This document shows, piece after piece, positions 1 to 64,000 of a DNA stretch of 64,000 nucleotides (position 1 is the stretch's first letter; the number at the start of each line of letters is the position of its first letter). The notes beneath the pieces were generated by a model, which did no database searches, had not been told where the DNA came from, and saw only the letters and a program-made list of their open reading frames with translations. The translations under genes were made by a program, and so were the position numbers. This DNA comes from an uncultured bacterium (GTDB lineage: Bacteria; Eisenbacteria; RBG-16-71-46; CAIMUX01; WJJG01). The stretch covers positions 69,634 to 133,633 of the forward strand of contig CAZRWW010000001.1 of assembly GCA_964603725.1 (NCBI GenBank). Reading direction: 5' to 3'.

Positions 1-1110
1 CAGCGCCTTGCGCGTCCCCCGCGGCACGGGGTACTCGCCGAGGCGGGCGGGGTCGACCCAGCGAATCTCGGCCGGGCCCGCCCCCAGGCGACCCCGCTGA
101 TTCGTTTCGCCCTCGAAGAGCTGCAGCGTGACGCGGAAGTGCGTGTAGGCGTGCTCCACCTCGCCGAGCAGGCGCAGACCCCGGAGGCGATCGATGCCCG
201 CCTCCTCGCGCAGTTCGCGCCGCAGGGCGGCCGCGGCCTCTTCGCCCGGCTCGATCTTGCCGCCCGGCAGCTCCCACAGCCCGCCCAGGAAGCCGTCGTC
301 GGGACGCCGCGCCAGCAGAACGCGGCCGGCGCCGTCGCGCAGGTAGGCGATCGCCACCTGGTGATGCGGCCGTTGCGGGCGCGGCCGCATCCGGGGTCGG
401 GCCGCCACGGTGCCTGCCCGACGCGCGCGGCAGAAGCCCCGGATCGGGCAGTCCGGACAGAGGGGGTTGCGCGGCCGGCAGATCGTGGCGCCCATCTCCA
501 TGAGAGCCTGCGCCATGGCGCCGACCTGGGCCGGGCGCAGGCCGCCGAGCAAGGGCTCGCCGGCAGCGCGGTAATCCCGTTCGCGCAGCGTATCCAGGTC
601 ACACAGCCTCGACAGCACCCGGCGCACGTTGCCATCCAGCGGCAGGTGCGGCTCGCCGTGCGCGATGGACCACACCGCCGCCGCCGTGTAGTCCCCTACC
701 CCGGGCAAGCGACGGAAGGCCGCGTGCGCGGGCGGCAGGCCGCGGTGGTGGGCGATGCAGAATCGGGCCGCCGCCAGCAGGGCCCGGGCGCGCCGGTAGT
801 AACCCAACCCTTCCCAGGCCTTGAGCACCGCCTGCGGGGAAGCGGCGGCCAGCGTCGCCAGGTCCGGAAAGCGCTTCAAGAACGCATCATAGTAGCGCCG
901 GACCGTCTCGACCTGCGTCTGCTGCAGCATGACCTCGGACACCCAGATGCGATAGGGGTCGCGCGTGCGGCGCCAGGGCAGATCACGGGCCGCACGCGCA
1001 TACCAGGCGAGCAGGGCGCGCTGAATCCGCGGCGTCCGGCGCGGGGACCGGCCCGCGGCAGGGCGCCCGGGCCGGCGGGCGGGAGGCGCAGTGGGGCGGC
1101 TGGATGCCAT
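1..1110 (-). CDS. mutY: A/G-specific adenine DNA glycosylase MutY (HhH-GPD domain plus NUDIX-like C-terminal domain). The 3' end runs off the window.
   Basis: Minus-strand translation starts at ATG (complement of 1108..1110): [20 protein letters not shown]...[35 protein letters not shown]...[12 protein letters not shown]...[17 protein letters not shown]... and ends in a NUDIX-like [13 protein letters not shown]. The frame is open to position 1. The plus-strand ORF 139..1266 is its antisense artefact. Confidence 0.85.
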
Positions 1111-1431
1111 GACCGCAGCATAGGGCAGGCTCCTCGGCGGGCACAACGCCGCCGGGTCGGCGGGAGGCGCGCTACTGCCAGTCCGGTTCGGCCGCCGGAG
1201 CGGCCGGGGCCCACGGCCCGTTCCGGGGTATTCCTTGACCGGCAAGGTAGGGGAGGCCTAAGCTGATCGGTTCCGGCCTTGCACCAAGGCTCTGAGTCGG
1301 GCGGCGGCGGATGTGCCCGGCCTCCGCGGCGGCGGTTCGCCGGCGTCCCGGGGCCCGCGCGGCGTCCCAGGATCCGCGCTCAGGGCTTCCTTGGGGCCGG
1401 CCGTCGGGGCATTCGTACTGGAGGTTACACC

Positions 1432-5016
<3,585 letters not shown>

Positions 5017-5065
5017 GCGGCCGCTGGATGGCTGCCGCTGCGATACCTGCCAGGAGGGGACGATC

Positions 5066-6058
5066 ATGGACCTGTCGACGAACTACATGGGCCTGGAGCT
5101 CTCCAACCCGTTCATGCCGGGCTCCTCGCCGCTCGTCAAGAACCTCGACACCGTCAAGCGCCTGGAGGACGCCGGCGCGGCGGCCATCGTGATGAACTCG
5201 CTCTTCGAGGAGCAGATCATCGCCGAGGAGCAGGCGGCGGCGGGCGCGATCGACGCGCACACCGATTCCTTCGGGGAGGCGCTGTCGTATTTCCCGCGCG
5301 TCGAGGAATACCGCCTGGGCTCCGAGGAGTACCTGCACCAGATCCAACAGATCAAGAAGTCGGTCGCCATCCCGGTGATCGGCTCGTTGAACGGCGTGAG
5401 CTCGGGCGGCTGGGTCCGCTACGCCAAGCTGATCGCCGAAGCCGGCGCCGACGCCCTGGAGCTCAACGTGTACCATCTGGCCGCGGCCGATGACCGCTGC
5501 GGCGACGTGGTCGAAGTCAAGAGCCTCGATCTGGCCAAGGCGGTCGTGCAAGCGGTGCGGATCCCGGTGGCGGTGAAGGTCTCACCCCACTACACCTCGC
5601 TGCCCGCCTTTGCGCGCTGCATCGAGGACGCCGGCGTGCGGGCGCTGGTGCTGTTCAACCGCTTCTATCAGCCCGACATCGACATCGAGAAGCTGGAGGT
5701 GAAGCGGACGCTCGAGCTGTCGACCTCATCCGAGCTGCTGCTGCGCCTGCGCTGGCTGGCCATCCTGTCCGGACGCACCGGGCTGCACCTGAGCGCGACC
5801 GGCGGCGTGCACACCGCGACCGACGCGATCAAGGCGATCATGGCCGGCGCCGACAGCCTCCAGATGGTCTCGGCGCTGCTCACGCACGGGCCCAAGCACC
5901 TCCAGAAGGTGCGCACGGAGATGGTCTCCTGGATGGAGAAGCACGGCTACGAGTCGATCGCCCAGATGCGCGGCAGCATGAACCTGAAGAACAGCCCCGA
6001 TCCGAGCGCCTACGAGCGGGCGAACTACGTGCACATTCTGCAGACGTGGGAGGCGTAG
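5066..6058 (+). CDS. Dihydroorotate dehydrogenase-like (class 1 DHOD/DHPD family) TIM-barrel flavoprotein
   Basis: MDLSTNYMGLELSNPFMPGSSPL...AIPVIGSLNGVSSGGW...VAVKVSPH... lies immediately downstream of PFOR on the same strand. Confidence 0.8.
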   Translation: MDLSTNYMGLELSNPFMPGSSPLVKNLDTVKRLEDAGAAAIVMNSLFEEQIIAEEQAAAGAIDAHTDSFGEALSYFPRVEEYRLGSEEYLHQIQQIKKSVAIPVIGSLNGVSSGGWVRYAKLIAEAGADALELNVYHLAAADDRCGDVVEVKSLDLAKAVVQAVRIPVAVKVSPHYTSLPAFARCIEDAGVRALVLFNRFYQPDIDIEKLEVKRTLELSTSSELLLRLRWLAILSGRTGLHLSATGGVHTATDAIKAIMAGADSLQMVSALLTHGPKHLQKVRTEMVSWMEKHGYESIAQMRGSMNLKNSPDPSAYERANYVHILQTWEA

Positions 6059-6120
6059 GCCCGCGCGGGGATCGCCACGGCCGCACATCGCGACGGGCCG
6101 CTGCGCCGGGAGGAATCGCC

Positions 6121-8178
6121 ATGGCCGCACGGCGGCGCAGGTTGCGCCCGGATGATCTGTTTCGCCTGAGCATCCCCACCGGCCTCGACCTGGCGCCGGA
6201 CGGGAAGCGGGTGGCCTTCGCCCTCAAGGTCGTCAACGTCCGCGACAACGAGTACAACGCCCACCTCTTCGTGGCCGGGCCCCGCGGCGGCCGGCCCCGG
6301 CAGCTGGCGCGCGGCCGGACCGTCGACAGCGAGCCGCGCTGGTCCCCCGACGGCCGGCACATCGCCTACATTTCCAAGCCGCCGGACGGCATCCCCCAGG
6401 TGCGCATCCTGCCGCTGGAAGGGGGCGAGTCCTGGCAGCTCACGCGGCTCGCGGGCGGCCCCGTGCGACAGCTGAGCTGGTCGCCCGACGGGCGGGCGCT
6501 GCTCTTCTGCCATCGGACCCAGCCGCGGATCGACCCGGAGCAGCGCAAGCGTCGGGCCACGTACAAGCACATCACGCGCATCATGCACAAGCTCGACGGG
6601 GACGGGTTCTTCCCCGCCGAGCGCTGGCACATCTGGAAGGCCTCCTTCCCGGGCGGCCGCCTGCAGCAGCTCACCCGCGGCGAACAGGACGACCTGGAAC
6701 CCGTCTGGAGCCCCGATGGCCGCCGCATCGCCTTCGTCTCGAACAGGGTCCCCGAGGCGGACTATCACCCGGAGAACAGCGACCTCTTCATCATCGGCGC
6801 GGGCGGCCGGGGCCTGCGTCAGGTGACGCGCCGGTTCGGGCCCGTGTCGGCTCCGGCCTGGTCGCTCGACGGCCGCCGCCTGTACTACGTGGGGCACTTC
6901 GGGCCCGAAGGCGAATGGCTGCGCCACCCGCTGCACATCTACTCGATCCCGGCGAGCGGGGGCCGCGTGGTCGACTTGACGCCCGCGCTCGACAACTGGC
7001 CCGGCAACTGGCTGGCCTCGGACACCGCCGGCCCTGGACTGGGATACGTGCGGCTGTTGCCCTTTCAGGACCCCGCCGGCAACCCACCGCCGGGGACCCG
7101 GCCGCCGCGGGGCGCTCCGGTCGAAGCGTCATCCGCGGAGCGACTCGCGTTCCTGCTGAACGAGCACGGCGGCTGCCGGCTCTACTCCATCCCGGCAGGG
7201 GGCGGCCGGGCGCGCGCGGAGCTCGGGGGCCCGGTGAACATCATCGCCGCGGCGCTCCGGCCCGGCACGGGCGAAGCCGCCCTCGCCGTGACGCGCATGC
7301 TGGACTGCGGCGACATCTTCCGCCTGCGGCTGGACGGCGCCGCGGCGACTCGCCGGATCACCCACCTCAACGGCCCGCTGCTGAGCCGCCTGCGGTTGGC
7401 GGAGCCCGAGGAGGTGATCTTCGGCGGCGCCCGCAACCGCCACGTCCCCGTGCACGGCTGGATCCTCAAGCCCCCGGGGTTCCGACCCGGGCGGCGCTAT
7501 CCGCTGGTGCTCTACATTCACGGCGGGCCGATGGCGCAGTTCGGCTACGTCCTCTTCCATGAGCTGCACTTGCTGGCGGCGCAGGGGTACGTCGTCGTGT
7601 TCACCAATCCGCGCGGAAGCTCGGGCTACGGGCTGCGCTTCATGAACTGCATCGAGAACCGCTGGGGCACGGATGACTATGCCGACCTCATGGCCGTGGT
7701 CGACGAGATGGCGCGGGCGCCCTACGTGGACGCCCGGCGCCTCGGGGTGGCGGGCGGCAGCTACGGCGGCTTCATGACCACCTGGATGGTGGGGCACACC
7801 GATCGCTTCCGGGCCGCCGTGACGCAACGCCAGGCCTCCAATCTGCTGATCCAGGTCGGGTCATCCGACTTCGGCTTCCTGCGCACCTACCGGCGCGGGT
7901 CGACCCCCTGGCAGACTCCGATGAAGCACATCGCGGACTCGCCCAACTATTACGCCGACCGCATCCGCACGCCGCTGCTCATCATTCACAGCGAGGAGGA
8001 CCTGCGCTGCCCCATCGCGCAGAGCGAGGAGCTCTTCACCTTCCTGAAGCTGCAGCGCAAGACGGTGGAGATGGTCCGCTTCGAGGGCGAGTCCCACGGG
8101 CTCTCGCGCGGCGGCAAGCCCCGGAACCGCCTCGAGCGACTGGAGCGCATCCTGGACTGGTTCGCGCGCTATCTCTAG
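6121..8178 (+). CDS. S9 family serine peptidase (prolyl oligopeptidase or acylaminoacyl-peptidase type) with an N-terminal TolB-like beta-propeller
   Basis: WSPDGRHIAY and WSPDGRRIAF propeller repeats. The C-terminal alpha/beta hydrolase has GGSYGGFMT (GxSxG) and ends ...EDLRCP. GGGAGGAA lies upstream of the ATG at 6121 (MAARRRRL). Confidence 0.9.
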   Translation: MAARRRRLRPDDLFRLSIPTGLDLAPDGKRVAFALKVVNVRDNEYNAHLFVAGPRGGRPRQLARGRTVDSEPRWSPDGRHIAYISKPPDGIPQVRILPLEGGESWQLTRLAGGPVRQLSWSPDGRALLFCHRTQPRIDPEQRKRRATYKHITRIMHKLDGDGFFPAERWHIWKASFPGGRLQQLTRGEQDDLEPVWSPDGRRIAFVSNRVPEADYHPENSDLFIIGAGGRGLRQVTRRFGPVSAPAWSLDGRRLYYVGHFGPEGEWLRHPLHIYSIPASGGRVVDLTPALDNWPGNWLASDTAGPGLGYVRLLPFQDPAGNPPPGTRPPRGAPVEASSAERLAFLLNEHGGCRLYSIPAGGGRARAELGGPVNIIAAALRPGTGEAALAVTRMLDCGDIFRLRLDGAAATRRITHLNGPLLSRLRLAEPEEVIFGGARNRHVPVHGWILKPPGFRPGRRYPLVLYIHGGPMAQFGYVLFHELHLLAAQGYVVVFTNPRGSSGYGLRFMNCIENRWGTDDYADLMAVVDEMARAPYVDARRLGVAGGSYGGFMTTWMVGHTDRFRAAVTQRQASNLLIQVGSSDFGFLRTYRRGSTPWQTPMKHIADSPNYYADRIRTPLLIIHSEEDLRCPIAQSEELFTFLKLQRKTVEMVRFEGESHGLSRGGKPRNRLERLERILDWFARYL

Positions 8179-8199
8179 CCGGCAGCGCGGGGAGGCCGC

Positions 8200-9042
8200 A
8201 TGGGCCCCGACAGGGACAGGACAATCCCGGAGGAGCTGCTCCGGCAGCGCCTGGCCCGCTTGACGAAGGCGAGCGTGATCGACTGGCTCATTGAGCGCAG
8301 CCGTCTGGATGCCGCCCTGCGCCAGGATCTCGCCCAACTGGCCGGGCCCGCGCGCCTCCAGCCGCCCGCGCCCGAGTCGGCCAGCGAGCCTGTCCGACTG
8401 GCGCGCCGGATGCTCGCCGCCGGCCGGCCGGCCGACGCGCTGGAGCACCTCGACCGCCTGCGGGATGCCGATCCCCAGACTCGTGAGCCGGACGATGCGC
8501 CGGCGTTGCGCGGCGAGGCGCTCCTGGCGCTGGGGCGCCCGACCGAGGCCTTCGAGGTCCTGTGGGGGGCCTTCCGCCACACGCTCCGGGTGGGGTTCCT
8601 GCGCAGCGCCATCGCCCTGGCGCCGCGCGGTCGGGCCGCGCACATCGACGCCGACGCCCTGGACGAGGCCGAGGCCCATCCCGATGCCGACCTGGCCTTG
8701 GGGTTCCTGATCGCTCGCGGCGCGCTCGACCGGGCGGCTGGACTGATCGAGCGCCGGTTCGCCGAGCTCTCGGTGACCGCCCGCACGGGGCTGAAGCCGG
8801 TGGCCGCCGCGCTGCGCGAGGATGACCCGCGTCAGTCCTGGCAGCTCCTGCGGCTCATGCTGATCGACCTGCTGGAGACCGGCGGCGCCCGCTCCTATGC
8901 GCAGGCGAGCGATCAGCTCGGGCAGATGCGGCAGCTCGCCCGTAGCGGCGGCTTCGTCCGCGAGCACGACGCCTTCGTCGAGCAGCTTCGCCAGGACTAC
9001 CGGCGCAAGACGGCTTTCTGGCGCATGGCCTCCGCGGAGTGA
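8200..9042 (+). CDS. Hypothetical protein (helical, TPR-like?)
   Basis: The ORF starts 22 nt after the peptidase stop on the same strand. Composition is Ala/Leu/Arg/Asp-rich but not low-complexity. I recognise no family. Confidence 0.45.
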   Translation: MGPDRDRTIPEELLRQRLARLTKASVIDWLIERSRLDAALRQDLAQLAGPARLQPPAPESASEPVRLARRMLAAGRPADALEHLDRLRDADPQTREPDDAPALRGEALLALGRPTEAFEVLWGAFRHTLRVGFLRSAIALAPRGRAAHIDADALDEAEAHPDADLALGFLIARGALDRAAGLIERRFAELSVTARTGLKPVAAALREDDPRQSWQLLRLMLIDLLETGGARSYAQASDQLGQMRQLARSGGFVREHDAFVEQLRQDYRRKTAFWRMASAE

Positions 9043-9227
9043 GCTCCGCCGCGCGAGCCCCGGCGGCCCGAGCCGGCCGCGGGAGCCCAGCCGAGTGAGT
9101 TCTTTCGCCGCCGCTCGTTCTTCGGGTAGAGTCTCCCGCGTGCCATCCATCACCGTGCGGGGCGCCGGTCGCCCGGCGGCGATTCGGCCAGCGACCGGCA
9201 GAGGGGCCAGCAGGAAAGGGGACCGCT

Positions 9228-9947
9228 ATGAAGTGGAGGATTCTTGTCGCGGTGGGCGTGGCTGCGCTCGCGCTCCCGCTGTCGACCTGTACATCGGACA
9301 ACCAGGAGCCGGCGAAGATCGAGCTCGTCACCAATCAGGACAAGCTCAGCTATGCCTTCGGCATGAACATCGCCGAATCGCTGCAGCCGATGGTCGCTGA
9401 CATCAGGGTGGAGATTCTCCTGCGCGGACTCCAGGATGTGCTCGCGCAGCGCGAGCCCCTGATGACCTACGAGCAGGCCAGCGCGGTCATCTCCGAGTAC
9501 TCGGACCGGCGGCGCGCCGAAGGCGAGAAGGAGAGACGGGCCACGGGCGAGAAGAACCTGCAGGACGGGCAGGCCTTTCTGGCCGAGAACGCCAAGGTCG
9601 AGGGGGTCATCACCACCGCCAGCGGGCTGCAGTACCAGGTCATGCAGGAAGGCACCGGCCCGAAGCCGAAGGTCACCGACCGGGTGCGCGTGCACTACAA
9701 AGGCACGTTGATCGACGGCAAGGTCTTCGACAGCAGCTACGACCGGAACGAGCCGGCCGTGTTCGAGCTGAATCGCGTCATCCGGGGCTGGGTCGAGGGA
9801 GTCCAGTTGATGAGCGTGGGCAGCAAGTACAAGTTCTTCATTCCGTCCGAGCTGGCGTACGGAGAGTCGGGACCTCCCGGAATCGGTCCCAACGCCGTGC
9901 TCGTCTTCGAGGTGGAACTGCTGGGCATCGAGGGATCCTCGAACTGA
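9228..9947 (+). CDS. FKBP-type peptidyl-prolyl cis-trans isomerase, lipoprotein
   Basis: Signal peptide with lipobox MKWRILVAVGVAALALPLSTC. The FKBP domain has VHYKGTLIDGKVFDSSYDRNEPAVFELNRVIRGWVEGVQLMSVGSKYKFFIPSELAYGE. Confidence 0.92.
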   Translation: MKWRILVAVGVAALALPLSTCTSDNQEPAKIELVTNQDKLSYAFGMNIAESLQPMVADIRVEILLRGLQDVLAQREPLMTYEQASAVISEYSDRRRAEGEKERRATGEKNLQDGQAFLAENAKVEGVITTASGLQYQVMQEGTGPKPKVTDRVRVHYKGTLIDGKVFDSSYDRNEPAVFELNRVIRGWVEGVQLMSVGSKYKFFIPSELAYGESGPPGIGPNAVLVFEVELLGIEGSSN

Positions 9948-9957
9948 CGTGGGCGAC

Positions 9958-11334
9958 ATGAGCGCGAGCGGCCCCGCACGGCTGTTCAACCGGAACTTCA
10001 CGCTGCTCTGGCAGGCCCAGTTGGTCAGCCAGATTGGCAACCAGCTCCACGCGGTGGCGATGATGTTCTGGGTCAAGCACGCCACCGGGTCCGCCACGCT
10101 GATGGGCACGCTCATGATGGTCGCGATGCTGCCTGGGGTGCTGCTCGGGCCCCTGGGCGGCACGCTGGCCGATCGCTTCTCGCGCCGTTCGATCATCATC
10201 GCCAGCGACCTGGCGCGAGGCTTGCTCGTGCTCTCGCTGGCGGCGCTCCTGTTCCTCCGGCCGCAGGCGACCGGCCAGCAGGTGGTGTGGCTCTTCTTCA
10301 TCGGGATCAGCGCGGCGGTGCTGGGCGCCTTCTTCCGTCCGGCGGTCAGCGCCGCCGTACCCGATCTGGTGCCACGCGAGCGGCTGGCGGCGGCGAACTC
10401 CCTGCTGCAATCGAGCTACCAGCTCACCACCTTCGTCGGCCAGGGAATCGGCGGCACGCTCTTTCGTTTGCTGGGCGCGCCGGCGCTCTTCCTTATCGAC
10501 GGGCTCACTTACATCGCCTGCGCCATCGCCGAGTGCTTCGTGCGGATACCCCAGAGCCTGCCCGAGCGGGCGGGCAGCGCGCGGGAGTTCTTCGCCAAGT
10601 TCGCCGCCGAGACGCGCGCGGGCTTCCGCTACGTCTGGAGGCAACGCGGGCTGCGCAGCCTCTTCGGCGCGGCGGCGCTACTCAACTTCCTCTTCTCGCC
10701 GCTGGTGGTCATGCTGCCCTTCTATGTCGAAGATCATCTGCTCACCGCGCCGGGGGTGCGCGCCACGCCGGACTGGCTGGGATTCCTGCTGGCCGCCATG
10801 GGTATCGGCGCCCTGATCGGCTACGGCCTGGCGGGCGCGCTGCGCCTGCCCGGCCGCCGGCGGGCGGCGCTGTCGATCGGGTCGCTGTGGCTGGTCTGCG
10901 CGGCCATGGGCGCGGCGGGTCTGACCGACCGCGCGATCGTGGCGCTGGCCCTCTTCCTGCTCATGGGGGCCGCCAGCGGCATCGTCAACATCGGCATCGC
11001 GACGACCTTGCAGCTCACCACGCCCGGCGAGATCCGCGGGCGCGTCTTCGGGCTGCTGGGCACGCTCGCCGGCGGGCTCGCCCCGATCGGCATGGGCTTG
11101 GCGGGGATCGTCGTCGACGCGGTGGGACACGACATCCCGCTCATCCTGCGCGCGTGCGGGCTGGCCGCCGTGCTCGCCATGGTGCCGATCGCGCTCGATC
11201 GCTCGCTCTGGTCGTTCCTGGCCTACGAAGCACCGGCGCAGTCAGGCCCGGCCGCGGAGACCGGAGGGGCGGCGCCGGCCGCCTCGGCCTCGGATGCGGC
11301 CCGCGCCGGCGGTTCTACAGACTCCCGAGCTTGA
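9958..11334 (+). CDS. MFS transporter (EntS/YbdA-like efflux family)
   Basis: NFTLLWQAQLVSQIGNQLH... and multiple TM helices. A GxLaDRxgrR motif is GGTLADRFSRR. The track start GTG at 9949 is in frame, and ATG at 9958 is preferred. The low-complexity C-tail overlaps the convergent CHAT gene by about 20 nt. Confidence 0.88.
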   Translation: MSASGPARLFNRNFTLLWQAQLVSQIGNQLHAVAMMFWVKHATGSATLMGTLMMVAMLPGVLLGPLGGTLADRFSRRSIIIASDLARGLLVLSLAALLFLRPQATGQQVVWLFFIGISAAVLGAFFRPAVSAAVPDLVPRERLAAANSLLQSSYQLTTFVGQGIGGTLFRLLGAPALFLIDGLTYIACAIAECFVRIPQSLPERAGSAREFFAKFAAETRAGFRYVWRQRGLRSLFGAAALLNFLFSPLVVMLPFYVEDHLLTAPGVRATPDWLGFLLAAMGIGALIGYGLAGALRLPGRRRAALSIGSLWLVCAAMGAAGLTDRAIVALALFLLMGAASGIVNIGIATTLQLTTPGEIRGRVFGLLGTLAGGLAPIGMGLAGIVVDAVGHDIPLILRACGLAAVLAMVPIALDRSLWSFLAYEAPAQSGPAAETGGAAPAASASDAARAGGSTDSRA

Positions 11335-14242
11335 CCGCGTACGCGGCCCACGTGAACGGGTGCCGGGCGCCCCGGGAACCCTGCAGGTAGGCGCGCTGGG
11401 CCTCGGACAGCGCCTGTTCGGGCGGGGCTCCGTTTCCGGCCCACGCTTGGATGAACCCCCGCATGAGCTCGGCGGCCTCGTCGTCGCGCACGCGCCAGTA
11501 GGTGTCGACCACCGCGGCCGCGCCCGCATCGACGAGCGCGTCGCCCAGGCCCGGCGTGGTCTTCCCGGCTGCTGCATAGGGCGCGCCGCTGGCGCACCCG
11601 GAGAGAACGACCAGCCGGCAGCGCCGCAGATCCCCGGCCCGCACGTCGTCGATGTCCAGATAGGACGCCTCGATCTGCGCTGTGTCCGCGGCCGGGGAGA
11701 GCGGCAGAAAGGTGAGGTACGGCAGCTCCGGGTCGCGGATGAAATGCGCCGCGGCGTAGATGAACGACGCCTGTTCCCAGACCGCAAAGAGAGCCGGCTT
11801 GGTGGCGTCCGCCCCGGTGAAAGTCCGCGCTCCCGGCCGGAGCGCCGCCAGCAGCCTGACCTCGCTCTGCGCCGCCCCCAAGCCGGCCAGGGCCGGGTAG
11901 CGGCGCCGGATCGCGGCGGCGGGCTGCGGATCCGACAGGATCACGCCGGGCCCGGCCGAGTTGGCCGGCCCGCCGCCGCGCTCGAGCCGCAACTGCGCCA
12001 CGGCGTAGCGGGCCACCAGGGGCTCGTAGCCATCGCCGGTGTTCAAGTTGTACGCGGCGAAGGGCAGCAAGCCCAGGAAACCATCCGGCGAGACGATGAC
12101 CTCCGCGATCTCGCGCGGCCCGGCCGCCAGTGAGACCTCGCGCGGCGCGGCCGGCAGCAGGATCTCGGGCGGCAGCAAGGTGGCGGCGATCCCGTGCAGC
12201 AGGCGGGTCAACTCGGGCCCGGGAGGCGCCTCGACGTCCCCCGGATCCTGCGACACCAGCGTCAAGGCTCGGGCCACCTCGGCTCGCAGCTCCTCGGCGG
12301 CGACCGCCAGCGTATCCAGGCGCACGCCGCCCGGACCGGCGCTCCAGCGCAGGAGCGCCCCCGGCGCGATGAGGTAGACGAGGTGCGCCGCGCGCCGCTC
12401 CCGCAGGCGCGCCAGCACGGGAGCGATCAGCGGCTGCACCTGGCCCGCACCCTCGAGGATCCGGCCCGGCTCCGGCCATCGTTCGGGCCGCCCGAAGGCT
12501 GCCGCGCGCGCCGGTCCGGCGGGAACGCCGTTCGGCATGCCTGGCCGGCGGGCGTCGCGCCCCCAGCCCGGGCTCTCCCCCTCGCCCAGAATCAGCGGCA
12601 GCTGCCGCCAGGAGAGCTCGAGCGCGTAGCCGGCAGCCGGATCGTCGCGCAGGAGCTCGTGCAGCGCGTAGCGCAGCTCATCGCAGACGTTCAGGAAGCC
12701 GTAGCCCTGGGCGCCGGCCTCGGCGTGCGCGAGGAACCCTCGCATGCGCGTCAAACCCGCGCGCAGGACCGCGCGCGCGGCCGGGCGGTCGTTCTCGGCC
12801 AGGTGGATTCTCGCCAGGCACGCGTCGTGGAAGATCCAGGCCTCCCGCAGCGCGCGCTCGCCGCCGGGCCCCAGCTCGGCGGCCTGCCGGCGGAAGTCGC
12901 CAAGCGTCTGCAGCGCGGCCGCTTGGTTGCCGAGGTCGCGCAGCGCGAGGGCCAGCACGATGAGGAATCGTCCGCGCGTGGCCGGCAAGGGGCCCGCGGC
13001 GCTCTGCACCAGCCCACGGCCGATGACGGGCAGCGCCGGGCCGGGACGCCCGTTGGCGAGCAGGCCCTGACTCCACGCGTAGAGCAGCTGCAAGTAGTCG
13101 TAGCGGTTGGGCAGCCCGCGCAGCTCGCGCTCGAGGCGCTCGAAGATCGGCAGCGCCTCGTCGACGCGGCCGAGGGACATCAGGTATCGCGCTTCCATCT
13201 CGTCCAGCCGCAGTCCGATGACCCGCTGCTCGACGACGCGCGGCGAGCGGACCGACTCGCGTTGGAGCACGCGCGCCCGTTGGAGCAGCTGCTCGACCAC
13301 CTGCAGGCGGCCGTGCTCGGCGTGGAAGAAGAGCGTCGCCAGGATGAAGCGCAGCTCCAGGTAGCCGCCCTTGTACTCCCGGCAGATTTCCTGGGCCGCG
13401 GTGTGCCGATCGGCCGCCAGCGCCAGGCGGCCCAGGCTGGCGTAGTAGTCGGCGTAATTGGACATGACCGCGGCCGCATGCTCCGGCAGCCGGTGGCGCG
13501 TCGCGATGACCATCGATTCGTTCCAGGTCACGGCCATGGAGTCGATGCGCCCCGCCTCGCGGTGAAACGAGCCCAGCGCTCCCAGGATCTGGGCGGTCAT
13601 GATCGTCAGATCCCCGCGCCGCGCGGCATCCAGCGCGCGGTGCAGGAAGCGCGCGCGCTCCGGCTCGTTGCCCAGCGATGCCATGAACTCCGCCACGGCG
13701 AAGTCGGCCACCGCGGCGGTCATCCAGTCGCCGGCCGATCGGAAGCGCTCCCCGTACGCCCGGAGCAGATCCGTCTTCTCGCCCAGGAGCAGCTCGGGGT
13801 CGAGGTAGACCGCGTTCATCTCCATCTCGAGCCGGCCCAGCTCCGCGCCGGCCTCGGCCGGCAACCCCATCCAGAAGTGATCGTCGCGCAGGAACTCGAC
13901 ACAGCCGTACTGGGAGGCGAGCTGCTGGGACAGGCGGCCGATGTGGGGCATGAGGGCGCGAACGCTGCGCGCGTAGCTCTCGGCGGTGTCGAAAACCAGC
14001 GCATGCCGGAGCGCCAGACGGGCGTCGATCAGCTCCTTGATGCCGGTGTCCGAGCAATAGCGCGCGAAGTCCTCGTCGGCGTCGTGAACCAGCCGCCGCG
14101 CCATGACGGGGTCCAGTTCGGGCGCCAGGGCGAGCAGGCGGTCGGCGGCGTCGTTGGCGCATCCGCACAGCGCGGCGAGGCAGCCGAGCAGCACCAGGCG
14201 GAGGACCGCCTCGAACTTGCGCGCAGCGTCTGGAATCCCCAT
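11315..14242 (-). CDS. CHAT-domain (caspase-like) protease with N-terminal TPR repeats; a probable secreted lipoprotein
   Basis: The C-terminus has RCRLVVLSGCASG...GLGDALVDAGAAAVVDTYWRVRDDEAAELMRGFI, the CHAT catalytic region. TPR-like repeats lie upstream. The likely start is MGIPDAARKFEAVLRLVLLGCLAALCGC (signal plus lipobox LLGC). The track ORF extends to 14446. Confidence 0.8.
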   Translation of the reverse strand: MGIPDAARKFEAVLRLVLLGCLAALCGCANDAADRLLALAPELDPVMARRLVHDADEDFARYCSDTGIKELIDARLALRHALVFDTAESYARSVRALMPHIGRLSQQLASQYGCVEFLRDDHFWMGLPAEAGAELGRLEMEMNAVYLDPELLLGEKTDLLRAYGERFRSAGDWMTAAVADFAVAEFMASLGNEPERARFLHRALDAARRGDLTIMTAQILGALGSFHREAGRIDSMAVTWNESMVIATRHRLPEHAAAVMSNYADYYASLGRLALAADRHTAAQEICREYKGGYLELRFILATLFFHAEHGRLQVVEQLLQRARVLQRESVRSPRVVEQRVIGLRLDEMEARYLMSLGRVDEALPIFERLERELRGLPNRYDYLQLLYAWSQGLLANGRPGPALPVIGRGLVQSAAGPLPATRGRFLIVLALALRDLGNQAAALQTLGDFRRQAAELGPGGERALREAWIFHDACLARIHLAENDRPAARAVLRAGLTRMRGFLAHAEAGAQGYGFLNVCDELRYALHELLRDDPAAGYALELSWRQLPLILGEGESPGWGRDARRPGMPNGVPAGPARAAAFGRPERWPEPGRILEGAGQVQPLIAPVLARLRERRAAHLVYLIAPGALLRWSAGPGGVRLDTLAVAAEELRAEVARALTLVSQDPGDVEAPPGPELTRLLHGIAATLLPPEILLPAAPREVSLAAGPREIAEVIVSPDGFLGLLPFAAYNLNTGDGYEPLVARYAVAQLRLERGGGPANSAGPGVILSDPQPAAAIRRRYPALAGLGAAQSEVRLLAALRPGARTFTGADATKPALFAVWEQASFIYAAAHFIRDPELPYLTFLPLSPAADTAQIEASYLDIDDVRAGDLRRCRLVVLSGCASGAPYAAAGKTTPGLGDALVDAGAAAVVDTYWRVRDDEAAELMRGFIQAWAGNGAPPEQALSEAQRAYLQGSRGARHPFTWAAYAVKLGSL

Positions 14243-14354
14243 CCCCGGGATCGTATCAGAAGGCCAGGAGCCGCAGAATCTCGAACCTACCGCTTGCCTG
14301 GACCCTGGCAGCGCCCTAGGCTGATCAAGGAGCCGGGGCCGAACGGGGCCGACC

Positions 14355-15212
14355 GTGGACACAGACGTCACACCCAAAGTCAGCCAGGATCTGGAGCTCG
14401 TCCGGCGCATCCTGGACGGTTCGCAAGATGCGTGGGAGCAGTTCATCTTGCGCTACTCCGGCCTGATCCACTCCGTCGTGCGCCGGTACCTGTTCGAGCC
14501 CGAGCAAGTGCGCGATGTCTATGTCGAGGTGCTGAGTCGGCTCTACGAAGGCCGCCTGGGCACCTACGAGGGGCGCTCGGCGTTGTCGACCTGGTTGGTG
14601 CTGGTGGCGCGCAGCGTGGCGCTCGACAACCTGCGCCGCCGCTTCGGACGCCGCGAGGTGCCCGGCGGCATCCAGCGCCTGCGCAAGCGCGATCAGCGCG
14701 TCTTCCAGCTCTACTACATCGACGGCCTGAGCTTCGATGCCGTGCGCCACTGGATGTCGCAGCACGGCGAGTCGATCAGCGCTGATGAGCTGGCCGCCGG
14801 CCTGGAGCGCATCGAGAGCTGCATCGACCATCGCACGCTCAAGAGGATCATCTACGACCTGCACGCCCCCTCCGTGGGCGCCGCGTCGGGCCGCATGATG
14901 GAGTTTCTGGATTGGCACCGGGACCGCCAGGAGCGCCTGCGGCGGGAGCGCAATCCGGAGCAGATCTTGATCGACAAGGAGGCCCGCGCCACCGCCGAGC
15001 GCGTACGGGAGCTGCTGGCCGAGCTGCCCGAGGAAGAGCGCCGGGTCCTGACCCTCCGATTCGACCACGGCCGGACGGCGGTGCAGATCGCCGCCGAGAT
15101 GGGATTCGAGAGCCCTCGTCGCTCTTACACCGTTATCGAAAAGGGATTACGGCGCCTGCGCCGTCTGCTGGGAGCTGAGAAGGGCTGTCAGCGGGGGGGC
15201 CAGAAAGGCTGA
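14355..15212 (+). CDS. RNA polymerase sigma-70 family (ECF-like) sigma factor
   Basis: Region 2 is FILRYSGLIHSVVRRYL...LSTWLVLVARSVALDNLRRR. Region 4 is EERRVLTLRFDHGRTAVQIAAEMGFESPRRSYTVIEKGLRRLRR. GTG start per track. Confidence 0.85.
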   Translation: MDTDVTPKVSQDLELVRRILDGSQDAWEQFILRYSGLIHSVVRRYLFEPEQVRDVYVEVLSRLYEGRLGTYEGRSALSTWLVLVARSVALDNLRRRFGRREVPGGIQRLRKRDQRVFQLYYIDGLSFDAVRHWMSQHGESISADELAAGLERIESCIDHRTLKRIIYDLHAPSVGAASGRMMEFLDWHRDRQERLRRERNPEQILIDKEARATAERVRELLAELPEEERRVLTLRFDHGRTAVQIAAEMGFESPRRSYTVIEKGLRRLRRLLGAEKGCQRGGQKG

Positions 15213-15325
15213 TAGTATAGGCGGGTGGCCCGGGAAAGGGTAGTCCCGCCGACGTCTATTCCGTGTGATTCGGCGCTAGGATCCGCCGGGGCGGTGGGTG
15301 GGGCCCACCGGCGGAGAGTGGGAGC

Positions 15326-16270
15326 ATGCTCATGGCCTACCAGGAACACCTCTCGGATGACACCTTGGCCGCCTTGGTGGAGGGCGGGCTGTGCGGCGAA
15401 GAGCAGGCCCGGGCCCGGGAGCACCTCGCCCGGTGCCGGACCTGCATGGCGGCTTACTCCGAGGCGGCCCGCGTCCAGTCGATCTGGCTCGATGAGCCCG
15501 AGATCTTCACCCCGGCCGACGACATCGTGCGCCTCGGCGTCGTTGTGGGGGCGGCCCGTCACGATGCGCTCGCGTCGCGGCCTCCCCGCCGCGTGCCTCG
15601 CCACCGGCAAGCGCCCAGCGGACTGCGGCCGGCTGTGCTCACCTTGGGAGGCGCGGCCGTGGGGCTGGTCGCGGTGCTGATGTGGCTCAGGCCGGGCCTC
15701 CTCGCCCCGGGCCCTCTGCCCGACCGCGGCGTGGTCGCGCTCGTCGAGCGGGCGGCCCAGCGGACGTCGGCCCACGGTATGGTGCTTCCGTTTGGCGACG
15801 GCTTCACGGTCGAGGACATGACCATCTACCGGGCGGGCGCATCCGAGGCCGACCCGGCGCTCAACAGCGCCATTGCGGCCCTCATCGAGAGCTATGAGCG
15901 GACCGAATCCTCGGAGCGCGCCGCGTGCCTGCTGGTCGCCGGCCAGATCGCCGCCGGGCAGCTCGGCAACGCCCGCGCCTTCGTCGCCGAAGCGCTGCGG
16001 CAGCATCCCGGCGATCCTTGCTTGACCACGCTGGCGGCCATCATCGCGTTCCGCGAGAATGATCTGGCGCGCGCCGAGGCGTTGCTCCGCGACGTCGTGG
16101 CGCGCGACCCCGGAAACCTCGTCGCCGGATTCAACCTGGGCCTGCTGCTCACTGAAAGCGGGCGCGCCCATGAAGCGCGGCCCTTCCTCGAGGCGGTCGC
16201 GAGGGCCCGCGCCGGCACGCCTCTCTCCAGTCGCGCCGAGAGTCTCCTCGAGGGTCGCGTTCCCCGTTGA
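15326..16270 (+). CDS. Anti-sigma factor (zinc-finger ZAS type) with one TM helix and C-terminal TPR repeats
   Basis: HxxxCxxC motif EHLARCRTCM. TM segment AVLTLGGAAVGLVAVLMWL. The C-terminus has TPR-like repeats. It lies directly downstream of the sigma factor. Confidence 0.75.
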   Translation: MLMAYQEHLSDDTLAALVEGGLCGEEQARAREHLARCRTCMAAYSEAARVQSIWLDEPEIFTPADDIVRLGVVVGAARHDALASRPPRRVPRHRQAPSGLRPAVLTLGGAAVGLVAVLMWLRPGLLAPGPLPDRGVVALVERAAQRTSAHGMVLPFGDGFTVEDMTIYRAGASEADPALNSAIAALIESYERTESSERAACLLVAGQIAAGQLGNARAFVAEALRQHPGDPCLTTLAAIIAFRENDLARAEALLRDVVARDPGNLVAGFNLGLLLTESGRAHEARPFLEAVARARAGTPLSSRAESLLEGRVPR

Positions 16271-16361
16271 CGATCGCTGAAGGTCTGCCCGCGAGCGGAC
16301 GCCCACCCCGCAGACGACCCGTCGCGCCGCGGGAGCGACCACGCGGGCGCGGCGCCGTGCG

Positions 16362-16400
16362 CCCAAAAGCCAGACGCGCACCCCCGAGAGGGCGCGCGTC
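16362..16400 (-). terminator. Intrinsic terminator downstream of paralog 1
   Basis: GC hairpin GACGCGC(ACCC)...(GGGC)GCGCGTC. On the minus strand it is followed by GGCUUUUGGGCG. Confidence 0.6.
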
Positions 16401-16426
16401 TGATTCACTCAGCTTCAGTCCCAGGA

Positions 16427-17233
16427 CTACTGGAAGAGAGCCTTCACCTGACCCCACGTCGAGCTCTCGACCGGCGAGATGCCGCCGCTGCCCTCGAGGA
16501 TGAAGGGCACGCCCTGCGGGGCGCCGCTGCCGGTGTCGATGAGCTGCTGCCACAGGCCGGAGGCGTACTGCAACGCATCACCCGTCGTGGTCTGGCCCAG
16601 GAAGACGATCGGGTTGCCCCAAGGTCCCGAGGCCAGCGTGCCTGTGTGATCGTAGGCGATCCAGTACCAGCCCGCACTGAGGACGAGCGGCGGACTGAAA
16701 GCGCACACGTTGGCCATGATTGGGCGGTTGGTGTCCATCATGGCGGTGTCGAGCACCCGATAGCAGCCCGACCACGCGGTCGTCACCAACCGGTTGGTGA
16801 CCTGATCCCCGTAGATGACCGTGCCGCCGGGAGGCGCGTCATCCAAGATCTCGAAGTACGCGCCCGTGAAGGTGGACGTCGTCGAGGATCCGGTCTGATA
16901 GCCGAAGAACGTGACCTGGTTGATCGTCCAGGTGCAGCCCGTGGGAACCACGAAGTCGTCGGCAAAGCGATAGGGAATCGTGTGGTTGAAGTTGAAGCCG
17001 TAGACCGACATGCCAAGGGCCGTCTGGACCACCGACGCGTTGGCGCCGCCGTAGCCGCCGCCCGGATGCGTGACGAACGGGCCGTTGTCATACAGGACAT
17101 CCCGCGAGGGAGTCCAGACCGGGCCGCCGTTGGGCGCGATGAAGCCCGTGACCGCCTCGGTGTCAACGGCGAGGTCCGCGAACACTGGGGCAGCTAGGAC
17201 TGCCAGCGCGAACAACACTGCAAAGCTGCGCAT
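16427..17233 (-). CDS. Secreted hypothetical protein, paralog 1 of 3, ending in the WGQVKALFQ C-terminal tag
   Basis: Signal peptide MRSFAVLFALAVLAAPVFA. It is about 85% identical to the two upstream paralogs and ends ...SSTWGQVKALFQ*. AGGAGG lies upstream of the ATG. Confidence 0.8.
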   Translation of the reverse strand: MRSFAVLFALAVLAAPVFADLAVDTEAVTGFIAPNGGPVWTPSRDVLYDNGPFVTHPGGGYGGANASVVQTALGMSVYGFNFNHTIPYRFADDFVVPTGCTWTINQVTFFGYQTGSSTTSTFTGAYFEILDDAPPGGTVIYGDQVTNRLVTTAWSGCYRVLDTAMMDTNRPIMANVCAFSPPLVLSAGWYWIAYDHTGTLASGPWGNPIVFLGQTTTGDALQYASGLWQQLIDTGSGAPQGVPFILEGSGGISPVESSTWGQVKALFQ

Positions 17234-17363
17234 CTTCTAACCTCCTGTCGACTTTGCACCGCCGCAGGGAACAGCGACTCCTGGTTTCGCACCAAGCACT
17301 GCGCACCCGCGGCCGCGCACTCACTGAACACAAGGTTTGATGCAGCGGCCGGATCACTCTGCT

Positions 17364-17402
17364 GTGAGACCCTTTCCCATTGCTGGGCGACCTGACTCTC
17401 AC
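17364..17402 (-). promoter_or_regulatory. Conserved inverted-repeat element at the predicted 5' end of the paralog transcripts (copy 1)
   Basis: GTGAGA-N27-TCTCAC with an internal CCCA-GCAA-UGGG (GNRA-capped) hairpin. It starts 5-8 nt after the -10 box. Copies lie at 18562..18600 and 19761..19798. Confidence 0.5.
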
Positions 17403-17404
17403 AT

Positions 17405-17440
17405 CCATAATGATACCGACGACCTGTAGCTGTGTTCAAG
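17405..17440 (-). promoter_or_regulatory. Putative sigma70-like promoter for paralog 1
   Basis: Minus strand TTGAAC-N18-TATCAT. A homologous TTGAAT-N18-TAGGAT lies at 18608..18637, and TTGAAG-N18-TAGAAT at 19806..19835. Confidence 0.45.
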
Positions 17441-17554
17441 CACAATGACAGTGATTCGGGTGTCCCCTCCACGGGGTTCATCCAGCTGACGGGGGAGTGC
17501 CGGAAGCGCGGCCTGATCATCAATTCTGTTTACGGCCGTAACCAGTCACGCGCG

Positions 17555-17591
17555 CCCAAAAGCAGACGCGCGCCCCTCGGGGGCGCGCGTC
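17555..17591 (-). terminator. Intrinsic terminator downstream of paralog 2
   Basis: Perfect 12-bp stem GACGCGCGCCCC/GGGGCGCGCGTC with a 3-4 nt loop. On the minus strand it is followed by UGCUUUUGGG. Confidence 0.75.
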
Positions 17592-17619
17592 CGACGGAAC
17601 TCGGCTTCCGTTCCTCAAG

Positions 17620-18432
17620 CTACTGGAACAGAGCCTTCACCTGACCCCACGTCGAGCTCTCGACCGGCGAGATGCCGCCGCTGCCCTCGAGAATGAAGGG
17701 CACGCCCTGGCCGGTGCCAGTGCCGGTGTCGATGAGCTGATTCCACATCCCCGAGGACGCGGTGTACTGGAGGCCGTCACCCGTCGTCGTCATGCCCAGG
17801 ATCGTGACCGGCGGGCACCAGGGCCCGGAGGCCAGCGTTCCCGTGCAATCGAACGCGATGTAGTACCAGCCGGGTCCCAGGACCAGGGGCGGAGTGACCG
17901 CGCACACGTTCGCCATAACCGGACGGTTGGTGTCCATCATGGCGGTGTCGAGCACGCGGTACATGTTCGCCCAGGCCGTCGTGACCAGGCGGTTGGTCAC
18001 CGTGTCACCCCAGATCACGGCGCCGCCGGGAGGCACGTCATCGAAGATCCGGATGTACGCACCCGTGTAGCTGGATGTCGTCCCGGAGCCTGTCTGATAG
18101 CCGAAGATCGTGACCTGGTTGATCGTCCAGGTGCAGCCCTGGGGAACCACAAAGTCATCGGCCATCGTGTTCGGCAGCGTGTGCTGGAAGCCGAAGCCGT
18201 ACGTCGACAGCCCCAGAGCGGTCTGGAGCACCGACGCGTTGGCGCCGCCGTAGCCGCCACCCGGGTGGGTGACCAGCGGGCCGTTGTCGTACAGGACATC
18301 CCGTGAGGGAGTCCAAATCGGGCCGCCGTTGGGCGCGATGAAGCCCGTGACCGTCTCGGTGTCGGCTTCGAAGTCCGCCAGCACCGGAGCGACCAAGGCT
18401 GCCAGCGCGAACAACACTGCAAAGCTGCGCAT
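17620..18432 (-). CDS. Secreted hypothetical protein, paralog 2 of 3, ending in the WGQVKALFQ tag
   Basis: MRSFAVLFALAALVAPVLA signal. Same family as 16427..17233. Ends ...SSTWGQVKALFQ*. Confidence 0.8.
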   Translation of the reverse strand: MRSFAVLFALAALVAPVLADFEADTETVTGFIAPNGGPIWTPSRDVLYDNGPLVTHPGGGYGGANASVLQTALGLSTYGFGFQHTLPNTMADDFVVPQGCTWTINQVTIFGYQTGSGTTSSYTGAYIRIFDDVPPGGAVIWGDTVTNRLVTTAWANMYRVLDTAMMDTNRPVMANVCAVTPPLVLGPGWYYIAFDCTGTLASGPWCPPVTILGMTTTGDGLQYTASSGMWNQLIDTGTGTGQGVPFILEGSGGISPVESSTWGQVKALFQ

Positions 18433-18561
18433 CTTCTAACCTCCTGTCGACACTTGCACGCTACAGAGATTGTCGCCCTGTGGCTTCCTGCCCAGTGACA
18501 CATCCCCGTAGCCGCGCACTCACTGAACGTAAGGTTGATGCAGCGGCCGGATCACTCTGCT

Positions 18562-18600
18562 GTGAGACCCTTTCCCATTGCTGGGTGACCTGGTTCTCAC
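18562..18600 (-). promoter_or_regulatory. Conserved inverted-repeat 5' element, copy 2
   Basis: Homologous to 17364..17402 with 3 substitutions. Confidence 0.5.
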
Positions 18601-18607
18601 ACCAGCG

Positions 18608-18637
18608 ATCCTAATGGCACTTGAGAGCTGCATTCAA
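18608..18637 (-). promoter_or_regulatory. Putative sigma70-like promoter for paralog 2
   Basis: Minus strand TTGAAT-N18-TAGGAT, at the same relative position as in the other copies. Confidence 0.4.
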
Positions 18638-18751
18638 GCGCCTTTTTGCAGTAACTCGGGAGCCCCCTCCACGGGGTCCATCCGACGGCCGGGAGAGCAC
18701 CGGGAGTGCGGTCTGGTCGTCATTTTGGTTTACGGTTGTAACTAACCGTCC

Positions 18752-18793
18752 TCGCCTAAATGCAGACGCGCACCCCCGAGGGGCGCGCGTCTG
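18752..18793 (-). terminator. Intrinsic terminator downstream of paralog 3
   Basis: Stem CAGACGCGCACCC/GGGCGCGCGTCTG with one mismatch. On the minus strand it is followed by CAUUUAGG. Confidence 0.55.
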
Positions 18794-18817
18794 ATTCACT
18801 CAGCCTCAGTCCCAGGA

Positions 18818-19630
18818 CTACTGGAACAGAGCCTTCACCTGACCCCAGGTCGAGCACTCGACCGGCGAGCAGCCGCCCGTGCCCTCGAGAATGAAGGGCA
18901 CGCCCTGGCCGGTGCCAGTGCCGCTGTCGATGGCCTGATTCCACATGCCCGAGGACGCGGTGTACTGGAGAGCGTCACCCGTCGTCGTGATGCCCAGGAT
19001 CGAGACCGGCGGGCACCAGGGCCCGGAGGACAGCGTTCCCGTGCAATCGAAGGCGATGTAGTACCAGCCCGCGCTCAGAACCAGAGGCGGATCCACGGCG
19101 CACACGTTCGCCATGACCGGACGGTTGGTGTCCATCATGGACGTGTCGAGCACGCGGTACATGTTCGCCCAGGCCGTCGTGACCAGGCGGTTGGTGACCG
19201 TGTCACCCCAGATCACGGCGCCGCCGGGAGGCGCATCGTCGAAGATACGGATGTACGCACCCGTGAAGCTCGACGTCGTCCCGGAGCCGGTCTGGTAACC
19301 GAAGATCGTGACCTGGTTGATGGTCCAGGTCTGGCCCTGGGGAACCACGAAGTCATCGGCCATCGTGTTCGGCAGCGTGTGCTGGAAACCGAAGCCGTAC
19401 AACGAAAGTCCCAGAGCGGTCTGGAGCACCGACGCGTCCGCGCCGCCGTAGCCGCCACCCGGGTGGGTGACCAGCGGGCCGTTGTCGTACAGGACATCCC
19501 GTGAGGGAGTCCAAATCGGGCCGCCGTTGGGCGCGATGAAGCCCGTGACCGTCTCGGTGTCGGCTTCGAAGTCCGCCAGCACCGGAGCGACCAAGGCTGC
19601 CAGCGCGAACAACACTGCAAAGCTGCGCAT
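18818..19630 (-). CDS. Secreted hypothetical protein, paralog 3 of 3, ending in the WGQVKALFQ tag
   Basis: MRSFAVLFALAALVAPVLA signal. Ends ...CSTWGQVKALFQ*. Confidence 0.8.
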   Translation of the reverse strand: MRSFAVLFALAALVAPVLADFEADTETVTGFIAPNGGPIWTPSRDVLYDNGPLVTHPGGGYGGADASVLQTALGLSLYGFGFQHTLPNTMADDFVVPQGQTWTINQVTIFGYQTGSGTTSSFTGAYIRIFDDAPPGGAVIWGDTVTNRLVTTAWANMYRVLDTSMMDTNRPVMANVCAVDPPLVLSAGWYYIAFDCTGTLSSGPWCPPVSILGITTTGDALQYTASSGMWNQAIDSGTGTGQGVPFILEGTGGCSPVECSTWGQVKALFQ

Positions 19631-19760
19631 CTTCTAACCTCCTGTCGACTCCCGCGCCGCCACAGAAACCAACGTCCCCCGGCTTGCTGCCAGGGGGCGC
19701 TTCCCTGCGGCCGCGCACTCACAGAACCACATGTTGTTGCAGCGGCCAGAACACTCTACC

Positions 19761-19798
19761 GTGAGACCCTTCCCATTGCTGGGTGACCTGGCTCTCAC
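19761..19798 (-). promoter_or_regulatory. Conserved inverted-repeat 5' element, copy 3
   Basis: Homologous to 17364..17402 with a 1-nt deletion. Confidence 0.5.
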
Positions 19799-19805
19799 AC
19801 CCAAG

Positions 19806-19835
19806 ATTCTACCTTGTCCCGGGCGCTCTCTTCAA
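19806..19835 (-). promoter_or_regulatory. Putative sigma70-like promoter for paralog 3
   Basis: Minus strand TTGAAG-N18-TAGAAT. Confidence 0.45.
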
Positions 19836-19965
19836 GCCCTTTCTGCGCCTTTGTGGCGTGCCGTAAATGAGTGTTTCAAATTGCCTAAAGTGTTCTTATA
19901 TAATTGGTTGTGTGCCTTGTGGTCACCGGTCGCCACCGCCCGGAACCCTGGTCCGGGGCAGCCAC

Positions 19966-22512
19966 CTACTCCCACCAACGAATCAGTCGGGTAACGTGAC
20001 GATTACCCATGTCAACATGGCTGGGCATGACCCGCACCGCGAATCCCTCGCGCCCGCTGCGCCGGCACTCGATCTCGCCCCGGAACAGGTGTACGCGCTC
20101 ACCCTCGTGACCCTCGAGGCGCATCACGACGGTCTCAGGCCCGGCGAGCTGGCCGCGAGCATCGAGATGCCCGGTCACGATCTCGACGACCACGTCATCC
20201 GGCTGGAGCGCGCCGAGCTCGATCTGGCACCAGACGCCGATCTCCTGGCCGACCTTGGCCTCCTCGGTCCCGCTGGCGTGGACGCTGCGAATGCGCACGT
20301 TGTGCCATTCGCGCCCGACCCGCTCCTGCCAGGCGGCCAGCGCCCGGGCCCGCGCCCCCTTCTCGGCGGTGAGCGTCTGGTACCGCTCGGCGGTGGCCGC
20401 GTAGTACTGGCTCACGTAGTCGCACACCATGCGATTGGTGTTGAAGACCGGGCAGAGCTGGCCCATCGCCGCCTTCATCTTGGCGATCCACCCGCGCGGC
20501 AGGCCATCCTTGCCGCGGGCGTAGAACAGCGGCACGATGTCGTTCTCCAGCAGATCGTAGATCGACGCCGACTCGACCGCATCCTGGTAGTCCTCGTCCT
20601 GGTACTCCTCCCCGTGGCCGATCGCCCAGCCCACCTCGCGCGTGTAGGCCTCATCCCACCAGCCGTCCAGCACGCTCAGGTTCGGCGCCCCGTTGGCCAC
20701 CGCCTTCATGCCGCTCGTGCCGCTGGCCTCGCGCGGCCGGCGGGGCGTGTTGAGCCAGACGTCGCACCCCTGCACGAGATAGCGCGCGATCGCCATGTCG
20801 TAGTTCTCGAGGAAGATCACCCGGCGCCGGATGCGCTCATCGCGCACGTGGTGGATCAGATCGCGAATCAGTCGCTTGCCATTGTCGTCCTGCGGATGCG
20901 CCTTGCCCGCGAAGATGATCTGCACGGGCGTCTCGGGATGGCAGAGGATGCGCACCAGCCGCTCGAAATCGCGGAACAGCAGGGTGCCCCGCTTGTACGG
21001 CGCGAATCTCCGGGCGAATCCGATCGTCAGCGTGCGCGGATCGAGCACCTCGCCGGCCATGCGGATCTCGTTGTCGGGCGCGCCGCGGTTCTCGAGCTGG
21101 CGCGCCAGCGTCTTGCGGGCGAAGGCCACCAGCCGCTCGCGCCGCCGCTCGTGCGTGCGCCAGAGCTCCTCATCGGGAATCTCCGCCACGCCTTCCCAGA
21201 CCGACTGGTCGGACGGATCCTCTGTCCAGCGCGGCCCGAGGTAGCGATCGAAGAGCGAGGCCAGGTCGAAGGAGATCCAGGAGCGGGCGTGAACGCCGTT
21301 GGTGATGTGGCCGATGGGGAGCTCCTCCTCCGGGGCGCCCGGCCACAGGTGGGCGAACATCCGCCGCGAGACCTGCCCGTGCAGGCGGCTGACGCCGTTG
21401 ACGCAGTTGGCCAGCCGAATCGCCAGTACGGCCATGCTGAACTCGTCGCGCCGGACGTCGCGGCCGAGGTCGACCAGCCGCTCGACCGCAACGCCCATCC
21501 GATCGGCATAGGGCTTCAAGTAGACCTGCACGAGCGGCACCGGGAAGACGTCGATTCCCGCCGGCACCGGCGTGTGCGTCGTGAAGACATTGCCCGCTTC
21601 GGCCGCCAGACGCGCCTCCTCGAACGAGAGCCCCGCCGTCTCCATCAGCGCGCGAATGCGCTCGATGGCCAGGAAGGCCGAATGGCCCTCGTTCATGTGA
21701 CACACGGTCGGCCGGATGCCCAGCGCCTCGAGGGCCCGCAGGCCCCCCACGCCGAGCAGCAACTCCTGGCGGATGCGCATCTCCTTGTCGCCGCCGTAGA
21801 GCTCGTCCGCGATGTCCTGATCGGCCTGGCTGTTGGCGGGGACATTGGTATCGAGCAGGATCAGCGGAATCCGGCCGACCTGCGCCCGCCAGACCTGCGC
21901 CACCACCTGGCGATCGGCCATGTCGACCAGCACGCGCAGCGGCGACCCGTCGGCCTTGCGCTCGAGGCTGATCGGCATCGTCGGGAAATCGTTGACCGGG
22001 TAGCTCTCATGCTGCCACCCGTCGTTGGTCAGGTACTGCCGGAAGTAGCCCTTCTGATACAGCAGGCCGACGCCTACCAGCGGGATGCCCAGCTCGGAGG
22101 CCGCCTTCAGGTGATCGCCGGCCAGGATGCCCAGGCCGCCCGAGTAGATCGGCATGCACTCGGTGATCGCGAACTCGGCCGAGAAGTAGGCGACGTTGCA
22201 CTGGTCTCCGTGCCGCAATCCCTCGCACATCCAGCCCTGGCGCTCCAGGTGGCGATGGAGCTCGCCCGCGACGCGCCCCATGTGGACGTGGAAGCCGTCG
22301 TCCTTGGCAAGTTGTTCGAGCCGGTGCTGGTCGACGTCGCCCAGCATCTTCACGGGATTGTGGCCGGAGGTCTCCCAAAGGTTCTTGTCGATGCGCCGAA
22401 AAAGCTCGATGCTGTCGTGGTCCCAGGCCCAGCGCAGGTTGTAGGCGATTTCCTTCAAGGGCAGAAGGGAATCGGGCAGGGCCGGGGTGACGTGGAACTG
22501 CTGAATACGCAT
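19966..22512 (-). CDS. glgP: Alpha-glucan phosphorylase (GlgP family, about 850 aa, PLP-dependent)
   Basis: MRIQQFHVTPALPDSLLPLKEIAYNLRWAWDHDSIELFRRID...FSAEFAITECMPIYSGGLGILAGDHLKAASELGIPLVGVGLLYQKGYFRQ... and PLP-site GTSGMKAVANGAPNLSVLDGWWDEAY. Confidence 0.95.
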   Translation of the reverse strand: MRIQQFHVTPALPDSLLPLKEIAYNLRWAWDHDSIELFRRIDKNLWETSGHNPVKMLGDVDQHRLEQLAKDDGFHVHMGRVAGELHRHLERQGWMCEGLRHGDQCNVAYFSAEFAITECMPIYSGGLGILAGDHLKAASELGIPLVGVGLLYQKGYFRQYLTNDGWQHESYPVNDFPTMPISLERKADGSPLRVLVDMADRQVVAQVWRAQVGRIPLILLDTNVPANSQADQDIADELYGGDKEMRIRQELLLGVGGLRALEALGIRPTVCHMNEGHSAFLAIERIRALMETAGLSFEEARLAAEAGNVFTTHTPVPAGIDVFPVPLVQVYLKPYADRMGVAVERLVDLGRDVRRDEFSMAVLAIRLANCVNGVSRLHGQVSRRMFAHLWPGAPEEELPIGHITNGVHARSWISFDLASLFDRYLGPRWTEDPSDQSVWEGVAEIPDEELWRTHERRRERLVAFARKTLARQLENRGAPDNEIRMAGEVLDPRTLTIGFARRFAPYKRGTLLFRDFERLVRILCHPETPVQIIFAGKAHPQDDNGKRLIRDLIHHVRDERIRRRVIFLENYDMAIARYLVQGCDVWLNTPRRPREASGTSGMKAVANGAPNLSVLDGWWDEAYTREVGWAIGHGEEYQDEDYQDAVESASIYDLLENDIVPLFYARGKDGLPRGWIAKMKAAMGQLCPVFNTNRMVCDYVSQYYAATAERYQTLTAEKGARARALAAWQERVGREWHNVRIRSVHASGTEEAKVGQEIGVWCQIELGALQPDDVVVEIVTGHLDARGQLAGPETVVMRLEGHEGERVHLFRGEIECRRSGREGFAVRVMPSHVDMGNRHVTRLIRWWE

Positions 22513-22808
22513 GCGGGTAGCTCCTCATACGTCGGCGTGTGCCAGTCGAATCGGACCCCTCGATCCGCGGTCGGGGCCTGGGCGGGTCATCCGGCGCGAA
22601 GGGTCTGCAGGCCCGGAGGGTCCGCCGACGCACGCAGGCTACCCCAATGCAACGGTTCGGTCAAACGCAGCGCGGATCGCCAAGCGGTCTTCACCAGCCC
22701 CCACACTATCGCGGGGCCCTCGCCCGGACGAAGGCGGGCGCCGCGGCACCGGGGCATCGGGGCATCGGGGCACCGGGCGGGATTCGAGCAACGGCGGGAG
22801 GGCTGACC

Positions 22809-24347
22809 ATGCTCAGGCGAGCAGGGTCCCGGATGGCAGCGGAGCTGACGGCGGCGGGGATCGTGGCGATCCTGTGGGCGGGGTGCGACAGCAGCGACCC
22901 TTGTAGCTGCGTCCAGGCCGATCGCACCCCTCCGGCGGCGATCACCGACCTGACGATCGAGGGGGGCGCGGCCGCGCACCTCGACTACTTCACCCTGCGC
23001 TGGACGGCCACCGGCGACGATCACGACGTCGGCACGGCGGCCGCGTACGACCTGCGCTACAGCCGCACCGAGATCGTCGGGGACACGGAATGGTCGCGGG
23101 CCACCGCGTTGACCGGGCTCCCCGCGCCCAGCGCAGCGGGCACGCCGGAAGCGCACGAGGTGCACGACCTGGCGCCGGGCACCTACTACTTCGCCCTCAA
23201 GGCGCGCGATGAGTTCGGCAACTGGTCGCTCAGGTCGAACAGCGTCTCGGGCGAGCTGGCCGCGCCGGCCGACACGATCCCGCCAGCGGCCATCGAGGAT
23301 TTGCGCCTGGACATCGCCGCGACGACCGCCACCAGCCTCAGACTGATCTGGACCGCCGCCGGCGACGACAGCACGACCGGCACGGCGGCGGCCTACGATG
23401 TGCGCTACAACACGACCGGCATCGCAGGCGAGCCCGACTGGGCGTCGGCGACCCAGGTGTCGCATCCGCCGGCCCCGGGCGCAGCCGGGACGACCGAGGG
23501 TCTGACAGTCGCGGGACTCGATCCCGGGACCCTGTATTACTTCGCCATCAAGGTCGTGGACGACGCCCAGCTAAGCTCCGCCCTGTCGAACGTGGCCTCC
23601 GGGGCCACGCTGGGATCGCGTCGCTGGCGCGTGAATCCGGATGGATCGGGGGACTTCACGCGGATCTCCCCCGCGATCGCGGCGGCCGCGGATCTCGACA
23701 CCATCGCGATCGCCGCCGGCGCCTACAGCGACACGCTGCTCATCAGCGGCAAGTCGCTGGTCCTTCTGGGCGCGGGGGCGGACCGCTGCGTCGTCTCGCA
23801 CCCGACGCAGTCCGAGCTCGTGCTCACGATCGAAGACGCGTCCGGCGTCCTCCTGCGGGGCCTGGCCTTCACGCAGCAGAGGACCGCGTGCAGCAACGCG
23901 GTTGTCATCCGGAACTCCCAGGCGGTCGTGTTCGAAGATTGCGCCCTGTACCACTGCGGGCTGACGTCCGAGGAGGAGTCGGAGGTTTCGCTGCTGCGTT
24001 GCACGCTCGACGGGCAATGCGAGTACCTCTGCGACATGGCGATCTCCCTGATCGAGATCTACTCGGGACAGGCTCGGTTCGAGAACTGCATTCTCTCCAC
24101 CCAGACGGGCGGATCCACGAAGATCACGTGCGGCGAGGCCACCGATCTGACGTTCAAGTGCTGCGACATCCTGGCCGAGCTGGACGGATGCGGGGATCCC
24201 CTCGGGCACGATGGCAACTTCGCCGCGGACCCCCTGTACGTCGACGCCCAGAACCGCGACTTCCGCCTGCAGCCGGGCTCGCCCTGCCTGGCCGGGGCCT
24301 CGCCCGCGGGATGCGGGCTGGTGGGCGCGTTCGGGGCGGCCGAGTAG
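22809..24347 (+). CDS. Secreted lipoprotein with two fibronectin-III-like repeats and a right-handed parallel beta-helix domain
   Basis: MLRRAGSRMAAELTAAGIVAILWAGC (signal plus lipobox). Two repeats of W(T/I)A(T/A)GDD...GTAAAYD(L/V)RY(S/N)...PGTYYFA(L/I)K. The C-terminus has beta-helix-like NAVVIRNSQAVVFEDCALYHCG... GGGAGGG lies 7 nt upstream of the ATG at 22809. The track ORF starts at 22539. Confidence 0.75.
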   Translation: MLRRAGSRMAAELTAAGIVAILWAGCDSSDPCSCVQADRTPPAAITDLTIEGGAAAHLDYFTLRWTATGDDHDVGTAAAYDLRYSRTEIVGDTEWSRATALTGLPAPSAAGTPEAHEVHDLAPGTYYFALKARDEFGNWSLRSNSVSGELAAPADTIPPAAIEDLRLDIAATTATSLRLIWTAAGDDSTTGTAAAYDVRYNTTGIAGEPDWASATQVSHPPAPGAAGTTEGLTVAGLDPGTLYYFAIKVVDDAQLSSALSNVASGATLGSRRWRVNPDGSGDFTRISPAIAAAADLDTIAIAAGAYSDTLLISGKSLVLLGAGADRCVVSHPTQSELVLTIEDASGVLLRGLAFTQQRTACSNAVVIRNSQAVVFEDCALYHCGLTSEEESEVSLLRCTLDGQCEYLCDMAISLIEIYSGQARFENCILSTQTGGSTKITCGEATDLTFKCCDILAELDGCGDPLGHDGNFAADPLYVDAQNRDFRLQPGSPCLAGASPAGCGLVGAFGAAE

Positions 24348-24350
24348 CCG

Positions 24351-25874
24351 TCAGGGGGCGCGGCGCCCGGTCTCCCCGCGCTCCGCGACGCGCTGATCGA
24401 CAGGCGCCCCCGCGGCGACGGGATCGCCCTGGCTCAGCGAGTCGATGAAGGCTTCCAGGGTCTGGGTCAGCACGCGATATCCATCCTGATTGGGCCACGG
24501 GCCCGATCCCGCGAACTCCCGCCGCAGGTAGTTGTGATCGCCGACCAGAGGCGCAAAGAGGTCGACAACCGGCCAGCCCATGCGTTCGCCGAGCTCCTTG
24601 AGACCCCGGTTCACCTTCGCGATGCGCCCCACATAGGTCCCAGCGGCCGAGTCCGACTCGGCCGCGATCGGGGGAATGGTGGCCAGAATGGGCAGGATCC
24701 CACAGTCCAGCACGGCCTCGCCGAGGATGCGCGTTTGGAGCAGAAGCTGCTGCGGCTTGACGACGTCGCGTAGCGGCGGCAACAGCACGAACTGCATGGG
24801 CACCAGCGAGACGACGTCCTGTTCGGCGCGCAGCATGAGCTGAATCATGTTCTGGCCGCTGATGGAACGATTGACGATGTTCTTCTCACGCAGCGCGCGC
24901 AGCAGCTTCCACTCGGCGCCCACGTCGGCGCCGTAGACGATCGTCAGCGCCCCGCGCCGGTAGCGGCCTTCCTGCATCAGCTTGAGGTTGGACTCGCGGA
25001 AATGGCTCACGTTGGCCGGATCCCTCGCGATTCGGCTCAGCTCCTCGATCCGCGTGCGGTACTCGTTCGCTTTCAGGACGGTGGCGAGACTGAGCGCCAA
25101 GGAGAGCACCGCGGCGGCCGTCATCACCGGAAGAGCCGTGGGGATCTTCCTGGGCGCGGGGGGCCTGAACGCCGGGAGACGACGGCGAGGGGCAGGATCA
25201 CGGTCCGGCGCGGGCGCGGAATCGGGCTCGGGCTCCTCGCCGGGCTCGAGCCCGGCGGGGGGCGCTGGCTCCTCGACAGGCTCGGCTGCAGCGAAGGGCG
25301 CTGGCTCCTCGTCGGGCTCGGCCTCGGCGGCGGGCGCTGGCTCCTCGTCGGGCTCGGCCTCGGCGGCGGGCCCTGGCTCGGCGACAGGCTCGGCTGCAGC
25401 GGTGGGCGCTGGCTCGGCGACAGGCTCGTCCTCGGCCGGAGGCTTGGCGCCGACTTCAGGCCCGGGCTCGGCCAGGATATCAATCCCGGCCAGCTCCTCG
25501 AGCTCGGCAATGACATCGGGGTCCAGGGCGGGCTCGGCCGCAGGCGGCTCCTCCATCGCCGGCGGCGCCTCGGCGGCCGCAGGCGGCTCCTCCACCGCCG
25601 GCGGCGCATCGGCGGCCAAAGGCGGCTCCTCCACCCCCGGCGGGGTCTCGGCCGCAGGCGGCTCCTCCACCGCCGGCGGCGCATCGGCGCCGGGTGACGG
25701 GCCGGCCTCGGGCGCGATGCCCTCGTCCAGCTTGGCCTCCGCGAGCGCCCGGATCATGTCATCCACAGCGGCCGGCGACTCTGCGTCGGCTCCCGCCGCA
25801 GGCGGGCCGCCTTCGGGCGGGATCGCTCCCTCGGAGCCCTCGGGGGGCCGGTCGATCTCGTTGGGCTCGGTCAC
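24351..25874 (-). CDS. Single-pass membrane protein with an N-terminal acidic Pro/Ala/Glu-rich repeat region and a C-terminal SGNH/GDSL-like (tentative) domain
   Basis: PPAVEEPPAAAEAPPAMEEPPAAE repeats encoded by 36-bp DNA repeats. TM helix ALPVMTAAAVLSLALSLATVL. A C-terminal domain of about 260 aa. GAGAGGA lies upstream of the ATG. Confidence 0.6.
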   Translation of the reverse strand: MTEPNEIDRPPEGSEGAIPPEGGPPAAGADAESPAAVDDMIRALAEAKLDEGIAPEAGPSPGADAPPAVEEPPAAETPPGVEEPPLAADAPPAVEEPPAAAEAPPAMEEPPAAEPALDPDVIAELEELAGIDILAEPGPEVGAKPPAEDEPVAEPAPTAAAEPVAEPGPAAEAEPDEEPAPAAEAEPDEEPAPFAAAEPVEEPAPPAGLEPGEEPEPDSAPAPDRDPAPRRRLPAFRPPAPRKIPTALPVMTAAAVLSLALSLATVLKANEYRTRIEELSRIARDPANVSHFRESNLKLMQEGRYRRGALTIVYGADVGAEWKLLRALREKNIVNRSISGQNMIQLMLRAEQDVVSLVPMQFVLLPPLRDVVKPQQLLLQTRILGEAVLDCGILPILATIPPIAAESDSAAGTYVGRIAKVNRGLKELGERMGWPVVDLFAPLVGDHNYLRREFAGSGPWPNQDGYRVLTQTLEAFIDSLSQGDPVAAGAPVDQRVAERGETGRRAP

Positions 25875-26206
25875 GCGTTCCTCTCAAGCTGGTCGCCCGG
25901 GCAGGCGCCCGGGGACTCTTCCCGGCCGCGTCCCACCGGGCCGGCGCCCGGGATTCCCCTGGGCCGGCGCTGGGGCGGACGCGACACAACGCCCGGTCTG
26001 ACTATCGGCATCGGGGAGGGCCATCATTCGAAGCCGCACCCGATCTTGATTCGCCCGGAGCGCCGGCCGGAATGCCGGCAGCAAACCCGCCAGAGGGTGC
26101 CGGGCGGACCGGCGCTGTGCTAGGTTGCAGCTGGCCGGCACCGCCGGCCGGGAGCTCGGGTGGCGCTCCCAACGCAGAGCGGCGGCAACTGGTTGGCGAG
26201 ATCAGC

Positions 26207-27428
26207 GATGAGAAGCTCACGGTGGCCGGAATCGGCCGGACGACTGATCGACCGGGCCGTGAACCTGCTCGATCAGGAAGGCCTCCGCATCCTGGACGAG
26301 GACGCCCGGCTGCTGCTGGACGCGAGCGGCGCCGTCCGCCAGGCGCGCCAGGAGCGCTTGCGCCTGCGCCCGGGGTTCGTGCGCAGATCTCTGCTGGACC
26401 TGCCCGCCGCTTTCAGCCTCTACGATCGCGATGGGAGGCGGGCGTGCTCTGTGGCGGGCGGATTCGTCCCCGGCCGGCTGATGACCCTGCACGCCACACT
26501 CACCAGCGCCCGGGCCCTCGGGGCCGGCCAGACACCGGAGTCGAGCGCGCCCCACCCCGGAGCGCGGCTGCCGGGCAGCGTCGCGGAAGGCATCGGCGCC
26601 TTCGATCTGGTGGGCTGTGCCCCTCCGCTGGAGGAGACGAACGCGACCCACGGCTACTTGCACCGGCTCTTCACGAATCTGATCGCGGCCCCGCGGCCGC
26701 AGCTCATGCGCCCGAGCGCGGCGGGCGTCCTGGACGGCCTGGGGCGCTTCCTGGCCAGGCTCCGCGGCTCCCAGGAAGCGGCCGAGGCCAGGCCGTACGT
26801 CATCTGCGAAGCTGTCGCCGACGGCCCGCTGTCCTGGGGGGAAGCGGCGGCCCGCGAGATCGTGCAGGCCGCCCGCCAGGGCGTGCCGGTGGCGCCTGTC
26901 GCCGGCCCGCCGGCGGAGGAGGAGGAACTCGATCGGTGGGTGATCGAGGCCACTGCCGGTCTCCTGGGCGCCCTGGTGCTGAACCGCTGCGGGCGTCGCG
27001 GCGCGCCCGTCCTCTGGGGGGTGCCCCTGCCGCAGCTCTTCAGCCGTCGGCCGGAGACGGTGGTGGCCCTGCGACTCCTGCTGGAGGCCGGCCGCGAGAT
27101 CGGCGTTCCCACCCTCGCCACGGTCGTCCCGGCGGATGATGATCGGGCCGGTCCGAGCCCCGGCGAGCTTGCCCCGCTCTGGGCGGCGCAGGCGGCCGCC
27201 CAGGGCGCCGCCATCGTGGCCTGGGGCGGCCTCGGTGACGAGGGCCGTACGCTCGACCTGGGGCGGCTGGCCCATCACGCGCGTCAGGTCCCCGCCCTGC
27301 GCCAGGTCCTCGGTGATGCCGCCCCATGGTCCCCGCCGTCACCCCGCGACCCGGGCCCGGTCGACCCCGCGCTCCTGCAAGCGCTGGCGGACGTCGTGCG
27401 CGACGCATCGTTGGAGACACGAGATTGA
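26207..27428 (+). CDS. MttB-superfamily (trimethylamine/glycine-betaine methyltransferase-like) protein, tentative
   Basis: The N-terminus RLIDRAVNLLDQEGLRILDEDARLLLDASGAVRQ...RLRPGFVRRSL resembles the MttB N-terminal region. There is no corrinoid partner nearby. Its stop overlaps the next gene's TTG start. Confidence 0.4.
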
Positions 27429-28360
27429 TCATCGGTTGTACAGCGGACTTGCACTACGGCATCACCGCCGCTGTGTCCCGGCGGGTGGAGTCCTTCCTCG
27501 AGCGCGTGGTGGCGCCCGCGGGGCTAGACGTGCTCCTCATCGCGGGCGATGTGGCCGAAACGGGCGGGCTCTCGTACGCCGAGGTCGGGCGGCATCACGA
27601 GCGCCTGCTGACCCTGGCGCGCGATGCCGCCGGCTGCCCGGTCGCCTTCTGCGCCGGCAACCACGACATCTGGACGACCGATCCGTGGCTCGACTCCGCC
27701 ACGATTCACGAGCAGCTGCTCGCGGACGCGGGCGCCCGCGCCGGTGCGACCTATCTCGACGGCGGCAACCTGACCGTGGGCGAGGTCGTGATCGCGGGGT
27801 GCTACGGTCATTACGATTACTCCCTGCGGACGCCGAACCTCGTGTTCAACGGCCAGGCGGTGACCGACGAGCACTACCGCGCGCAGCGCCTGCCGGGCGG
27901 CGCCGACGTCGTCTGGATGGACGCGCTGCGCATCCATTGGGGATGGAACGACGAGCAGGCGTGCGCGCTCATCTGCGACGCGGGCCGGCGGCGCGTCGAG
28001 GCGGGACTGGCCGAGCGCCGGGATCTCGTTCTGGTCTCGCACACCGTGCCGCGGGCGGAGGTCAACGGCCACACCGGCAGCCGGCAGCCGGTGAGTCTCT
28101 TCTTGAACGCCTTCAGCGGCACGCTGCGGCTCGAGGAGATCCTGCGGCAGGCCGCGGCGCGGGGTGGCCGCGTGCTGTCGGTCTCGGGGCACACGCACCT
28201 GCGCGTGCCCCCCACGGCGATCGACGGTCGCGAGTATCTCAACGTCGGAGGCAACTACGGCGCGCCGCGCCTCGAGATCCTGCACTGGCCGGAACGGCAG
28301 AGGGCGTGTACCGTTGCGGCGAGCGCGCAGCCGGCGCCGCCGGCGGACGGCGGTCGCTGA
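27424..28360 (+). CDS. Metallophosphoesterase (calcineurin-like)
   Basis: Motifs GCTADLHYG, GDVAETG, GNHD and SGHTH. A proposed TTG start overlaps the upstream TGA (gaTTGAtc). The track ORF starts at 27326 in frame. Confidence 0.8.
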
Positions 28361-28409
28361 GCGGGCAGGGGGCGAGCCGCCGGCGGGTGGCCAGCGCCCA
28401 GAGGTCCGG

Positions 28410-29363
28410 ATGCCCACGGGAGGTGCGATGCCGCCGTTGTTGAGGATCCCGCCGCGAGCTGGTCCGGCCGGATTGCTGGCGCGCGGTGACAACCTGGCGC
28501 TGCTGGCGGCGCTGCCGGCCGGATCGGTCGATCTCGTCGTGACCGACCCGCCCTTCTTCACCGGCCGCTGGCGCACGGCGCCGGGCGCCTCGCGCGCGCG
28601 CCCCACCGCGCCGGCCGCGGGGATGGGATTTGACGACCGCTGGGCCAGCCTGGCCGCCTATCTGGAGTTCCTGCGACCGCGTCTGACCGCTATCCACCGG
28701 GTGCTCGCGCCGCGCGGATCGGCTGTGCTGCACCTGGACTACCGCGTGGTGCACGACGTCAAGCTGGAGATGGACCGCATCTTCGGGCGCGAGCGCTTCA
28801 TCAACGAGATCATCTGGCATTACACCGGCGGCGGGCGTTCGCGGCGCTGCTTCTCCCGCAAGCACGACACGTTGCTCTGGTATGCGCGCGGCCGGCAGTG
28901 GACCTTTCACATCGATGCCGTGCGGCAGCCGTACAAGCCCACCAGCGGCTACGCCCGCGGCGGCATCGTCGGGCCCAGCGGCAAGCATTACCGCCCGCAC
29001 CCGGACGGCACGCCGGCCGACGACGTATGGGATATCCCGATGGTGAATCCCCTTTCGCCTGAGCGCTGCGGCTTTCCGACCCAGAAGCCCGAGCGCCTGC
29101 TCGAGCGGATCATCCTGGCCCTGAGCAGTCCGGGCGATGTGGTGCTCGATCCGTTCTGCGGCAGCGGCACGACGGCGGTCGTCGCGCAGCGGCACGCGCG
29201 GCGGTGGATCGCCTGCGACGCGACCGCCGCGGCCGTCGCTGCCACGGAGCGGCGCCTGCGGAGACTGCCGGCCTCCCCGGGCGGTTCGGCGACGGCACCG
29301 CCCTTCGTCAAGGTCGCCCTGGCCGGCGACGGGCGAGCCAAGGAGCTGCCGTGGAGCCGTTGA
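28410..29363 (+). CDS. DNA methyltransferase, N4/N6 beta-class (PF01555-like), orphan
   Basis: Motif IV VVTDPPFF precedes motif I DPFCGSGTT. No adjacent endonuclease. ATG at 28410 has AGAGG upstream; the alternative ATG at 28428 has GGGAGG upstream. Confidence 0.85.
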   Translation: MPTGGAMPPLLRIPPRAGPAGLLARGDNLALLAALPAGSVDLVVTDPPFFTGRWRTAPGASRARPTAPAAGMGFDDRWASLAAYLEFLRPRLTAIHRVLAPRGSAVLHLDYRVVHDVKLEMDRIFGRERFINEIIWHYTGGGRSRRCFSRKHDTLLWYARGRQWTFHIDAVRQPYKPTSGYARGGIVGPSGKHYRPHPDGTPADDVWDIPMVNPLSPERCGFPTQKPERLLERIILALSSPGDVVLDPFCGSGTTAVVAQRHARRWIACDATAAAVAATERRLRRLPASPGGSATAPPFVKVALAGDGRAKELPWSR

Positions 29364-31144
29364 TCCTCGCCCTGATCATCGCCGGCAGCCTGGCGTTGTT
29401 CGTCTCCCGGCTGGTGCCCTACGAGATCACCGCGATCCTGATCGTCACCGCCTTGGCGGCCAGCGGCATCCTGAGTCCGGCCGAGGCTCTGCTGGGGTTC
29501 TCGAGCACCGCCACCATCACGATCGCGGCGATGTTCGTGGTGGGCGCGGGCCTGGGGCGCACCGGGGCGGTGGACGCGCTCGCCGCGGGCTTGTCCCGCC
29601 GCGCCCCCCGGAGCCTGACCAAGCTGCTCCTCATGCTGGCCGGCATCGTGGGTCTGACCAGCGCCTTCGTCAACAACACGCCGGTGGTCGTGATCATGGT
29701 GCCCGTGCTGCTCAGCATCTGCCGGAAGGGCTGGGTCCTCCCGAGCCGGCTGTTCTTGCCGATGAGCTACTTTGCGATCCTCGGCGGGACGTGCACGCTC
29801 ATCGGCACGAGCACCAACATCCTGATCGACGACCTCTTTCGCCGGGCCGGCGGACCGGGCTTCCACATCTTCGACTTCACGCCGGTGGGCGTCGTCTACC
29901 TGATCGTGGGCGTCCTGGCCGTCGTCCTGTTGGCTCGGCACACGCTGCCCGAACGAGCGTCGCTGGCGAGCCTGATCCCCGCTGAACGCAAGGCGCGCTT
30001 CGTCACCGAGCTGGTGGTGACGCCTGCGGCCCCGATCGCTCATCGTCGCGTGGGAGAGATCTTCAAGCCCGACAGCCCGGTGCGGCTGTTGGAGCTGATC
30101 CGCGGCGAGGAGATCTTCCTGGCCGGGCGCGCCGGCGAGCAACAGCTCCAGCCGGACGACGCCCTCATCGTGGAGGGCACCCCGCAGGAGATATCCGCGT
30201 TCCTGTCGCGCTTCGCCGGCGTCGAGCTGGCTTCCGTCGTCGAGGACGAGCAGCGGGTCCCGATGAAGACGCTGCAGCTCAGGCTCGTCGAGGCCGTGGT
30301 CCTGCCCGATGCGCCCTTCGTCGGCCGCTACGTGCGTGATCTCGGCCTCAACCGGCTCTACGGCGTCAAGGTCATGGCGGTTCAGCGCCACGGCCGGCAG
30401 CACCGTTACCAGATCCGCGCCATGCGCCTGCACGGCGGCGATGTCATGCTGCTCCAGGCGGACGACCACGGCCTGGCGGCGCTGCGCGAGCAGGGCGCCC
30501 TGATGATCGTCGAGGGCGTGGAAGAGACCGTTCACCTCCGCCGCAAGCTGCCCATCGCGGTGGCCATCATGGCCGCGCTCGTCATCGCCACCGGGTTCTT
30601 CCGCGTCCCGCTGGTGGTGGCCGCCCTGCTGGGCGCGGCTCTGATGGTGATGACGCGCTGTCTGCGCATGGACGAGGCGGTCCGGTCGCTGGATTTCTCC
30701 ACGCTGCTGCTCCTGGCGGGGACGATTCCCCTGGGCGTCGCGATGCTGAAGACCGGGCTGGCCCCCGTCATCGTCCGGGCGACCCTGGACCTGGTGGGCC
30801 ACTCGCCGCCCTGGGTGCTGCTCTCCACCTTGTACATCATCACGGGGATCCTGACCGCCTTTCTCTCGAATCACGCCGCGGCCGTGTTGCTGACGCCGAT
30901 CGCCATCGACATGGCCGCCCGGCTCGGCCTCGATCCGCGGCCACTGCTCATCGCCGTGGCGTTCGGCGCCAGCGCCTGCTTCAGCACGCCGATCGGCTAT
31001 CAGACCAATGCCATCGTCATGGGGCCCGGCGGTTACACGTTCAGCGACTATCTGCGGATCGGGCTCCCGCTGACGCTGATCATGTGGATCACCGCAACGG
31101 TTCTGATCCCCCTGTTCTGGCCGCTGGCCCCCGTCGGGCCGTGA
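29351..31144 (+). CDS. SLC13/DASS-family anion permease with two internal TrkA-C domains
   Basis: VEPLILALIIAGSLALFV... with multiple TM helices and a central soluble RCK-C-like pair (ELIRGEEIFLAGRAG...LHGGDVMLLQADDHG). GTG start with AGGAG upstream. Overlaps the methyltransferase end by 13 nt. Confidence 0.85.
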   Translation: MEPLILALIIAGSLALFVSRLVPYEITAILIVTALAASGILSPAEALLGFSSTATITIAAMFVVGAGLGRTGAVDALAAGLSRRAPRSLTKLLLMLAGIVGLTSAFVNNTPVVVIMVPVLLSICRKGWVLPSRLFLPMSYFAILGGTCTLIGTSTNILIDDLFRRAGGPGFHIFDFTPVGVVYLIVGVLAVVLLARHTLPERASLASLIPAERKARFVTELVVTPAAPIAHRRVGEIFKPDSPVRLLELIRGEEIFLAGRAGEQQLQPDDALIVEGTPQEISAFLSRFAGVELASVVEDEQRVPMKTLQLRLVEAVVLPDAPFVGRYVRDLGLNRLYGVKVMAVQRHGRQHRYQIRAMRLHGGDVMLLQADDHGLAALREQGALMIVEGVEETVHLRRKLPIAVAIMAALVIATGFFRVPLVVAALLGAALMVMTRCLRMDEAVRSLDFSTLLLLAGTIPLGVAMLKTGLAPVIVRATLDLVGHSPPWVLLSTLYIITGILTAFLSNHAAAVLLTPIAIDMAARLGLDPRPLLIAVAFGASACFSTPIGYQTNAIVMGPGGYTFSDYLRIGLPLTLIMWITATVLIPLFWPLAPVGP

Positions 31145-31205
31145 ACCGCGCCCGGGCGCCGGCGGCGGCGAGAGCGCGCCCGGGTCGTTCAGAGGAGGAC
31201 CCATC

Positions 31206-31790
31206 ATGTCGGACAGAGCCAAGATCCTGGCCCTGGCGGGCAGCACGCGCGAGGGATCGTACAACCGGCGCCTGCTGGCGGCGGCCGTCCGGGGAGCCGC
31301 GGACGCCGGGGCCGCGGTCACCCTGATCGACCTGCGAGACTACCCGCTGCCCCTTTACGACGCCGACCTCGAGTCCCGCGAGGGGCTGCCGGCGGCGGCG
31401 CAAGCCCTGAAGGACCTGCTCCTGGAGCATCAGGGCCTGCTCATCGCCGCGCCCGAGTATAACGGCTCGATCAGCGGGGTGCTCAAGAACGCGCTCGATT
31501 GGGCATCGCGCCCCGCGGAGCGCGGCAGCGGCCTGGAGGGCTTCCGCGGCAAGGTGGTCGCGCTGCTGAGCGCCTCCACCGGGCGCTGGGGCGGCGCGCG
31601 CGGGCTGGCCCACGTGCGCGACATTCTCGGGATCATCGGCTGCCTGGTCTTGGCCGATCAGATCACGATCTCGTTCGCCGGCAAGTCGTTCACGGAGGCC
31701 GGCGAGCTCGCCGACCCGAAGGAGCGCGAGCGCGCCGAGGCGCTGGGCGCCGCGCTGGCGCGGACCATCGCGCGCCTGCACGGCGCTTAG
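31206..31790 (+). CDS. NAD(P)H-dependent FMN reductase (SsuE/ChrR/YieF-like)
   Basis: MSDRAKILALAGSTREGSYNRRLL...IAAPEYNGSISGVLKNALDWAS. Confidence 0.9.
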   Translation: MSDRAKILALAGSTREGSYNRRLLAAAVRGAADAGAAVTLIDLRDYPLPLYDADLESREGLPAAAQALKDLLLEHQGLLIAAPEYNGSISGVLKNALDWASRPAERGSGLEGFRGKVVALLSASTGRWGGARGLAHVRDILGIIGCLVLADQITISFAGKSFTEAGELADPKERERAEALGAALARTIARLHGA

Positions 31791-31838
31791 TCGCTGCGGA
31801 GCCCCGATGGACGCCCGGGAGGGGGGAAGGAGCTTCAC

Positions 31839-33077
31839 ATGGCGAACCTGATCACGCAGAAGCTGGCCCAGGCGGCGGCGCTGGTCGCGGCCAGCGACGC
31901 CGACATCTGGATGACCTTTGTCCGCGAGACGGCGGAGGCCGGTGATCCCGTGCTGCCGTTGATCCTCGCGGGCGGACTCACCTGGCAGAGCGCGCTGATC
32001 ATCGCCCGCGACGGCCGGCGCGTCGCCGTGGTCGGGAACTTCGACGCCGACCCCTTGCGCGCCGCGGGCCACTGGGATGAGGTCGTGCCCTATGTGCAAG
32101 GCATTCGCGACCCGCTGCTCGAGGTTCTCGGGAGGCTCGTCCCGCCCGATCGGGCGCAGCCGCGCATCGCGGTCAACTTCTCCACCGACGATCCCAAGGC
32201 CGACGGGTTGACCCACGGCATGTACCGTCTGCTCGAGGGCTATCTGGCCGGCACGCGCTTCGCCGGCAGCCTCGTGTGCGCCGAGTCGATCGCCTCGCCG
32301 CTCCGGTCGTGCAAGATCCCGGAGGAGGTCGCGCGGATTCGAGCGGCGATTGCCGCCACCGAGGAGATCTTCACCCAGGTGGCGGCCTTCGCCCGTCCGG
32401 GCCGGACCGAGCGGGAGATCTACGATTTCGTGCAGGCGCGGATCGACGAGCGGGGGCTGGGGTACGGCTGGGATCGCGCCGGCAACCCGATCGTCAACAC
32501 CGGCCCCGATTCGATGGTGGGCCACGGCATTCCCTCGGAGACGATCGCCGTGGCGCCGGGGCACATCCTGCACATGGACCTGGGTGTCATCGTGGCCGGT
32601 TACAGCTCCGACATCCAGCGCTGCTGGTATGTGCCGCGCCAGGGCGAAACGGACCTGCCCGCCGAAATCGAGCGCGCCCGCGCGGCGGTGGCCGGCGCCA
32701 TTCAAGCCGGCGCGCGGGCGCTCGCGCCGGGCGCGGAGGGCTGGCAAGTCGATCAGGCCGCCCGCGACTACCTCGTCGCGCGGGGCTACCCCGAGTACCT
32801 GCATGCGCTGGGGCACCAAGTCGGACGCCGGGCGCACGATGGCGGCGGGATTCTGGGGCCGCGCTGGGAGCGCTACGGCCGCACGCCCACCCTGCCCGTG
32901 CTGGCGGGGCAGGTCTACACCCTGGAGCTGGGCGTCATGGTCCCGGGCTGCGGCTACCTGGGCCTCGAGGAGATGGTGCTGGTCACGCGCGGGGGCTGCG
33001 ACTGGCTGACGCAACCCCCGCGCGGGCTGCCGCTGCTGGGCCGGAGCTTGTCCGAACCACCGGCCCCGCGCGGCTAG
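31839..33077 (+). CDS. M24 family metallopeptidase (Xaa-Pro aminopeptidase/prolidase-like)
   Basis: Pita-bread fold motifs [27 protein letters not shown] and [22 protein letters not shown]. Confidence 0.9.
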
Positions 33078-34906
33078 ACCTTGAACTGCCCGACCAGCTC
33101 GCGCAGGCGGGCCGCCATGCGGGCCAGCTCCTCGGCGCTGGCGTTGGTCTCGGTGGCGCCCGAGGCCGATTCCTGGGCGGACTTGTTCACGCCCTGGATG
33201 TTGGACGCAATCTCGTTCGAGGCCGCCGAGATCTGCTGGATGTTCTTGGCGATGTCGGTCGCGGCGCGCGAGGCCCCGCCGATGTTGGACGCGATCTCGT
33301 TGGTCGTGGCGGACTGCTCTTCCACCGCGCTGGCGATGGTCTGCGTGATCTCGCTGACCTCCCGGATGATCCCGGAGATGTCGCGGATGGCCGCCACCGC
33401 GCTACCGGTGTTGGCCTGCATCTCCTCGATCTGCCGGCTGATCTGCTCGGTGGCGACGGCCGTCTGCTTGGCCAGCTCCTTTACCTCGTTGGCCACGACC
33501 GCGAAGCCCTTGCCCGCCTCGCCGGCCGAGGCCGCCTCGATCGTCGCATTGAGCGCGAGCAGGTTCGTCTGATCGGCGATGTCGCTGATCGTGTCGAGCA
33601 CCTTGCCGATCTCGGACGACGAGGCGTTGAGCCGCTCCATCGTCTCTCCGGTCGCGCCGGCCTTGGAATCGGCGCTGGCCGCGACGTGCGCTGCCTGTGT
33701 GCAGTTGCGTGCCACCTCGCTGAGCGACGAGCTCATCTCCTCGATGGCCGCGGCGACCGTGTTGACCGAGGTCGACATCTCCTCGGCCCCCGCCGAAACA
33801 CCGGTCACGCTGGTCGACATCTCCTCGGTGGCCGCCGCCACGCCATTGGCCTGCTCGAGCATCTTCTCCGAGCCCGACGCCAGCATGCTCGAGGTGGCCG
33901 ACATCTCCTCGGCGGAGGCCCCCACCGTGGTGCTGTGCTGGGCAACCTCGGCCATGATCCCGCGGAGCTTGCCGACGAACTCGTTGAAGTAGCGCGCCAT
34001 GGCGCCGATCTCGTCGTTCGTGTTGACCTGAAGCTGCACGGTGAGGTCACCTTGGCCGCTGGAGATGTCCTTGAGCATCTCGGTCGCCCGGCGGATAGGC
34101 TGGACGACGCGCCGGGTCGTCACGACCACCAGCCCGATCACGAGCCCCGTGGTGCAGAGCGTGATGATGAGCATCGTGGTCACCAGCGCGCGCGCCTGGC
34201 GCTGGGCCTGAGCGGCCAGCTCGGCCACCTGGGCATCGATGAAGTCGACGTACTCGCCGCTCCCGAACACCCACCCGCGGGCCGGGTCCAGCTTGACATA
34301 GGAGATCTTGGGATAGCCCTCCGGGGTGACGCTGCCGTCGCTCTTGGGCTTGGGCCAGTAGTAGGTGATCAGGCCGCTGCCCTCGCGCGCGCAGAGATGG
34401 TTCATGTCGACGAACAGGTTGGTTTCCTTGATCTGCGACACGGCCGGGTCGTTCTTGTCGTAAGCGCGGCCGTTGAAGTAGATCTTCTCGAAGCGCTTCT
34501 TGTCCCGGAAGTCGGAGACCTCCGTGCCGTCGAGCTTCGGGATGGTGGGATGCATGACCATGATCGGCCGGTCGACTTGCGAGCGATCGAGGCCGTGGAT
34601 CCAGACGTACGACGATCCGAAGGTCAGGTCGCGCACCCGCGCCTGGCACTCCTCGTCGCTGAGTCCCGCCGCGGCGCCCGCCTCGACGGAGGCCATGGCT
34701 TGCTCGACCTGGGCCTTGAGCCGATCCGCAACGGCGGCGATCTGCTGCTCGCGGATCTGCTCCATGCGCGCCTTGTTCTGATTACCCGTCAACGTGATGA
34801 GCACCGCGGTCATGGCGGTCATTCCGACCACGAGCGGTACGGTGACCCCCAAGAGGATCTTGGCGCCAATGGTCACGCTGCGGTGATTGCCTTGCCTGTC
34901 GTGCAT
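33074..34906 (-). CDS. Methyl-accepting chemotaxis protein with a periplasmic Cache-like sensor, HAMP domain and MA domain
   Basis: The N-terminal TM is followed by a sensor domain, a second TM, HAMP, and the MCP signalling domain ...[31 protein letters not shown]... Confidence 0.95.
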
Positions 34907-35248
34907 GCCGCACCTCCATCGCTGGCCAGCTCGAGAGCCGCTCTACCGGCTGCGTCACCCCCTGCCAGGGTGGCGCGGGAGAACCTGCCGGAACCCCGCG
35001 AGCCGCTGCCGGGCGCATCGCAAGCGAATGCGTACGTCCGTTACTCCCCTGATATCGACCGCGGCGCCGCTCGACCGAGCCGTTTGGGGGCACCCAACCC
35101 TGTTGGCTGAGATCCAGCACGCTCGGCTGGACGGCGCCCGCGGCAGCAAGGCATTGAATCAGAGGCCATTGCCGGCCAGCGCCTGCCCTCGGGCGGCGCT
35201 CTCGCCAGCCAGGCCTCTGGTTGCTTTCCTCCAGTCGACGGCGCCGGG

Positions 35249-35302
35249 ATGCCCAAAGGGAGACGGGTGCCCAAAGGGAGACGGGTGCCCAAAGGGAGGA
35301 TT
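35249..35302. repeat. 18-bp tandem repeat x3 (GTGCCCAAAGGGAGACGG) in the MCP/scramblase divergent intergenic region
   Basis: Direct reading: gatgcccaaagggagacgg gtgcccaaagggagacgg gtgcccaaagggagg. Confidence 0.9.
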
Positions 35303-35442
35303 GAGGCGTCGCCGATCGCGTGGCAGGATCCCCGCGCCGGCGGCCGCCTGGATCCCGGCAACCCTCGCCCCCGCGCCGAGCACCGGCGCGCGGCGCGGGT
35401 CTTGAGTGGACCGTCGGCCGGGAAACCCGGGAGGATGGACTC

Positions 35443-36039
35443 ATGGAGCGAATGGCCGACACGCGGGCCCTGGCGGTCCGCCAGCGCAAGGAGTGGGGCG
35501 AGATCCTCACGGGCTTCGAAGCCCGGAACCGCTACGGGATCCAGGACGCCGACGGCCGGGAGGTCTACCTGGCCGCGGAGATCGCCGGCTCGTTCCTGGC
35601 GCGCATGTTCCTGGGCCGCGTGCGGCCCTTCGAGATCCAGGTGGTCAGTCCCGACGGCGTCGGGGTCTGCACGATCAAGCGCCCCTTCCGCTGGTTCTTG
35701 CACGAGGTGCACGTGAGCGGCGCCGGCGGGCGCCCGCTGGGCAGCGTCAAGCAGCGCTTCGCCTGGTTGCGCCGGCGGTTCAGCGTGCGCGACGCCTCCG
35801 GCCTGGAGTTCTGCGAGCTGTACGGCCCGATCCTCCACCCCTGGACCTTCGAGATCCGCGAGGGCGAGCGCGCGCTGGGGCGCATCGTCAAGCGTTGGAG
35901 CGGCACCGGCAAGGAACTCTTCACGGATGCCGACAACTTCGGTGTCGAGTTCCCGCGCGGATGGGAAGTGAGTCGCAAGGCGATCCTTCTTGCCGCGGTG
36001 TTTCTCATCGATTTCTTGTACTTTGAACGCTCGGGATAG
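35443..36039 (+). CDS. Phospholipid scramblase-family (PLSCR/LURP-one-related) protein
   Basis: MERMADTRALAVRQRKEWGEILTGFEARNRYGIQDADGREVYLAAE...FEIREGERALGRIVKRW. GGGAGG lies 9 nt upstream of the ATG at 35443. The track ORF starts at 35320. Confidence 0.7.
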   Translation: MERMADTRALAVRQRKEWGEILTGFEARNRYGIQDADGREVYLAAEIAGSFLARMFLGRVRPFEIQVVSPDGVGVCTIKRPFRWFLHEVHVSGAGGRPLGSVKQRFAWLRRRFSVRDASGLEFCELYGPILHPWTFEIREGERALGRIVKRWSGTGKELFTDADNFGVEFPRGWEVSRKAILLAAVFLIDFLYFERSG

Positions 36040-36063
36040 AACCGATCGCCCGGGAGCGCCGCG

Positions 36064-36702
36064 ATGAAGAGGTTCAGGACCTTCCTCCACACCTCGTTGC
36101 TCGGCGGTGTCGTGGTCATCCTCCCCGTCGCCGTGACGTTCCTCGTGTTTCGCTGGATCTTCGGCGTGGTCACAGGCCTGATCGCCCCGTTCGTGCGCAT
36201 GCTGGGGCTCGTCCTGGAGATCGAGACGAAGACCCAGACCATCCTGGCGCACTTCGTGGTGCTGGCGGTGATCGTCGCGGCGTGCTTCCTGGTCGGCGTG
36301 GCGGTGCGCACGCGCCTGGGCGCCCTGGCGTACCGCGGCCTGGAGAGGCGCGTGCTGCGCGTCGCCCCGGGATACTCGATCATCAAGGAGACCGTCTCCC
36401 AGCTCCTGGGCAGCCAGCGGGCCCCCTTCTCCACGGTGGCGATCGTGCGGCTCGGCGAGAATCTGAAGGCAACCGCATTCGTCACCGAATCGCACCCCGA
36501 CGGCACCCAGACGGTCTTCGTGCCAACCGGACCGAATCCGACCTCGGGCTTCATCCTGCATGTGCCGGCCGCGCAGGTGGAGGTCGTCAAGGCGCCCGTC
36601 GAGAAGGTCATCCGTTCGATCATCAGCTGCGGGGTCGGTTCCGGCGCGGTGCTTGGGGCCCCGCGCGAGCAGCCCGGTCGCCCTCCCGTGTCAGCCGAAT
36701 AG
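36064..36702 (+). CDS. DUF502 family membrane protein
   Basis: MKRFRTFLHTSLLGGVVVILPVAVTFLVFRWIFGVVTGLIAP...GFILHVPAAQVEVV. Confidence 0.85.
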   Translation: MKRFRTFLHTSLLGGVVVILPVAVTFLVFRWIFGVVTGLIAPFVRMLGLVLEIETKTQTILAHFVVLAVIVAACFLVGVAVRTRLGALAYRGLERRVLRVAPGYSIIKETVSQLLGSQRAPFSTVAIVRLGENLKATAFVTESHPDGTQTVFVPTGPNPTSGFILHVPAAQVEVVKAPVEKVIRSIISCGVGSGAVLGAPREQPGRPPVSAE

Positions 36703-37016
36703 GGCGCGCGGAGGGTTCCGGCGGCGCGCCGGCCGAGTAGGGCGCGCAGAGGGCACGGGCGGCGCGCAAGGACCGGTCCGGGCTGCATGCACAGTTCCCC
36801 GCGCAACACGATTGCATCGGCTTTGCTCTGGCGCCACCTCGATGCCGAAATCGTCCGCGGCGTGGGAACCGGGCCCTCTCGGCATGGTTGGAGCGAAAAG
36901 AGCAGGCGACCGAGTGAGGGTTCTTTCGGACGGTCCGCGCTGCTGGATGGAGATGGCCACCACGGGCCCGATCCGGGGATCTCCGATCCCCCTCGTGCAT
37001 AGAACGGAGGTGCGCG

Positions 37017-37658
37017 ATGAGCAAGCACACGTTGGGAAAGCTGCCCTATGCATACGACGCGCTCGAGCCCTACATCGATGCGCTCACGATGGAGATCCAT
37101 CACGGCAAGCACCATCAGGCGTATGTCAACAATCTGAACGCGGCGCTGGAAGGGCACGACACCCTGCGGCAGAAGACGGTCGAGGAGTTGCTGGGCGACC
37201 TGACCGCCCTGCCCGAGGCGATCCGGGAGGCGGTGCGCAACAACGGCGGCGGGCACTGGAACCACAGCTTCTTCTGGCCTCTGCTCAAGAAGGGGTCGGC
37301 CCCCCAGGGCGACGTCGTGGAAGCCCTCAAGCGTGAATTCGGGAACTTCGACGAATTCAAGGCGCGTTTCTCGAAGGCGGCCGCCACGCGCTTCGGCAGC
37401 GGCTGGGCCTGGGTGGCGCTCAAGCGAGACAAGCTCGAGATCCTGAGCACCCCCAATCAGGACACGCCGATCAGTCAGGGGATGATTCCCCTTTTGGGGC
37501 TGGATGTCTGGGAGCACGCGTACTATCTGAAGTACCAGAACCGCCGGCCCGAATACATCGAGGCTTTCTTCAGTGTGATCAATTGGGAGCGGGTCAACGA
37601 CCTCTACGTTGCCGCGCGCGAGGGCCGGTCAACCTTCGCGGTCAGCGAAACGCGGTGA
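37017..37658 (+). CDS. sodA: Fe/Mn superoxide dismutase
   Basis: [33 protein letters not shown]...[11 protein letters not shown]...GSGWAWV...[19 protein letters not shown]. Confidence 0.97.
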
Positions 37659-37977
37659 TCGAACCCGGACCCTCTTGGTCCATTCTTCCTCCTGTACGGA
37701 CAATCCGGGCCCGCGGCCGAAAGGTCGCGGGCCCGATTCTTTGTACCCCAGACTCCTCGCGCGCTGGACGCGCGCCGTCCCGTGAGCGAGGATCCCGCGC
37801 GGCGGGCAGCATGAATCATCGCCGGGCCGGAAGCGTACATCCGGCCGTGGATGCCCGGGCTTCTCTGACAGGCGGTGGAAGCCATGGACGAGGCACGCGG
37901 CGCGGGGCTGACCGCCGGCCCTGCGAGGCGACCGCGGGCCCTCCAAGGTCGCGGATCTGGCGAGTGGAGGAAGACCG

Positions 37978-38322
37978 ATGTTCGTTCCCGTCATCGTCCC
38001 GACGCAGGATGCGTCGCCGCACGCGCAAGAGCTGGGCCGGCGCATCGCCGCGCTCATTCGCGACTACCGCCTCCAACACCAGGACGCGAGCGCGACGGAT
38101 GTGCACTTCGCCCTGCGCATCGCCGCCGAGGAGGCAGGCGGCGTCGAGCGCCGGCGCCGGATGATCCTGCTGGGCGGCGTGCTGGCGGCCATCCTGGGCG
38201 CCGGCCTGGTCTTCTTCGCGCGCGCCGGACGGGGTGAGGCCGCGTTTCCGCTGGTCTTCGTCGCGGCGCTCATCCTGGTCGTGCTGCTCGTTGTGGTCGC
38301 GCTCAAGAGCCGGATCGGGTAA
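37978..38322 (+). CDS. Small hypothetical membrane protein (114 aa, one or two TM helices)
   Basis: The ORF is in a clean gap on the operon strand. C-terminus LLGGVLAAILGAGLVFF...LVFVAALILVVLLVVVAL. Confidence 0.5.
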   Translation: MFVPVIVPTQDASPHAQELGRRIAALIRDYRLQHQDASATDVHFALRIAAEEAGGVERRRRMILLGGVLAAILGAGLVFFARAGRGEAAFPLVFVAALILVVLLVVVALKSRIG

Positions 38323-38415
38323 TCGGGGCGGCACGCCGCCGCCGGACATGCGGCGGCGGACATGTGGAGGCGCGCCCCGGCTGGCGCGCCGCTGCTGGAA
38401 CGGGAGGCAGCGCCG

Positions 38416-39603
38416 ATGACAGCTCCACGCCTGCGCTTCGTGGGCGCGCCCGTTGCGCGACCCACGCCCATCCTCGATGCGACCAGGGTGCGCGCCAACA
38501 TCGCGCGCATGGCGGCCAAGGCCCGCGCGAGCGGCGTCCGGCTGCGCCCGCACTTCAAGACCCATCAGTCGGCCGAGATCGGCGACTGGTTCCGCGAGCA
38601 CGGGGTGAGCGCCATCACCGTCTCGTCGCTGCGCATGGCGCGCTACTTCGCCGGCCACGGCTGGCAGGACATCACCGTCGCCTTTCCCGCCAATCTGCGG
38701 GAGGTCGAGGAGATCGCCGCGCTCGCCCACGCGATCAGGCTGGGTCTGCTGGCCGACGACCCGGCGGCGGTGCACGCGCTGGCAGGCGCCCTGTCCGGCC
38801 TCCCGGCGGGCTCCGGGCGAGCGTGGGTCAAGATCGACACCGGCCTCGGTCGGGTGGGCGTGCGGTGGGACGATCAGTCCCGCCTGAGCGCCGTGGCCGA
38901 GGCCCTGCGATCGCAGGCGGGGCTCGCGTACGCCGGCGCCCTGACCCACGCCGGCCACAGTTACGGCGCGCGCACGCGCGCGGAGCTGGCCGCGATTCAC
39001 TCGGAGAGCGTCGCGCGCCTGCGGGCGGCGCGCGACCTCTTGGACGCGACCATCGGGCGCCCGGGCGAGCTGTCGATCGGCGACACCCCGACGTGCAGCA
39101 CCGTCGAGAGCTTCGAGGGCGTCGACGAGATCCGTCCCGGGAACTTCGTCTTCTACGACCTGATGCAGCTCGCCATCGGATCGTGTCGCGCGGAGGATCT
39201 CGCCGTCGCGATCGCCTGCCCGGTGGTGGGCAAGTACGCGCGGCGCGGCGAGATCGTGATCTACGGCGGGGCGGTCCACCTGTCGAAGGAGGCGCTGGCG
39301 GATGGGAGGGCGTCGGGCGAGGACGCGGCAGTCGCGGCGGCTCGCCCCGGCGCTTCCACGTACGGGTGCCTCGCCATCGATCCGGGCGCAGGCCTGGGGC
39401 GCCCCGAGCCCCGCGCGCCGGTGATCGCGTTGTCGCAGGAGCACGGCATCGTGCGCCTGCCGAGCGATCTGTGGGACGCCATCGGCGTGGGCGATCTCGT
39501 GCTGGTCTATCCCGTCCATGCCTGCCTGGCGTGCGATCTGCACGCCGCCTACGTCACCACCGATGGCCGGACGATCCCGCGGCTGACGCCGAGCGGCGCG
39601 TGA
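38416..39603 (+). CDS. PLP-dependent alanine-racemase-fold enzyme of the D-serine dehydratase-like / D-threonine aldolase (DSD1) family
   Basis: LRPHFKTHQSAEIGDWF (PLP lysine), an alanine racemase N-domain, and a C-terminal D-serine-dehydratase-like domain. GGGAGG lies 8 nt upstream of the ATG at 38416. Confidence 0.8.
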   Translation: MTAPRLRFVGAPVARPTPILDATRVRANIARMAAKARASGVRLRPHFKTHQSAEIGDWFREHGVSAITVSSLRMARYFAGHGWQDITVAFPANLREVEEIAALAHAIRLGLLADDPAAVHALAGALSGLPAGSGRAWVKIDTGLGRVGVRWDDQSRLSAVAEALRSQAGLAYAGALTHAGHSYGARTRAELAAIHSESVARLRAARDLLDATIGRPGELSIGDTPTCSTVESFEGVDEIRPGNFVFYDLMQLAIGSCRAEDLAVAIACPVVGKYARRGEIVIYGGAVHLSKEALADGRASGEDAAVAAARPGASTYGCLAIDPGAGLGRPEPRAPVIALSQEHGIVRLPSDLWDAIGVGDLVLVYPVHACLACDLHAAYVTTDGRTIPRLTPSGA

Positions 39604-39699
39604 TTGCCGTGACCCGGTGCCAGGTCTCGTCCGATGGACCGCCCGGCGCCCGCGACCGGCGCGAGGCATCGGCCTGACTCTCCAAGGCTGGGCGCAAGT

Positions 39700-40323
39700 A
39701 TGGGCCTGCAACGGACAGCGACTTCGTGGAGATGTCTCCTCGCCCTGGCGTGGATCTGCCCGGCGACCTTGTCGGCCTCATCCGCGGATGATCGGGATCA
39801 CGAAGACGGAGCCCTCCTGCGACTCTGGGTGGGTGTGGGCGGCGCCCATTCGGAGCGCCAGACCTCGTGGGGGAAGCTCCGATTCTCAGGCAGGGCGTCG
39901 GAGGTGAACTTCGCGGTTGGGGGAATCGTCAGCCCGAATCTCGCGCTGCACGCCACGTTGTACGGATGGACGGTCAACCACCCCGACGCGGAACTCGGTG
40001 GGGTGGCCACCGCCGTGCATGGGGACTTCGATCTGACCGCCGTCGGCGGCGGAGTGACTTACTATCTCATGCCGCTGAATGTGTACTTCTCCGGAACGCT
40101 CGGCTGCGGTTCCCTGCGGCTCGAGCACACCGCCACCGGGAGCAGCACGACCGGCATCGGTCTCGTCACCGACGCGGCGGTCGGCAAGGAGTGGTGGATC
40201 GCGCGACAATGGGGCCTGGGCGGCGCGGTGGGATTTGGCTACCACAACCTCCCACTGGAGGACAGCAGCGTGCGCTGGCGCGGAAGCTCGCTCACCATGC
40301 GCCTCAGCCTGACGATGAACTGA
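39700..40323 (+). CDS. Secreted or outer-membrane hypothetical protein
   Basis: Signal peptide MGLQRTATSWRCLLALAWICPATLSASSA. Gly/aromatic-rich with alternating pattern (GGAVGFGYHN). The track ORF starts at 39634. Confidence 0.5.
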   Translation: MGLQRTATSWRCLLALAWICPATLSASSADDRDHEDGALLRLWVGVGGAHSERQTSWGKLRFSGRASEVNFAVGGIVSPNLALHATLYGWTVNHPDAELGGVATAVHGDFDLTAVGGGVTYYLMPLNVYFSGTLGCGSLRLEHTATGSSTTGIGLVTDAAVGKEWWIARQWGLGGAVGFGYHNLPLEDSSVRWRGSSLTMRLSLTMN

Positions 40324-40390
40324 CCATCGGCCTCCCGCGCGCCACGGTCGATCATCAGCAGCCATTCGCGAGCGGGCGCTGTCGGGCAGG

Positions 40391-41365
40391 TTACCGGATC
40401 TTCCCCTCCAGGAACGGCACCTCGTAGACCTTGTCGTGCTGGATCGGGCCATGGCCGAAGTAGCCGTTCTCGCCGAAGAGCTCGCCGTGGTCGGCCGTCA
40501 CGGTGATGTAGGTGTTCTTCGGCACCATGTCGTACAGGCGCTCGAAGACCCCTTCCAGGTACTGCACCGTGTCGATCTGCCGCCCGCGCAGGATGTCGAG
40601 CTTCTCCTGGTCGAAGAAGGGCTCCGTCTTGGCATCGGTCTTGAGCTTGCCGTCCACCACCGCGTCATCGAGGTGCTTGAACACGCCGTGCACGCCGCTC
40701 AGCCGGGGCCAGAGGTCCTTGGGCTCGGTCGGACGGGCGTATGGGTAGTGGGTTTCGCCCACGTTGAAGATGAAGAACGACGGACGCTCCGGCGAGAATG
40801 TCATCTCGTCGAGCATCGCGTTCATGTCGTTGTGCTTCTCCATCAACTTGAACGTGTCGAAGTCCTTGTTGATCGCCGTCTTGGGGTTCAGCACCGGCAG
40901 CGACACCTTGGCGTGCGTGAAGTACCCCAGGGTGTTGCGCAAGTAGGTCGGCAGATAGAGGTGCGGCACAAAGCTCGCGAACTCGATGTCGCGGGCGCCG
41001 AAGCGCTCGTTGAACCTGAGGAAGTCCTGCTTGTAGTAGTCCGAAGCGTAGACGTGCGGGGGGCTCGTGTGCGGCAGCAAGCCCATGAGCAGATTGTAGT
41101 GCGAGGGCGCCGTCCACGAGGCATAGCTCCAGCGCGACTCGACCGCGCCCAGCTTGGTGATGATCTTGGGCTTGGCCGCCAGGAACGAGTCGTACCGGCA
41201 GCTATCGAGGATCACGATGATGTAGTTGTTCATGTTGTCGAACGGCGGGTCGGGCCGCTTGGCGGGCGCGCCGGGGACCATCACCGGTCGGGGCGGCGCG
41301 GCCGCTCGGGAAGGACCGCCTGGCTGCGCGGGTTTCTTGCCGATGAGCTTGTCGAAGAGACCCAT
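40391..41365 (-). CDS. Alkaline phosphatase superfamily (sulfatase/phosphotransferase-like) metalloenzyme
   Basis: NYIIVILDSCRYDSF and TADHGELFGENGYFGHG. The gene is Lys-rich and has lower GC (about 58-60%) than its surroundings. Confidence 0.8.
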   Translation of the reverse strand: MGLFDKLIGKKPAQPGGPSRAAAPPRPVMVPGAPAKRPDPPFDNMNNYIIVILDSCRYDSFLAAKPKIITKLGAVESRWSYASWTAPSHYNLLMGLLPHTSPPHVYASDYYKQDFLRFNERFGARDIEFASFVPHLYLPTYLRNTLGYFTHAKVSLPVLNPKTAINKDFDTFKLMEKHNDMNAMLDEMTFSPERPSFFIFNVGETHYPYARPTEPKDLWPRLSGVHGVFKHLDDAVVDGKLKTDAKTEPFFDQEKLDILRGRQIDTVQYLEGVFERLYDMVPKNTYITVTADHGELFGENGYFGHGPIQHDKVYEVPFLEGKIR

Positions 41366-41548
41366 GTTCGACTCCTTGGTCCGTGATCCTCAACCCGTGA
41401 TCGGCGATCCGCGCTCCTCGATGCCCGATCGGTTGCCCCGATCCGCGGCCCTTGTCGCGGGGTCGCATCCTCCCGCCGGCTCGAGCCCCCCCGCCCGCCA
41501 TGAGCCGGGTCGGGCGAGCGGAAGCCGATATTCTACCCCATTCGGGCG

Positions 41549-41644
41549 CACGACGCCGCAGCCCTGGCTGCCCACGACGCCGCAGCCCTGGCTGCCCACG
41601 ACGCCGCAGCCCTGGCTGCCCACGATGCCGCAGCCCTGGCTGCC
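41549..41644. repeat. 24-bp tandem repeat x4 (CACGACGCCGCAGCCCTGGCTGCC), intergenic
   Basis: Four consecutive copies, the last with a GAT variant. It lies between the divergent alkaline-phosphatase-like gene and the ALDH gene. Confidence 0.9.
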
Positions 41645-41857
41645 CCCTCCTCCGGCGCACCGGCTGGAGGAGGCGCCGACCGCGCCGCGCATCTGCTTGC
41701 AGGGGCTACCCTTCCTGGGTGTTCGGCTCCGGCGGCCCTCTTCTCTACCCGATCTCCGCTCCGGGTAGGCGCGGGCGCGTCCGACAATAGGAACACGGGA
41801 CGGGGCCCGGCAACAGCGGCCCGAGCGCCGATGCGCATTCCCGCGGAGAGGACGCCC

Positions 41858-43285
41858 ATGGAGCCGCGCGGCCCCATCATCGGTCTGGAACGTCTGGACT
41901 GGGGATCGCCCCGTCAGATCCGCAGCCCCTACGACCAGCGCATCGTGAGCGAGGTGCGCTTCGGCGATCGGCGCGCGCTCGATACCGCCATTGCGGTTGC
42001 CGAGCTCTCCTATCCCCCCTTCCGCCGCGAGCCCGTCCACCGGCGGGCGGCCTGGCTGCGCGCCATGGCGGCCGGCATCCGCCGCCGCGGCGAAGAGCTG
42101 GCGCAGGCGATCTCGCTGGAGGCCGGCAAGCCCATCCGCCTCGCCCGGCTCGAGGTCGACGGCGCGGCGGAGACCTGCTTGCTGGCGGCCGAGGAAGCCG
42201 GCCGCATCGCCGGGGACCTGGCGCCGCTCGACGGAACGCCCGACGGCGAGGGCCGGACATGCCTCGTGCGCAGATTCCCCATCGGGCCCGTCGCCGCGAT
42301 CACGACGTTCGACCAGCCGCTGCACCTGGCCGCCCGCCGCATGTCGGCCGCCGTCGCCGCGGGCAACACGATGGTCCTGAAGCCCGCCTCGCAGACGCCC
42401 ACGGCGGCCATCCTGCTCGGGCTCATCGCGCTTGAGGCCGGCGTGCCCGAGGGCGTGCTCAGCGTCGTGCCCTGCGACGCGAGCGACGCGGCCCCACTGA
42501 TCGAGGACGGGCGCCTGCGGATGCTCTGCTTCACGGGCAGCTCCGAGGTCGGCTGGCTGCTCAGAGCGCGCGCCGGCCGCAAGAAGGTCGCGCTGGAACT
42601 GGGCGGCAACGCGGCCGCGATCGTGGAGCCCGACGTGGACGTCGACGTTGCCGCGCGGCGCCTGGCCATGAGCGCCTTCGGCTTCGCGGGCCAGTCGAGC
42701 ACGTCGGTGCAGCGCATCTATGTCCACGAGCGCGTGACGCGGCGGTTCCTCGATGAGCTGATCCAGACGGCCACGCTGCGGATTCCAGTGGGCGACCCGG
42801 CTCATGAGGATGTGCTCTGCGGGCCCGTCGTCGACACCGCCAGCGCCGGGCGCATCCAGGAGTGGATCGACCAGGCCATCTCGGCCGCGGCCGTGCCCCT
42901 GCTCGAAGCCAAGCGCGAGGGCAACGTGCTCACGCCGGCGGTGCTCACCCAGGTCAAGGAGGATCTGCCTCTCGCGGCCCGTGAGGCGTTCGGGCCGGTC
43001 GTGGTCGTGGAGACCTACCGCGGCATCAACCGGGCCATCGAGCTGGCCGGGCGAACATCCTACGGGCTCCAGACCGCGATCTACAGCAACGACATTCGCA
43101 AGGTCATGCTCGCCTTCCAGGAAATCGAGGCGGGTGTGCTCATCCACAACGACTACCCGTCCTACCGCGTCGAGGCGATGCCCTGCGGCGGCGTCAAGGC
43201 TTCGGGGATGGGACGCGGCGGGGCGCGCCAGGCGATCGAGGAGATGACGCAGGCGCGGGTGCTGGTGGTGGATGCGCGGATCTGA
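41858..43285 (+). CDS. Aldehyde dehydrogenase superfamily protein with catalytic Cys replaced by Ser
   Basis: VALELGGNAAAIV (general-base Glu present). The nucleophile motif reads FGFAGQSSTSVQRIYV (DNA ggc cag tcg agc acg tcg) instead of GQ-C. GGAGAGG lies 7 nt upstream of the ATG at 41858. The track ORF starts at 41831. Confidence 0.85.
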   Translation: MEPRGPIIGLERLDWGSPRQIRSPYDQRIVSEVRFGDRRALDTAIAVAELSYPPFRREPVHRRAAWLRAMAAGIRRRGEELAQAISLEAGKPIRLARLEVDGAAETCLLAAEEAGRIAGDLAPLDGTPDGEGRTCLVRRFPIGPVAAITTFDQPLHLAARRMSAAVAAGNTMVLKPASQTPTAAILLGLIALEAGVPEGVLSVVPCDASDAAPLIEDGRLRMLCFTGSSEVGWLLRARAGRKKVALELGGNAAAIVEPDVDVDVAARRLAMSAFGFAGQSSTSVQRIYVHERVTRRFLDELIQTATLRIPVGDPAHEDVLCGPVVDTASAGRIQEWIDQAISAAAVPLLEAKREGNVLTPAVLTQVKEDLPLAAREAFGPVVVVETYRGINRAIELAGRTSYGLQTAIYSNDIRKVMLAFQEIEAGVLIHNDYPSYRVEAMPCGGVKASGMGRGGARQAIEEMTQARVLVVDARI

Positions 43286-43351
43286 AACGGCGAGCATAAG
43301 CGAAGGTCTCCGCCTGGCCGGTATGGGGCGGACCGGTGCGGCGGCGGCCTG

Positions 43352-44320
43352 TCAGATGGCGAGCTCCCTCAGCGCCCCCGCCAGCTCCCGGTGGGCGAAC
43401 TCGTACCCGCTCGCGAGCGCCCCTCTCGGCACCACACGCTGACTCGCCGTGAGCATCGCGCCCATCTCGCCGAAGACGACCCGCAGCGCGGCCGCGGGCA
43501 CGGGCACGAGGGCCGGCCGACGCACGGCCCGCGCGAGCGCCCGCGTGAACTCCGCGTTGGTCACCGGCTCGGGCGCGGCGGCGTTGAACGCGCCGGCCAG
43601 ATCGTCCCGCCGGAGCAGGCGCGCGATCAGACCGATCACATCCTGCCGGTGGATCCACGGCATCCACTGCCGGCCGCTCCCCAGCCGGCCGCCCAACCCG
43701 GCGCGGAAGAGCGGCACGAGGCGCCCGAGCAGACCACCGCCGGGGCCGAGGACGAGGCCCAGGCGCACGATGCACACGCGCACCCGCCCGCCTGCGCCGC
43801 CGGAGGCGCCCGGCTCGCGGGGGCTGCCGGCGGAGGCGCCCGCCTCGCCCGGGCTGCGGGCGGCGAGCGCGACCTGCTCCCAGTCGCGGCACAGCTCGGC
43901 GAGAAACCCGCTGCCGACGGGCGCGGACTCGTCCAGCTCGCGGTCCCCAGCATCGCCGTAATAGCCGGAGGCCGAGGCGCTGACCAACACCGCCGGCCTC
44001 GCGGGCGAGCGCCCCATCAAGTCGACCAGCTCGCTGGTGAAGTCCACCCGGCTCGCGCGCAGGATGCGCTTGCGCTCGGCTGTCCAGCGTCCTTCCGCGA
44101 TCGGAGCGCCCGCCAGATTGACCACCGCATCGTAGGGTGTCGCTGTACAAGCGGCCCAGGCAGCGGCGAGCCCGCCATGCACCGTGATCCCGGATCCGAG
44201 GCGCCCCGCCGCGGCGAGCGGGTCGCGCGAGACCGCGCCGACCTCATGACCGGCGTCCGCGAGGTGGCGGCACAGCGGGCGCCCGATGAACCCGGTCGCA
44301 CCGGTGATCAGGATGCGCAT
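43352..44320 (-). CDS. TIGR01777/YfcH-like NAD-dependent epimerase/dehydratase family oxidoreductase (DUF1731 C-terminus)
   Basis: MRILITGATGFIGRPLCRHLADAGHEV... The C-terminus has WMPWIHRQDVIGLI. An internal SPGEAGASAGSPREPGASGG duplication comes from a 27-bp DNA repeat. Confidence 0.88.
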   Translation of the reverse strand: MRILITGATGFIGRPLCRHLADAGHEVGAVSRDPLAAAGRLGSGITVHGGLAAAWAACTATPYDAVVNLAGAPIAEGRWTAERKRILRASRVDFTSELVDLMGRSPARPAVLVSASASGYYGDAGDRELDESAPVGSGFLAELCRDWEQVALAARSPGEAGASAGSPREPGASGGAGGRVRVCIVRLGLVLGPGGGLLGRLVPLFRAGLGGRLGSGRQWMPWIHRQDVIGLIARLLRRDDLAGAFNAAAPEPVTNAEFTRALARAVRRPALVPVPAAALRVVFGEMGAMLTASQRVVPRGALASGYEFAHRELAGALRELAI

Positions 44321-44763
44321 CCCGCGCCTCCGCTCGGGGTGATGCCGTGCTCCGCCAGCAGATCCAGCAGCAAGGCGGCCGTGCGCCCCGTGAGCTCCTC
44401 GCAGCGGGACCAGTCATCCTGTGGCCCGAAGGCGTCGAGCAAGGCCTGACAGCGCGTCGAGCCGTTGCGGGCGACGAAGCGGCTGCGCAGCTCGGTTGCG
44501 ATCTGCTTGACGCGCTCGACGTCGGCGCCGGGCTCCATCCGGCCGATGAGGAGGCCGATCGCCATGACGCCGCCCGCGAGCGCGCCGCAGAGCTCCTCGT
44601 GCGTGCCGCCCACCCCGCCGCCAAAGGCCGTCGCGACGCGGGGAATGCACGCGTGGCGCTGCCCGAAGGCGTCCTCGATGATCGACCTGAGCACCGACTC
44701 CGCGCAGTTGAACCCCGATGCGAAGTGGGCGGAAGCCCTGCCGGCAATCTGCTCGTGTTCCAT
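44308..44763 (-). CDS. C_GCAxxG_C_C family protein
   Basis: MEHEQIAGRASAHFASGFNCAESVL...GGGVGGTHEELCGALAGGVMAIG...RCQALL...SRCEEL. The track ORF extends to 44970 through the 15-bp repeat tract. Confidence 0.8.
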   Translation of the reverse strand: MEHEQIAGRASAHFASGFNCAESVLRSIIEDAFGQRHACIPRVATAFGGGVGGTHEELCGALAGGVMAIGLLIGRMEPGADVERVKQIATELRSRFVARNGSTRCQALLDAFGPQDDWSRCEELTGRTAALLLDLLAEHGITPSGGAGCAS

Positions 44764-44823
44764 CGCGTTCTTCCCTCGGATCCCCGGCCTGCTGCCGGCG
44801 GGGCGCCACCCCCCGCTGGTCAT

Positions 44824-44928
44824 CCCGTGCGCGGCAATCCCGTGCGCGGCAATCCCGTGCGCGGCAATCCCGTGCCCGGCATTCCCATGCTCGGCCATCC
44901 CGTGCGCGGCAATTCCGTGCCCGGCGGC
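44824..44928. repeat. 15-bp tandem repeat x7 (CCCGTGCGCGGCAAT) immediately upstream of, or in the 5' extension of, the C_GCAxxG_C_C gene
   Basis: Seven head-to-tail copies with a few substitutions. If translated on the minus strand they encode (HGIAA)n. Confidence 0.9.
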
Positions 44929-45131
44929 CTTGTGCCTGGACTCGAGCCCACAGGATAGGCCCCCGCGCAAGGGGCGTCATCTGCTTGCGGCGTCACGCGT
45001 GGGGTCCCCCCCGTGGCGTCACCCGCATAGCATGCCACCGCGCCCCCCTGCGGCGGGGCCCGAAAAAAACCGCAAACCCGGGTTGCGCCCCGATGCCGTC
45101 CTGGGGCACTATCCCTGGGTCATTCCGGACC

Positions 45132-45737
45132 ATGGACACACAAGGAGTAGTGTTGCTCCCGAAGAACGCAGGGCGCGGCGAAGGCCGTCGGAACAACATT
45201 CCCCCCCGTTGGATAGGGGTCTCGCTGGCCGGACTGACCACCTTCCTCCTTGCTGCCGGCTGCGCCGGCGGCAAGCCCGCGGCGCTGCCGATGATCCCGC
45301 CGACCGCCCGGCCGGCCATCCTGCCGGGCGCCACGCAGACCGGGCTGGCCCTGGCCAGCGCGTTCAGCCTGGAGAACGAGCTGCGCGGCAAGGTCAACTT
45401 CTGGCTCGGGACTCCCTACCGGCGCGGGGGCACGTCCCGCCGGGGCGTCGACTGCTCGGGGTTCGTGCAGCAGATCGTCCGCGATGTCTTCGCGATCGAC
45501 TTGCCGCGCACGTCCGGCGAACAGGCGCGCTGCGGGGCGCCGGTCGAGCCGGCGGAGCTGCGGCCGGGCGACTTGCTCGTCTTCACGATCCGCGGGGTCA
45601 GGAATCACATGGCCGTCTACTTGGGCGACAACGAGTTCGCCCACGCTTCGCCCAGCCGTGGCATCACCATCGCCTCCCTGAGCGAGTCCTACTGGCGCCG
45701 GGCGTTCCGCGCCGCCCGGCGGCTCACGTCGGGCTGA
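45132..45737 (+). CDS. NlpC/P60 (C40) family cell-wall peptidase, lipoprotein
   Basis: Lipobox FLLAAGC; VDCSGFVQQIVRDVF (catalytic Cys); NHMAVYLGDNEFAHAS (His). The track ORF starts at 44718. Confidence 0.85.
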   Translation: MDTQGVVLLPKNAGRGEGRRNNIPPRWIGVSLAGLTTFLLAAGCAGGKPAALPMIPPTARPAILPGATQTGLALASAFSLENELRGKVNFWLGTPYRRGGTSRRGVDCSGFVQQIVRDVFAIDLPRTSGEQARCGAPVEPAELRPGDLLVFTIRGVRNHMAVYLGDNEFAHASPSRGITIASLSESYWRRAFRAARRLTSG

Positions 45738-45792
45738 CCGACCGCGGGAATCCTCCGCGCGCCCGGCCGGGCTGCGCGGCCCCGGGGAACGT

Positions 45793-47358
45793 TCATCGCG
45801 GCCGCGTGCGCGCGCGAATCCAATCGCGAACGGTCCTGAGCGCCCGGGGATCGATCGTCTCCTCGATCTGCGCGTATTCCTCGGGCGCCCCCGTGGTCGC
45901 CTTCTGGAAGAGATGATTGAGCTGCGGAAACGTCGTTGCGGTCACATCCTCATTGCCCGCTTCCATGAGCGCCGTGCGGATCTCGGGCAGGTTCTGGGCC
46001 GGATCGACCTGCAGATCCAGCTCCCCTCCCAGCGCCAGGACCGGCATCGTCAGCTTCAGCAGCACCGGGCGCGGATCGAAGGCGACGAAGGAGGCATAGG
46101 GCCGGCTGGCCAGGACGCGCATCTGTTGGGCGACTTGCGCCTCGATCTCGCTGTCCGGTGGCACCTTGCCGTCGGGACTGGCCATCGCCTCGGCTCGCAG
46201 GACCCGCCGCACCTCCGCGTGCAGTTTGGCGCTGTCGGCCCCCGCGGCCACGAGCTTCATGATCTTCTTCTGGGCCTCGGTCTGGCGCTGCACCTCGCTC
46301 GGCCCCGCGCCGCCGGCCGCGCTGAGCCGCTCCACCTGCCGGACGATCACCTCGGCGCCCCGGACGCCGGGGGCCGCCAGCAGCACCACGAACGCCACGC
46401 CGGGCTGCCGGGCAGCGGCCAGGCACGCCACGGCCCCGCCCAGGCTGTGACCGAGCAGGCCGATGCGCGTCGAGTCGATCGCCGCGTGCCGCCGCAGGAA
46501 GGCGATGCAGCTCAGGGCGTCGGCGGCCAGATCGGCGAGCGTGGTCTCATCAGGGTCGCCGCCCGAGCCTCCGATCCCCCGATCGTCCACTCTCAACACG
46601 GCGATGCCCGCGCGCGTCAGGTCATCGGCGATCACGAGGAACGGCTTGTGATAGAAGATCTCCTCGTTGCGGTCCTGGGTCCCGCTCCCCGAGAGGAGCA
46701 GGACCGCGGGGAAGGGACCTTCCCCCGCCGGGATCGTCAGGGTGCCCGCCAGGTTCACCTCGCCGCTGGCGACGGAGACTTCCTCCTCGGCGTAGGGAAA
46801 GGGCGGCTTGGGCTCCTGGGGACGCTTCGGCAGCTCCAGCGCTTCGCGGCGCAGGGTGAGGGGCAGGGCGTGACCGGACTGAGAGAAGGTGCCCTCGATG
46901 CGCCCCGCCACCAGCTCGCCCTCGTAGCGGGGCTCGCCGGGCACGCCGCCCAGCGTGAATCTGAGCTTCGCGCCGTCGACCTCCACGCTCGACAGGCGCA
47001 GCCCTCTGGCGCCCTGCATCGGACTGTCGAGCGCGCCGGACCATCGGCCGTTCGCGAAATCGAGATGAACGACCAGCGGAATCTCCGCCCCGGGCACGGT
47101 CAGCTTTCCGCTCCACTCACCGACGAAATCGCTTGGCTCCTGGGCGGCGGCCGTAACCGCCGATGCAAGGAGCGCGATGACAGCCAACCCCGCGATGAAA
47201 CGTGCCCGCGCGACCGCGCGCACCGCACGCGCATTCGCCCGCTGTCCCTGCGCATTCGCCCGCTGTCCCTGCGCATCCGCGCGCTGCCCCCGCGCATTCG
47301 CCCGCTCGATCCTTCGCCGCCGGCCGCCGAGCCTGGGCCGTGATTTCGCCGTATTCAT
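45793..47358 (-). CDS. Secreted alpha/beta hydrolase (GHSLGG nucleophile elbow)
   Basis: The N-terminal signal region contains (ANARGQR)n from a 21-bp DNA repeat at about 47205..47290. LLSGSGTQDRNEE...LLGHSLGGAVA. The preferred start MNTAKSRP is at 47358. Confidence 0.8.
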   Translation of the reverse strand: MNTAKSRPRLGGRRRRIERANARGQRADAQGQRANAQGQRANARAVRAVARARFIAGLAVIALLASAVTAAAQEPSDFVGEWSGKLTVPGAEIPLVVHLDFANGRWSGALDSPMQGARGLRLSSVEVDGAKLRFTLGGVPGEPRYEGELVAGRIEGTFSQSGHALPLTLRREALELPKRPQEPKPPFPYAEEEVSVASGEVNLAGTLTIPAGEGPFPAVLLLSGSGTQDRNEEIFYHKPFLVIADDLTRAGIAVLRVDDRGIGGSGGDPDETTLADLAADALSCIAFLRRHAAIDSTRIGLLGHSLGGAVACLAAARQPGVAFVVLLAAPGVRGAEVIVRQVERLSAAGGAGPSEVQRQTEAQKKIMKLVAAGADSAKLHAEVRRVLRAEAMASPDGKVPPDSEIEAQVAQQMRVLASRPYASFVAFDPRPVLLKLTMPVLALGGELDLQVDPAQNLPEIRTALMEAGNEDVTATTFPQLNHLFQKATTGAPEEYAQIEETIDPRALRTVRDWIRARTRPR

Positions 47359-47363
47359 CGGAT

Positions 47364-48386
47364 TCACCCCCGTGCCGCCCTGGGCATTTCCTCCGCGCCG
47401 CGGCGCATCAGCTCGGGGATCGTGAGCTGGTAGGGACACCGCTCGACGCACACCCCGCACGCCACGCAGTCCTCATACGACTTCTCCATCCCTTGCAGGC
47501 GCTCGACGGCCCAGTCGCGCAGCTCGTAGCGCTCCCAGTAGCCCTGGAGCAGGAGCAGCATGGGAATCTGCAGGCCGTTCGGACAGGGCATGCAATAGCC
47601 GCAGCGCCGGCAGAAGCGATTGCCCCACAGCTCCCGATCGGCCTCGAGCTGGCGCAGCTCTTCCTTGTCGGGCGCGCGCAGATCCATCCCCACGGCGGCG
47701 TTCGCGTCGACCTGCGCCAGGCTGTCCATGCCGGGGATGACGACGTCCATCCCCGCGGCCAGCTCGAAGCGCAGCGCCGCGGGCACGTTGCGCAGGGCGC
47801 CGCCGGCGGCGGGCTTCATGGTGATCAGCCCCAGTCCGGCGGCCTTGGCGGCCGGGATCACGTCGTCGCGCCACTCGGTCTCGATCGGGTTGAAGGGGTG
47901 CTGCACCGTGTCGAAGGCGCCGGTTTCGATCGCCTTCAGCAGCGTCGCGCGGCTGTGGCCCGTGATGCCGATGAAGCGGATCTTGCCCTGTGACCGGGCG
48001 CGTCGGAGGGCCTCGTACGCGCCGCCGGGCCCCAGCACGCGCTCGAGCTGCTTCTCCGAGCCGACCGCGTGGAGCTGGTAGAGGTCTATGCAGTCCGTGC
48101 GCAGGTTGCGCAGGCTCGTCTCGAGCTCGGTCGCCATGCCCTCGGCGTCGCGCACGAGGGACTTGCTGGCGAGCCAGAACTCCCCGCGCCGGCCGCCCAG
48201 GGCGCGGCCGATCTTCTCCTCGCTATCGGTATAGCCCCGGGCGGTATCGAAGAAGTTGATCCCGCGATCGAGGGCGCGCTGGAGCACTCGCTCAGCCTCG
48301 GCGAAATCCACGCCTTGAATGGGGATGCCGCCGAAGCCGATGACCGAGACCTGCAAGCCTGTTCTGCCAAGGGTTCGTGTTTGCAT
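47364..48386 (-). CDS. Aldo/keto reductase with a C-terminal 4Fe-4S ferredoxin-like domain
   Basis: MQTRTLGRTGLQVSVIGFGGIPIQ... followed by CRRCGYCMPCP and CVACGVCVERCP. It is tightly linked to the hydrolase, 5 nt apart. Confidence 0.88.
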   Translation of the reverse strand: MQTRTLGRTGLQVSVIGFGGIPIQGVDFAEAERVLQRALDRGINFFDTARGYTDSEEKIGRALGGRRGEFWLASKSLVRDAEGMATELETSLRNLRTDCIDLYQLHAVGSEKQLERVLGPGGAYEALRRARSQGKIRFIGITGHSRATLLKAIETGAFDTVQHPFNPIETEWRDDVIPAAKAAGLGLITMKPAAGGALRNVPAALRFELAAGMDVVIPGMDSLAQVDANAAVGMDLRAPDKEELRQLEADRELWGNRFCRRCGYCMPCPNGLQIPMLLLLQGYWERYELRDWAVERLQGMEKSYEDCVACGVCVERCPYQLTIPELMRRGAEEMPRAARG

Positions 48387-48567
48387 GGGTAGGAGGATAC
48401 CCCACCGGTCTGCGGAACGCCACCGGGAGCCTCCCGCCAGGCGCCGCCTCCGCCGCGTGCTGCCGACCTCTGGATCCCGATCGGCCATGGGAGTGCTATA
48501 CTGGGAGTCGTGATTCATGTGCTTCGCAGGGGATGATGGGCTCTCGTAGTGACAGGGAGGTGATCCT

Positions 48568-49344
48568 ATGCGACGCGCTCTGACGATCATCGCAACACTC
48601 GTGGTCTTCTCCACCCTCGCCCACGGCGATCCGCATATCCTGGCCAGCGGGGCGTTGATCACGCACTCGATGAGCTATGGGCGTTACCCACCGCAATGCT
48701 ACACCTACTATCAGTACAATCCGATCTCGAGCTGCAACGAACAGAACGCCACCATGTCTTGGGGTAGGCACGCGTGGTTCGTCATCGCAGCGTTCGACGA
48801 GGAGAAGCAGTGGTGCGGCGTCGAGTTCGGGTTCAACGATTTCAACCCCGAGCCCTTCGACTTCTGGGGGGCGGACCCGTGCTTCCCGGTGGGCGGACTG
48901 GAGATTCCATCCGCAAACTGGCCGGGCCCGCTCCAGGGCACAGCCTTCGTGACGACCGGCACGCCGTGGACGGGCAACTTCGTGCCGGTCTACTGCTTCT
49001 ACGGGTATGCCTACGACTACTACGGATCCACGATCCTGCAGCTCACGCCCAATCCGGCGAGCGGTTTCGGCGGCTTCGCCAACTGCACGACGCCGCCGGA
49101 GTTGTACGAGGCCGCCCTGGGTGGGATGGGGGTCAACTGCCCGGGCGTGGAGGTGTGCTGGGGCTGGCAGGAGTTCGTCTGCTGCGTGGGCACCGAATGC
49201 GTGCTGGTGCACGGCCAGGAGGAGTGCACGGCCCTGGGCGGCATCTTCCACGCCGAGTGGGATAGCTGCGGGCCCCCGAATCCGTGCGACGTGACGCCGG
49301 CCATCCGGTCGAGCTGGGGACGCGTCAAGGCGCTGTACCGTTGA
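48568..49344 (+). CDS. Secreted Cys-rich hypothetical protein ending in the SSWGRVKALYR C-terminal tag
   Basis: Signal peptide MRRALTIIATLVVFSTLAHG. More than 14 Cys residues. Its mature domain is unrelated to the tandem paralogs but it carries the same C-terminal motif. Confidence 0.7.
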   Translation: MRRALTIIATLVVFSTLAHGDPHILASGALITHSMSYGRYPPQCYTYYQYNPISSCNEQNATMSWGRHAWFVIAAFDEEKQWCGVEFGFNDFNPEPFDFWGADPCFPVGGLEIPSANWPGPLQGTAFVTTGTPWTGNFVPVYCFYGYAYDYYGSTILQLTPNPASGFGGFANCTTPPELYEAALGGMGVNCPGVEVCWGWQEFVCCVGTECVLVHGQEECTALGGIFHAEWDSCGPPNPCDVTPAIRSSWGRVKALYR

Positions 49345-49434
49345 TCCCGCGCTCGTGGATTTGGCGAGCTCGCCCAACGGATCCGAGGTCGTCAGGCTTC
49401 CCGCGCACGCCGCGCGCCCTGAGCGCGGTGGAGG

Positions 49435-51180
49435 ATGCTGCCCGCAGTGGCAAGCACTGACCGGCGAAACACGCCATCGCTATGGCTCCTGGGCGCGCTC
49501 CTGCTGGCCGCTGCCACTGCGCGGTTGTTTGCCCTGGGCCATGAGGGCCTCTGGTGCGACGAGGCCTACACGGCCTTTACGGTGCGCCTGCCGGTGGGCG
49601 AGATGATCGCCAGGCTCCTGCGCACCGACGATGCTCCTCCGCTCTTCTATCTACTCGTGAAGCTGAGCGCCTGGATCGCCGGCGATTCGGAGGCCGCCCT
49701 GCGAGCCGTGTCGGCGTTGGCAGGCATCGCCGTGGTGGCGCTCCTGCTGTGGCGGGCCTATCGGCGCGGCACTCGGGAAGAGGCCTGGAGCGCGCTCTTC
49801 GTGGCCGTCGCCGCCTTCGGCATCTTTCACGCTCGGCAGGCGCGCTCGTACGGGCTCTTGATCCTGCTGGCCATGGCATTCGTGCTGAGCGCCAGGGATC
49901 TTCTGCTCGGACGGCGGCGCACGGGGCCCTGTCTGGCGATCTGCGGCACGCTGCTGTGGCTGACCCACCATGCGGCGGTCGCGCTCGTCCTGTCCAGCTT
50001 GCCCCTGTGGTGGCTGGGCGCGCGCGAACGACCGCGCCTGCGCGCGTGGGTGCTCTGGCACGCCGCGCCGCTCGCGCTCTGGGCCGGCTACTGGATCGTC
50101 GCGCGGGCGCAGCTCGAGATCCACGCGGCGCTCAATCCCTGGACCACGGAGTACTGGCAGGCGCACCCCCTCGCGCTCGCGCCGCTTTTCTCGCTGGGCG
50201 CGTTCATCCCCGGGGGCTTGCCTCCGACCCAGCTCAGCACGGGCTTCGCCTTGCTGGGGCGCCTCTCGCCCCACTGGAGCGTCCTGTCGATGTCGCTGGC
50301 GTCCGTGTGCGTCCTGGCCGCCGCTCGGCGCGCCCGGCGCCGGCCGGCCGGCGCGCAGCCGGCTGCAGGCCGCGCGGTCGCGCTGGAGGCCTCGTTCGCG
50401 CTGGAGGCCTCGTTCGCGCTGCTGCCGCTCCTGGCCCTGCTCGCGGCGTCGCTCATCGCCAACCCGGTCTACGTCCTCACGCGAACCGACGTCATCGCCT
50501 TCCCCGCCTTTGCGCTCCTGATGGGGCGCGGGCTGGCCGCGTTGCCCCGCCGCGCGGCGGCCGGCATCGCGCTCTTCTGGCTCGCGCTCTCCCTGGTCGC
50601 GCTGGCGCCCACCTATGGCCTGGGCGACCCGGCCCTGGCGAAGGGCAACGACCGCCGCGTGGCGCGCGCGCTGGCCGCTGGCGACCTGGCCCGCGACGAT
50701 TGGGTCGTTCACACGTACATGACCGCCCCGTCCATCGAGTACTACCTGGGTCGCATGGGCGCCGATCACCACCCGGCCTGGTTCCCCCGGATAGCCGGCC
50801 GCAACATCGCATCGGCCTGGCCCGCGCTCCCCGATTCGCTCGAAGCCTATCTCGGTGAGGCGCTGGAGCTGCGCCGCGCGATGGAGCTCGCCCTGCCCGA
50901 GGACGGCGCTGTCTGGATCTTCAGCCCGGTCGAGACGCGCACTGCCGAGGCCATCCAGCGGGGGGACGGGCCGCAGGCGCTGACGGTCGAGCAGCTCGGC
51001 TACCCGGTCACCGCGCTCGTCTACACCCTCGTGGGCACGCGGCCCCTCGAGCCGGTGGCCATCTACACCCAGGATTGGGTATCGGGACTGCAAGCCCTGC
51101 TGCGGATCCCGCGCGGGAGCTGGCTGCCGCTCGAGGAGCTGCCGCGAATCGAGGGCGGCGCCCCAGACGCCTCGCAGTAG
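49435..51180 (+). CDS. GT-C fold glycosyltransferase of the ArnT/PMT (GT39/GT83-like) family
   Basis: About 12 TM helices. The first-loop motif is GLWCDEAYTAFTV. A large C-terminal soluble domain follows. Confidence 0.7.
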   Translation: MLPAVASTDRRNTPSLWLLGALLLAAATARLFALGHEGLWCDEAYTAFTVRLPVGEMIARLLRTDDAPPLFYLLVKLSAWIAGDSEAALRAVSALAGIAVVALLLWRAYRRGTREEAWSALFVAVAAFGIFHARQARSYGLLILLAMAFVLSARDLLLGRRRTGPCLAICGTLLWLTHHAAVALVLSSLPLWWLGARERPRLRAWVLWHAAPLALWAGYWIVARAQLEIHAALNPWTTEYWQAHPLALAPLFSLGAFIPGGLPPTQLSTGFALLGRLSPHWSVLSMSLASVCVLAAARRARRRPAGAQPAAGRAVALEASFALEASFALLPLLALLAASLIANPVYVLTRTDVIAFPAFALLMGRGLAALPRRAAAGIALFWLALSLVALAPTYGLGDPALAKGNDRRVARALAAGDLARDDWVVHTYMTAPSIEYYLGRMGADHHPAWFPRIAGRNIASAWPALPDSLEAYLGEALELRRAMELALPEDGAVWIFSPVETRTAEAIQRGDGPQALTVEQLGYPVTALVYTLVGTRPLEPVAIYTQDWVSGLQALLRIPRGSWLPLEELPRIEGGAPDASQ

Positions 51181-51306
51181 TGGCCCAACGCCCTTCTGGC
51201 GATTGCCACCGGGCTCCGCGCCCCGGAACAATGCCCCGTGCCGCCGACCGTAGTTGACGCTATATTTCACGAGGTCGAATTCACCCCCCTGAGACAGGCG
51301 CCATCC

Positions 51307-53700
51307 ATGGAGCCCATGGGAGGGAGACGCACGTCGAGAAGGATCGCAGCGGGGCTCGTCCTGGCGGCTCTGGCGGCACCTGTCGCGGGAGCGCGCATCA
51401 CTGCATCCGCCGGCGCCGAGCCCGCGCCGCAGATCTATGCCGTGCGCCCCCCCGATCTCTTCTACCACACCGCCGGGGCCCTGCGGCTCATGGTCACCAA
51501 CATGGGGATTCTCGGGAACCCGCAGCTCGGGGTAGACAGCTACGGCGCGGGCTGGCAAGGCCGGGAGTACCTGCGCACGGCCGAGCTCTGGGTCGGCGCC
51601 GTGGCGGGCGACAACCTCGAGCACGTGTCCACGGGCCTCGAGTTCCGACCCAGCCTCGACCCGCGGGATACGATCTACCTGACCCACGAGGGCGCCCCGG
51701 GCGGCAACCGGATCGGTTTCGCGAACGATTGCGGGGACGACGACCGCGATGGGCGCCGCGACGAGGACTTTCTCAACGGCAAGGACGACGACCTCGATGG
51801 GCGCATCGACGAGGACTTCGAGGCAATCGGCCAGGAGATGTTCAGCTGCGAGTACTGGGATGACAGCGAGGCATCCCTGGATGCGATGCCCGACCACCGG
51901 CCCCTGCACTTGAAGGTCCGCCAGCGCACGTTCGCCTGGTCCGAGGAGCGCTATGACTCCTGCATCGGGATCGACCTGGAGATCGTCAATGAGGGTTTCG
52001 AGGCCCTGCGCGATGTCTACGTGGGCTGGCTCGTCGACGCCGATGTGGGACGCAGCGATGCGCTGGGCTACTGGCGCGACGACCTGGGCCTGGCGGCCCG
52101 CGTGGACACGACCTTCCTGGACGAAGCGATCACCTACCGGTGCGAGGACCGCTGGCATCAGTGGCACGACTGCCGGCCGCGGTCGCTCGGTTTCGATGTG
52201 GCCTGCATTCGCGACGCCAAGGGCGCCGAGGGCGGCCAGTACGGCGATGACGAGGAAGGCGAGGCCGATGGCTGGCTCGGCTTCATCCTGCTGGACCACA
52301 CCACCGACGAGAAGGGCGAGCGGGCGCCGGCCGGCGTGCGGCTCTGCACCCGCCGGTTCATGACGCAGCGCTGGAGCTACGAGCTCCTGGATCTCACCCG
52401 CTACCAGTGGCTGGCTTCCCACCAGCTTCTGCCCGACACGACGGCCTTGCCTTCGGACTACGCGCTGCTGGCGGTCATCGGACCGTTCCCGGAGCTGCTG
52501 CCCGGCGAGGTGATCAACTCGCAGTGGATGCTGGTCGTCGGGCCCGGGTGGTCGGGGCTGCGGGAAGAGGCCTTCTTCGCCATGCGCGTCTATGAGGGCG
52601 AGTGGCGCGACACCGATCTCGACCCGGAAACGGGCAGCGAGGGGCGCGAGCGGTGCCTGCAGGTGGAGGCCGACGGCCTGCCGATCGTCTGGCGCGATCC
52701 GTGCGTGCAACTGGGGGACATCAAGAAGGTCAGGGTCACTGACTGCTCGAACCCCGACAACTGGGTCGATGATGACTGCAATTGCTGTACGCCCGTGCAA
52801 GAGCCGCGACTCAACGAATGGGGCCGCGACACCATCGTGAAATGGGTCGGCCGCGTGGGCCCGCCTCCGCCGAGCACGAGCACGCTCGATCCTCAGCGGC
52901 AGATTCAGTTGGTCGGCGATCGCAGGGTGATCGTCGAGTGGGACAACGCGCCGGAGCTCGTCTACATCCCGTCGGATAGCGGCGCGGTCTTCTCCGGCTA
53001 CCGGATCTGGCGCGTCGAGGGATGGACGCGCCCGTTCGGCTCCCCGGGTCCCGACGCGACTCAGTGGGAACGCATCGCCGACCTGGCGATCGATCCGGTG
53101 GGCACTCAGCTCCGACTGCAGGAGTACACCAATCCCGTGGCCCGCGTCCTGGAGTACGTGCCGTCGGCGGTCGATCCCGACGTACGGCTGCCGCTCTATG
53201 AGGTTGGACGATACTTCTATGAGGACGTCTCGGGGCTCAAGAACGGCATGCTCTACTTCTACGACGTCACCAGTTACGCGACCTGGATTGATGATCACGG
53301 CCGCCGGCGTGAGATCGGCCAGCCGCCGGCGGCGCTGGAGGGCGAGGCCGTGCGACCGCGCTGCGAGGCGATCGCCGGCTCGGGCTGGAAGGACCAGGTG
53401 GCCGTCGTCCCCAACCCCTATCGCGGGGGGGCCGAATGGGACCTCCATCCCAACGCGGCCGATCCCCTGGGAACGCACATCAGCTTCATCGGCCTCCCGG
53501 ATCGGGAATGCGACATACGCATCTACACGCTCGCCGGCGACCTGGTGCAGACCCTGCGCCATACGCCTGTCAACGGACGAGGCGAGGCTTCGTGGGACCT
53601 GATCTCGCGCAATCACCAGCAGATCGTCAGCGGGATCTATCTCTATGCGGTGACGTGCGGTGGGGAGACCGTCGTCGGCCGGTTCACGGTCGTGCTCTGA
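51307..53700 (+). CDS. Large secreted protein with a type-A T9SS C-terminal sorting domain
   Basis: Signal peptide MEPMGGRRTSRRIAAGLVLAALAAPVAGA. An acidic DxDxDG-rich calcium-binding-like region. The C-terminal roughly 90 aa reads VVPNPYRGG...DIRIYTLAGDLVQTLRH...ASWDLISRNHQQIVSGIYLYAVTCGGETVVGRFTVVL, a canonical T9SS CTD pattern. The track ORF starts at 51238. Confidence 0.85.
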   Translation: MEPMGGRRTSRRIAAGLVLAALAAPVAGARITASAGAEPAPQIYAVRPPDLFYHTAGALRLMVTNMGILGNPQLGVDSYGAGWQGREYLRTAELWVGAVAGDNLEHVSTGLEFRPSLDPRDTIYLTHEGAPGGNRIGFANDCGDDDRDGRRDEDFLNGKDDDLDGRIDEDFEAIGQEMFSCEYWDDSEASLDAMPDHRPLHLKVRQRTFAWSEERYDSCIGIDLEIVNEGFEALRDVYVGWLVDADVGRSDALGYWRDDLGLAARVDTTFLDEAITYRCEDRWHQWHDCRPRSLGFDVACIRDAKGAEGGQYGDDEEGEADGWLGFILLDHTTDEKGERAPAGVRLCTRRFMTQRWSYELLDLTRYQWLASHQLLPDTTALPSDYALLAVIGPFPELLPGEVINSQWMLVVGPGWSGLREEAFFAMRVYEGEWRDTDLDPETGSEGRERCLQVEADGLPIVWRDPCVQLGDIKKVRVTDCSNPDNWVDDDCNCCTPVQEPRLNEWGRDTIVKWVGRVGPPPPSTSTLDPQRQIQLVGDRRVIVEWDNAPELVYIPSDSGAVFSGYRIWRVEGWTRPFGSPGPDATQWERIADLAIDPVGTQLRLQEYTNPVARVLEYVPSAVDPDVRLPLYEVGRYFYEDVSGLKNGMLYFYDVTSYATWIDDHGRRREIGQPPAALEGEAVRPRCEAIAGSGWKDQVAVVPNPYRGGAEWDLHPNAADPLGTHISFIGLPDRECDIRIYTLAGDLVQTLRHTPVNGRGEASWDLISRNHQQIVSGIYLYAVTCGGETVVGRFTVVL

Positions 53701-53796
53701 TCCGCCGTGAAACCCTCCGCGGGCACAACGGCGTAGGTCGACGCGAGCGTTCTCACCCCCCTGAGAGCCTCTACCCCCGAGAGGCCGCGAGTCGCC

Positions 53797-56034
53797 ATGA
53801 ACGAGCGCATGCACAGCAACGGCTCGAGCGCCGCGTCCGCGCGGGCGGACCAGGCGGCCCCCTTCCGGCTGGGCGAATGGGCCGTCCACCCGGCGCTGAA
53901 TCGCGTCGCCCTGGGAGACACCTGGGTCCAGGTCGAGCCGCGCGTGATGCACGTTCTGGCGTGCCTGGCCAGCCGGCCCGGGGAGGTCTTCTCGCGCGAG
54001 AGACTGCTGGCGATCGTCTGGAACGACCTGGTGGTCTGCGAGGAGGCGCTCACGCGGACGATCTCGGAGCTGCGCCGCATCTTCCACGACGATCCGCGCA
54101 CGCCGCGGTTCATCGAGACCATCCGCAAGGGCGGGTATCGCCTGATCGCCCCCGTCTCCCCGCTGATCGAGCCGGCGCCACCGGCGCGCGGCAACCTGCC
54201 GCCGGTCGAGCCGGGGCAGTCGCGGCCCGCGGGCAGCGGTGCCCCGCTCGCCGCTCGCGAGCTCATCCCGGACGCATCGGCCCCGGCCCGCGATGTCCGA
54301 CGCCGGCCGCCCGCGCGCCTGAGGATGGTTGTCTACGCGGTCATGGTCGTGCTGACCGTAGCGGCGGGAACCCTCGCCGCCCAGCGGCTGCGCTCTCGGA
54401 CCGCGGGGCCGAGCACGCTGGACGGCGTGCCCTTCACGACCTATCCGGGAGCCGAACGATTCCCGGCGCTGTCGCCCGACGGCACGCAGGTAGCCTTCGC
54501 CTGGAACGGCGGCCAGGACGGCCGGTTTTCGATCTACGTCAAGCAGAGCAACACCGAATCGCCGCTGCGCCTCACGAACGGCGCCACAGATGACAGCCAT
54601 CCGGCCTGGTCCCCGGACGGCAGCGCCATTGCCTTCATCCGCCGCGACACCCAGGGCTACGGCATCTACACCGTGCCGTCGATCGGCGGCGTGCCGCGGC
54701 GGTTGATCCCGCTCGCCGCGGAGCCGCGCGGCCTGGACTGGTCGCCGGACGGCGCCTGGGTCGCCGTCGGGGACGCGCCCGCGGCGGGGCGGGCCGCGGG
54801 GATCACGCTGCTCGCACTGGAGTCTCTGGAAACTCGCCGAATCACCGACCCGCCGGCGCACTTCGGCGGCGATGGGCTGCCGGCCTTCTCACCCGACGGA
54901 CGGTCGCTCGCCTTCTCGCGCGTCGACGCCGCCGGCATGAGTCGCTTGTACATCGTCGCGACCGGCGGGGGCGAGCCGAGGCCCTTGACGCCCGCGCAGG
55001 AGGCGATCAGCGGTGTCGACTGGACGGCGGACGGCCGCGCGATCATCTTCGCGGCGACGTCGAACGGCAGCTGCACACTGGCGCGTCTGGCCCTCCGGTC
55101 CGGCACCCTCACGCGCTTGATCACCAGGGGCGCGGAGGCGCGGTGCCCGTCGCTCTCGGCAGCGAGCGGCCGGCTGGTCTACGAGGAGGCGTCGCAGCGC
55201 GCGGACGTCTACCGGGTCGAGCTCGATGCGGCGCGCCGCCCCGGCCCGCCGCGGCCGCTGATCGCATCGACGCGGGCGGACGCGGACGCGCACTTCTCGC
55301 CGGACGGGTCCCGGCTGGCTTTCCTGTCCGATCGCGCCGGCTCGCGCGAGGTGTGGATCTGTGACGCCGGCGGCGGCAATGCGCGCCAGCTCACCCGCCT
55401 GGGCGGACCGTGCATGAGCACGCCGTGCTGGTCGCCGGATGGCCGGCGGCTGGCCTTCTCCGCCGCCGACTCCGGCGGATGCTTCATGATCCACGTGGTC
55501 GAGGCCGAGGGAGGGCAGCCCCATCGCCTTCCCGGCGCCGGCGGCCATGAGATCGCCTCGCTCTGGTCGCGCGACGGGCAGTGGATCTACTTCGACGCGG
55601 AGCGCGCGGGCGGCTGGGACATCCGGCGCGTGCGCCCGGACGGCCGCGACGCGGCGACCGTCGTGGCCGGGGGGCGCCGCGTCATGGCGCAATCGCCCGA
55701 CGGCGAGCTGATTTACCACCTCGCCCCTGGCGACGGCGGCATTCAGTGCTCGACGCCCGGTGGCGAGCCGCGCGGGACCCTCGTGGACGGCGCGTCGGCG
55801 CAGCCGTGGCGAGCCATTGCGCTCGGCCCCGGCGGCGCCTACTTCACGCGGCCGAGCGGCGCCGGTTGTCTGCTCGGGTTCTGTGATTTCCAAACCGGAC
55901 GAATGGACTCGCTCCTGCAGTTGCCCCCGCTCTGTGGCGCGCACCTCTCGCTCTCGCCGGATGGCCGGACGCTCATCTACGACCAGATCGATCAGGTGGC
56001 CGGCGACCTGATGCTGGTCGAGGGCCTTCGCTGA
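53797..56034 (+). CDS. CadC/ToxR-like membrane-bound transcriptional regulator (OmpR-type winged helix) with a periplasmic TolB-like beta-propeller
   Basis: FRLGEWAVHPALNRVALGDTWVQVEPRVMHVLACLASRPGEVFSRERLL...TIRKGGYRLIA, then a TM helix, then repeats SPDGTQVAFAW, WSPDGSAIAFI and WSPDGAWVAV. Confidence 0.85.
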   Translation: MNERMHSNGSSAASARADQAAPFRLGEWAVHPALNRVALGDTWVQVEPRVMHVLACLASRPGEVFSRERLLAIVWNDLVVCEEALTRTISELRRIFHDDPRTPRFIETIRKGGYRLIAPVSPLIEPAPPARGNLPPVEPGQSRPAGSGAPLAARELIPDASAPARDVRRRPPARLRMVVYAVMVVLTVAAGTLAAQRLRSRTAGPSTLDGVPFTTYPGAERFPALSPDGTQVAFAWNGGQDGRFSIYVKQSNTESPLRLTNGATDDSHPAWSPDGSAIAFIRRDTQGYGIYTVPSIGGVPRRLIPLAAEPRGLDWSPDGAWVAVGDAPAAGRAAGITLLALESLETRRITDPPAHFGGDGLPAFSPDGRSLAFSRVDAAGMSRLYIVATGGGEPRPLTPAQEAISGVDWTADGRAIIFAATSNGSCTLARLALRSGTLTRLITRGAEARCPSLSAASGRLVYEEASQRADVYRVELDAARRPGPPRPLIASTRADADAHFSPDGSRLAFLSDRAGSREVWICDAGGGNARQLTRLGGPCMSTPCWSPDGRRLAFSAADSGGCFMIHVVEAEGGQPHRLPGAGGHEIASLWSRDGQWIYFDAERAGGWDIRRVRPDGRDAATVVAGGRRVMAQSPDGELIYHLAPGDGGIQCSTPGGEPRGTLVDGASAQPWRAIALGPGGAYFTRPSGAGCLLGFCDFQTGRMDSLLQLPPLCGAHLSLSPDGRTLIYDQIDQVAGDLMLVEGLR

Positions 56035-56109
56035 GCAGGGATGCCCCGCGGCGCGACGATGCGGCGCTCGCCGGCCGGGCATGCCCGCGGCGCGAGCGCC
56101 GCGCGGGAT

Positions 56110-58263
56110 TCAGGGCTTGCGATCGGGCAGCAGCCCCAGCTCCGCCAGAGCCGCGCGCGCGAGCGCGTGGCGCCGGCTCATGACCTGCTCGAAGGTCGGG
56201 CTGTCAAAGTTGAGCGCGTAGAAGTAGACCTCCGCATCACGCTCCACGTAGCCCACGAGCCACCCGACGAAGCTTCCATCCGGCTGGCGGCCCGTCCCGC
56301 TCTTCCCGCTCAGCCGATAGCCCTCCCCCTCCTCGAGCACGATCAGGCGCTTGACGAGGTCGGTGGCGGCCGGGGAGGCGCCGAGTTGACCGCGATAGAA
56401 CCGCTCGAGGAAGCGGATCTGCTCGTCAGCCGAGATGGTCAGGGAGTTGGCCAGCCAGAACCGGTCGACCCCGCCCGAGATGTCCCGATTGCCGTAATCG
56501 TAGCGCTCGAGATAGCGCGGATAGGCATCGTCTCCGATGCGCCGCGCGATCTCCTGGTAGAACCAGACGACCGAGTGGCGCATGGCCGAGGCGAGGCCCT
56601 GGTCCGCGTCCCAGCCCTCCGGCCATCCGGGCTGCCGCGGGTCACGCCGGGGGTCCCAGGCCAGGCGGAACTCTTCGCCCGTGATCACGCCGGTCTCAAG
56701 ACCGATGAGCGTGTTGGGGATCTTGAACGTCGAGCAGGGCGAGAAGCGCCGGGCGCAGCGCTCCGGATCATGGCGCACGTGGCGATGGCGCTGAGGATCA
56801 TAGAGGGCGAATGCGATCCAGGCGCTGTCGGGCACGGCGCCGGGTTGTCCGGAAGCAGTGTCGGGCGCCCCCCCGAGGGTGGCGGAAACCGTATCAGGCG
56901 CCTCGCCGAGCCGGTCGGGGGCCGCGGCGGGAGCCGCGCCGGGAGCCGCGCCGGGGGCCGCGGCGGGAGCCGCGCCGGGAGCCGCGCCGGGAGCCGCGCC
57001 GATGTCGGCGAAGGCCGCCGCGAGCCGGTCGTGGAGCGCCCCCTGCCCCGAGATGATCCAGTCGCGCGTGCCGTCGCCGTAAGCGCGGTAGAAGTCGTTG
57101 CCCAGGACGAACAGACACTGGTCGCGCAACTCGGGCTGCGCAAAGGTGACATTGAGCGGGATGACGCGCCCGCCGAAGGTGGGCTCGATCCAGTCGTGGC
57201 GCGTGTGGCCCACGATCACGCGCGACGCGTCGTAGCGAGCCAGCACCTCGCTCAGCTCAGCCGCCGTGATCCGCTGGTACCGCTTCGCATGGACGAAGTA
57301 GCCCCGGTACCAGAGGGGCCCCAGGGACCCGAACAGCAGCTCGGCCGCTTCGTCTGCGGGGCAAGCCCCCTTCTCCAGGCAGCGGCGAACGATGGCGTTG
57401 AGGTCGTCGATGGTCTGGCCCGATCGCGCCACCTCGGGCGACAGCCCGCCGTGCACGCAGAGCAGATCGCCCAGACGGATGACCGCCGGCCACGCGCGCA
57501 CCCATCGCCCCAGCTCGGTGCGCGGACCGAAGAGCTCTTCGTAGGCGATTCCCAGCGCATCGCACAGGTAGAGCTGCGCGCAGGCCACGTAGCGCCGGTC
57601 ACCGTTCAGGGCCCTGTGCTCGTGGTTGCCCAGCAGGCAGTGGACCCGGCCGCCGGCCGGCGCGGCCTGCTGTTCGAGCTTGCGGATCAGCCACAGGCAG
57701 TCCGTCACGCCGGCGCCGCGGTCGAAGACGTCGCCGCAGAAGACGAGGTGTCCGCGGCCGAACGCCCAGTCGCCCCGCTCGTCGATGATGCCGCAGCTGC
57801 GCAAGAGCGCGACCGCACTGCCGTACTCGCCGTGCAGGTCGCCCACAAAGCAGATCGACTCGGGCCGGGCCTGCACTGCCTCGGGCACCGGGAGCGAGGC
57901 GCCGATCAGGAACCTGCGCTCGTCCCCGGCGAATCCCCGCAGCTCGAAGGGAACCCGCCCGGCGTCCGCCGACTCGGCGGCCCGCCCGGGATCCACGGCG
58001 AGCGTCTGCTCGATGATCTCATCGGCGCCGCGCTGCGAATCGCGGACGAGGTAGATCAGCCGCACGCGGCGATCGTCGTCCCAGAAGACGTGCGGTCCGT
58101 CGCGCAGGCTGGCAATGCTGTCGGCGGGCGGGATGCGGCCGAAGCAGCCCGGGTCGCGGGCCTGGGTGGTCCCACGTTCCTGAGCGCCGGCAGTCGGCCA
58201 GCCGGCGCAGATGACCAGCGTCAGCGCGGACGTCCAGGCCGCGCGCCTGCTTGATGCGATCAT
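56110..58263 (-). CDS. Periplasmic fusion protein: N-terminal calcineurin-like metallophosphoesterase plus C-terminal class D beta-lactamase/BlaR-sensor-like transpeptidase-fold domain
   Basis: Signal MIASSRRAAWTSALTLVICAGWPTAGA. Phosphoesterase motifs GDLHG, GDVFDRG and GNHE. A linker of (APGAA)n comes from a 15-bp DNA repeat at about 56925..57000. The OXA-like domain has STFK, YGN and KSGTG motifs. Confidence 0.8.
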   Translation of the reverse strand: MIASSRRAAWTSALTLVICAGWPTAGAQERGTTQARDPGCFGRIPPADSIASLRDGPHVFWDDDRRVRLIYLVRDSQRGADEIIEQTLAVDPGRAAESADAGRVPFELRGFAGDERRFLIGASLPVPEAVQARPESICFVGDLHGEYGSAVALLRSCGIIDERGDWAFGRGHLVFCGDVFDRGAGVTDCLWLIRKLEQQAAPAGGRVHCLLGNHEHRALNGDRRYVACAQLYLCDALGIAYEELFGPRTELGRWVRAWPAVIRLGDLLCVHGGLSPEVARSGQTIDDLNAIVRRCLEKGACPADEAAELLFGSLGPLWYRGYFVHAKRYQRITAAELSEVLARYDASRVIVGHTRHDWIEPTFGGRVIPLNVTFAQPELRDQCLFVLGNDFYRAYGDGTRDWIISGQGALHDRLAAAFADIGAAPGAAPGAAPAAAPGAAPGAAPAAAPDRLGEAPDTVSATLGGAPDTASGQPGAVPDSAWIAFALYDPQRHRHVRHDPERCARRFSPCSTFKIPNTLIGLETGVITGEEFRLAWDPRRDPRQPGWPEGWDADQGLASAMRHSVVWFYQEIARRIGDDAYPRYLERYDYGNRDISGGVDRFWLANSLTISADEQIRFLERFYRGQLGASPAATDLVKRLIVLEEGEGYRLSGKSGTGRQPDGSFVGWLVGYVERDAEVYFYALNFDSPTFEQVMSRRHALARAALAELGLLPDRKP

Positions 58264-58432
58264 GGCTCCTCCGGCGGCGCGGGCTGAGGTTGGAGCCGCA
58301 CCGTGCCGGAGAGCTTAGCGAAGGCTCCCACTGGGCGCAGGAGAAAAGATGGCGCCCCGCCTGGTAGCCAAGCGGGGCGCCTCAGATCCCAGCCGCGTGG
58401 ACCTCCGACGCGCGGCCCGGGCTACTGAGAGA

Positions 58433-59224
58433 CTACTCGAAGAACGCCTTGATCTGACCCCACGTGGTGGGATCGGCCGGGCTGGGAGGACCCGCCAGCA
58501 GCAGGCACTCCACCAAGCGACTGAACCCCGCGTTCGTGTAGGGACAGATCGCGGCCGGATTCGGATGGCCGAACTCCACCAGGCAGGCCCCGTGACCGTA
58601 GTCGGCGATGAACACGCAGGGCAGGCCGGTCACCGGACCTTGCCCGACGATGTGCCACTCGGCGCCCATTTGCAGCACGGTGTCGCCTGCAAACGGCAGG
58701 TCCGCGCCGGTGATGCCCTGGGCAATGCAGTGCGTTGGATCGACGATCACCGTGGGACAGTCGGCGCCGTTGTACGCGTTGTTGACCATCAAGTCATAGG
58801 GCGCCCAGGTGATGTCGGCGTTGTTCCCGGGCATCTGATAGGGATTCGGCTGGCCGATCCACAGCTTGCCGCCGCCGTTGACGTAGGCGTGGTAGTCCTG
58901 CGCCAGCCCGTCCAGCGTGTAGTAGTAGGCGGGCGCGGCGTGCGACACCGGCAGAATCACGATGTCGTACTGGCTCAAGACGCTGAGGTTCGAGGTCGCG
59001 GGAATGATCGTCGAGCCGTAGCCAACGGCCGTCAGGCGGTCCTGGAAGTTCGAGATGCCGCCGCCGGCGTCGACGATGGCGACCGTGGCGTCGGCGTACG
59101 ACCACGGGCTGGGCACGACGCTGTCGTCGAGCCCATCCTGGTTGACGTCCTCAGCCAGAGCAGGCGCGGCCTGCCAGCCGAGACACAGACAGACGAGTAA
59201 CACGGGTGCGAACACGGATCTCAT
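58433..59224 (-). CDS. Secreted hypothetical protein ending in the TTWGQIKAFFE C-terminal tag
   Basis: Signal MRSVFAPVLLVCLCLGWQAAPALA. GGGAGGAG lies upstream of the ATG. Its mature domain is unrelated to the other tag-bearing proteins. The track ORF extends to 59338. Confidence 0.7.
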   Translation of the reverse strand: MRSVFAPVLLVCLCLGWQAAPALAEDVNQDGLDDSVVPSPWSYADATVAIVDAGGGISNFQDRLTAVGYGSTIIPATSNLSVLSQYDIVILPVSHAAPAYYYTLDGLAQDYHAYVNGGGKLWIGQPNPYQMPGNNADITWAPYDLMVNNAYNGADCPTVIVDPTHCIAQGITGADLPFAGDTVLQMGAEWHIVGQGPVTGLPCVFIADYGHGACLVEFGHPNPAAICPYTNAGFSRLVECLLLAGPPSPADPTTWGQIKAFFE

Positions 59225-59778
59225 GGCGGGCTCCTCCCTCAGTGGCTTCCCGAGGCTGCCGAATGCACCGAGACGATGATCGGCGAGAACGGACGCGGTG
59301 GCCTGTTTGTCTCGAGGCTCTGTCTCGCCCGGACACAAGCACGATGAGCTGGTCGCTACTGGTATTCTGCCTCAGCACGGGGGGGGAATCAAGCGCTGCT
59401 CATGGCGCGCGCTCGGCGCTGCCTGCCGAGGAACCCTACGGCTCGACAAGGCGAACGGTCGTAAGCAATGAATCGTAACGGTCGGAACTGCCCGGCCCTC
59501 ACCCCCGGAGGGAATGAGGGCCGGAATACAGAGACAGATGTCACCGCCCGCGGGACCCGGTTCGAACACCACGTGCACCGTTCTCACTCGGGACCCGCAG
59601 GCTCCTGGGCCTGACCGGAGAGGTCCCCGGCAGGCCCGCTCCGGAAACACTGGCGGCCGCGCCGTGTTCCCGAAAAACCACGCGCTCTTGCTCGGTCGCG
59701 CAGGCGAGGCAGTCCTACCGGTTGCATCTCGGCGCCCGCGGGGCCGGCTCACTCTCGCCACGATGGCAGATGCGCCCC

Positions 59779-60561
59779 TCAGGCGCCGAACTCGCTGGAC
59801 GTGGGCCGCCCGTCCTGGGCAAGGCCCTCGCGCGCCAGGACGCCCGCCAGGCCGGGAAAGAGCGCCAGGCGCTCGGGCGTGACCACCGCCGGATCCAGGT
59901 GGCTGGGGCGGATGTGCAGGCCGAGCACTTCCTGGATGCCGCGGGGGGTGCTGATGATGTCGATCGGCAGGTCGGTGTTCTCACGCGCCCCGGGCTCCTC
60001 GCAGATCTGCATGTCGTGCACGATGACCGCGACCGGAGTCTCCTCACCGAGAAAGCGCCGGCTGCGACCCAGCGCGTAGACGATGTCGGCTTCGCCGGTC
60101 CCCTTGCCGACACGCGTGCCACGCGGGTCGACGCACACGGCGCCCACCACCATCAAGTCCACGGGGTCGGTCTGGCGGCCGTACAAGCAGCGCACGCCCG
60201 GAGGCGGATCGACGCGGGTGGCGTCGAAGGAGGTGGCCAACGCGATCGCTTGCTCGGGCTCCATCTGAGCAGGATCGATCTCCACGATCCAGCCCGTGGT
60301 CCGCGCGAGATCGGGAACGATCAGCGTCTTGCCATCGGCCACAACCGCCCGGCGCACGGGCGTCAGCACCGGTTCGCGCAACACGAGAACGCGCCGGGCC
60401 GCGCGCCAGGCCGTGTGAGCCTGCAGGTGTTCGACCGCCTGACCGGCCGCAGCGAAGGTCGGCGTCCGGCCGTGCGCGCCGGGAAAGCCGGCCACTCCGG
60501 CCCGCGTGAGCAGATCCCAGATGCGCCCGCGGATCTGGGCTTTGACGATCGAGCCTGGCAT
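59779..60561 (-). CDS. 5-formyltetrahydrofolate cyclo-ligase family protein
   Basis: MPGSIVKAQIRGRIWDLL...ADGKTLIVPDL...LMVVGAVCVDPRGTRVGKGTGEADI. The track ORF extends to 60828. Confidence 0.75.
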   Translation of the reverse strand: MPGSIVKAQIRGRIWDLLTRAGVAGFPGAHGRTPTFAAAGQAVEHLQAHTAWRAARRVLVLREPVLTPVRRAVVADGKTLIVPDLARTTGWIVEIDPAQMEPEQAIALATSFDATRVDPPPGVRCLYGRQTDPVDLMVVGAVCVDPRGTRVGKGTGEADIVYALGRSRRFLGEETPVAVIVHDMQICEEPGARENTDLPIDIISTPRGIQEVLGLHIRPSHLDPAVVTPERLALFPGLAGVLAREGLAQDGRPTSSEFGA

Positions 60562-60608
60562 ACCGTTCCTCCGCTCCGAGCATAGCGCCTGTGCAGGCGT
60601 GACGCCAG

Positions 60609-60684
60609 GGGTCGGAATCGCCTGGGCGCAGGCCTGCCGGGGTCGGAATCGCCTGGGCGCAGGCCTGCCGGGGTCGGAATCGCC
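60609..60684. repeat. 32-bp tandem repeat, about 2.4 copies (GGGTCGGAATCGCCTGGGCGCAGGCCTGCCGG)
   Basis: Two full copies plus a partial third, upstream of the arylsulfotransferase-like gene. Confidence 0.9.
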
Positions 60685-60699
60685 GTAACGAACCGGCGG

Positions 60700-62459
60700 C
60701 GTCGGCTGTCTCGATACGCAGCGGGGCCTGCCGGTCGCTGGTCTGTCTCGGCGGCTGCCAGGAAGACCAGTCCGGCGGCACCTCCCCCGGCGACACCACA
60801 GCCCCCGCGGCCATATGCGACCTGGCATGCGCGTCCGTGAGTGCCCGCGCGGCGGTCCTGGTCTGGACGGCGCCCGGCGACGACGAGGCAGAGGGCCAGG
60901 CCGCGACCTATGACCTGCGTCGGGCCGCCGGGTCAGCCGCGGAGTTTCGGTGGGACGAGGCCGGCCAGATCGTCGCTCGGTCGAGCCCCCGGTCCGCCGG
61001 AATCCGGGAGAGCCTCACCGTCGCGGACCTCGACCCTGCCGTGCGCTAAACCTTTGCCGTGAAGACCGCGGACGAGGAGGGCAACTGGTCGGCGATCTCC
61101 AACCTCCTCGAGATCGAGACGAGCGACGTTCCCGGCGAATGCTCCATCACTCCCTCGGCGCTCGACTTCGGGTCGGTCGTCGCCGGCTCGTATGGCGATG
61201 CGACCTTCACAATCGCCAATCGCGGGGCCGTGGATCTGCGCGGCACGCTCGGCGGGGACGCCGGCGCCTTCAGCATCATCCAGGGCGGCGGGGACTACAC
61301 GCTGGCCCCGGGCGAGTCGCTGGAGGTGGCCGTTCGCTACTCCCCGGCCGCGGCGGGCGCCCACAGCGGCGTGATCGAGACCGGCGACGACGCCTGCACC
61401 GACGTCGCCTGCACGGGTACCTCGGTCGCCCCGTCCTCCGCGGGCTGTACGCTCTTCTCGGTCAACGGCTCGCGGCAGACCTTGCTCGTCGACATGGACA
61501 AGACGGTCGTTCACGGCTGGTCGCACAGTCGCTCGGGAGGCTACTCCGCCTACCTGCTCGAGGACGGCAGCCTCCTGCGAACCGCCATGGGGGGCAGTTC
61601 CGCGATGAACGCCGGTGGAGCCCAGGGCGTGGTGGAGCGCGTGGGACCCACCGGCACGATGCTATGGGAGTACACATACAGCACCAACGCCCACCGCGCC
61701 CACCATGACATCGAGCCCATGCCCAACGGCAACGTGCTCATGATCGCCTGGGAGCGCAAGACCGCCGCCCAGGCCGCCCAGGCCGGCCGAGCCCGGGCGG
61801 CCGAGATCTGGCCCGACCACATCATCGAGGTTCAGCCTTCGGGTTCGAGTGGCGGCGCGATCGTCTGGGAATGGCACGCCTGGGACCACCTGATCCAGGA
61901 CCGGGACCCCACGAAGGGCAACTACGGGGTCGTCGCCGATCACCCCGAGCTGCTCGATGTCAACATGGGCAGCGCCAGCGGCCGGGGCGGCGACATCCTC
62001 TACCGCTGGGGCTGCCCCGCCAACTACGATGCCCCGGGCACCCGCGTCTTCGATGTCGCCCACTGCGCCGTGTGGGTTCCCGACGGATGTCCCGGCGCCG
62101 GGAACATCCTCGTCTTCAACAATCGCGAGCACCAGGGCACCTCCGCCGTCATCGAGCTCGTGCCGCCCGCGGACGGCCTGGGCAACTACTACCGCGAGAT
62201 CGGCGCCGCCTATGGTCCGGCCGTGCCGGCGTGGTCTTATACCGCGGCTGGCTTCTACTCGGCCCACCTGGGCGGCTGCCAGCGGCTCCCCGGCGGGAAC
62301 ACGCTGATCGTGGAGTCGGTCGCGGGCAACATCTTGGAGGTCGACGGCACCGGGGCAGTCCAGTGGAGCTATGCGCGCGGAGGGGAGATCGCCCGCGCGC
62401 TGCGATATGGCCGGGAGTACGCGGGGTTGGCGGTGCTGGGAGTGGGCGGGGGCGAGTGA
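60700..62459 (+). pseudogene. Arylsulfotransferase (ASST)-family beta-propeller protein with an N-terminal FN3-like domain and a choice-of-anchor-D-like domain, interrupted by an in-frame TAA
   Basis: LVWTAPGDDEAEGQAATYDLRRA...LTVADLDPAVR*TFAVKTADEEGNWSAISN. The TAA at 61047..61049 replaces the Tyr codon of the conserved (Y)YFAxK motif seen in the 22809 protein. Downstream are DFGSVVAGSYGDATFTIANRG and the ASST motif HRAHHDIEPMPNGNVLMIAW. The N-terminal start is unclear, since the frame is open far upstream. Confidence 0.6.
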
Positions 62460-62470
62460 GCCGGGGCGGT

Positions 62471-64000
62471 CTAGCGCAGCCGCAGGATCCGCCCCACGGC
62501 GTCGCCGGCAGGCGCGTTCAGCCGGAGCAGATAGACGCCCGCCGGCGCTTCCCGTCCCGCGGCGTCGCGGCCGTCCCAGATGAGACGATGCGTCCCGGCG
62601 GCAAGGCGCCCGTCGGCCAGCGTCCGCACGACGCGGCCGTCCACCGCCAGCACCCGCAGGACGCCCTCGGTCGCCCGCGGCAGGTCGAGCCGGATCGCGG
62701 TGGCGTCCGCGAACGGGTTGGGCGCGGAACGAAGACGGATGCGGCGAAGACGCGGCGGCGCGTCCACGCCTTGCAGGCCGCTCTCGATCGAGACGATCTC
62801 AACATCGTCGACCGCCCCTTCGATGTTGGAGGCGTGTAGGTAGTCCGACGCCACGAAGCGCAGCTGGACCTGGGCGGGCAGGTCGACGTACGCGCCGAGC
62901 TCGAACACCTGCGCGACCCAGGCCGCCACGCCGGCGTAGGTGTGCTCGAGCGAGACCCAGTTCGTGCCATCGCCGGTGATGTCCACCTGCCAGCAGTCTT
63001 CGCCCGCCCACTGGCCGGCGTCATTGGTGTACCAGCGGTAGTAGGTCAGCGTGGCCGCCTCGGCCGACCCGAGATCCACTACCGGCGAGAGCAGCGTCGT
63101 GCGGCCGCCATCGACGTCGTGGTCCCAGAAGCTGGCGCCCGCGGCGCATCCGGTGCAGTAGCAGAGCTCGCCCGGCGCGGGCGTATGGTCCTCGCCCGGA
63201 TTGCCCTGGCGACCCATGGCGCCGTAGGTGGCCTCGGGACTCCCCCGCTCCCAAATGCCGCCCGTGGCGTCGTCGCCGGGCGCGCCACAGGTCCAGTCCG
63301 CCAGCGTCTCGACATCGTCGCTGAAGAAGGTCCGCAGGATGCGGAAACTGTGCACGCGCCCGGGCGCGCCGTCCGGGTCGACGTCGCCGAAACCGGTGAT
63401 GTCCACGGCGGACAGCCAGTATTCGACGGTCGCGCCCAGCGGCCGTGGCGGAATCTGAGCCCGGTAGCTTTGCGTCTCGCCCGGGCGCAGCGGCGTCATC
63501 GGCACCTCGCTCCAGTCCGCGCCAACGCGGTAGTGCAGCCTCACGCGCTCGGGGTCGATGGAAAAGTGACGCGAGTGGACCTCGCACTGCACGTCATAGG
63601 GTTCGGTGGTGTTGTCGGTGTCGGGCAGCGGACAATGCCGGATCTCCACGGCGCCCGGGCCGCCGTAGAGGATCTCCTGGGCGAAGGCGCCGATGTTGCA
63701 CGATCCGTAGCCGGCATAGAAGTACCCGCCCTCTCCCCAGCCCGGGCCCCAGCTGTTCTTGGCGATCCAGGCGCCGCGGCCGTCGCACAGGCCATCGTCC
63801 CACCCGACCAAGAGCACGATGTGGTTGACGGGCGCGGTCGGGCTGTTTTCGTAGCAGCCGCCCGTGTAGGAGTAGAATTCCTCCGTGACCGTGCAGGCGA
63901 CGGTGATGGGGTGATCGAGGATCTTCTCCTTCAGTGTCGTGATATCGCTCCCCACCAGGCGGTGTCCATCCACGGTGTCCACGAACTCGCAGCTATCCTG
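62471..64000 (-). CDS. Papain-like (C1 family) cysteine peptidase with a type-A T9SS C-terminal sorting domain; the 5' end runs off the window
   Basis: HIVLLVGWDDG...WIAKNSWGPGWGEGGYF (His/Asn region of C1 peptidases). The C-terminus SAPNPFADATAIRLDLPRATEGVLRVLAVDGRVVRTLADGRLAAGTHRLIWDGRDAAGREAPAGVYLLRLNAPAGDAVGRILRLR is a canonical T9SS CTD. The open frame continues past 64000. Confidence 0.88.
   Translation of the reverse strand, partial: QDSCEFVDTVDGHRLVGSDITTLKEKILDHPITVACTVTEEFYSYTGGCYENSPTAPVNHIVLLVGWDDGLCDGRGAWIAKNSWGPGWGEGGYFYAGYGSCNIGAFAQEILYGGPGAVEIRHCPLPDTDNTTEPYDVQCEVHSRHFSIDPERVRLHYRVGADWSEVPMTPLRPGETQSYRAQIPPRPLGATVEYWLSAVDITGFGDVDPDGAPGRVHSFRILRTFFSDDVETLADWTCGAPGDDATGGIWERGSPEATYGAMGRQGNPGEDHTPAPGELCYCTGCAAGASFWDHDVDGGRTTLLSPVVDLGSAEAATLTYYRWYTNDAGQWAGEDCWQVDITGDGTNWVSLEHTYAGVAAWVAQVFELGAYVDLPAQVQLRFVASDYLHASNIEGAVDDVEIVSIESGLQGVDAPPRLRRIRLRSAPNPFADATAIRLDLPRATEGVLRVLAVDGRVVRTLADGRLAAGTHRLIWDGRDAAGREAPAGVYLLRLNAPAGDAVGRILRLR

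What the first reader, a model, noticed from the sequence alone, without database searches (positions are those of the whole stretch)
11315..16270. Secreted CHAT-TPR caspase-like protease placed divergently to an ECF sigma and ZAS-type TPR anti-sigma pair, next to the secreted paralog array
A protein of about 975 aa combines TPR repeats with a C-terminal CHAT protease domain. It is probably a lipoprotein. It is divergent from an ECF-like sigma factor and its zinc-binding anti-sigma factor, and the anti-sigma itself ends in TPR repeats. CHAT proteases act in regulated proteolysis and in several defence and signalling systems. The arrangement suggests an envelope signalling module in which protease activity and sigma release are coupled. 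The tandem secreted paralogs sit immediately downstream.
Basis: inference. Interest (0 to 1): 0.55.

Follow-up and report, generated by a model that had tools for sequence, protein, structure and literature searches.

The report
Sigma/anti-sigma pair with dedicated caspase-like lipoprotein
A membrane-anchored caspase-like protease gene is inherited together with a sigma factor and its membrane-spanning inhibitor in many uncultured bacteria, which suggests that the protease cuts the inhibitor to switch on the sigma factor; this looks like a two-protein version of the recently solved DdvA system.

Summary
Window 11315-14242(-) encodes a 975-aa lipoprotein with a helical-repeat (TPR) region and a CHAT domain (Pfam E 1e-39). 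Its His833/Cys883 dyad is invariant in 19 homologs. It lies divergent to an ECF-type sigma (14355-15212) and a zinc-motif, single-pass, TPR-ended anti-sigma (15326-16270).

The three genes form a conserved module. Of 17 genome loci carrying this sigma subfamily (mostly Candidatus Eisenbacteria), all 17 have the anti-sigma and 14 have the full-length TPR-CHAT. None of 16 ordinary ECF control loci has one. Gene order varies, and pairwise identities of the three proteins track each other (r 0.91-0.94).

The closest solved structure to an AlphaFold model is M. xanthus DdvA, an anti-sigma fused to a periplasmic TPR-CHAT domain.

Best reading, inferred and not shown: the lipoprotein is a trans-acting site-1 protease, or sensor-protease, for the anti-sigma.

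Three of six unrelated secreted TPR-CHAT genes also sit in sigma, anti-sigma, CHAT operons, so the class is broad. I did not find it described in the papers I could search.

The neighbouring paralog array is not part of the module. No sigma-specific promoter was identified.

The parts
11315..14242 (-). TPR-CHAT lipoprotein gene (975 aa)
   Evidence: GC3 0.90. Pfam CHAT E 1e-39. Identical NCBI gene call. AF2 model pLDDT 85, pTM 0.83.
14159..14242 (-). Lipoprotein signal peptide, residues 1-28. Lipobox L25-C26-G27-C28, with Cys28 at 14159-14161.
   Evidence: Read from the sequence. An aligned lipobox Cys is present in 18 of 19 homologs.
12578..14155 (-). All-helical TPR-like repeat region, residues about 30-555
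   Evidence: AF2 secondary structure. TPR_MalT/TPR_12 hits. Aligns with the DdvA scaffold plus TPR region in Foldseek.
12482..12577 (-). Low-confidence, poorly conserved linker, residues 556-587
   Evidence: pLDDT below 50. Conservation minimum in the family alignment.
11330..12136 (-). CHAT caspase-like domain (Pfam match, residues 703-971). Catalytic His833 at 11744-11746 and Cys883 at 11594-11596.
   Evidence: Pfam. Dyad invariant in 19 homologs. Coordinates verified.
14250..14261 (-). Extended -10-type promoter TTCTGATACGAT, 7 nt before the CHAT ATG, which implies a leaderless mRNA
   Evidence: The same (T)CTGnTAnnAT-N7-8-ATG arrangement precedes the CHAT gene in L001, L003, L005, L007, L010, L011 and L016.
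14293..14322 (+). Sigma70-type promoter CTTGCC-N17-TAGGCT upstream of the sigma gene
   Evidence: Conserved upstream of sigma orthologs. Unique in the window in this exact form. The same general type precedes unrelated genes.
14355..15212 (+). ECF-type sigma factor (285 aa): sigma2 at 14445-14642, conserved insert at 14643-14954, sigma4 at 14997-15164
   Evidence: Pfam and NCBIfam. Family alignments. AF2 pLDDT 86. The insert aligns to sigma4 in hhalign, probability 84-89%.
15326..16270 (+). Single-pass anti-sigma (314 aa): zinc-motif anti-sigma domain at 15347-15445, TM at 15632-15688, conserved juxtamembrane motif (GMVLP...YR169AG) at 15761-15838, TPR domain at 15893-16225
16427..19630 (-). 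Three secreted paralogs (16427-17233, 17620-18432, 18818-19630). They are neighbours, not part of the conserved module.

Best explanation
The three genes form one envelope-to-cytoplasm signalling module.

The anti-sigma holds the sigma factor at the inner face of the membrane through its N-terminal zinc-motif domain. Past a single transmembrane helix it exposes a conserved juxtamembrane segment and a small TPR domain to the periplasm.

The TPR-CHAT protein is exported and lipid-anchored in that same compartment. On an unknown signal, probably sensed through its large TPR superhelix, its His833/Cys883 caspase-like site cuts the periplasmic part of the anti-sigma. This is a site-1 cleavage. A candidate position is next to the near-invariant Arg169 in the YR(A/S)G motif. 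An RseP-type site-2 protease and cytoplasmic proteases would then finish the job and free the sigma factor.

This is a two-polypeptide (trans) counterpart of the autoproteolysis model proposed for M. xanthus DdvA.

Shown here: gene content, conservation of the triad, predicted topology, the intact dyad, and a separase/craspase/DdvA-type TPR-CHAT fold with DdvA as the top hit.

Inferred: physical interaction, cleavage of the anti-sigma, the cleavage site, the site-2 step, the signal and the regulon.
For: 1. Linkage. The triad is conserved in metagenome loci L001, L003, L005 and L007, with CHAT identity of 52-80%. In L006 (30% identity) the anti-sigma gene is co-directional with the CHAT gene and overlaps it by 14 bp; the contig ends at the 5' end of the anti-sigma gene, so its sigma gene, if present, was not captured.

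2. Genome scan seeded with the sigma only. 17 loci have a full-length sigma of this subfamily. The anti-sigma is present in 17/17 and a full-length TPR-CHAT in 14/17. One of the three exceptions is a 2.6-kb contig, one has only 2.2 kb upstream, and one has a frameshifted sigma. By contrast, 0 of 16 ordinary ECF loci from the same scan have a CHAT hit.

3. The gene order differs between loci (divergent, co-directional, convergent) while the linkage persists.

4. Pairwise identity matrices of CHAT, sigma and anti-sigma correlate at r = 0.91-0.94 over 18 loci. These include two modules from one MAG (L014 and L016).

5. Same compartment. A lipobox is present in 18/19 CHAT homologs. The anti-sigma has a positive cluster before its single TM and about 190 periplasmic residues.

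6. The catalytic His/Cys are invariant.

7. The AF2 model (pLDDT 85) has the DdvA anti-sigma as its top PDB match (8rw5/8rot: E 2e-12, TM 0.45-0.49 over about 986 columns), ahead of separases and Csx29.

8. The DdvA paper proposes CHAT-mediated site-1 cleavage followed by RseP (PMC11506125). Csx29 cleaves Csx30 to relieve inhibition of an ECF sigma (PMC10028731).

9. A juxtamembrane motif G[ML]V[LI]P...YR[AS]G is conserved in 22 anti-sigma homologs.

10. Three of six sampled unrelated secreted TPR-CHAT genes lie in operons of the form ECF sigma, then single-pass anti-sigma-like protein, then TPR-CHAT. One of those anti-sigmas is zf-HC2-positive.
Against: There is no experimental or structural evidence for contact or cleavage.

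The similarity to DdvA is at the level of fold only. Neither a single-sequence nor a profile search of PDB sequences retrieves DdvA, and the TM-score is moderate.

In DdvA itself the CHAT-dependent cleavage has never been observed (PMC11506125).

Conserved adjacency would equally be expected if the protease were a co-regulated output or an accessory sensor.

The CHAT gene has its own conserved promoter, so its expression is not obligatorily coupled to that of the sigma operon.

Two sigma/anti-sigma loci (L015, L017) show no CHAT in the sequence available.

The site-2 protease was not looked for.
Confidence: 0.5

Rival explanations
1. The TPR-CHAT lipoprotein is an accessory sensor or partner of the anti-sigma, in the manner of RseB. 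It binds the anti-sigma's periplasmic TPR or juxtamembrane motif and controls access of another site-1 protease. Its own proteolytic activity is directed at a signal protein (a damaged envelope protein or a phage or competitor protein), not at the anti-sigma.
For: The same linkage, topology and co-evolution data apply. Both partners carry TPR modules that typically mediate protein-protein binding. The DdvA authors also consider that the TPR-CHAT senses a protein signal.
Against: An invariant catalytic dyad alongside a conserved anti-sigma juxtamembrane motif is more simply explained by direct cleavage. No second protease gene is conserved in the module.
Confidence: 0.2
2. The CHAT lipoprotein is an output of the system. 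It would be a secreted protease transcribed, or co-transcribed, under the sigma factor that remodels or attacks envelope or extracellular proteins and has no role in releasing the sigma.
For: ECF operons often carry their effector genes next to them. In L006, L016, L043, L044 and L047 the CHAT gene lies downstream of, and co-directional with, the anti-sigma gene, preceded by the sigma gene wherever the contig extends that far. The sigma's cognate promoter is unknown, so control of the CHAT promoter cannot be excluded.
Against: The CHAT promoter is a conserved extended -10 element with a leaderless start. It shares no specific motif with the sigma promoter. The three-way co-variation, and the retention of the gene through rearrangements over sigma identities down to 39%, are tighter than is usual for a regulon member. 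The only characterised relative by fold is itself part of an anti-sigma.
Confidence: 0.2
3. The adjacency carries no functional meaning. It is inherited synteny among closely related genomes.
For: Flanking genes (MFS, FKBP, DUF6880, S9 peptidase) are also syntenic in the closest relatives.
Against: In L005 and the more distant loci the flanks differ but the triad stays. Gene order changes while the linkage persists. The figure is 14/17 against 0/16 in control ECF loci. The same arrangement recurs in unrelated TPR-CHAT lineages.
Confidence: 0.03

Closest known systems
DdvA-DdvS of Myxococcus xanthus (PDB 8ROT/8RW5; PMC11506125)
   Same: An ECF-type sigma is held by an anti-sigma with an N-terminal zinc-binding anti-sigma domain and one TM helix. 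A periplasmic TPR-CHAT module with a His-Cys dyad is present. DdvA is the best structural match to the window protein. The model proposed for DdvA is CHAT-mediated site-1 cleavage followed by RseP.
   Different: In DdvA, everything is one polypeptide of about 990 aa that forms a dimer. Here the TPR-CHAT is a separate lipoprotein and the anti-sigma has only a small TPR domain. There is no detectable sequence homology. The sigma belongs to a different subfamily with an insert of about 100 aa. No CBASS/CRISPR island lies next to it, and PADLOC finds nothing. The phylum differs: relatives that carry a taxon label are mostly Candidatus Eisenbacteria rather than Myxococcota.
RseA/DegS/RseP sigma-E pathway of E. 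coli, and RsiW/PrsW of B. subtilis (regulated intramembrane proteolysis)
   Same: A single-pass anti-sigma has a periplasmic domain that blocks site-2 cleavage. A dedicated extracytoplasmic protease is presumed to start the cascade.
   Different: The site-1 proteases there are a PDZ serine protease and a membrane metalloprotease. They are not caspase-like and are not encoded as a conserved partner gene of the sigma operon. Cleavage here is hypothetical.
Type III-E Craspase: Csx29 (TPR-CHAT), Csx30 and CASP-sigma (PMC10028731)
   Same: A TPR-CHAT protease cleaves an inhibitor of an ECF sigma factor. The fold class is the same (Foldseek E 2e-10 to 3e-8).
   Different: That system is cytoplasmic, RNA-guided and bound to Cas7-11, and Csx30 is not a membrane anti-sigma. 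No CRISPR components are present here.
Separase (eukaryotic TPR/helical-repeat plus CHAT-like caspase domain)
   Same: Overall architecture and catalytic dyad are shared. The only PDB sequence hit to the CHAT domain is separase (E 0.03), and Foldseek gives E 3e-12. Separase cuts after Arg, which fits the conserved Arg169 candidate.
   Different: Separase is eukaryotic, cytoplasmic or nuclear, inhibited by securin, and unrelated to sigma factors.

Membership tests
CHAT / clan CD caspase-like peptidases (PF12770) | Match to the family profile above the curated threshold | tested here: met
   137 bits against a cut-off of 24, E 1.1e-39, residues 703-971.
CHAT / clan CD caspase-like peptidases (PF12770) | Catalytic His-Cys dyad | tested here: met
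   His833 (AAHF[IV]RD) and Cys883 (LSGCA[ST]G) are invariant in 19 homologs.
CHAT / clan CD caspase-like peptidases (PF12770) | Caspase/separase fold | tested here: met
   AF2 pLDDT 85. Foldseek finds DdvA, separases and Csx29, all with probability 1.00.
CHAT / clan CD caspase-like peptidases (PF12770) | Proteolytic activity | not testable with these tools
   Needs biochemistry.
Bacterial lipoproteins | Signal peptide ending in a lipobox [LVI][ASTVIC][GAS]C | tested here: met
   L25-C26-G27-C28 follows a basic n-region and a hydrophobic core. An aligned Cys is present in 18/19 homologs. No dedicated predictor was run.
ECF (group 4) sigma factors | Sigma2 and sigma4 domains of ECF type | tested here: met
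   Sigma70_r2, Sigma70_r4_2 and TIGR02937 (E 2e-21). The top Foldseek hits are SigW, RpoE, SigK and AlgU.
ECF (group 4) sigma factors | Only a short linker between sigma2 and sigma4, with no additional domain | tested here: not met
   A conserved insert of about 100 aa (residues about 97-200) is folded into helices. It shows sigma4-like similarity (hhalign probability 84-89%; Sigma70_r4_2 E 0.01). There is no Sigma70_r3 hit.
ECF (group 4) sigma factors | Cognate anti-sigma encoded directly downstream | tested here: met
   17/17 genome loci and all the metagenome loci.
ECF (group 4) sigma factors | Autoregulated ECF-type promoter (for example GGAAC-N16-CGT) | tested here: inconclusive
   The conserved promoter is of the CTTGCn-N17-TAGGCT type, the same general kind as promoters of unrelated genes. 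The cognate motif is unknown.
Zinc-binding (ZAS) class I anti-sigma factors | H-x3-C-x2-C motif plus an upstream ligand | tested here: met
   H8, H33, C37 and C40 are invariant in 6 orthologs.
Zinc-binding (ZAS) class I anti-sigma factors | Match to zf-HC2 (PF13490) above threshold | tested here: not met
   18.9 bits against a cut-off of 22.2, E 0.0016. There is a weak RseA N-terminal hit, E 3e-4.
Zinc-binding (ZAS) class I anti-sigma factors | Zinc binding and sigma binding | not testable with these tools
   Needs biochemistry, or a complex prediction, which was not available.
DdvA-like TPR-CHAT anti-sigma factors | Anti-sigma domain, TM helix and periplasmic TPR-CHAT in one polypeptide | tested here: not met
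   Two separate genes on opposite strands. The same split is seen in all 18 complete modules.
DdvA-like TPR-CHAT anti-sigma factors | Structural correspondence of the periplasmic TPR-CHAT | tested here: met
   8rw5/8rot is the top hit: E 2e-12, TM 0.45-0.49, about 986 aligned columns.
DdvA-like TPR-CHAT anti-sigma factors | Detectable sequence homology to DdvA | tested here: not met
   phmmer and an 18-sequence profile against PDB sequences do not retrieve DdvA.
DdvA-like TPR-CHAT anti-sigma factors | Control of an adjacent antiviral defence island | tested here: not met
   The neighbours are housekeeping or secreted-protein genes. PADLOC finds nothing. The regulon itself is unknown.
DdvA-like TPR-CHAT anti-sigma factors | Dimeric arrangement and absence of the three-helix active-site motif | not tested
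   Model coordinates could not be inspected, and no multimer prediction was available.
Regulated intramembrane proteolysis pathways | Site-1 cleavage of the anti-sigma ectodomain followed by site-2 (RseP) cleavage | not testable with these tools
   Inference only. An S2P homolog was not searched for.

The most novel reading that the evidence does not exclude
Secreted or lipid-anchored TPR-CHAT proteins are a widespread class of dedicated caspase-like site-1 proteases for single-pass anti-sigma factors, and I did not find them described in the papers I could search. They would be encoded as the third gene of sigma/anti-sigma modules in several phyla. DdvA would be a rare fused form. The family of this window (relatives mostly labelled Candidatus Eisenbacteria) would additionally use a new sigma architecture: sigma2, a degenerate sigma4-like insert, then sigma4.
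Probability: 0.35. Interest if true: 0.78.

Novelty: new variant of a known kind. Interest (0 to 1): 0.6.

Why it matters
Release of ECF sigma factors by proteolysis of their anti-sigma is a central bacterial signalling mechanism. The site-1 protease is known for only a few systems, and none of those is caspase-like.

The one characterised TPR-CHAT anti-sigma, DdvA, could not be shown to cleave itself, because its signal is unknown and its protease and substrate are the same chain.

A naturally split system gives a protease and a substrate that can be purified, mutated and mixed separately. That makes the idea that a caspase-like CHAT starts intramembrane proteolysis directly testable.

The recurrence of sigma, anti-sigma, secreted TPR-CHAT operons in unrelated lineages suggests a general principle, and a function for many of the abundant, unexplained secreted CHAT proteins of environmental bacteria.

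Tried and rejected
1. Sequence-level kinship to DdvA. Searches of PDB sequences with phmmer and with an 18-sequence profile found only TPR proteins and separase. The DdvA relationship therefore rests on fold alone.

2. A sigma-specific promoter shared by the sigma, CHAT and paralog genes. The sigma has CTTGCC-N17-TAGGCT, the CHAT gene has an extended -10 leaderless element, and the paralogs have CTTGAA-N17-TAGAAT plus a 170-nt leader. All are sigma70-like, and the first type also precedes unrelated genes. No ECF-type GGAAC/CGT motif was seen.

3. The paralogs as part of the module. This was rejected: tblastn finds them only in the window and in L001/L002.

4. The sigma insert as sigma3. There is no Sigma70_r3 hit. 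hhalign points instead to a sigma4-like segment. Group-3 sigmas align over longer spans in Foldseek, but with TM of about 0.25-0.3. This remains unresolved.

5. A known defence system. PADLOC gave no hits.

6. Known RNA families. Rfam gave nothing, either across the whole window at gathering thresholds or in 14200-20000 at E up to 1.

7. Widening the CHAT family with a profile word-index search returned only generic TPR-CHATs, so the structure prediction used a shallow alignment.

8. Calls that failed:
- The window's own contig is not on record for the context look-up.
- The supplements of the ECF re-classification paper are not held. Its main text does not mention CHAT.

9. An alternative protease in the two CHAT-less loci (L015, L017). 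None was found.
Full report
**What is there**

The window has about 70% G+C. A third-position GC filter gives a clean gene map around the finding:
- an MFS transporter at 9949-11334(+);
- a long ORF at 11315-14446(-);
- a sigma factor at 14355-15212(+);
- an anti-sigma at 15326-16270(+);
- three paralogs of 268-270 aa at 16427-17233, 17620-18432 and 18818-19630 (all on the minus strand);
- a glycogen-phosphorylase-like gene at 19966-22512(-).

The long ORF really starts at the ATG at 14242. This gives 975 aa, identical to the gene call stored from NCBI. Pfam finds a CHAT domain (E 1.1e-39, 137 bits against a cut-off of 24), preceded by sub-threshold TPR_MalT and TPR_12 hits.

The N-terminus, MGIPDAARKFEAVLRLVLLGCLAALCG-C28, has the shape of a lipoprotein signal peptide.

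The sigma has Sigma70_r2, Sigma70_r4_2 and TIGR02937 (sigma70-ECF, E 2e-21).

The anti-sigma has:
- an H8-x24-H33-x3-C37-x2-C40 motif, invariant in six orthologs;
- a weak zf-HC2 hit, below threshold;
- one hydrophobic span, residues 103-121, preceded by a cluster of Arg residues;
- a C-terminal TPR_19 domain (E 1e-11; E 4e-14 on the ectodomain alone).

**Is the neighbourhood conserved?**

Full-length relatives of the CHAT protein are few in the word-indexed protein search: P0002 to P0006, at 80, 67, 52, 52 and 30% identity. Their contigs are informative.

L001 (80%), L003 (67%), L005 (52%) and L007 (52%) all carry sigma, anti-sigma and CHAT in the same divergent arrangement.

In L005 the other flanks are different genes. 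The triad is therefore what is retained, not the general synteny.

In L001 an IS1-like transposase has inserted between the sigma and CHAT genes.

In L006 (30%) the gene upstream of CHAT is an anti-sigma homolog. It is co-directional with the CHAT gene and overlaps it by 14 bp; the contig ends at the anti-sigma gene's 5' end, so no sigma gene could be seen.

I then searched 185,579 species-representative genomes using the sigma alone, so that the test was not circular. Seventeen loci encode a full-length member of this sigma subfamily (39-80% identity). Where a taxon label is given, most are Candidatus Eisenbacteria MAGs.

Profile searches of the six-frame ORFs of those loci gave:
- the anti-sigma directly downstream in 17 of 17;
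- a full-length TPR-CHAT homolog in 14 of 17.

The three exceptions are a 2.6-kb contig (L024), a locus with only 2.2 kb upstream (L017), and a locus in which the sigma is split by a frameshift (L015). No substitute protease is seen in the last two.

As a control, the same scan also returned 16 ordinary ECF loci. None of them has a CHAT hit.

Gene order varies. It is divergent in most loci, co-directional downstream in L016, and convergent in L025.

Pairwise identity matrices of the three proteins over 18 complete modules correlate at r = 0.91-0.94. Two of those modules, L014 and L016, come from one MAG.

Chance adjacency can be set aside.

**Is the protease intact and in the right place?**

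In an alignment of 19 family members the catalytic His (AAHF[IV]RD, His833) and Cys (LSGCA[ST]G, Cys883) are invariant.

Eighteen of the 19 have a hydrophobic N-terminus ending in a lipobox-like x-x-[GAS]-C at the aligned position. The remaining one has a signal-anchor-like helix.

The protease is therefore predicted to sit in the same extracytoplasmic compartment as the roughly 190-residue ectodomain of the anti-sigma.

Across 22 anti-sigma homologs the otherwise variable segment just outside the membrane contains a conserved motif, G[ML]V[LI]P...YR[AS]G, with Arg169 nearly invariant. In L012 and L013 a Gly/Ser/Pro-rich insert of about 55 residues separates the two halves of the motif, which suggests an exposed loop.

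This is a candidate recognition or cleavage site. Clan CD enzymes such as separase cut after Arg (established knowledge; see also PMC11506125). The assignment is an inference.

**Structure**

AlphaFold2 was run on a 29-row alignment. It gave mean pLDDT 85 and pTM 0.83:
- an all-helical repeat region, residues about 30-555;
- a disordered linker, residues 556-587;
- an alpha/beta CHAT domain.

Foldseek against the PDB puts the M. xanthus transmembrane anti-sigma DdvA first (8rw5: E 2e-12, TM 0.45/0.49 over 986 columns; also 8rot). Human and yeast separases and the type III-E Csx29 TPR-CHAT follow.

Sequence searches of the PDB, whether with the single protein or with an 18-sequence profile, do not find DdvA. 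The relationship is one of architecture and fold, not recent common descent.

**What is known**

Four papers in the searchable library hold all of 'CHAT domain', 'ECF' and 'anti-sigma'.

The key one is Bernal-Bernal et al. 2024 (PMC11506125). DdvA has a cytoplasmic zinc-bound anti-sigma domain, one TM helix and a periplasmic scaffold plus TPR-CHAT. The authors propose that signal-induced CHAT activity clips the juxtamembrane linker in trans within a dimer, acting as site-1 protease, and that RseP acts afterwards. They could not observe this cleavage. [quoted passage not shown]

Csx29, a cytoplasmic TPR-CHAT, cleaves Csx30 and so relieves inhibition of an ECF sigma (PMC10028731).

The main text of the 2021 ECF re-classification does not mention CHAT. 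Its supplements were not available.

I found no description of a stand-alone periplasmic TPR-CHAT encoded with a sigma/anti-sigma pair.

**How it most likely works**

The simplest model consistent with all of this is that the lipoprotein is the dedicated, signal-activated site-1 protease of the anti-sigma. This is the DdvA model split over two polypeptides.

Shown: the conserved triad, co-variation, predicted co-localisation, the intact dyad, the DdvA-like fold and a conserved juxtamembrane motif.

Inferred: binding, cleavage, the site, the site-2 step, the signal and the regulon.

I put this at about 0.5. The rivals are:
- a sensor or partner role without cleavage of the anti-sigma (0.2);
- a pure output role (0.2);
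- meaningless synteny (0.03).

**Promoters**

The sigma gene is preceded by CTTGCC-N17-TAGGCT (14293-14322). This is conserved upstream of its orthologs and unique in the window in this form. However, promoters of the same CTTGnn-N17-TAGnnT kind precede unrelated genes. It is probably a housekeeping-type promoter.

The CHAT gene is preceded by TTCTGATACGAT (14250-14261, minus strand), 7 nt before its ATG. This is an extended -10 element implying a leaderless mRNA. It is conserved in L001, L003, L005, L007, L010, L011 and L016.

The paralogs each have CTTGAA-N17-TAGAAT-like promoters and a conserved leader of about 170 nt.

No shared, non-housekeeping motif emerges. The sigma's target promoter and regulon remain unknown.

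**The sigma is unusual**

About 80 clusters of this sigma subfamily exist, 275-310 aa long and 40-89% identical to the window protein. All carry a conserved insert of about 100 residues between sigma2 and sigma4.

The AF2 model (pLDDT 86) folds the insert into helices.

Foldseek's best hits are ECF sigmas over about 165 columns. Group-3 sigmas align over about 260-290 columns but at low TM.

Profile-profile comparison aligns insert residues 103-140 with sigma4 residues 218-255 (probability 84-89%, E 2e-6). The control against sigma2 gives 0.2%. Pfam gives Sigma70_r4_2 at E 0.01 on the insert alone and no Sigma70_r3 hit.

The protein is therefore ECF-like, but it fails the criterion of a short linker with only two domains.

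**A wider class**

I looked up the contexts of six generic TPR-CHAT proteins, 1016-1340 aa long and only about 27-34% identical over 17-37% of the query. Most of the 18 such proteins whose N-termini were printed have signal peptides.

Three of the six lie in operons of the form ECF sigma (206-212 aa), then a single-pass protein of 218-273 aa, then TPR-CHAT. These are L043, L044 and L047.
- The middle proteins of L043 and L044 have an N-terminal anti-sigma-like segment and one TM helix.
- The middle protein of L047 passes the zf-HC2 threshold.
- P0013 and P0018 have lipoboxes, and P0109 has a Sec signal peptide.

The other three sit next to a CHASE2 Ser/Thr kinase, next to a secretin, or next to nothing telling.

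The sample is small, but it indicates that the sigma, anti-sigma, secreted TPR-CHAT module extends beyond the Eisenbacteria-labelled family: L044 comes from a MAG labelled Pseudomonadota, while L043 and L047 carry no taxon label.

**The paralog array**

The paralogs are found only in the window and in its closest relative. They have their own promoters, leaders and terminators.

Their core of about 210 residues is a very widespread domain with no Pfam match. A search of 1.84 billion cluster representatives gave 2,217 hits at E up to 1e-3 and 880 at E up to 1e-30. The hits are mostly inside large secreted multidomain proteins; in nine of them that I scanned, the partner domains included Por_Secre_tail, CARDB, GEVED and BACON.

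The paralogs are neighbours of the module, not members of it.

**Verdict**

This is a new variant of a known kind: a proteolytically controlled sigma/anti-sigma system with a TPR-CHAT protease. The variant is split into a separate lipoprotein, carries an atypical sigma, and is not linked to a defence island.

Interest is 0.6. It gives an experimentally tractable trans version of the untested DdvA mechanism, and hints at a broad, undescribed role for secreted CHAT proteases. All of the mechanism is still inference.

Noticed in passing
window 17234-17412, 18433-18611, 19631-19809 (all minus strand); L001 2853-3031, 4098-4276, 5367-5545: Each secreted paralog is preceded by a sigma70-like promoter and a highly conserved 5' leader of about 170 nt. 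The leader has a conserved 5' hairpin (GUGAGA..CC/GGGUCUCAC) and a long GC-rich stem. Five predicted pairs show compensatory changes. There is no Rfam match. It may be a cis-regulatory RNA, but only six closely related copies were available.
   Followed up: partly
window 16427-17233, 17620-18432, 18818-19630 (minus strand): The core of the paralogs, about 210 residues (roughly residues 40-255), is a very widespread domain with no Pfam family. A search of 1.84e9 cluster representatives gave 2,217 hits at E up to 1e-3 and 880 at E up to 1e-30. It occurs mostly inside large secreted proteins of up to about 3,500 aa; nine that I scanned carried Por_Secre_tail, CARDB, GEVED or BACON domains.
   Followed up: partly
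window 14643-14954 (+), sigma residues 97-200: The sigma subfamily (about 80 clusters) carries a conserved helical insert. Its first part aligns with sigma4 (hhalign probability 84-89%), which suggests a degenerate internal duplication of sigma4. This architecture was not mentioned in the main text of the ECF re-classification paper I could read.
   Followed up: partly
window 14250-14261 (minus strand), and the equivalent sites in L001, L003, L005, L007, L010, L011 and L016: The CHAT genes have a conserved extended -10 element, (T)CTGnTAnnAT, 7-8 nt before the start codon. This implies leaderless translation.
   Followed up: partly
window 15209-15218 (+): CTGATAGTAT overlaps the sigma stop codon, in the 113-bp gap before the anti-sigma gene. 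It could be an internal promoter for the anti-sigma. The same pattern scan did not find it at the corresponding position in the other loci.
   Followed up: no
L001 8647-9801: An IS1-like transposase ORF (E 3e-7) has inserted between the sigma and CHAT genes in the closest relative. The CHAT promoter element is left intact.
   Followed up: partly
window 11315-11334: The convergent MFS transporter and CHAT genes overlap by 20 bp at their 3' ends. The MFS-CHAT adjacency is kept in L001, L003 and L007 but not in L005.
   Followed up: no
L012 6249-7460 and L013 7319-8644: The anti-sigma orthologs in these two loci carry a Gly/Ser/Pro-rich low-complexity insert of about 55 residues, exactly between the conserved GLVLPG and YRNG juxtamembrane motifs.
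   Followed up: no
L043 10703-12325; L047 7580-10219: In two of the unrelated sigma, anti-sigma, TPR-CHAT operons, a further caspase-like gene follows within a few genes downstream. It is Peptidase_C14 in L043 (two intervening ORFs) and a second CHAT protein in L047 (one short ORF). This hints at protease cascades.
   Followed up: no
L005 5157-5495 and L007 2379-2729: The sigma-CHAT intergenic region is about 340 bp in these two loci, against 112 bp in the window. It is nearly identical between them and contains C-rich and G-rich runs that look like an inserted repeat element.
   Followed up: no
L003 3500-5140, L005 169-2472, L006 3844-5454, L007 10248-11708: Secreted proteins with a C-terminal FlgD_ig-type domain recur next to the module in several loci. 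This may only reflect their abundance in these genomes.
   Followed up: no

What the first reader, a model, noticed from the sequence alone, without database searches (positions are those of the whole stretch)
16340..19840. Recent tandem triplication in which each copy is an autonomous transcription unit
Three copies of about 1195 bp each carry the same architecture in the same order: a sigma70-like promoter TTGAAN-N18-TANNAT, then a conserved 39-nt inverted-repeat element, then a 5' UTR of about 200 nt, then AGGAGG, then the CDS, then a GC-rich intrinsic terminator. The proteins are about 85% identical, with differences concentrated in short surface-like segments. This looks like an expanding secreted-protein family, possibly under diversifying selection.
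Basis: seen in the sequence. Interest (0 to 1): 0.6.

Follow-up and report, generated by a model that had tools for sequence, protein, structure and literature searches.

The report
Tandem surface-protein genes with shared leader
Three neighbouring copies of a gene for a small secreted protein of unknown function each carry their own promoter, a conserved folded RNA leader and a terminator. The array is old and under purifying selection rather than recent and diversifying, and its leader and short C-terminal tail are reused for an unrelated protein at the same site in sister genomes.

Summary
On the minus strand, three about 1,198-bp units (CDS 18818-19630, 17620-18432, 16427-17233) each carry TTGAAN-N18-TANNAT, a 38-39-nt hairpin element, a roughly 170-nt leader, AGGAGG, a 268-270-aa secreted protein and a 14-bp GC hairpin.

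- The array is not recent. dS between copies is 0.15-0.50, and a relative with 93%-identical GlgP has a syntenic three-copy array. The tree shows two paralogue types older than that split.
- There is no sign of diversifying selection. Pairwise dN/dS is 0.15-0.46, and the highest 15-codon window is 0.67.

The protein is one copy of a widespread extracellular beta-sandwich domain with no annotation (about 2,800 clusters at 50% identity; no Pfam, NCBIfam or PDB relative). It ends in a short tail, SWGxIKxLF.

The leader is under selection. P1 is 92-96% identical between units, against about 69% at third codon positions. It always starts 7 nt after the -10 box, and its helices show compensatory changes.

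In two sister genomes the same locus holds tandem genes for an unrelated protein with the same tail and a related leader.

Best reading: a conserved high-expression slot for tagged surface proteins. Function of protein, tail and leader is inferred, not shown.

The parts
19806..19835 (-). Unit W3 promoter-like site: TTGAAG, 18-nt spacer, TAGAAT
   Evidence: The hexamers are conserved across 6 units (0.9 and 0.7-0.75 identity) while the spacer is not (0.4).
19761..19798 (-). Unit W3 leader hairpin P1. GTGAGA/TCTCAC outer stem, CC/GG pairs, AGGUCA internal loop, CCCA-GCAA-UGGG apex. It starts 7 nt after the -10 box.
19736..19760 (-). Unit W3 leader block P2 (GGTAGAGTGTTCTGGCCGCTGCAAC). This small hairpin has a conserved loop and is the most widely conserved piece of the leader.
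19654..19718 (-). Unit W3 leader hairpin P3. Long stem with a variable apex and compensatory changes.
19638..19643 (-). Unit W3 Shine-Dalgarno AGGAGG
18818..19630 (-). W3 CDS, 270 aa. Sec-type signal peptide (MRSFAVLFALAALVAPVLA/D), beta-sandwich domain at about residues 45-255, and C-terminal tail SPVECSTWGQVKALFQ.
18758..18793 (-). Unit W3 terminator-like hairpin. 14-bp GC-rich stem followed by CAUUU.
18608..18637 (-). Unit W2 promoter-like site: TTGAAT, 18-nt spacer, TAGGAT
   Evidence: Not called by the consensus scan.
18440..18600 (-). Unit W2 leader: P1 18562-18600, P2 18537-18561, P3 18456-18519, SD 18440-18445
17620..18432 (-). W2 CDS, 270 aa, 93% identical to W3
17558..17593 (-). Unit W2 terminator-like hairpin
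17410..17439 (-). Unit W1 promoter-like site: TTGAAC, 18-nt spacer, TATCAT
17241..17402 (-). Unit W1 leader: P1 17364-17402, P2 17339-17363, P3 17256-17320, SD 17241-17246
16427..17233 (-). W1 CDS, 268 aa. This is the second paralogue type, closest to J2 of the related genome.
16365..16402 (-). Unit W1 terminator-like hairpin
19966..22512 (-). Upstream neighbour: alpha-glucan phosphorylase (DUF3417 + Phosphorylase). It was used as the synteny anchor.
14355..16270 (+). Convergent neighbours: ECF-type sigma factor (14355-15212) and zf-HC2/TPR anti-sigma-like protein (15326-16270). They are syntenic with the array in L001 and L095.
48568..49344 (+). Unrelated secreted Cys-rich ORF ending in the same tail (SSWGRVKALYR*). 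It lacks the leader.

Best explanation
The region is a long-standing array of three paralogous monocistronic genes. It sits in a conserved slot between glgP and an ECF sigma / anti-sigma / CHAT module in a genome that is probably of the Eisenbacteria lineage.

Each gene encodes a small Sec-exported protein with three parts: a signal peptide, one copy of a widespread uncharacterised extracellular beta-sandwich domain, and an 11-15-residue C-terminal tail (S/T-W-G-x-I/V-K-x-L-F/Y plus or minus one residue). In homologues, PEP-CTERM-like or IPTL-like tails, or PVELQSFxVE, occupy the same position as this tail. I therefore infer that it directs sorting or attachment at the cell surface.

Each unit is transcribed from its own housekeeping-type promoter. 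Transcription should start at the foot of hairpin P1, so the mRNA would begin with a 5'-terminal stem-loop, followed by P2 (conserved loop), P3 (variable, covarying) and a strong Shine-Dalgarno sequence. It would end at a GC-rich hairpin.

The most likely role of the leader is to make the mRNA long-lived and highly expressed. This is how 5'-terminal stem-loops work in ompA, papA and aprE. The conserved P2 loop may be a site for an unknown regulator.

Shown: the anatomy, the conservation, the covariation, purifying selection, the age of the array and the reuse of leader and tail with an unrelated protein. Inferred: the transcription start, mRNA stabilisation, export, and the role of the tail.
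For: Anatomy and repeat structure.

Age and selection:
- dS is 0.15-0.50 and dN/dS is 0.25-0.37 among the window copies.
- Across 12 sequences, pairwise dN/dS is 0.15-0.46 and the highest window is 0.67.
- L001 and L002 carry syntenic three-copy arrays.
- The tree resolves two old paralogue clades.

Selection on the regulatory parts:
- P1 is 0.92-0.96 identical and the -35 box about 0.9.
- The spacer is 0.4, the discriminator 0.3, and third codon positions about 0.69.
- The 7-nt gap between the -10 box and P1 is the same in the nine units with a recognisable TAnnnT -10 box (three W, three J, L095b, L096a, L096b); in L095a, whose -10 is poor, it is about 5 nt. The sequence of the gap is not conserved.

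RNA structure:
- P3 across 11 sequences is 88.7% paired, with 10 pairs changed on both sides; 0/500 shuffles reach this.
- P1 and P2 across 9 sequences are 95% paired. Six of the nine outer-helix pairs of P1 show compensatory changes; 0/500 shuffles, and the slid controls are 33-46% paired.
- The 3' side of the P1 internal loop varies in length by 1-2 nt. An RNA hairpin tolerates this; a dimeric DNA operator does not, and nor does a reading frame.

Protein:
- 372 hits in the first search.
- 2,792 clusters at 50% identity at E<=1e-3. The domain often occurs in giant proteins alongside DUF7507, BACON_2, DUF11, P_proprotein and Ig-like domains.
- AlphaFold2 gives the core a pLDDT above 94 and an all-beta fold.

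Tail:
- The same tail is found on an unrelated ORF in the window.
- It is found on nearly all 47 members of an unrelated 280-aa family.
- Homologues carry PEP-CTERM-like or IPTL-like tails or PVELQSFxVE at the same position.

Slot: L095 and L096 have tandem genes for the unrelated family at the same locus, with a related promoter, P1 and P2.

5'-terminal stem-loops as mRNA stabilisers: the review PMC3997798 and its references 92-95 and 109.
Against: - There are no transcript data. The transcription start, the termination points and the expression level are all inferred from sequence.
- The terminator U-tracts are short, and the scan did not call them.
- P1 is nearly invariant within the W/J group. 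Its covariation evidence rests on three diverged sequences, in an alignment fitted to the model.
- Symmetric change in a palindromic operator would look the same as compensatory change in a hairpin.
- The strict sequence conservation of P1 and of the P2 loop exceeds what a passive stabilising hairpin needs. It hints at a specific binding partner.
- Foldseek against the PDB gave no significant match (best E 6.6e-3), so the protein's activity is unknown.
- No candidate sorting enzyme for the tail was identified.
- The Eisenbacteria assignment rests only on the names attached to GlgP homologues.
Confidence: 0.6

Rival explanations
1. One reading: a recent tandem triplication whose copies are diverging under positive, diversifying selection on surface segments.
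For: W2 and W3 are the closest pair (93% aa, dS 0.146) and are sisters in the tree (100%), so one duplication or gene conversion is younger than the rest. Amino-acid differences do cluster somewhat, for example at residues 21-30 and 226-240, where omega is highest (0.56-0.67).
Against: dS reaches 0.5 between copies. The two paralogue types are shared with a second genome. Every pairwise and windowed dN/dS is below 1. The segments with highest omega are the disordered N-terminal linker and a loop that also carries indels across the wider family, which fits relaxed constraint.
Confidence: 0.1
2. The 38-39-nt inverted repeat acts as DNA. It would be an operator overlapping the transcription start, bound by a repressor (possibly linked to the neighbouring sigma/anti-sigma module), so that the three promoters are co-regulated.
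For: The element sits at +1 to +39, a classic operator position. Its sequence, and not only its pairing, is 92-96% conserved. It occurs only at these promoters in the 64-kb window. The regulatory neighbours are syntenic.
Against: The distance between the half-sites varies by 1-2 nt among close relatives. In L095 and L096 the inner sequence is replaced while a continuous hairpin is kept. The element has nested stems and a GNRA-like loop (GCAA/GCGA), and is followed by further covarying helices. These are features of RNA.
Confidence: 0.15
3. The leader is a regulatory RNA rather than a passive stabiliser: a protein-, sRNA- or ligand-responsive element that tunes translation or decay of all array members together.
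For: The P2 block GCAGAGUG(U/A)UC(U/C)GG...UGCAUC is conserved even where P1 has diverged and the coding sequence belongs to another family. The unpaired AGGUCA of P1 and its C-rich apex are conserved. The leader is long (about 170 nt) and has three helices.
Against: No Rfam family matches at E<=10. No alternative terminator/antiterminator pairing or conserved Shine-Dalgarno sequestration was found: the candidate anti-SD pairings are not conserved between copies. The element is confined to a narrow clade.
Confidence: 0.2
4. The locus is a cassette-exchange or surface-variation site. The conserved leader and the tail-coding 3' end would act as recombination handles through which different cargo genes are swapped in.
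For: The same slot holds unrelated cargo families with a related leader and an identical tail motif in sister genomes. Copy number (0, 2 or 3) and paralogue order (AAB against ABA) differ between relatives.
Against: Shared nucleotide identity between the two cargo systems is limited to about 14-25 nt in P2. No recombinase or silent cassette was seen near the array. Within a genome the copies are diverged, not mosaic.
Confidence: 0.1
5. The extra copies are an assembly artefact.
For: Short-read assemblers break at this locus. Homologues lie on about 1-kb contigs that start inside P1.
Against: The copies differ by 6-20% at DNA level, with unique indels. Two independent JGI samples give the same three-copy arrangement in the relative.
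Confidence: 0.03

Closest known systems
5'-terminal stem-loop mRNA stabilisers (E. coli ompA and papA leaders, B. subtilis aprE leader)
   Same: The hairpin is placed at the very 5' end of a long leader of a gene for an abundant exported protein, and is followed by a strong ribosome-binding site. The constant 7-nt distance from the -10 box puts the foot of the stem at the expected start. For the principle see PMC3997798, references 92-95 and 109.
   Different: There is no sequence relation to those leaders. P1 is conserved in sequence far beyond what base-pairing needs, and it is followed by a second conserved hairpin loop. Stabilisation has not been tested here.
Tandem paralogous surface or S-layer protein genes, each with its own promoter and long leader (general knowledge of S-layer gene organisation, from memory)
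   Same: Multiple adjacent monocistronic copies, a strong promoter-like site, a long structured leader, a signal peptide and a strong terminator.
   Different: The protein is only about 250 residues after cleavage and has no S-layer-type domain. No evidence of lattice formation or abundance is available.
C-terminal protein-sorting tags (PEP-CTERM/exosortase, IPTL-CTERM, T9SS C-terminal domain)
   Same: It is a modular C-terminal signature shared by unrelated secreted proteins of one lineage. It sits exactly where homologues in other phyla carry PEP-CTERM (PF07589) or IPTL-like tails.
   Different: The tail is 11-15 residues long, has no transmembrane helix or basic cluster, and is too short to be a T9SS beta-sandwich domain. 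No Pfam or NCBIfam model matches it, and no paper was found for the motif.
Carbohydrate-binding-module-like or jelly-roll beta-sandwich domains
   Same: The fold is predicted with confidence to be all-beta. The weak Foldseek neighbours are CBM3a, CBM4, CBM6 and CBM35, viral jelly rolls and BclA. The domain co-occurs with Ig-like and P-domain modules in giant extracellular proteins.
   Different: No match is significant (best E 6.6e-3, TM 0.4 or lower), there is no sequence relative in the PDB, and no binding specificity can be inferred.

Membership tests
Recent segmental (tandem) duplication | Near-identity of the copies at DNA level, including non-coding and synonymous sites | tested here: not met
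   Nucleotide identity is 80-94% and dS is 0.15-0.50. The promoter spacer is only about 45% identical. Paralogue types are shared with a second genome.
Gene family under diversifying selection | dN/dS above 1, overall or in defined segments | tested here: not met
   Pairwise values are 0.15-0.46 and the highest 15-codon window is 0.67. Site models were not run.
Sigma-70-type promoter | -35 and -10 hexamers close to TTGACA/TATAAT with 16-18-nt spacing | tested here: met
   W3 and W1 were called at 9/12 with an 18-nt spacer. W2 is TTGAAT-N18-TAGGAT. The hexamers are conserved while the spacer is not, in 6 units. The same layout (TTGAnn-N18-TAnnnT) is recognisable in L095b and L096b, a -10 box alone in L096a, and only a poor match in L095a.
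Sigma-70-type promoter | A mapped transcription start 6-8 nt downstream of the -10 box | not testable with these tools
   No transcript data are available.
Intrinsic (Rho-independent) terminator | A GC-rich stem-loop directly after the stop codon | tested here: met
   14-bp stems of -31 to -33 kcal/mol, z -3.2 to -6.2.
Intrinsic (Rho-independent) terminator | A U-tract of at least 5 of 8 bases after the stem | tested here: not met
   The tails are GCUUUUGG, CUUUUGG and CAUUUAGG, and the scan did not call them. They may still terminate transcription in a high-GC organism.
5'-terminal stem-loop mRNA stabiliser | A stable hairpin with no more than a few unpaired nucleotides at the 5' end of the transcript | tested here: inconclusive
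   The hairpin is conserved and covaries, and it starts 7 nt after the -10 box in the nine units with a recognisable -10 box. The true 5' end is unknown.
5'-terminal stem-loop mRNA stabiliser | The hairpin lengthens mRNA half-life | not testable with these tools
   This needs an experiment.
Any Rfam family (riboswitch or other cis-regulatory RNA) | A covariance-model match at or near the gathering score | tested here: not met
   The best hits score 19-23 bits against thresholds of 36-120, all with E>1 and all to unrelated eukaryotic families.
Any Pfam, NCBIfam or PDB protein family | A significant profile or sequence match | tested here: not met
   No Pfam hit at E<=0.1. NCBIfam gave only noise. 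The PDB profile search found nothing at E<=1. Foldseek against the PDB found nothing at E<=0.001.
PEP-CTERM / IPTL-CTERM sorting domains | A signature motif followed by a transmembrane helix and a basic cluster at the C-terminus | tested here: not met
   The window proteins end ...SPVESSTWGQVKALFQ with no hydrophobic span. Some homologues do carry PF07589 or IPTL-like tails.
T9SS C-terminal domain | A C-terminal beta-sandwich domain of about 70-100 residues recognised by Por_Secre_tail-type models | tested here: not met
   Only about 15 residues follow the core domain. There is no model hit, and pLDDT is low after residue 255.

The most novel reading that the evidence does not exclude
The promoter, the P1-P2 leader and the SWGxIKxLF tail together form a previously undescribed, lineage-specific module for expressing and sorting surface proteins. 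In this reading:
- the tail is the recognition signal of an unknown sorting or attachment pathway that handles several unrelated protein families;
- the leader is a new cis-acting RNA with a specific partner;
- the glgP / ECF-sigma locus is a slot into which different cargo genes are placed and amplified.
Probability: 0.3. Interest if true: 0.7.

Novelty: new variant of a known kind. Interest (0 to 1): 0.42.

Why it matters
As first described (a recent triplication under diversifying selection), the finding is ordinary, and half of that description is wrong. Three things give it some value.

- It exposes a large extracellular domain family that no curated library names. The family has about 2,800 clusters at 50% identity, spans many uncultured phyla, and is often embedded in giant adhesin-like proteins.
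- It gives a clean candidate for a new short C-terminal sorting signal, shared by at least three unrelated protein families.
- It gives a candidate structured leader RNA that is under stronger constraint than the coding sequence it precedes and is reused with different cargo.

Each of these is directly testable. Together they would help in reading the cell-surface biology of Eisenbacteria-like organisms, which have no cultured representatives to my knowledge.

There is also a practical lesson. These arrays systematically break short-read assemblies, so the genes are mostly seen as orphan 1-kb contigs.

Tried and rejected
**Searches that found nothing**
- Rfam scan at E<=10: only noise.
- Pfam and NCBIfam on the three proteins: nothing. 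PDB profile search: nothing. Foldseek against the PDB: no significant neighbour.
- Exact-pattern scan of metagenome contigs for the P1 core: only the contig already known.
- Covariance models R1 and R2 found no leader in 80 loci of distant family members, including two Eisenbacteria loci at 48-50% protein identity. Elsewhere in the window they found nothing either.
- Plasmid collection: no match.
- Look-up of the window's own protein in the contig index failed. For P0010 no DNA was available.
- Literature search for the tail motif: nothing relevant. The Eisenbacteria papers are ecological surveys.

**Ideas considered and dropped**
- A leader peptide encoded by P1. Dropped because 1-2-nt indels between copies break any reading frame.
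- P1 as an attenuator or terminator. Dropped because no U-tract follows it.
- Sequestration of the Shine-Dalgarno sequence by an upstream AACCU. It is present in W1 and W2 only and is not conserved.
- ECF-sigma-type promoters driving the array. Dropped because the -10 boxes are TAnnAT and the -35 boxes TTGAAN, which is the housekeeping type.
- Homology between the window family and the 280-aa family of L095/L096. Only the last 15 residues align.

Full report
**1. The observation**

The region holds three direct repeat units with start-to-start spacing of 1,193-1,200 bp. Tandem Repeats Finder missed them because its longest period is 500. The genes lie on the minus strand: W3 at 18818-19630 (270 aa), W2 at 17620-18432 (270 aa) and W1 at 16427-17233 (268 aa).

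Read 5' to 3' on that strand, each unit has:
- TTGAAG / TTGAAT / TTGAAC, an 18-nt spacer, then TAGAAT / TAGGAT / TATCAT;
- after exactly 7 nt, GTGAGA-N26/27-TCTCAC (38-39 nt);
- a leader of about 170 nt that ends in AGGAGG, 7 nt before the ATG;
- the CDS;
- a 14-bp GC-rich hairpin (-31 to -33 kcal/mol, z -3.2 to -6.2) followed by a short U-run.

The consensus scan called two of the three promoters. It found 4 promoter-like sites in the region against 0.7 expected. It did not call the terminators, because their U-tracts are short.

W2/W3 are 93% identical, and W1 is 78-80% identical to the others.

**2. Age and selection**

Pairwise Nei-Gojobori estimates give dS 0.146 for W2/W3 and 0.44-0.50 for W1 against the others, with dN/dS 0.29-0.33.

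A 307-kb JGI contig (L001), and a second sample with the same sequence (L002), carry a syntenic locus: glgP, three copies, a TPR anti-sigma-like gene and an ECF sigma factor. Its GlgP is 93% identical to the window's.

A neighbour-joining tree of 12 family members shows two clades. W1 groups with J2 and L086 (80% bootstrap). W2+W3 (100%) group with J1+J3 (96%) at 85%. The first duplication is therefore older than the split of these genomes. The second occurred, or was homogenised, separately in each genome. The physical order also differs: AAB in the window and ABA in L001.

Across the 12 sequences pairwise dN/dS is 0.15-0.46, and no 15-codon window exceeds 0.67. The highest values fall in the N-terminal linker, which AlphaFold2 leaves disordered, and in a loop that carries indels across the wider family.

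'Recent' and 'diversifying' are thus not supported.

**3. The protein**

No Pfam or NCBIfam model matches, and a family profile finds no PDB chain. Yet the family is large.
- The first search gave 372 hits.
- A profile search gave 2,792 clusters at 50% identity at E<=1e-3, of which 1,700 were at E<=1e-30.
- The genome collection gave 359 loci, from MAGs labelled Chloroflexota, Acidobacteriota, Bacteroidota, Calditrichaceae, Ignavibacteriales, Eisenbacteria and others.

The conserved part, about residues 45-255, occurs one to three times in proteins of up to 3,500 residues. There it sits beside DUF7507, BACON_2, DUF11, P_proprotein, DUF4397 and Ig-like domains, and no enzymes were seen. That pattern is typical of extracellular adhesin-like proteins.

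AlphaFold2 with a 47-sequence alignment gives a confident all-beta core (pLDDT above 94; mean 86, pTM 0.76). Foldseek against the PDB returns only weak jelly-roll and CBM-like neighbours (best E 6.6e-3).

The N-terminus is a standard Sec signal peptide, MRSFAVLFALAALVAPVLA/D, without a lipobox cysteine (read directly from the sequence).

**4. The C-terminal tail**

All copies end ...SPVE-x-STWGQVKALFQ. Three observations suggest this is a modular signal.
- Among the 120 best homologues, 35 end in W-G-x-I/V-K-x-L-F/Y plus or minus one residue. A further 39 end in PVELQSFxVE, about 10 have an IPTL-like tail with a hydrophobic helix, and a few carry PEP-CTERM.
- An unrelated Cys-rich secreted ORF elsewhere in the window (48568-49344) ends SSWGRVKALYR.
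- A third, unrelated family, described in section 6, ends in the same motif in nearly all of its 47 members.

The tail is too short to be a T9SS domain and has no membrane span. No library model and no paper describes it. That it acts as a sorting or attachment signal is an inference from its position and modularity.

**5. The leader**

Region-by-region identity among the six W and J units:

| Region | Identity |
|---|---|
| P1 | 0.92-0.96 |
| -35 box | about 0.9 |
| P2 block | 0.82 |
| -10 box | 0.70-0.75 |
| Third codon positions | about 0.69 |
| P3 | 0.6 |
| Promoter spacer | 0.4 |
| 7-nt discriminator | 0.3 |

P1 is therefore under stronger constraint than the coding sequence.

RNAalifold predicts three helices.
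- **P1** has a GUGAGA/UCUCAC outer stem, CC/GG pairs, an asymmetric internal loop (AGGUCA on the 5' side, A-rich on the 3' side) and a CCCA-GC[ACG]A-UGGG apex.
- **P2** is GCAG...CUGC, with the loop AGUG(U/A)UC(U/C)GG.
- **P3** is a long stem with a variable apex.

P3 across 11 sequences is 88.7% paired, with 10 pairs changed on both sides. None of 500 shuffles reached this, and the slid controls were 30-56% paired.

Short contigs from other metagenomes, carrying proteins 58-79% identical, show that the 3' side of the P1 internal loop varies in length (AA, AAA, AAAG, AUUC, AAAA, AAAC, AUAC). The stems are kept.

No Rfam family matches. Covariance models built from the leader find only the three window copies (E about 1e-18 to 1e-20) and the copies in relatives. 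They find nothing in 80 loci of distant family members. The leader is therefore specific to one lineage.

**6. The same slot with different cargo**

I used GlgP orthologues as anchors.
- L095 (GlgP 84% identical) has glgP, two tandem 281-aa genes, the TPR anti-sigma-like gene, the ECF sigma factor and CHAT.
- L096 (80%) has glgP, a NUDIX gene and two tandem 280-aa genes, and then the contig ends.
- L098 (80%) has no array.

The 280-aa proteins share nothing with the window family except the last 15 residues, and they have no Pfam hit. Their units nevertheless keep much of the regulatory layout:
- TTGAnn-N18-TAnnnT (clear in L095b and L096b; a -10 box alone in L096a; only a poor match in L095a);
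- a 7-nt gap to the hairpin (about 5 nt in L095a);
- a P1 hairpin with a different sequence and a C-rich apex (CCCACC);
- the P2 block GCAGAGTGTTCTGGnCATTGCATC.

On the model-fitted alignment of nine leaders, six of the nine P1 outer-helix pairs show compensatory changes and 95% of cells are paired. None of 500 shuffles reached this, and the slid controls were 33-46% paired. The caveats are that only three diverged sequences contribute and that the alignment leans towards the model.

The other tagged ORF in the window lacks the leader. The leader therefore goes with the slot, not with the tail as such.

**7. How it most likely works**

Shown:
- Each unit has conserved promoter hexamers.
- A hairpin sits at a fixed distance from the -10 box, and further helices covary.
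- Each unit has a strong Shine-Dalgarno sequence, a signal peptide, a conserved tail and a strong hairpin after the stop codon.

Inferred:
- Transcription starts at the foot of P1, giving a 5'-terminal stem-loop. In E. coli ompA and papA and in B. subtilis aprE, such a stem-loop protects mRNA from 5'-end-dependent decay (PMC3997798, references 92-95 and 109).
- The genes are highly expressed.
- The proteins are exported, and the tail then sorts or anchors them.

The sequence-level conservation of P1 and the P2 loop suggests an additional specific partner, which I cannot identify.

The operator alternative is weakened by three points: the variable half-site spacing, the replacement of the inner sequence while a hairpin is retained, and the nested helices.

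**8. Comparison with what is known, and verdict**

The architecture resembles genes for abundant surface proteins that have stabilising leaders. The tail resembles C-terminal sorting tags in logic but meets none of their defining features. The domain is CBM- or jelly-roll-like in fold only.

The leader, the tail and the reuse of the slot are modestly novel and testable.

The taxonomic label (Eisenbacteria lineage) rests only on the names attached to GlgP homologues at 61-72% identity.

Noticed in passing
window 48568-49344 (+): An unrelated, Cys-rich secreted ORF of 258 aa with no Pfam hit. It ends in the same C-terminal tail (…SSWGRVKALYR*) as the three array proteins, but has no P1/P2 leader upstream.
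   Followed up: partly
L095 6108-6953 and 7651-8496; L096 9452-10294 and 10904-11746: In sister genomes the slot downstream of glgP holds tandem pairs of a different 280-aa protein family. That family has 47 homologues and nearly all end in SWGxIKxLF. The genes carry a related promoter, P1 hairpin and P2 block.
   Followed up: partly
L085-L094 (contigs of about 1 kb), and the contig lengths listed: Most metagenomic homologues of both families sit alone on contigs of about 0.95-1.1 kb. These contigs begin inside P1 and stop just after the stop codon or at the terminator. This pattern is expected if assemblers break at the conserved repeats of tandem arrays, so such arrays are probably common and under-assembled.
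   Followed up: partly
window 11315-16270; L095 8653-11623; L001 9531-12770: An ECF-type sigma factor, a zf-HC2/TPR anti-sigma-like protein and a TPR-CHAT protein (in L001 a 384-aa gene with no Pfam hit takes the CHAT position) lie convergent to the array, and stay next to it in relatives whatever the cargo. The array promoters do not look ECF-type. Whether there is a functional link is unknown.
   Followed up: no
L007 (ORF ending at 5155), L010, L031, L046, L049, L057, and 39 of the 120 best protein hits: A second short C-terminal ending, …PVELQSF-x-V/I-E*, replaces the SWGxIKxLF tail in homologues from loci labelled Acidobacteria, Holophagae or Thermoanaerobaculia. It also ends a 752-aa ORF in L007. 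It may be another undescribed terminal tag.
   Followed up: no
window 17465-17545 and 18663-18745 (-): The spacers upstream of the W1 and W2 promoters share a further stretch of about 80 nt with small inverted repeats (GTTACGGCCGTAAC-like and CCCCGTGGAGGGG). This stretch is absent from W3 and is not conserved in L001. It is probably just part of the duplicated unit.
   Followed up: no
window 19867-22806 (+), 12194-14785 (+), 15188-16408 (-): Very long ORFs run antisense to glgP, to the CHAT gene and to the anti-sigma gene. These are the usual spurious ORFs of a high-GC genome, not genes.
   Followed up: no

Follow-up and report, generated by a model that had tools for sequence, protein, structure and literature searches.

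A short C-terminal peptide on unrelated exported proteins of the FCB group: a candidate envelope-sorting or anchoring signal

Five proteins encoded in the window (the whole stretch of 64,000 nucleotides analysed here) end in the same tail of about 16 residues, of the form …P-x-E-x-S-T-W-G-x-I/V-K-A-L-F/Y-x. This tail is probably a short linear C-terminal signal for envelope sorting or anchoring, a reading to which we assign a probability of roughly 0.55. The best reading, in our opinion, is that of a new signal read by an FCB-specific envelope component, both the function and the receptor being putative. The five same-tailed ORFs of the initial annotation are all present and end as it described; linkers rich in Pro/Ser/Thr/Gly sit before the tail in all five, in agreement with the Pro/Ser-rich linkers it had reported, and all five N-termini, judged by eye, look like signal peptides. 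The features are the following:

16427..17233, minus strand: family A paralogue 1 (A1), 268 aa; signal peptide, beta-sandwich domain and tagged tail; 78% identical to paralogue 2
17620..18432, minus strand: family A paralogue 2 (A2), 270 aa; used to search for homologues and to build the structure model
18818..19630, minus strand: family A paralogue 3 (A3), 270 aa; 93% identical to paralogue 2
48568..49344, plus strand: family B protein, 258 aa; signal peptide, Cys-rich domain and tagged tail
58433..59224, minus strand: family C protein, 263 aa; signal peptide, unknown domain and tagged tail
16427..16477, minus strand: tag of A1, SPVESSTWGQVKALFQ + TAG
17620..17670, minus strand: tag of A2, SPVESSTWGQVKALFQ + TAG
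18818..18868, minus strand: tag of A3, SPVECSTWGQVKALFQ + TAG
49294..49344, plus strand: tag of B, TPAIRSSWGRVKALYR + TGA
58433..58483, minus strand: tag of C, SPADPTTWGQIKAFFE + TAG
18376..18432, minus strand: predicted Sec signal peptide of A2, MRSFAVLFALAALVAPVLA, then D; cleavage site placed by eye; N-terminal helix 3-18 in the model, at low pLDDT
17177-17233 (A1) and 19574-19630 (A3), minus strand: equivalent predicted signal-peptide segments
48568..48627, plus strand: predicted signal peptide of B, MRRALTIIATLVVFSTLAHG, then D; inferred from sequence
59153..59224, minus strand: predicted signal peptide of C, MRSVFAPVLLVCLCLGWQAAPALA, then E; inferred from sequence and homologue N-termini

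For family C, comparison with homologues supports the ATG at 59224 as the start, rather than the TTG upstream at 59338. Family A is a tandem triplet whose copies are 77-93% identical paralogues; thus, the window gives three independent cases of the tail rather than five. The family A genes adjoin a divergent ECF sigma/anti-sigma pair.

The pattern [ST][ST]WG[QR][VI]KA[LF][FY]x-stop closes exactly five ORFs in the window, and the extended consensus reads [ST]-P-[VTA]-E-x-[ST]-[ST]-W-[Gas]-x-[IVL]-K-[AST]-[LIM]-[FY]-[RQKE]-COOH. The expression WG.[VIL]K..[FYW], run over all six frames of the window, gave six matches, five of them exactly one residue before a stop, and a relaxed expression revealed no further tagged ORF there. 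With a GC3 of 0.85-0.88 in a window of 70% GC, all five tagged ORFs appear to be coding. Three of the five copies being recent paralogues, one might suspect that the tail has no function of its own and reflects chance, a common DNA element or the last part of a single homologous domain. Such an explanation is scarcely credible and was rejected on four grounds. A degenerate DNA pattern for the tag matched five times in the window, whereas 100 dinucleotide-preserving shuffles averaged 0.00 matches. The three families encode the tail with different codons (GGT CAG GTG, GGA CGC GTC and GGT CAG ATC), so that the likeness lies at the peptide level and not in a common DNA element. The domains upstream are unrelated: families A, B and C, stripped of signal peptide and tail, share no BLASTP similarity (best E 0.8). 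Finally, more than 220 further C-terminal instances were found in genomes and metagenomes of other organisms. The three unrelated mature folds proposed initially are thus unrelated at the level of sequence, family A being the only window family modelled.

Scanning GTDB species genomes with a DNA pattern that also allowed TGG in the place of the stop returned at least 120 matches, and all 120 matches listed end in TAA, TAG or TGA, none in TGG. Every one of the 93 taxon-titled matches among those listed belongs to the FCB group; the taxa include Ignavibacteria/Melioribacter, Rhodothermaceae, other Bacteroidota, Zixi-, Eisen-, Latesci-, Krumholzi- and Delongbacteria, KSB1, Calditrichia, Marinimicrobia and Gemmatimonadota. 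The tag is not particular to the source genome but FCB-wide, and the FCB-only range of the taxon-named matches points to a lineage-specific reader. A metagenome scan without any stop constraint placed 101 of 124 matches within 10 residues of the protein end, the distance to the C-terminus being one residue in 79 of these 101; the other 23 are non-C-terminal (seven run off the locus end) and, where the protein is shown, correspond to one unrelated family, IF-2. The tail is genuine, strictly confined to the C-terminus and widely distributed. Enrichment among signal-peptide proteins was evident, as 186 of 198 tagged complete ORFs (about 94%) passed a crude signal-peptide test compared with 224 of 908 control ORFs (25%); the tail is hence not a common feature of cytoplasmic proteins. 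Its cargo is unrelated and comprises, besides the three window families, beta-helix proteins, a choice-of-anchor X protein, FN3 domains and other beta-sandwiches.

In the alignments of family A and of the FN3-tail family, a conserved FN3 protein of about 135 aa in Ignavibacteria, the tail begins directly after the folded domain. The AF2 model of A2 is a beta-sandwich (pLDDT 88), with residues 256-270 below a pLDDT of 50, while the tail of the FN3-tail AlphaFold model scores 54-59; helix within these modelled tails spans at most 3-7 residues. The models depict the tail as a flexible appendage outside the fold, at odds with one homologous domain reaching far upstream. The tail is also the most conserved segment of the FN3-tail family, in which eight of 16 invariant columns fall within the last 10 residues. 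Family C has 17 full-length homologues (42-85% identity), all 17 keeping the terminal ..K..F/Y.x and 16 of them the Trp. The persistence of the tail down to 42% identity, together with the FN3-tail columns, suggests that selection acts on the tail itself. The Ignavibacteria form (..VKRTWGSIKAMFR) is devoid of the P-x-E head, as is the Zixibacteria form, and so any cleavage at that head cannot be universal. Under the strict pattern, Ignavibacteria mostly carry one conserved tagged protein per genome, an observation equally compatible with a specific protein-protein contact and with a general sorting system.

Might such a peptide act unaided, as a short helix at the interface that attaches to membrane lipid or LPS with no dedicated receptor or processing, in the manner of the PBP5 C-terminal amphipathic helix? 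The short helix that AF2 puts on WGQVKAL in family A, as well as the typical interfacial composition (Trp, Lys, Tyr/Phe and a terminal Arg), would suit such an anchor. We nevertheless consider it quite unlikely: the helical hydrophobic moment is just 0.30-0.46, a value reached or exceeded by 27% of shuffles, ten residues are short for stable anchoring, and the near-invariance across phyla (T-W-G-S-I-K-A-x-F) exceeds the needs of an amphipathic anchor. Moreover, the strictly kept distance to the C-terminus suggests that the free carboxylate is recognised. An exposed, flexible peptide at a fixed distance from the carboxylate could also be a degron or regulatory tail, read by a periplasmic PDZ-domain protease (Prc/CtpA/DegS-like) for turnover or signalling rather than localisation, and the ECF sigma/anti-sigma pair beside family A would be in line with this. 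Yet PDZ proteases favour a hydrophobic last residue, while the tag ends in R, Q, K or E; no recurrence of the ECF neighbourhood was seen at 46 diverse tagged loci; and one would not expect a degron to be exchanged for PEP-CTERM or T9SS-like domains on the same cargo. This role is very improbable.

In family A homologues, the conserved ..PFIIEG is followed immediately either by the tag or by one of several other tails: PEP-CTERM, IPTL-CTERM-like, Chloroflexi-type TM anchors or the short VPVELQSFDVE. The PEP-CTERM of homologue P0071 scores 22.3 bits with TIGR02595 (cut-off 16) and also matches PEPxxWA-CTERM; the IPTL_CTERM match of P0025 is sub-threshold. Family B has 574 relatives, and among the best 150 the tail is present on 65, while many others carry an FlgD_ig C-terminal domain (8/8 tested, six above the Pfam 27-bit cut-off) of the same T9SS-like type as in the window ORF 62471-63982. 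The tail thus takes the slot that known sorting signals hold on these cargo domains, which lends support to the initial idea that a modular tail on unrelated cargo serves sorting or attachment. The swaps show positional equivalence and need not imply equivalent function.

It is tempting to see the tail as a miniature T9SS signal, read by the type IX machinery (PorV shuttle or Sov translocon) and mimicking the last strand (the motif E region) of the ~40-100-aa C-terminal domain. Both share a taxonomic range, alternate on family B cargo and occur in this window, and each closes with hydrophobic residues and then a basic or polar last residue (..RRVVLVR in the domain, ..VKALYR in the tag). In addition, published work reports secretion of a reporter by no more than the final 22 residues of a C-terminal domain, and an invariant Lys/Arg in motif E (PMC11969387). 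However, the tag bears no HMM similarity to TIGR04183, PF18962, FlgD_ig or CHU_C, just as the initial annotation had distinguished it from the T9SS domain, and it lacks the motifs B and D found even in the shortest described domains, of 43-55 aa and three beta-strands (PMC11969387). Equivalence would also leave unexplained why both signals exist on paralogous cargo in one genome. Overall, this interpretation seems unlikely.

A truncated PEP-CTERM, namely a PEPxxWA-type signal now without its TM helix and Arg cluster yet remaining a substrate of an exosortase-like membrane enzyme, e.g., of the orphan XrtF class of Bacteroidota, is decidedly unlikely. The heads do align (tag ..P-V-E-S-S-T-W-G.., PEP-CTERM ..P-E-P-A-T-W-A..) with the same Glu-to-Trp spacing, and both tails follow ..PFIIEG in family A. 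XrtF is not known to have PEP-CTERM substrates, and a literature search for its targets found nothing. Against this scenario, the tag has neither the TM segment nor the basic cluster believed to be required for offering the motif to an exosortase embedded in the membrane, it receives no score from the PEP-CTERM HMMs, which do score a positive control, the Ignavibacteria and Zixibacteria versions lack the P-x-E head, and no exosortase was found among the window neighbours scanned or the recurrent neighbours of tagged genes. The linker and head of the tag together (P-[VT]-E-x-[ST]-[ST]-W-G) look like the head of PEP-CTERM/PEPxxWA, so that evolutionary independence from that class may not hold.

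Searches for a known name agreed with the initial impression that the tail is no recognised tag. Whole tagged proteins had no match in Pfam-A or NCBIfam 20.0, nor did the tail peptides in NCBIfam at E<=10; against Pfam at E<=10, the peptides gave two weak sub-threshold matches (DUF3772, 11.4 bits; PM2_P3, 16.7 bits), which we read as chance. We found no PDB chain matching the tail and, in a literature search, no paper describing it; every database homologue of the tagged proteins is named 'hypothetical protein'. Neither the window nor the 46 diverse loci showed a recurrent receptor or processing enzyme beside tagged genes, and the neighbours of the FN3-tail gene (MATE, SpoIID, Maf) include no candidate for either.

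Under the favoured reading of a new signal with its own FCB-specific reader, a tagged protein would be exported by Sec and lose its N-terminal signal peptide. The cargo domain would then fold; in the models, the Pro/Ser/Thr linker and the terminal peptide of about 10 residues remain flexible and exposed. A conserved, FCB-restricted periplasmic or outer-membrane component may bind this peptide and route or tether the cargo to an envelope or surface destination, the tag possibly being cut off at the P-[VT]-E head. The route would run parallel, and as an alternative, to the T9SS-type C-terminal domain on other proteins of the same organisms.

Among known systems, PEP-CTERM/exosortase (TIGR02595; PEPxxWA-CTERM NF035944) resembles the tag in its position at the very end of signal-peptide proteins whose cargo is unrelated, in the identical junction on family A homologues and in the P..E..[ST]-W-[GA] head. 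It differs in that the tag has neither transmembrane helix nor Arg-rich end, has just about 10 residues after the head and is not matched by the HMMs. The tag is also limited to the FCB group, while PEP-CTERM occurs mainly in Proteobacteria, Acidobacteria, Cyanobacteria and others. T9SS C-terminal domains (type A TIGR04183/PF18962; the FlgD_ig-like form frequent in candidate phyla of the FCB group) share with the tag the phyla and the C-terminal place on Sec-exported, unrelated cargo; that signal is a folded beta-sandwich of 40-100 aa with motifs B, D and E (PMC11969387), while the tag is predicted to be an unfolded peptide of 10-16 residues. IPTL-CTERM, LPXTG and other tripartite sortase-type signals are likewise C-terminal and modular, with an IPTL-like swap on family A cargo, but consist of a motif, a TM helix and a basic cluster, of which the tag has neither helix nor cluster. 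Finally, E. coli PBP5/DacA is a signal-peptide protein anchored by a short C-terminal amphipathic helix with no TM segment, an arrangement that the tagged proteins recall. Anchor helices of this type are about 18-20 residues long, strongly amphipathic and poorly conserved in sequence, whereas the tag is about 10 residues long, weakly amphipathic and sequence-invariant.

Five open reading frames (ORFs) in the window end in the peptide [ST][ST]WG[QR][VI]KA[LF][FY][QRE], with the stop codon immediately after it:

16427-17233, 17620-18432 and 18818-19630, minus strand: family A, three tandem paralogues, 77-93% identical to each other
48568-49344, plus strand: family B, one tagged ORF
58433-59224, minus strand: family C, one tagged ORF

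A degenerate DNA pattern of the tail had five matches in the window against 0.00 in 100 dinucleotide-preserving shuffles, and a six-frame search for WG.[VIL]K..[FYW] returned six sites, five of them exactly one residue ahead of a stop; relaxed patterns yielded no further tagged ORF in the window. The tagged ORFs are of coding-type composition (GC3 0.85-0.88; window GC 70%). Since the codons of the tail differ among the three families, the signal resides in the peptide, and a shared DNA repeat can be ruled out as the source of the similarity. Families A, B and C showed no BLASTP similarity to one another once signal peptide and tail were removed; the domains upstream of the tail are unrelated, which also rules out one homologous C-terminal domain. 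From their sequences, all five proteins are predicted to start with a typical Sec signal peptide, and a Pro/Ser/Thr/Gly linker precedes each tail (SPVESS, SPVECS, TPAIRSS or SPADPTT before the Trp). The host is a high-GC bacterium of the FCB group; the closest named homologues found in searches with families A and C belong to 'Candidatus Eisenbacteria'. The initial annotation had described exactly this arrangement, a signal peptide, a linker and a common tail on five proteins with three unrelated mature domains, and it holds, three of the five being paralogues.

The initial annotation had also proposed looking for the tail in related genomes. Searching one genome per GTDB species with the pattern WCN-TGG-GGN-MRN-RTN-AAR-GCN-NTN-TWY-NNN-TRR gave at least 120 matches, where about 9 would be expected by chance (an estimate from information content). 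All 120 listed matches end in a true stop codon (55 TAA, 38 TAG and 27 TGA) and none in TGG, which the pattern permits; with all three stop codons in use, a recoded stop or read-through is ruled out. A taxon is named in 93 of the 120 listed record titles, and all 93 belong to the FCB superphylum. The listed carriers comprise Ignavibacteria/Melioribacter, Rhodothermaceae, other Bacteroidota, Kryptonia, Zixibacteria, Eisenbacteria, Latescibacteria, Krumholzibacteriia, KSB1, Calditrichia, Delongbacteria, Marinimicrobia and Gemmatimonadota. Cultured carriers exist, namely Roseithermus sacchariphilus and Rosettibacter primus, and one carrier MAG is assigned to a third cultured species, Melioribacter roseus; the tag is therefore directly testable.

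In metagenomes, the same tail pattern without the stop requirement had at least 124 matches. Among the 124 listed, the aromatic residue is followed by one residue in 79 cases, by two in 17 and by three to ten in 5, while 23 are not near a stop, 7 of these running off the locus end. Wherever the listing shows their sequence, the non-C-terminal matches are translation initiation factor IF-2, which contains ..TWGRVKAMF..; we judge this internal match to the DNA pattern to be a coincidence, and any motif-based census of the tag must leave IF-2 out. Such matches occur at loci L125, L131, L133, L144, L150, L156 and others. Of 198 complete tagged ORFs, 186 passed a signal-peptide test, versus 224 of 908 control ORFs; the test is crude, and several of the 12 'negatives' show a signal peptide by eye. 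This speaks against the possibility, raised in the initial annotation, that the tail is common on cytoplasmic proteins. Only two matches were found in IMG/VR viral contigs, both in ordinary tagged signal-peptide proteins (L244 6391-6423 and L245 214-246, ending ..EETWGRVKALYR and ..RTTWGSIKAFYR); these contigs may be misbinned bacterial DNA or carry prophage cargo.

The cargo of the listed tagged loci falls into two groups, one conserved small protein and a collection of diverse proteins. The former, which we call the FN3-tail protein, accounts for 74 of the 120 listed genome loci and consists of some 135-150 aa: a signal peptide, one FN3-like domain and ..VKRTWGSIKAMFR. It is found in Ignavibacteria, Rhodothermia, Kryptonia, KSB1, Calditrichia and others (for example, L006 1376-1811 of Roseithermus sacchariphilus CP030158; also L054 and L061), its gene usually lying in the order MATE, FN3-tail gene, SpoIID-like, Maf-like, and its homologues that carry a source name are all 'hypothetical protein'. 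The tail is the most conserved part of this protein: across 44 homologues of 41-74% identity, the last ten residues hold 8 of the 16 invariant columns (T-W-G-S-I-K-A-x-F). Overall, strong purifying selection acts on the tail, a modular peptide that stands strictly at the C-terminus, and we give almost no credence to the idea that it is without function.

Diverse cargo is carried by Eisenbacteria, Latescibacteria, Zixibacteria, Krumholzibacteria and unnamed MAGs. It includes right-handed beta-helix proteins, a choice-of-anchor X protein (NF041940) from Eisenbacteria, small beta-sandwiches and many unknown domains, and the tagged genes at the listed metagenome loci are often in tandem, as in the window. 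Herein, the tag reaches further upstream, the logo of families A and C reading P-[ST]-P-[VT]-E-x-[ST]-T-W-[Gas]-x-[IV]-K-[AST]-[L]-[FY]-x, with which the family B tails agree by eye. A Zixibacteria-type signal-peptide beta-sandwich protein of about 140 aa ends in ..L[DE]TWG[KR]IKALF[RK] (L008, L012, L031, L045, L060, L062, L071, L113 and L114); its gene adjoins a Rex-like repressor and an RsbV/RsbW/PP2C-like partner-switching module.

AlphaFold2 models of both kinds of cargo agree on the state of the tail. Family A was predicted as a confident beta-sandwich (pLDDT 88) in which residues 256-270 fall below 50, with a short helix over WGQVKAL only; this fold had no significant match in the PDB, and CBM/jelly-roll-like structures appeared only at E>=0.02. 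The FN3-tail protein (pLDDT 82) was modelled with an FN3 fold, in agreement with Foldseek, and its last 16 residues score 54-59. No strands were predicted in the last 15 residues of family A or the last 16 of the FN3-tail protein. Both models thus show an exposed and structurally free tail. It occurs on exported proteins of unrelated fold and, among the named listed carriers, is confined to the FCB group. We also considered whether the FN3-tail protein is itself a free-standing T9SS C-terminal domain, an idea we rejected, Foldseek giving generic FN3 and Ig domains and not T9SS specifically. The tail might, in turn, act as an autonomous interfacial anchor, with its short predicted helix lying on a membrane; the helical hydrophobic moment of 0.30-0.46 is not above that of shuffled controls, which leaves an amphipathic-helix anchor weak, and we hold this reading to be quite unlikely.

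Comparison within the families places the tag in the same position as known sorting signals. The 372 homologues of family A align up to a conserved ..PFIIEG, beyond which their C-termini are alternative: the tag and close variants (STWAQIKTLYR, STWSQLKALYR, ETWATIKSVF), PEP-CTERM (P0071, TIGR02595 at 22.3 bits versus a cut-off of 16; PEPxxWA-CTERM too), an IPTL-CTERM-like tail (sub-threshold), Chloroflexi-type transmembrane (TM) anchors and a further short tail that truly terminates the protein, VVPVELQSFDVE-COOH. About half of the 120 listed family A homologues carry, instead of the WG tail, VVPVELQSF[DS]VE-COOH with no TM segment (P0012, P0017, P0030, P0068 and others); at L243 3739-3774, on Holophagae contig PQAJ01000063, it is followed by TAG and then by a terminator-like hairpin and a T-run. 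This tail has no NCBIfam match, though NCBI labels P0068 'PEP-CTERM sorting domain-containing', and its sequence is similar to that of the first beta-strand (I..FTA.S) in the FN3-like domain of the FN3-tail protein from Ignavibacteria. Possibly, this is one more tag not yet described.

Family B has 574 relatives among 1.84 billion representatives. The tag ends 65 of the best 150, and many of the remaining best 150 end in a domain of about 70 residues, WDGRD..G..V..GVYF.RL....RR.VLVR, which matched Pfam FlgD_ig in all 8 cases tested (24.5-42 bits, 6 above the 27-bit cut-off), one with a weak CHU_C T9SS-signal match besides. The domain is of the same kind as that on window ORF 62471-63982. Ahead of the family B tag lies a Cys-rich module (C..GG.WHPEW.SC.PNPC), which reaches up to 15 copies in relatives of up to 4145 aa and in many of them stands directly before the tag or further domains (P0221-P0370, e.g., P0223, P0235 and P0302). 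Family C is smaller, with 18 homologues, 17 of them full length; the terminal tail is kept in all down to 42% identity, the Trp in 16 of 17. Families A and B each combine one mature domain with at least two C-terminal sorting signals, as 'choice-of-anchor' proteins do, and the tail is positionally interchangeable with PEP-CTERM and T9SS-like domains. Such exchange on the same cargo raises a testable question, namely what distinguishes the tag's route from that of the T9SS-like domain. That the tail of these exported proteins is instead a degron for a PDZ protease strikes us as highly improbable.

The neighbourhoods of tagged genes point to no adjacent sortase or receptor. Clustering around the 74 FN3-tail loci recovered only lineage synteny (MATE, SpoIID, Maf), and at the 46 diverse tagged loci and in the window, no neighbour recurred except repeat-rich secreted proteins. 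For general sorting systems, it is usual that the reader is not encoded beside the tagged genes. The window itself holds an ECF sigma/anti-sigma pair, a CHAT protein, a polytopic GT-C/Agl23-like membrane protein, a PD40 regulator and a PBP-like protein near the tagged genes, and the following features:

9228-9947: FKBP matching the Bacteroidota BAM accessory family BamJ (NF053689, 103.6 bits versus cut-off 100)
11315-14446: 1043-aa TPR and CHAT-domain protein
14355-15212: ECF sigma factor
15326-16270: zf-HC2/TPR anti-sigma factor
49435-51180: 581-aa polytopic membrane protein, directly downstream of tagged gene B
51238-53700: secreted protein (TIGR04183, 14.7 bits, sub-threshold)
61059-62459: choice-of-anchor D protein with arylsulfotransferase-like repeats (NF012200, 51.9 bits)
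62471-63982: secreted papain-like peptidase (FlgD_ig, 36.9 bits; TIGR04183, 14.5 bits, sub-threshold)

The family A genes form a tandem triplication with spacers of about 385 bp, divergent from the ECF sigma/anti-sigma genes (14355-19630), which suggests expression under ECF control. The product of 49435-51180 has no Pfam match and weak sub-threshold Agl23/GT-C similarity (TIGR03663, 27 bits); a glycosyltransferase with envelope proteins as its targets is conceivable, and its neighbourhood with gene B does not recur elsewhere. Both 62471-63982 and 51238-53700 also have sub-threshold matches to PorU/PorZ C-terminal domains (PorZ on 51238-53700). The T9SS-like C-terminal domains of these two proteins, weakly matched by TIGR04183 and, on 62471-63982, more strongly by FlgD_ig, confirm that T9SS-type signals and the short tag coexist in the window organism.

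Taken together, these observations support the candidate sorting tag of the initial annotation: it is modular, C-terminal and attached to exported cargo, and it swaps position with PEP-CTERM and T9SS-like domains. We infer that a conserved envelope component of FCB bacteria reads the tail as a signal for sorting or anchoring, and we put the probability that this reader is distinct from known systems at roughly 55%. It is tempting, if doubtful, to go further and suppose that the tag marks the substrates of an FCB-specific pathway for sorting to, or attachment at, the envelope, distinct from both T9SS and exosortases. Such a pathway would read a free C-terminal peptide of about ten residues that has neither a membrane anchor nor a folded domain; the FN3-tail protein, universally conserved in Ignavibacteria/Rhodothermia, would be its ancestral or housekeeping client, and in candidate phyla like Eisenbacteria, Latescibacteria, Zixibacteria and Krumholzibacteria the pathway would have expanded to many secreted proteins.

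C-terminal sorting signals are the main handle for predicting displayed or secreted bacterial proteins, and time and again signals such as LPXTG, PEP-CTERM and the T9SS C-terminal domain have led to the machines that read them. The present tag is unannotated, yet the phyla in which it is common are large, mostly uncultured and of importance in soils, sediments and bioreactors. Once recognised, it would allow better prediction of the secretomes and surface proteomes of the carrier phyla and provide a concrete search image for the missing receptor or processing enzyme.

The concern that the tail is an already named signal found no support in the databases and literature searched. Whole tagged proteins matched nothing in Pfam or NCBIfam 20.0 (PEP-CTERM models: none at E<=1), and tail peptides alone, at E<=10, gave no NCBIfam match and just two in Pfam, both weak, sub-threshold and chance-like. 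A sequence search found no PDB chain containing the tail, and nothing relevant emerged from literature searches covering the motif itself, choice-of-anchor, sorting in the candidate phyla, XrtF and CTERM. Source names in the homologue searches were all 'hypothetical protein', except that a single homologue of family A bears the label PEP-CTERM. The heads of the tag and of PEP-CTERM align (P-x-E-x-x-T-W-G versus P-E-P-x-T-W-A), as would suit a PEP-CTERM in truncated form that an exosortase-like enzyme processes. Against this, Pro-Glu-Pro is absent from the five tails, where P..E or P alone remains; the TM helix and the Arg/Lys cluster are missing, the stop coming 9-10 residues past the Trp and the last residue being a single Q, R or E; tagged proteins and tails stay below the PEP-CTERM HMM cut-off that the positive control P0071 exceeds; and no exosortase occurs among the 16 window proteins scanned within the 64 kb. 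We regard this reading as very unlikely.

That T9SS reads the tag as a minimal signal would fit the coexistence of both signals, and we consider it unlikely. The shortest described T9SS C-terminal domains have 43-55 residues and three strands (PMC11969387). Whereas the T9SS type A signal is a folded beta-sandwich of at least about 43 residues with motifs B, D and E, the tag, as modelled, has none of that, and neither the five proteins nor their tails matched T9SS models (TIGR04183, PF18962, FlgD_ig-like). In contrast to the LPXTG/sortase signal, composed of a motif, a TM helix and a basic tail, the five tagged proteins lack all three elements. The beta-signal of outer-membrane proteins has its aromatic at the very last residue of a beta-barrel, whereas the aromatic of the tag is penultimate in 79 of the 101 listed C-terminal matches and family A cargo is predicted to be a soluble beta-sandwich. 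Because the defining features of these signals were looked for and are absent, the tag is not a PEP-CTERM, T9SS C-terminal domain, LPXTG or beta-signal, much as the initial annotation had held for the first three. In architecture, it behaves like the known C-terminal sorting signals, and, should a separate pathway prove true, it would represent a third architectural class of them in bacteria.

What the first reader, a model, noticed from the sequence alone, without database searches (positions are those of the whole stretch)
17364..17402. Conserved GTGAGA-N27-TCTCAC element with an internal GNRA-capped hairpin at the predicted transcript 5' end of each paralog
The element starts about 6 nt downstream of the putative -10 box in all three copies (17364..17402, 18562..18600 and 19761..19798). 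The outer 6-bp arms can pair. The centre forms CCCA-GCAA-UGGG, a GNRA tetraloop hairpin. Substitutions among the copies fall in the unpaired bulge. It could be a 5' RNA stability or regulatory structure. Its position overlapping +1 would also suit a repressor operator.
Basis: partly seen in the sequence, partly recalled or inferred. Interest (0 to 1): 0.55.

Follow-up and report, generated by a model that had tools for sequence, protein, structure and literature searches.

The report
Conserved 5' leader hairpin of paralogs
Three tandem genes for secreted proteins in an uncultured Eisenbacteria-like bacterium each begin their predicted mRNA with the same strongly conserved 39-base hairpin, most likely an mRNA-level stability or regulatory signal, an ordinary kind of element in a form not yet catalogued.

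Summary
GTGAGA-N26/27-TCTCAC occurs exactly three times (17364-17402, 18562-18600, 19761-19798). It is read on the minus strand and starts 7 nt after a conserved sigma-70-type promoter, in front of three tandem paralogs encoding 268-270 aa secreted beta-sandwich proteins of unknown function. The same element precedes orthologues and paralogs in other metagenome contigs down to 58% protein identity. It stays 80-100% identical where fourfold-degenerate sites are 46-87% identical.

No stem position varies informatively, so covariation cannot be tested for this hairpin. Indirect evidence favours RNA:
- Conservation begins at the predicted +1.
- Ten of 26 unpaired columns vary, against 1 of 24 paired columns, and that one is a pair-preserving C-to-U change.
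- The 3' internal loop varies in length (3-5 nt).
- The two nested palindromes are not concentric.
- A downstream long hairpin in the same leader shows real compensatory changes.

Rfam has no match. The loop is not strictly GNRA, since one copy has GCCA.

Best reading: a 5'-terminal stem-loop of a structured ~170-nt leader, comparable to the ompA and aprE stabilisers, whose sequence invariance implies a specific binding partner. A DNA operator remains possible. The transcription start site has not been mapped. Interest is modest.

The parts
17364..17402 (-). hp1 copy 1: predicted 5'-terminal bipartite stem-loop (GUGAGAGUCAGGUCGCCCAGCAAUGGGAAAGGGUCUCAC) of the leader of gene 16427-17233
18562..18600 (-). 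hp1 copy 2, leader of gene 17620-18432
19761..19798 (-). hp1 copy 3 (one A shorter in the 3' internal loop), leader of gene 18818-19630
17355..17363 (-). Conserved single-stranded 3' flank of hp1 (AGC-AGAGUG). AGAGUG is invariant in all 11 copies seen. The same flank lies at 18553-18561 and 19752-19760.
17410..17439 (-). Sigma-70-type promoter of copy 1: TTGAAC (17439-17434), 18 nt, TATCAT (17415-17410). There are 7 nt from the -10 to hp1.
18608..18637 (-). Promoter of copy 2: TTGAAT, 18 nt, TAGGAT; 7 nt to hp1
   Evidence: sequence read
19806..19835 (-). Promoter of copy 3: TTGAAG, 18 nt, TAGAAT; 7 nt to hp1
17256..17319 (-). hp3 copy 1: long imperfect hairpin of the leader. Its sequence is variable but its pairing is kept by compensatory and G-U changes. 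It ends about 10 nt before the SD.
18456..18518 (-). hp3 copy 2
19654..19717 (-). hp3 copy 3
17241..17246 (-). Shine-Dalgarno AGGAGG of copy 1, within the invariant GUCGACAGGAGGUUAGAAG-AUG. The same motif lies at 18440-18445 and 19638-19643.
16427..17233 (-). Paralog 1: 268 aa with a signal peptide, a beta-sandwich fold and the C-terminal tail STWGQVKALFQ
17620..18432 (-). Paralog 2, 270 aa
18818..19630 (-). Paralog 3, 270 aa
17563..17593 (-). G+C-rich hairpin followed by UGCUUUU: intrinsic terminator of paralog 2, which makes paralog 1 its own transcription unit. The equivalent terminator of paralog 3 lies at 18763-18793.
   Evidence: hairpin coordinates

Best explanation
The element acts as RNA. 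Each of the three paralogs is transcribed from its own housekeeping-type promoter, and transcription starts at or within a nucleotide or two of the first G of GUGAGA. The first 39 nt fold into a two-tier hairpin that base-pairs the very 5' end of the mRNA. This hairpin works with a long, structure-conserved hairpin just upstream of a strong Shine-Dalgarno sequence. A 5'-terminal stem-loop of this kind shields the mRNA from 5'-end-dependent decay, as in the ompA, papA and aprE leaders, and so supports high, durable expression of these secreted proteins.

A simple stabiliser would not need a fixed sequence. Here both stems, the 5' internal loop AGGUCR and the 3' flank AGAGUG are invariant, so the hairpin is most likely also the docking site of a sequence-specific trans-acting factor. 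That factor is probably a protein and would co-regulate all paralogs.

Shown: the presence of the element, its purifying selection, its foldability, the promoter footprint, and the structured, covarying leader. Inferred: the TSS, the stabilising effect, and the existence and nature of the factor.
For: 1. Position. A conserved -35/-10 pair with non-conserved spacers occurs in all 6 full copies from two genomes. The conserved block begins exactly 7 nt after the -10.

2. Selection. The element is 80-100% identical in every pair of copies. Fourfold-degenerate sites of the adjacent genes are 46-87% identical and the variable part of the same leader is 31-71%. The element is kept in front of proteins down to 58% identity.

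3. Variation follows the fold. One of 24 paired columns varies, a C-to-U change that keeps a G-U pair. Ten of 26 unpaired columns vary (Fisher p=0.005).

4. Arm spacing varies from 26 to 28 nt, because the 3' internal loop is 3-5 nt long and free in sequence (AAG, AAAG, AAAGG, AAAAG, ATTC, ATAC, AAAC). The inner palindrome (centre 21.5) is not concentric with the outer one (centre 20). Both features are natural for an RNA internal loop and awkward for a dimeric DNA-binding protein.

5. The same leader contains a long hairpin with 10 pairs changed on both sides (0/500 shuffles reach this). It is 88.7% paired, against 30-56% when the partners are slid, and has many G-U pairs on the minus strand only. 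The region is therefore transcribed and selected as RNA.

6. hp1 forms with probability 0.94-1.0 for five of its six outer-arm pairs in the full leader. The minus-strand RNA folds better than the plus-strand RNA (-14.3 against -9.4 kcal/mol).

7. An A-run indel shifts the frame of every small ORF in the region, so it is not a leader peptide.

8. Stabilisation by 5'-terminal base pairing is established for ompA, papA and aprE (reference list of PMC3997798).
Against: There is no compensatory change in hp1 itself, so its pairing is not demonstrated by covariation. The TSS is only predicted from the promoter consensus. Thermodynamic z-scores are modest (-2.4 to -3.2). Complete invariance of the stems is not what a pure structural stabiliser predicts, and it would equally fit recognition of double-stranded DNA. 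No candidate RNA-binding regulator was identified nearby. The RNase complement of the organism is unknown.
Confidence: 0.55

Rival explanations
1. The element is a DNA operator. The conserved block from +1 to about +48 would be one or more binding sites for a transcription factor, either a repressor sitting over the start site or an activator. The arms GTGAGA/TCTCAC and CCCA/TGGG would be half-sites.
For: The block has perfect dyad arms and overlaps the predicted +1. Both stems are completely invariant, with no covariation over a range in which the neighbouring hairpin covaries freely. A long contiguous invariant block also covers 'unpaired' bases.
Against: The spacing of the outer arms varies from 26 to 28 bp, and the centre-to-centre distance of about 33 bp is unusual for a dimer. 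The inner and outer palindromes have different centres. Conservation starts sharply at the predicted +1 and does not straddle the promoter. The one stem change, C-to-U, gives G-U in the RNA but an A-C mismatch in the mirror half-site sense. No transcription factor gene lies next to the array in either genome; the only regulators nearby are a sigma/anti-sigma pair, and the promoter is of the housekeeping type.
Confidence: 0.2
2. The element is a ligand- or sRNA-responsive regulatory RNA. hp1, the AGAGUG flank and the following short hairpin would form a sensor, riboswitch-like or an antisense target, that changes translation or decay of the paralog mRNAs.
For: Loop, flank and stem bases are invariant, as in aptamer cores. 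The leader is structured.
Against: Nothing in Rfam 15 matches, even at E up to 10. There is no terminator or anti-SD alternative pairing that is conserved. The UCUC/GAGG pairing with the SD seen appeared only when the 5' arm was removed. The module is small at 48 nt. The genes suggest no metabolite. The tentative pairing between the internal loop and the 3' flank has a U-U mismatch in 6 of the 11 copies (sequence inspection).
Confidence: 0.1
3. The element has no function of its own. The identity among copies would be left over from recent tandem duplication or gene conversion, or would serve only as a homology tract for recombination between paralogs.
For: The three window copies are paralogous, and paralogs 2 and 3 are 93% identical in protein. 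Short metagenome contigs break inside the element, which shows it is an exact repeat within those genomes.
Against: The element is kept across different genomes, before proteins only 58-68% identical, while the rest of the leader and the synonymous sites have diverged. Its variable positions follow the predicted fold. No recombinase gene lies nearby. The copies are direct repeats, and each has its own promoter.
Confidence: 0.05

Closest known systems
E. coli ompA 5' UTR (hp1 at the 5' terminus plus hp2 next to the RBS) and the papA 5' stem-loop (Emory, Bouvet and Belasco 1992; Arnold et al. 1998; Bricker and Belasco 1999; cited through PMC3997798)
   Same: Both have a long 5' UTR on an mRNA for an abundant exported protein. 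Both have a stem-loop that pairs the first nucleotides of the transcript and a second hairpin just upstream of the Shine-Dalgarno sequence. The expected mechanism is the same: the 5' end is hidden from 5'-end-dependent RNase attack.
   Different: There is no sequence or Rfam relationship. The ompA effect depends on structure rather than sequence (my own knowledge), whereas here the sequence, including loops and stems, is invariant. The function has not been tested here. The organism is an uncultured Eisenbacteria-like bacterium whose RNases are unknown.
Bacillus subtilis aprE leader 5' stem-loop (Hambraeus et al. 2002, cited in PMC3997798) and S-layer gene leaders such as Lactobacillus slpA (own knowledge)
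   Same: Both combine a 5' stem-loop with a strong RBS to give very stable mRNAs for highly expressed secreted proteins.
   Different: The sequences are unrelated. Those leaders are single genes, not a co-conserved module repeated before each member of a tandem paralog array.
rne 5' UTR hp2, a stem-loop with a conserved internal loop bound by RNase E for autoregulation (Schuck et al. 2009, cited in PMC3997798)
   Same: Both are 5' UTR hairpins in which internal-loop nucleotides are sequence-constrained because a protein reads them.
   Different: No binding protein is known here. The rne hairpin is not at the 5' terminus. There is no sequence similarity.
Operators overlapping the transcription start, such as lac O1 (own knowledge)
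   Same: Both are inverted repeats placed over +1.
   Different: Typical operators are 14-24 bp with a fixed half-site spacing and a single dyad axis. This element is 39-48 bp, has variable arm spacing and has two non-concentric dyads.

Membership tests
Any Rfam 15 family (riboswitches, leaders, ribozymes, sRNAs) | A covariance-model match at or near the family's gathering score | tested here: not met
   One search ran cmscan on 16000-20500, both strands, at E up to 10. Only chance hits appeared (E 1.5-9, all far below gathering score). The hits nearest the element were PVT1_4, which spans copy 2 on the opposite strand, and mir-7558 on the terminator hairpins.
5'-terminal stem-loop mRNA stabiliser (ompA/papA/aprE type) | The stem-loop begins within about 0-4 nt of the transcript's 5' end | tested here: inconclusive
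   The stem starts 7 nt after a conserved -10 hexamer in 6 of 6 full copies. The TSS is predicted, not mapped.
5'-terminal stem-loop mRNA stabiliser (ompA/papA/aprE type) | A stable hairpin forms in the context of the whole leader | tested here: met
   Pair probabilities are 0.94-1.0 for five of the six outer-arm pairs (about 0.5 for A6-U34 in four copies) and 0.87-0.99 for the inner stem. Free energy is -14.3 to -15.5 kcal/mol, z -2.4 to -3.2.
5'-terminal stem-loop mRNA stabiliser (ompA/papA/aprE type) | The hairpin lengthens mRNA half-life, and disrupting the stem shortens it | not testable with these tools
   This needs half-life measurements on stem and compensatory mutants.
Structured RNA supported by covariation | Compensatory base changes maintain the pairs | tested here: inconclusive
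   In hp1, 11 of 12 pairs never vary and one shows C-G to U-G. The neighbouring hp3 meets the criterion, with 10 pairs changed on both sides and 0/500 shuffles reaching that.
GNRA-tetraloop hairpin | The loop is G-N-R-A in all members | tested here: not met
   The loop is GCAA in 7 of the 11 distinct copies, GCGA in 3, and GCCA in L001 copy a (also in the duplicate contig L002). The third position is free, so GNRA identity is not required.
Intrinsic terminator / transcription attenuator | A G+C-rich hairpin followed by a U-tract inside the leader | tested here: not met
   No U-run follows hp1, hp2 or hp3. True terminators lie upstream of the promoters (17563-17593, 18763-18793).
Dimeric transcription-factor operator | A single dyad axis and fixed half-site spacing | tested here: not met
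   Arm spacing is 26, 27 or 28 nt among copies. The inner and outer palindromes are centred 1.5 nt apart.
Leader peptide (uORF) control | A conserved small ORF in the leader | tested here: not met
   The only AUG, in CAAUGGG, opens frames that differ between copies because of the A-run indel.

The most novel reading that the evidence does not exclude
The invariant 48-nt module (hp1 plus AGAGUG) would be a new, lineage-specific cis-regulatory RNA family. It would be the docking site for a dedicated RNA-binding regulator or small ligand that coordinately controls a tandem family of secreted beta-sandwich proteins in Eisenbacteria-like bacteria. Under this reading it is more than a passive 5' stabiliser.
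Probability: 0.3. Interest if true: 0.5.

Novelty: new member of a known kind. Interest (0 to 1): 0.3.

Why it matters
The element gives a concrete, strongly selected cis-element in a phylum with no cultured members and no known gene-regulation biology. It marks a family of secreted proteins, with no Pfam, NCBIfam or confident PDB match, as probably highly or coordinately expressed. It could be added to RNA-family catalogues, and its invariant loops offer bait for finding the first RNA-binding regulator in this lineage. A practical point is that the element is an exact repeat that breaks metagenome assemblies of these loci. As a mechanism, though, it is most likely a variation on the well-known 5' stem-loop theme.

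Tried and rejected
- Rfam scan of the region: nothing.
- Protein-pattern scan of GTDB genomes: no relative.
- DNA pattern scan of JGI metagenomes with both stems left free: only the syntenic contig plus four chance hits. The pattern required GGGU and so missed the CGGU variants found later.
- DNA pattern scan of GTDB genomes with the inner stem free: one chance hit in an alphaproteobacterium with no stems.
- More distant homologues at 48-60% identity (L003, L012, L023, L025): these have unrelated leaders. L003 and L025 do carry other hairpins at predicted +3, but those are not statistically unusual.
- Leader peptide: rejected because of the frame-shifting indel.
- Anti-SD pairing of UCUC with the SD: seen only when the 5' arm was cut off. 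It is 4 bp with a G-U pair and is outcompeted by hp1 in full leaders.
- Pseudoknot between the internal loop GGUCA and the 3' flank UGAUCC: 6 of the 11 copies have a U-U mismatch, so it is not supported.
- K-turn in the internal loop: the 3' strand loses its G-A potential in the ATTC and ATAC variants.
- CRP-like TGTGA...TCACA: the spacing is 29 rather than 6, and the flanking T/A is not conserved.
- Link to the neighbouring sigma/anti-sigma pair: the promoter is of the housekeeping type, not ECF type.
- Recombinase or transcription factor genes near the array: none found.
- Structure prediction of the protein: pLDDT 89.7, a beta-sandwich, but no PDB match at E<0.001.

Full report
**What is there.** The window carries three tandem genes on the minus strand: 16427-17233, 17620-18432 and 18818-19630. 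They encode 268-270 aa and are 78-93% identical to each other. Each has a signal peptide and no Pfam or NCBIfam match. The AlphaFold model is confident (pLDDT 89.7) and shows a beta-sandwich with no PDB match at E<0.001. Each protein ends in a short predicted helix, STWGQVKALFQ. Each gene is followed by a G+C-rich hairpin and UGCUUUU, which is an intrinsic terminator. Each is preceded by about 390 nt of intergenic DNA. The glycogen phosphorylase next door is 93% identical to one on a JGI contig, and its nearest named relatives are Candidatus Eisenbacteria at 66-72%. The window therefore comes from an uncultured Eisenbacteria-like bacterium.

**Check of the observation.** GTGAGA-N25-29-TCTCAC occurs three times, at the stated coordinates, against 0.03 expected. 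Read on the transcribed (minus) strand, it is GUGAGA-R-YC-AGGUCR-CCCA-GCAA-UGGG-A(2-3)G-GG-UCUCAC. The predicted fold has a 6-bp outer stem, a one-base bulge and two more pairs. A 6-nt/3-4-nt internal loop follows, then a 4-bp stem and a tetraloop. Free energy is -14.3 to -15.5 kcal/mol, with z -2.4 to -3.2. Aligning the three upstream regions shows a sigma-70-type promoter: TTGAAY, 18 nt, then TATCAT, TAGGAT or TAGAAT. Its spacer and 7-nt discriminator are not conserved. The conserved block starts exactly at GUGAGA.

**Relatives.** A syntenic JGI contig (L001) carries glgP, three paralogs, an anti-sigma factor and a sigma factor. It has the same promoter and the same element before each paralog. 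Five further populations have proteins 58-79% identical to paralog 2. They are known only from contigs of about 1 kb, and every one of those contigs begins inside the element (...CAGGUCACCCAGCAAUGGG...) and ends just after the stop codon. This is the signature of assembly breaks at exact repeats, so those genomes also hold several copies.

More distant homologues (48-60% identity; L003, L012, L023, L025) have unrelated leaders. Pattern scans of the JGI metagenome set and of the GTDB species representatives returned only the syntenic contig and chance hits. A covariance model built on the element finds nothing else in the window or in the loci held. The element is therefore confined to one narrow lineage and to this gene family. 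It is absent before another secreted protein in the window that shares the C-terminal tail.

**Selection.** Across all pairs of copies, the 33-47 nt of the element are 80-100% identical. Fourfold-degenerate sites of the adjacent genes are 46-87% identical, and the variable part of the same leader is 31-71%. This is purifying selection on the sequence, not a remnant of duplication.

**RNA or DNA.** Eleven of the twelve hp1 pairs never vary, and the twelfth changes from C-G to U-G. Five indirect lines favour RNA.
- Conservation begins at the predicted +1 rather than straddling the promoter.
- Variable columns avoid the pairs. One of 24 paired columns varies, against 10 of 26 unpaired columns (Fisher p=0.005). 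The variable positions are the bulge, the last base of the 5' internal loop, the third loop base, the 3' internal loop and the linker.
- The 3' internal loop is free in both length and sequence (AAG, AAAG, AAAGG, AAAAG, ATTC, ATAC, AAAC). The outer arms are therefore 26-28 nt apart, and the inner palindrome is off-centre by 1.5 nt. A dimeric DNA-binding protein with one dyad axis would not tolerate this, but an RNA internal loop does.
- The rest of the leader is demonstrably structured RNA. A long hairpin (17256-17319 and equivalents) has a freely varying sequence, yet it is 88.7% paired, against 30-56% with slid partners. It has 10 pairs changed on both sides (0/500 shuffles) and many G-U pairs that exist only on the minus strand.
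- In the full 170-nt leaders hp1 forms with probability 0.94-1.0 for five of its six outer-arm pairs.

A leader peptide is excluded, because the A-run indel shifts every frame.

**Mechanism.** The layout is a hairpin pairing the first nucleotides of the transcript, a second hairpin just before a strong invariant SD (GUCGACAGGAGGUUAGAAG-AUG), and a gene for a secreted protein. The ompA, papA and aprE leaders share this layout, and in them 5'-terminal base pairing blocks 5'-end-dependent decay (PMC3997798). I take this as the most likely basic role.

Those stabilisers work through structure alone, however, whereas here the stems, the AGGUCR loop and the AGAGUG flank are frozen. The neighbouring hp3 shows what structure-only constraint looks like in these same genomes. 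The extra constraint is best explained by a sequence-specific partner, most simply an RNA-binding protein, that acts on all paralogs. No such partner could be identified. The adjacent genes are a sigma/anti-sigma pair, a CHAT-TPR protein, glgP and hydrolases.

**Rivals.** A DNA operator over +1 remains possible, at about 0.2. It would explain the invariant stems, but it fits the variable spacing, the off-centre dyads and the sharp 5' boundary poorly, and no transcription factor is encoded nearby. A riboswitch-like or sRNA-responsive sensor (about 0.1) has no support beyond the invariance. There is no conserved alternative pairing and no Rfam match. A functionless duplication remnant or recombination tract (about 0.05) is contradicted by the cross-genome conservation.

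The loop is not strictly GNRA. GCCA occurs in L001 copy a and GCGA in three distinct copies. The functional unit extends to about +48 and is part of a three-hairpin leader.

**Verdict.** This is a real, strongly selected cis-element that is not in Rfam. It is most likely a 5'-terminal leader hairpin acting at the mRNA level, with a probable sequence-specific partner. The kind is well known and this instance is new. The TSS and the function are unmeasured. Interest is modest.

Noticed in passing
window 17256-17319, 18456-18518, 19654-19717 (minus strand): A long imperfect hairpin lies in each leader just upstream of the SD. Its sequence diverges freely, but pairing is kept by compensatory and G-U changes: 10 pairs changed on both sides in 11 sequences.
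   Followed up: yes
window 58433-59338 (minus strand), and the 3' ends of the three paralogs: An unrelated predicted secreted protein ends in PTTWGQIKAFFE, the same short tail as the paralogs (STWGQVKALFQ, modelled as a helix). Homologues elsewhere carry PEP-CTERM or other C-termini instead. This suggests a lineage-specific C-terminal sorting tag.
   Followed up: partly
L013-L021 (metagenome contigs of 973-996 nt): All of these contigs start inside the conserved hairpin and stop 12-30 nt after the stop codon. Exact repeats (the leader element and the tail-coding end) break short-read assemblies of these tandem arrays.
   Followed up: partly
L001 6930-6981: A perfect 22-bp inverted repeat with an 8-nt loop (GCGGCCCCCGGGAGGAATGTTT-TCTTATGT-AAACATTCCTCCCGGGGGCCGC) lies between the terminator of paralog a and the promoter of paralog b. 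It is absent from the window.
   Followed up: no
L012 340-760: Upstream of a 53%-identical homologue, the motif GTGGCACCTATC recurs at least seven times, interleaved with CAAATCAACAAA(T/C)GTGAAC. This is an unrelated repeat array of unknown nature.
   Followed up: no
window 14355-16270 (plus strand) and 11315-14446 (minus strand): A sigma-70 family factor (regions 2 and 4, 285 aa) and a zf-HC2/TPR anti-sigma-like protein converge on the paralog array. A 1043-aa CHAT-domain TPR protein lies beyond them. The sigma/anti-sigma synteny with the array is kept in L001.
   Followed up: partly
window 19850-19915: An A+T-rich island sits in otherwise G+C-rich DNA between glgP and paralog 3. It has a near-consensus promoter-like site on the plus strand (TTCAAA, 18 nt, TATAAT, 19875-19904) that points antisense into the 3' end of glgP.
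   Followed up: no
window 25189-25722, 41546-41665, 44793-44954, 56904-57023: Several short-period tandem repeats (36/18-21 nt, 24 nt, 15 nt and 12 nt units) were reported by the repeat finder. They probably encode low-complexity repeats.
   Followed up: no
L003 3926-3945 and L025 2876-2945: Distant homologues without the element still have a stable hairpin beginning at about +3 of their predicted transcripts, with unrelated sequences. This hints that a 5'-proximal hairpin may be a general feature of this gene family's mRNAs. The folds are not statistically unusual.
   Followed up: partly
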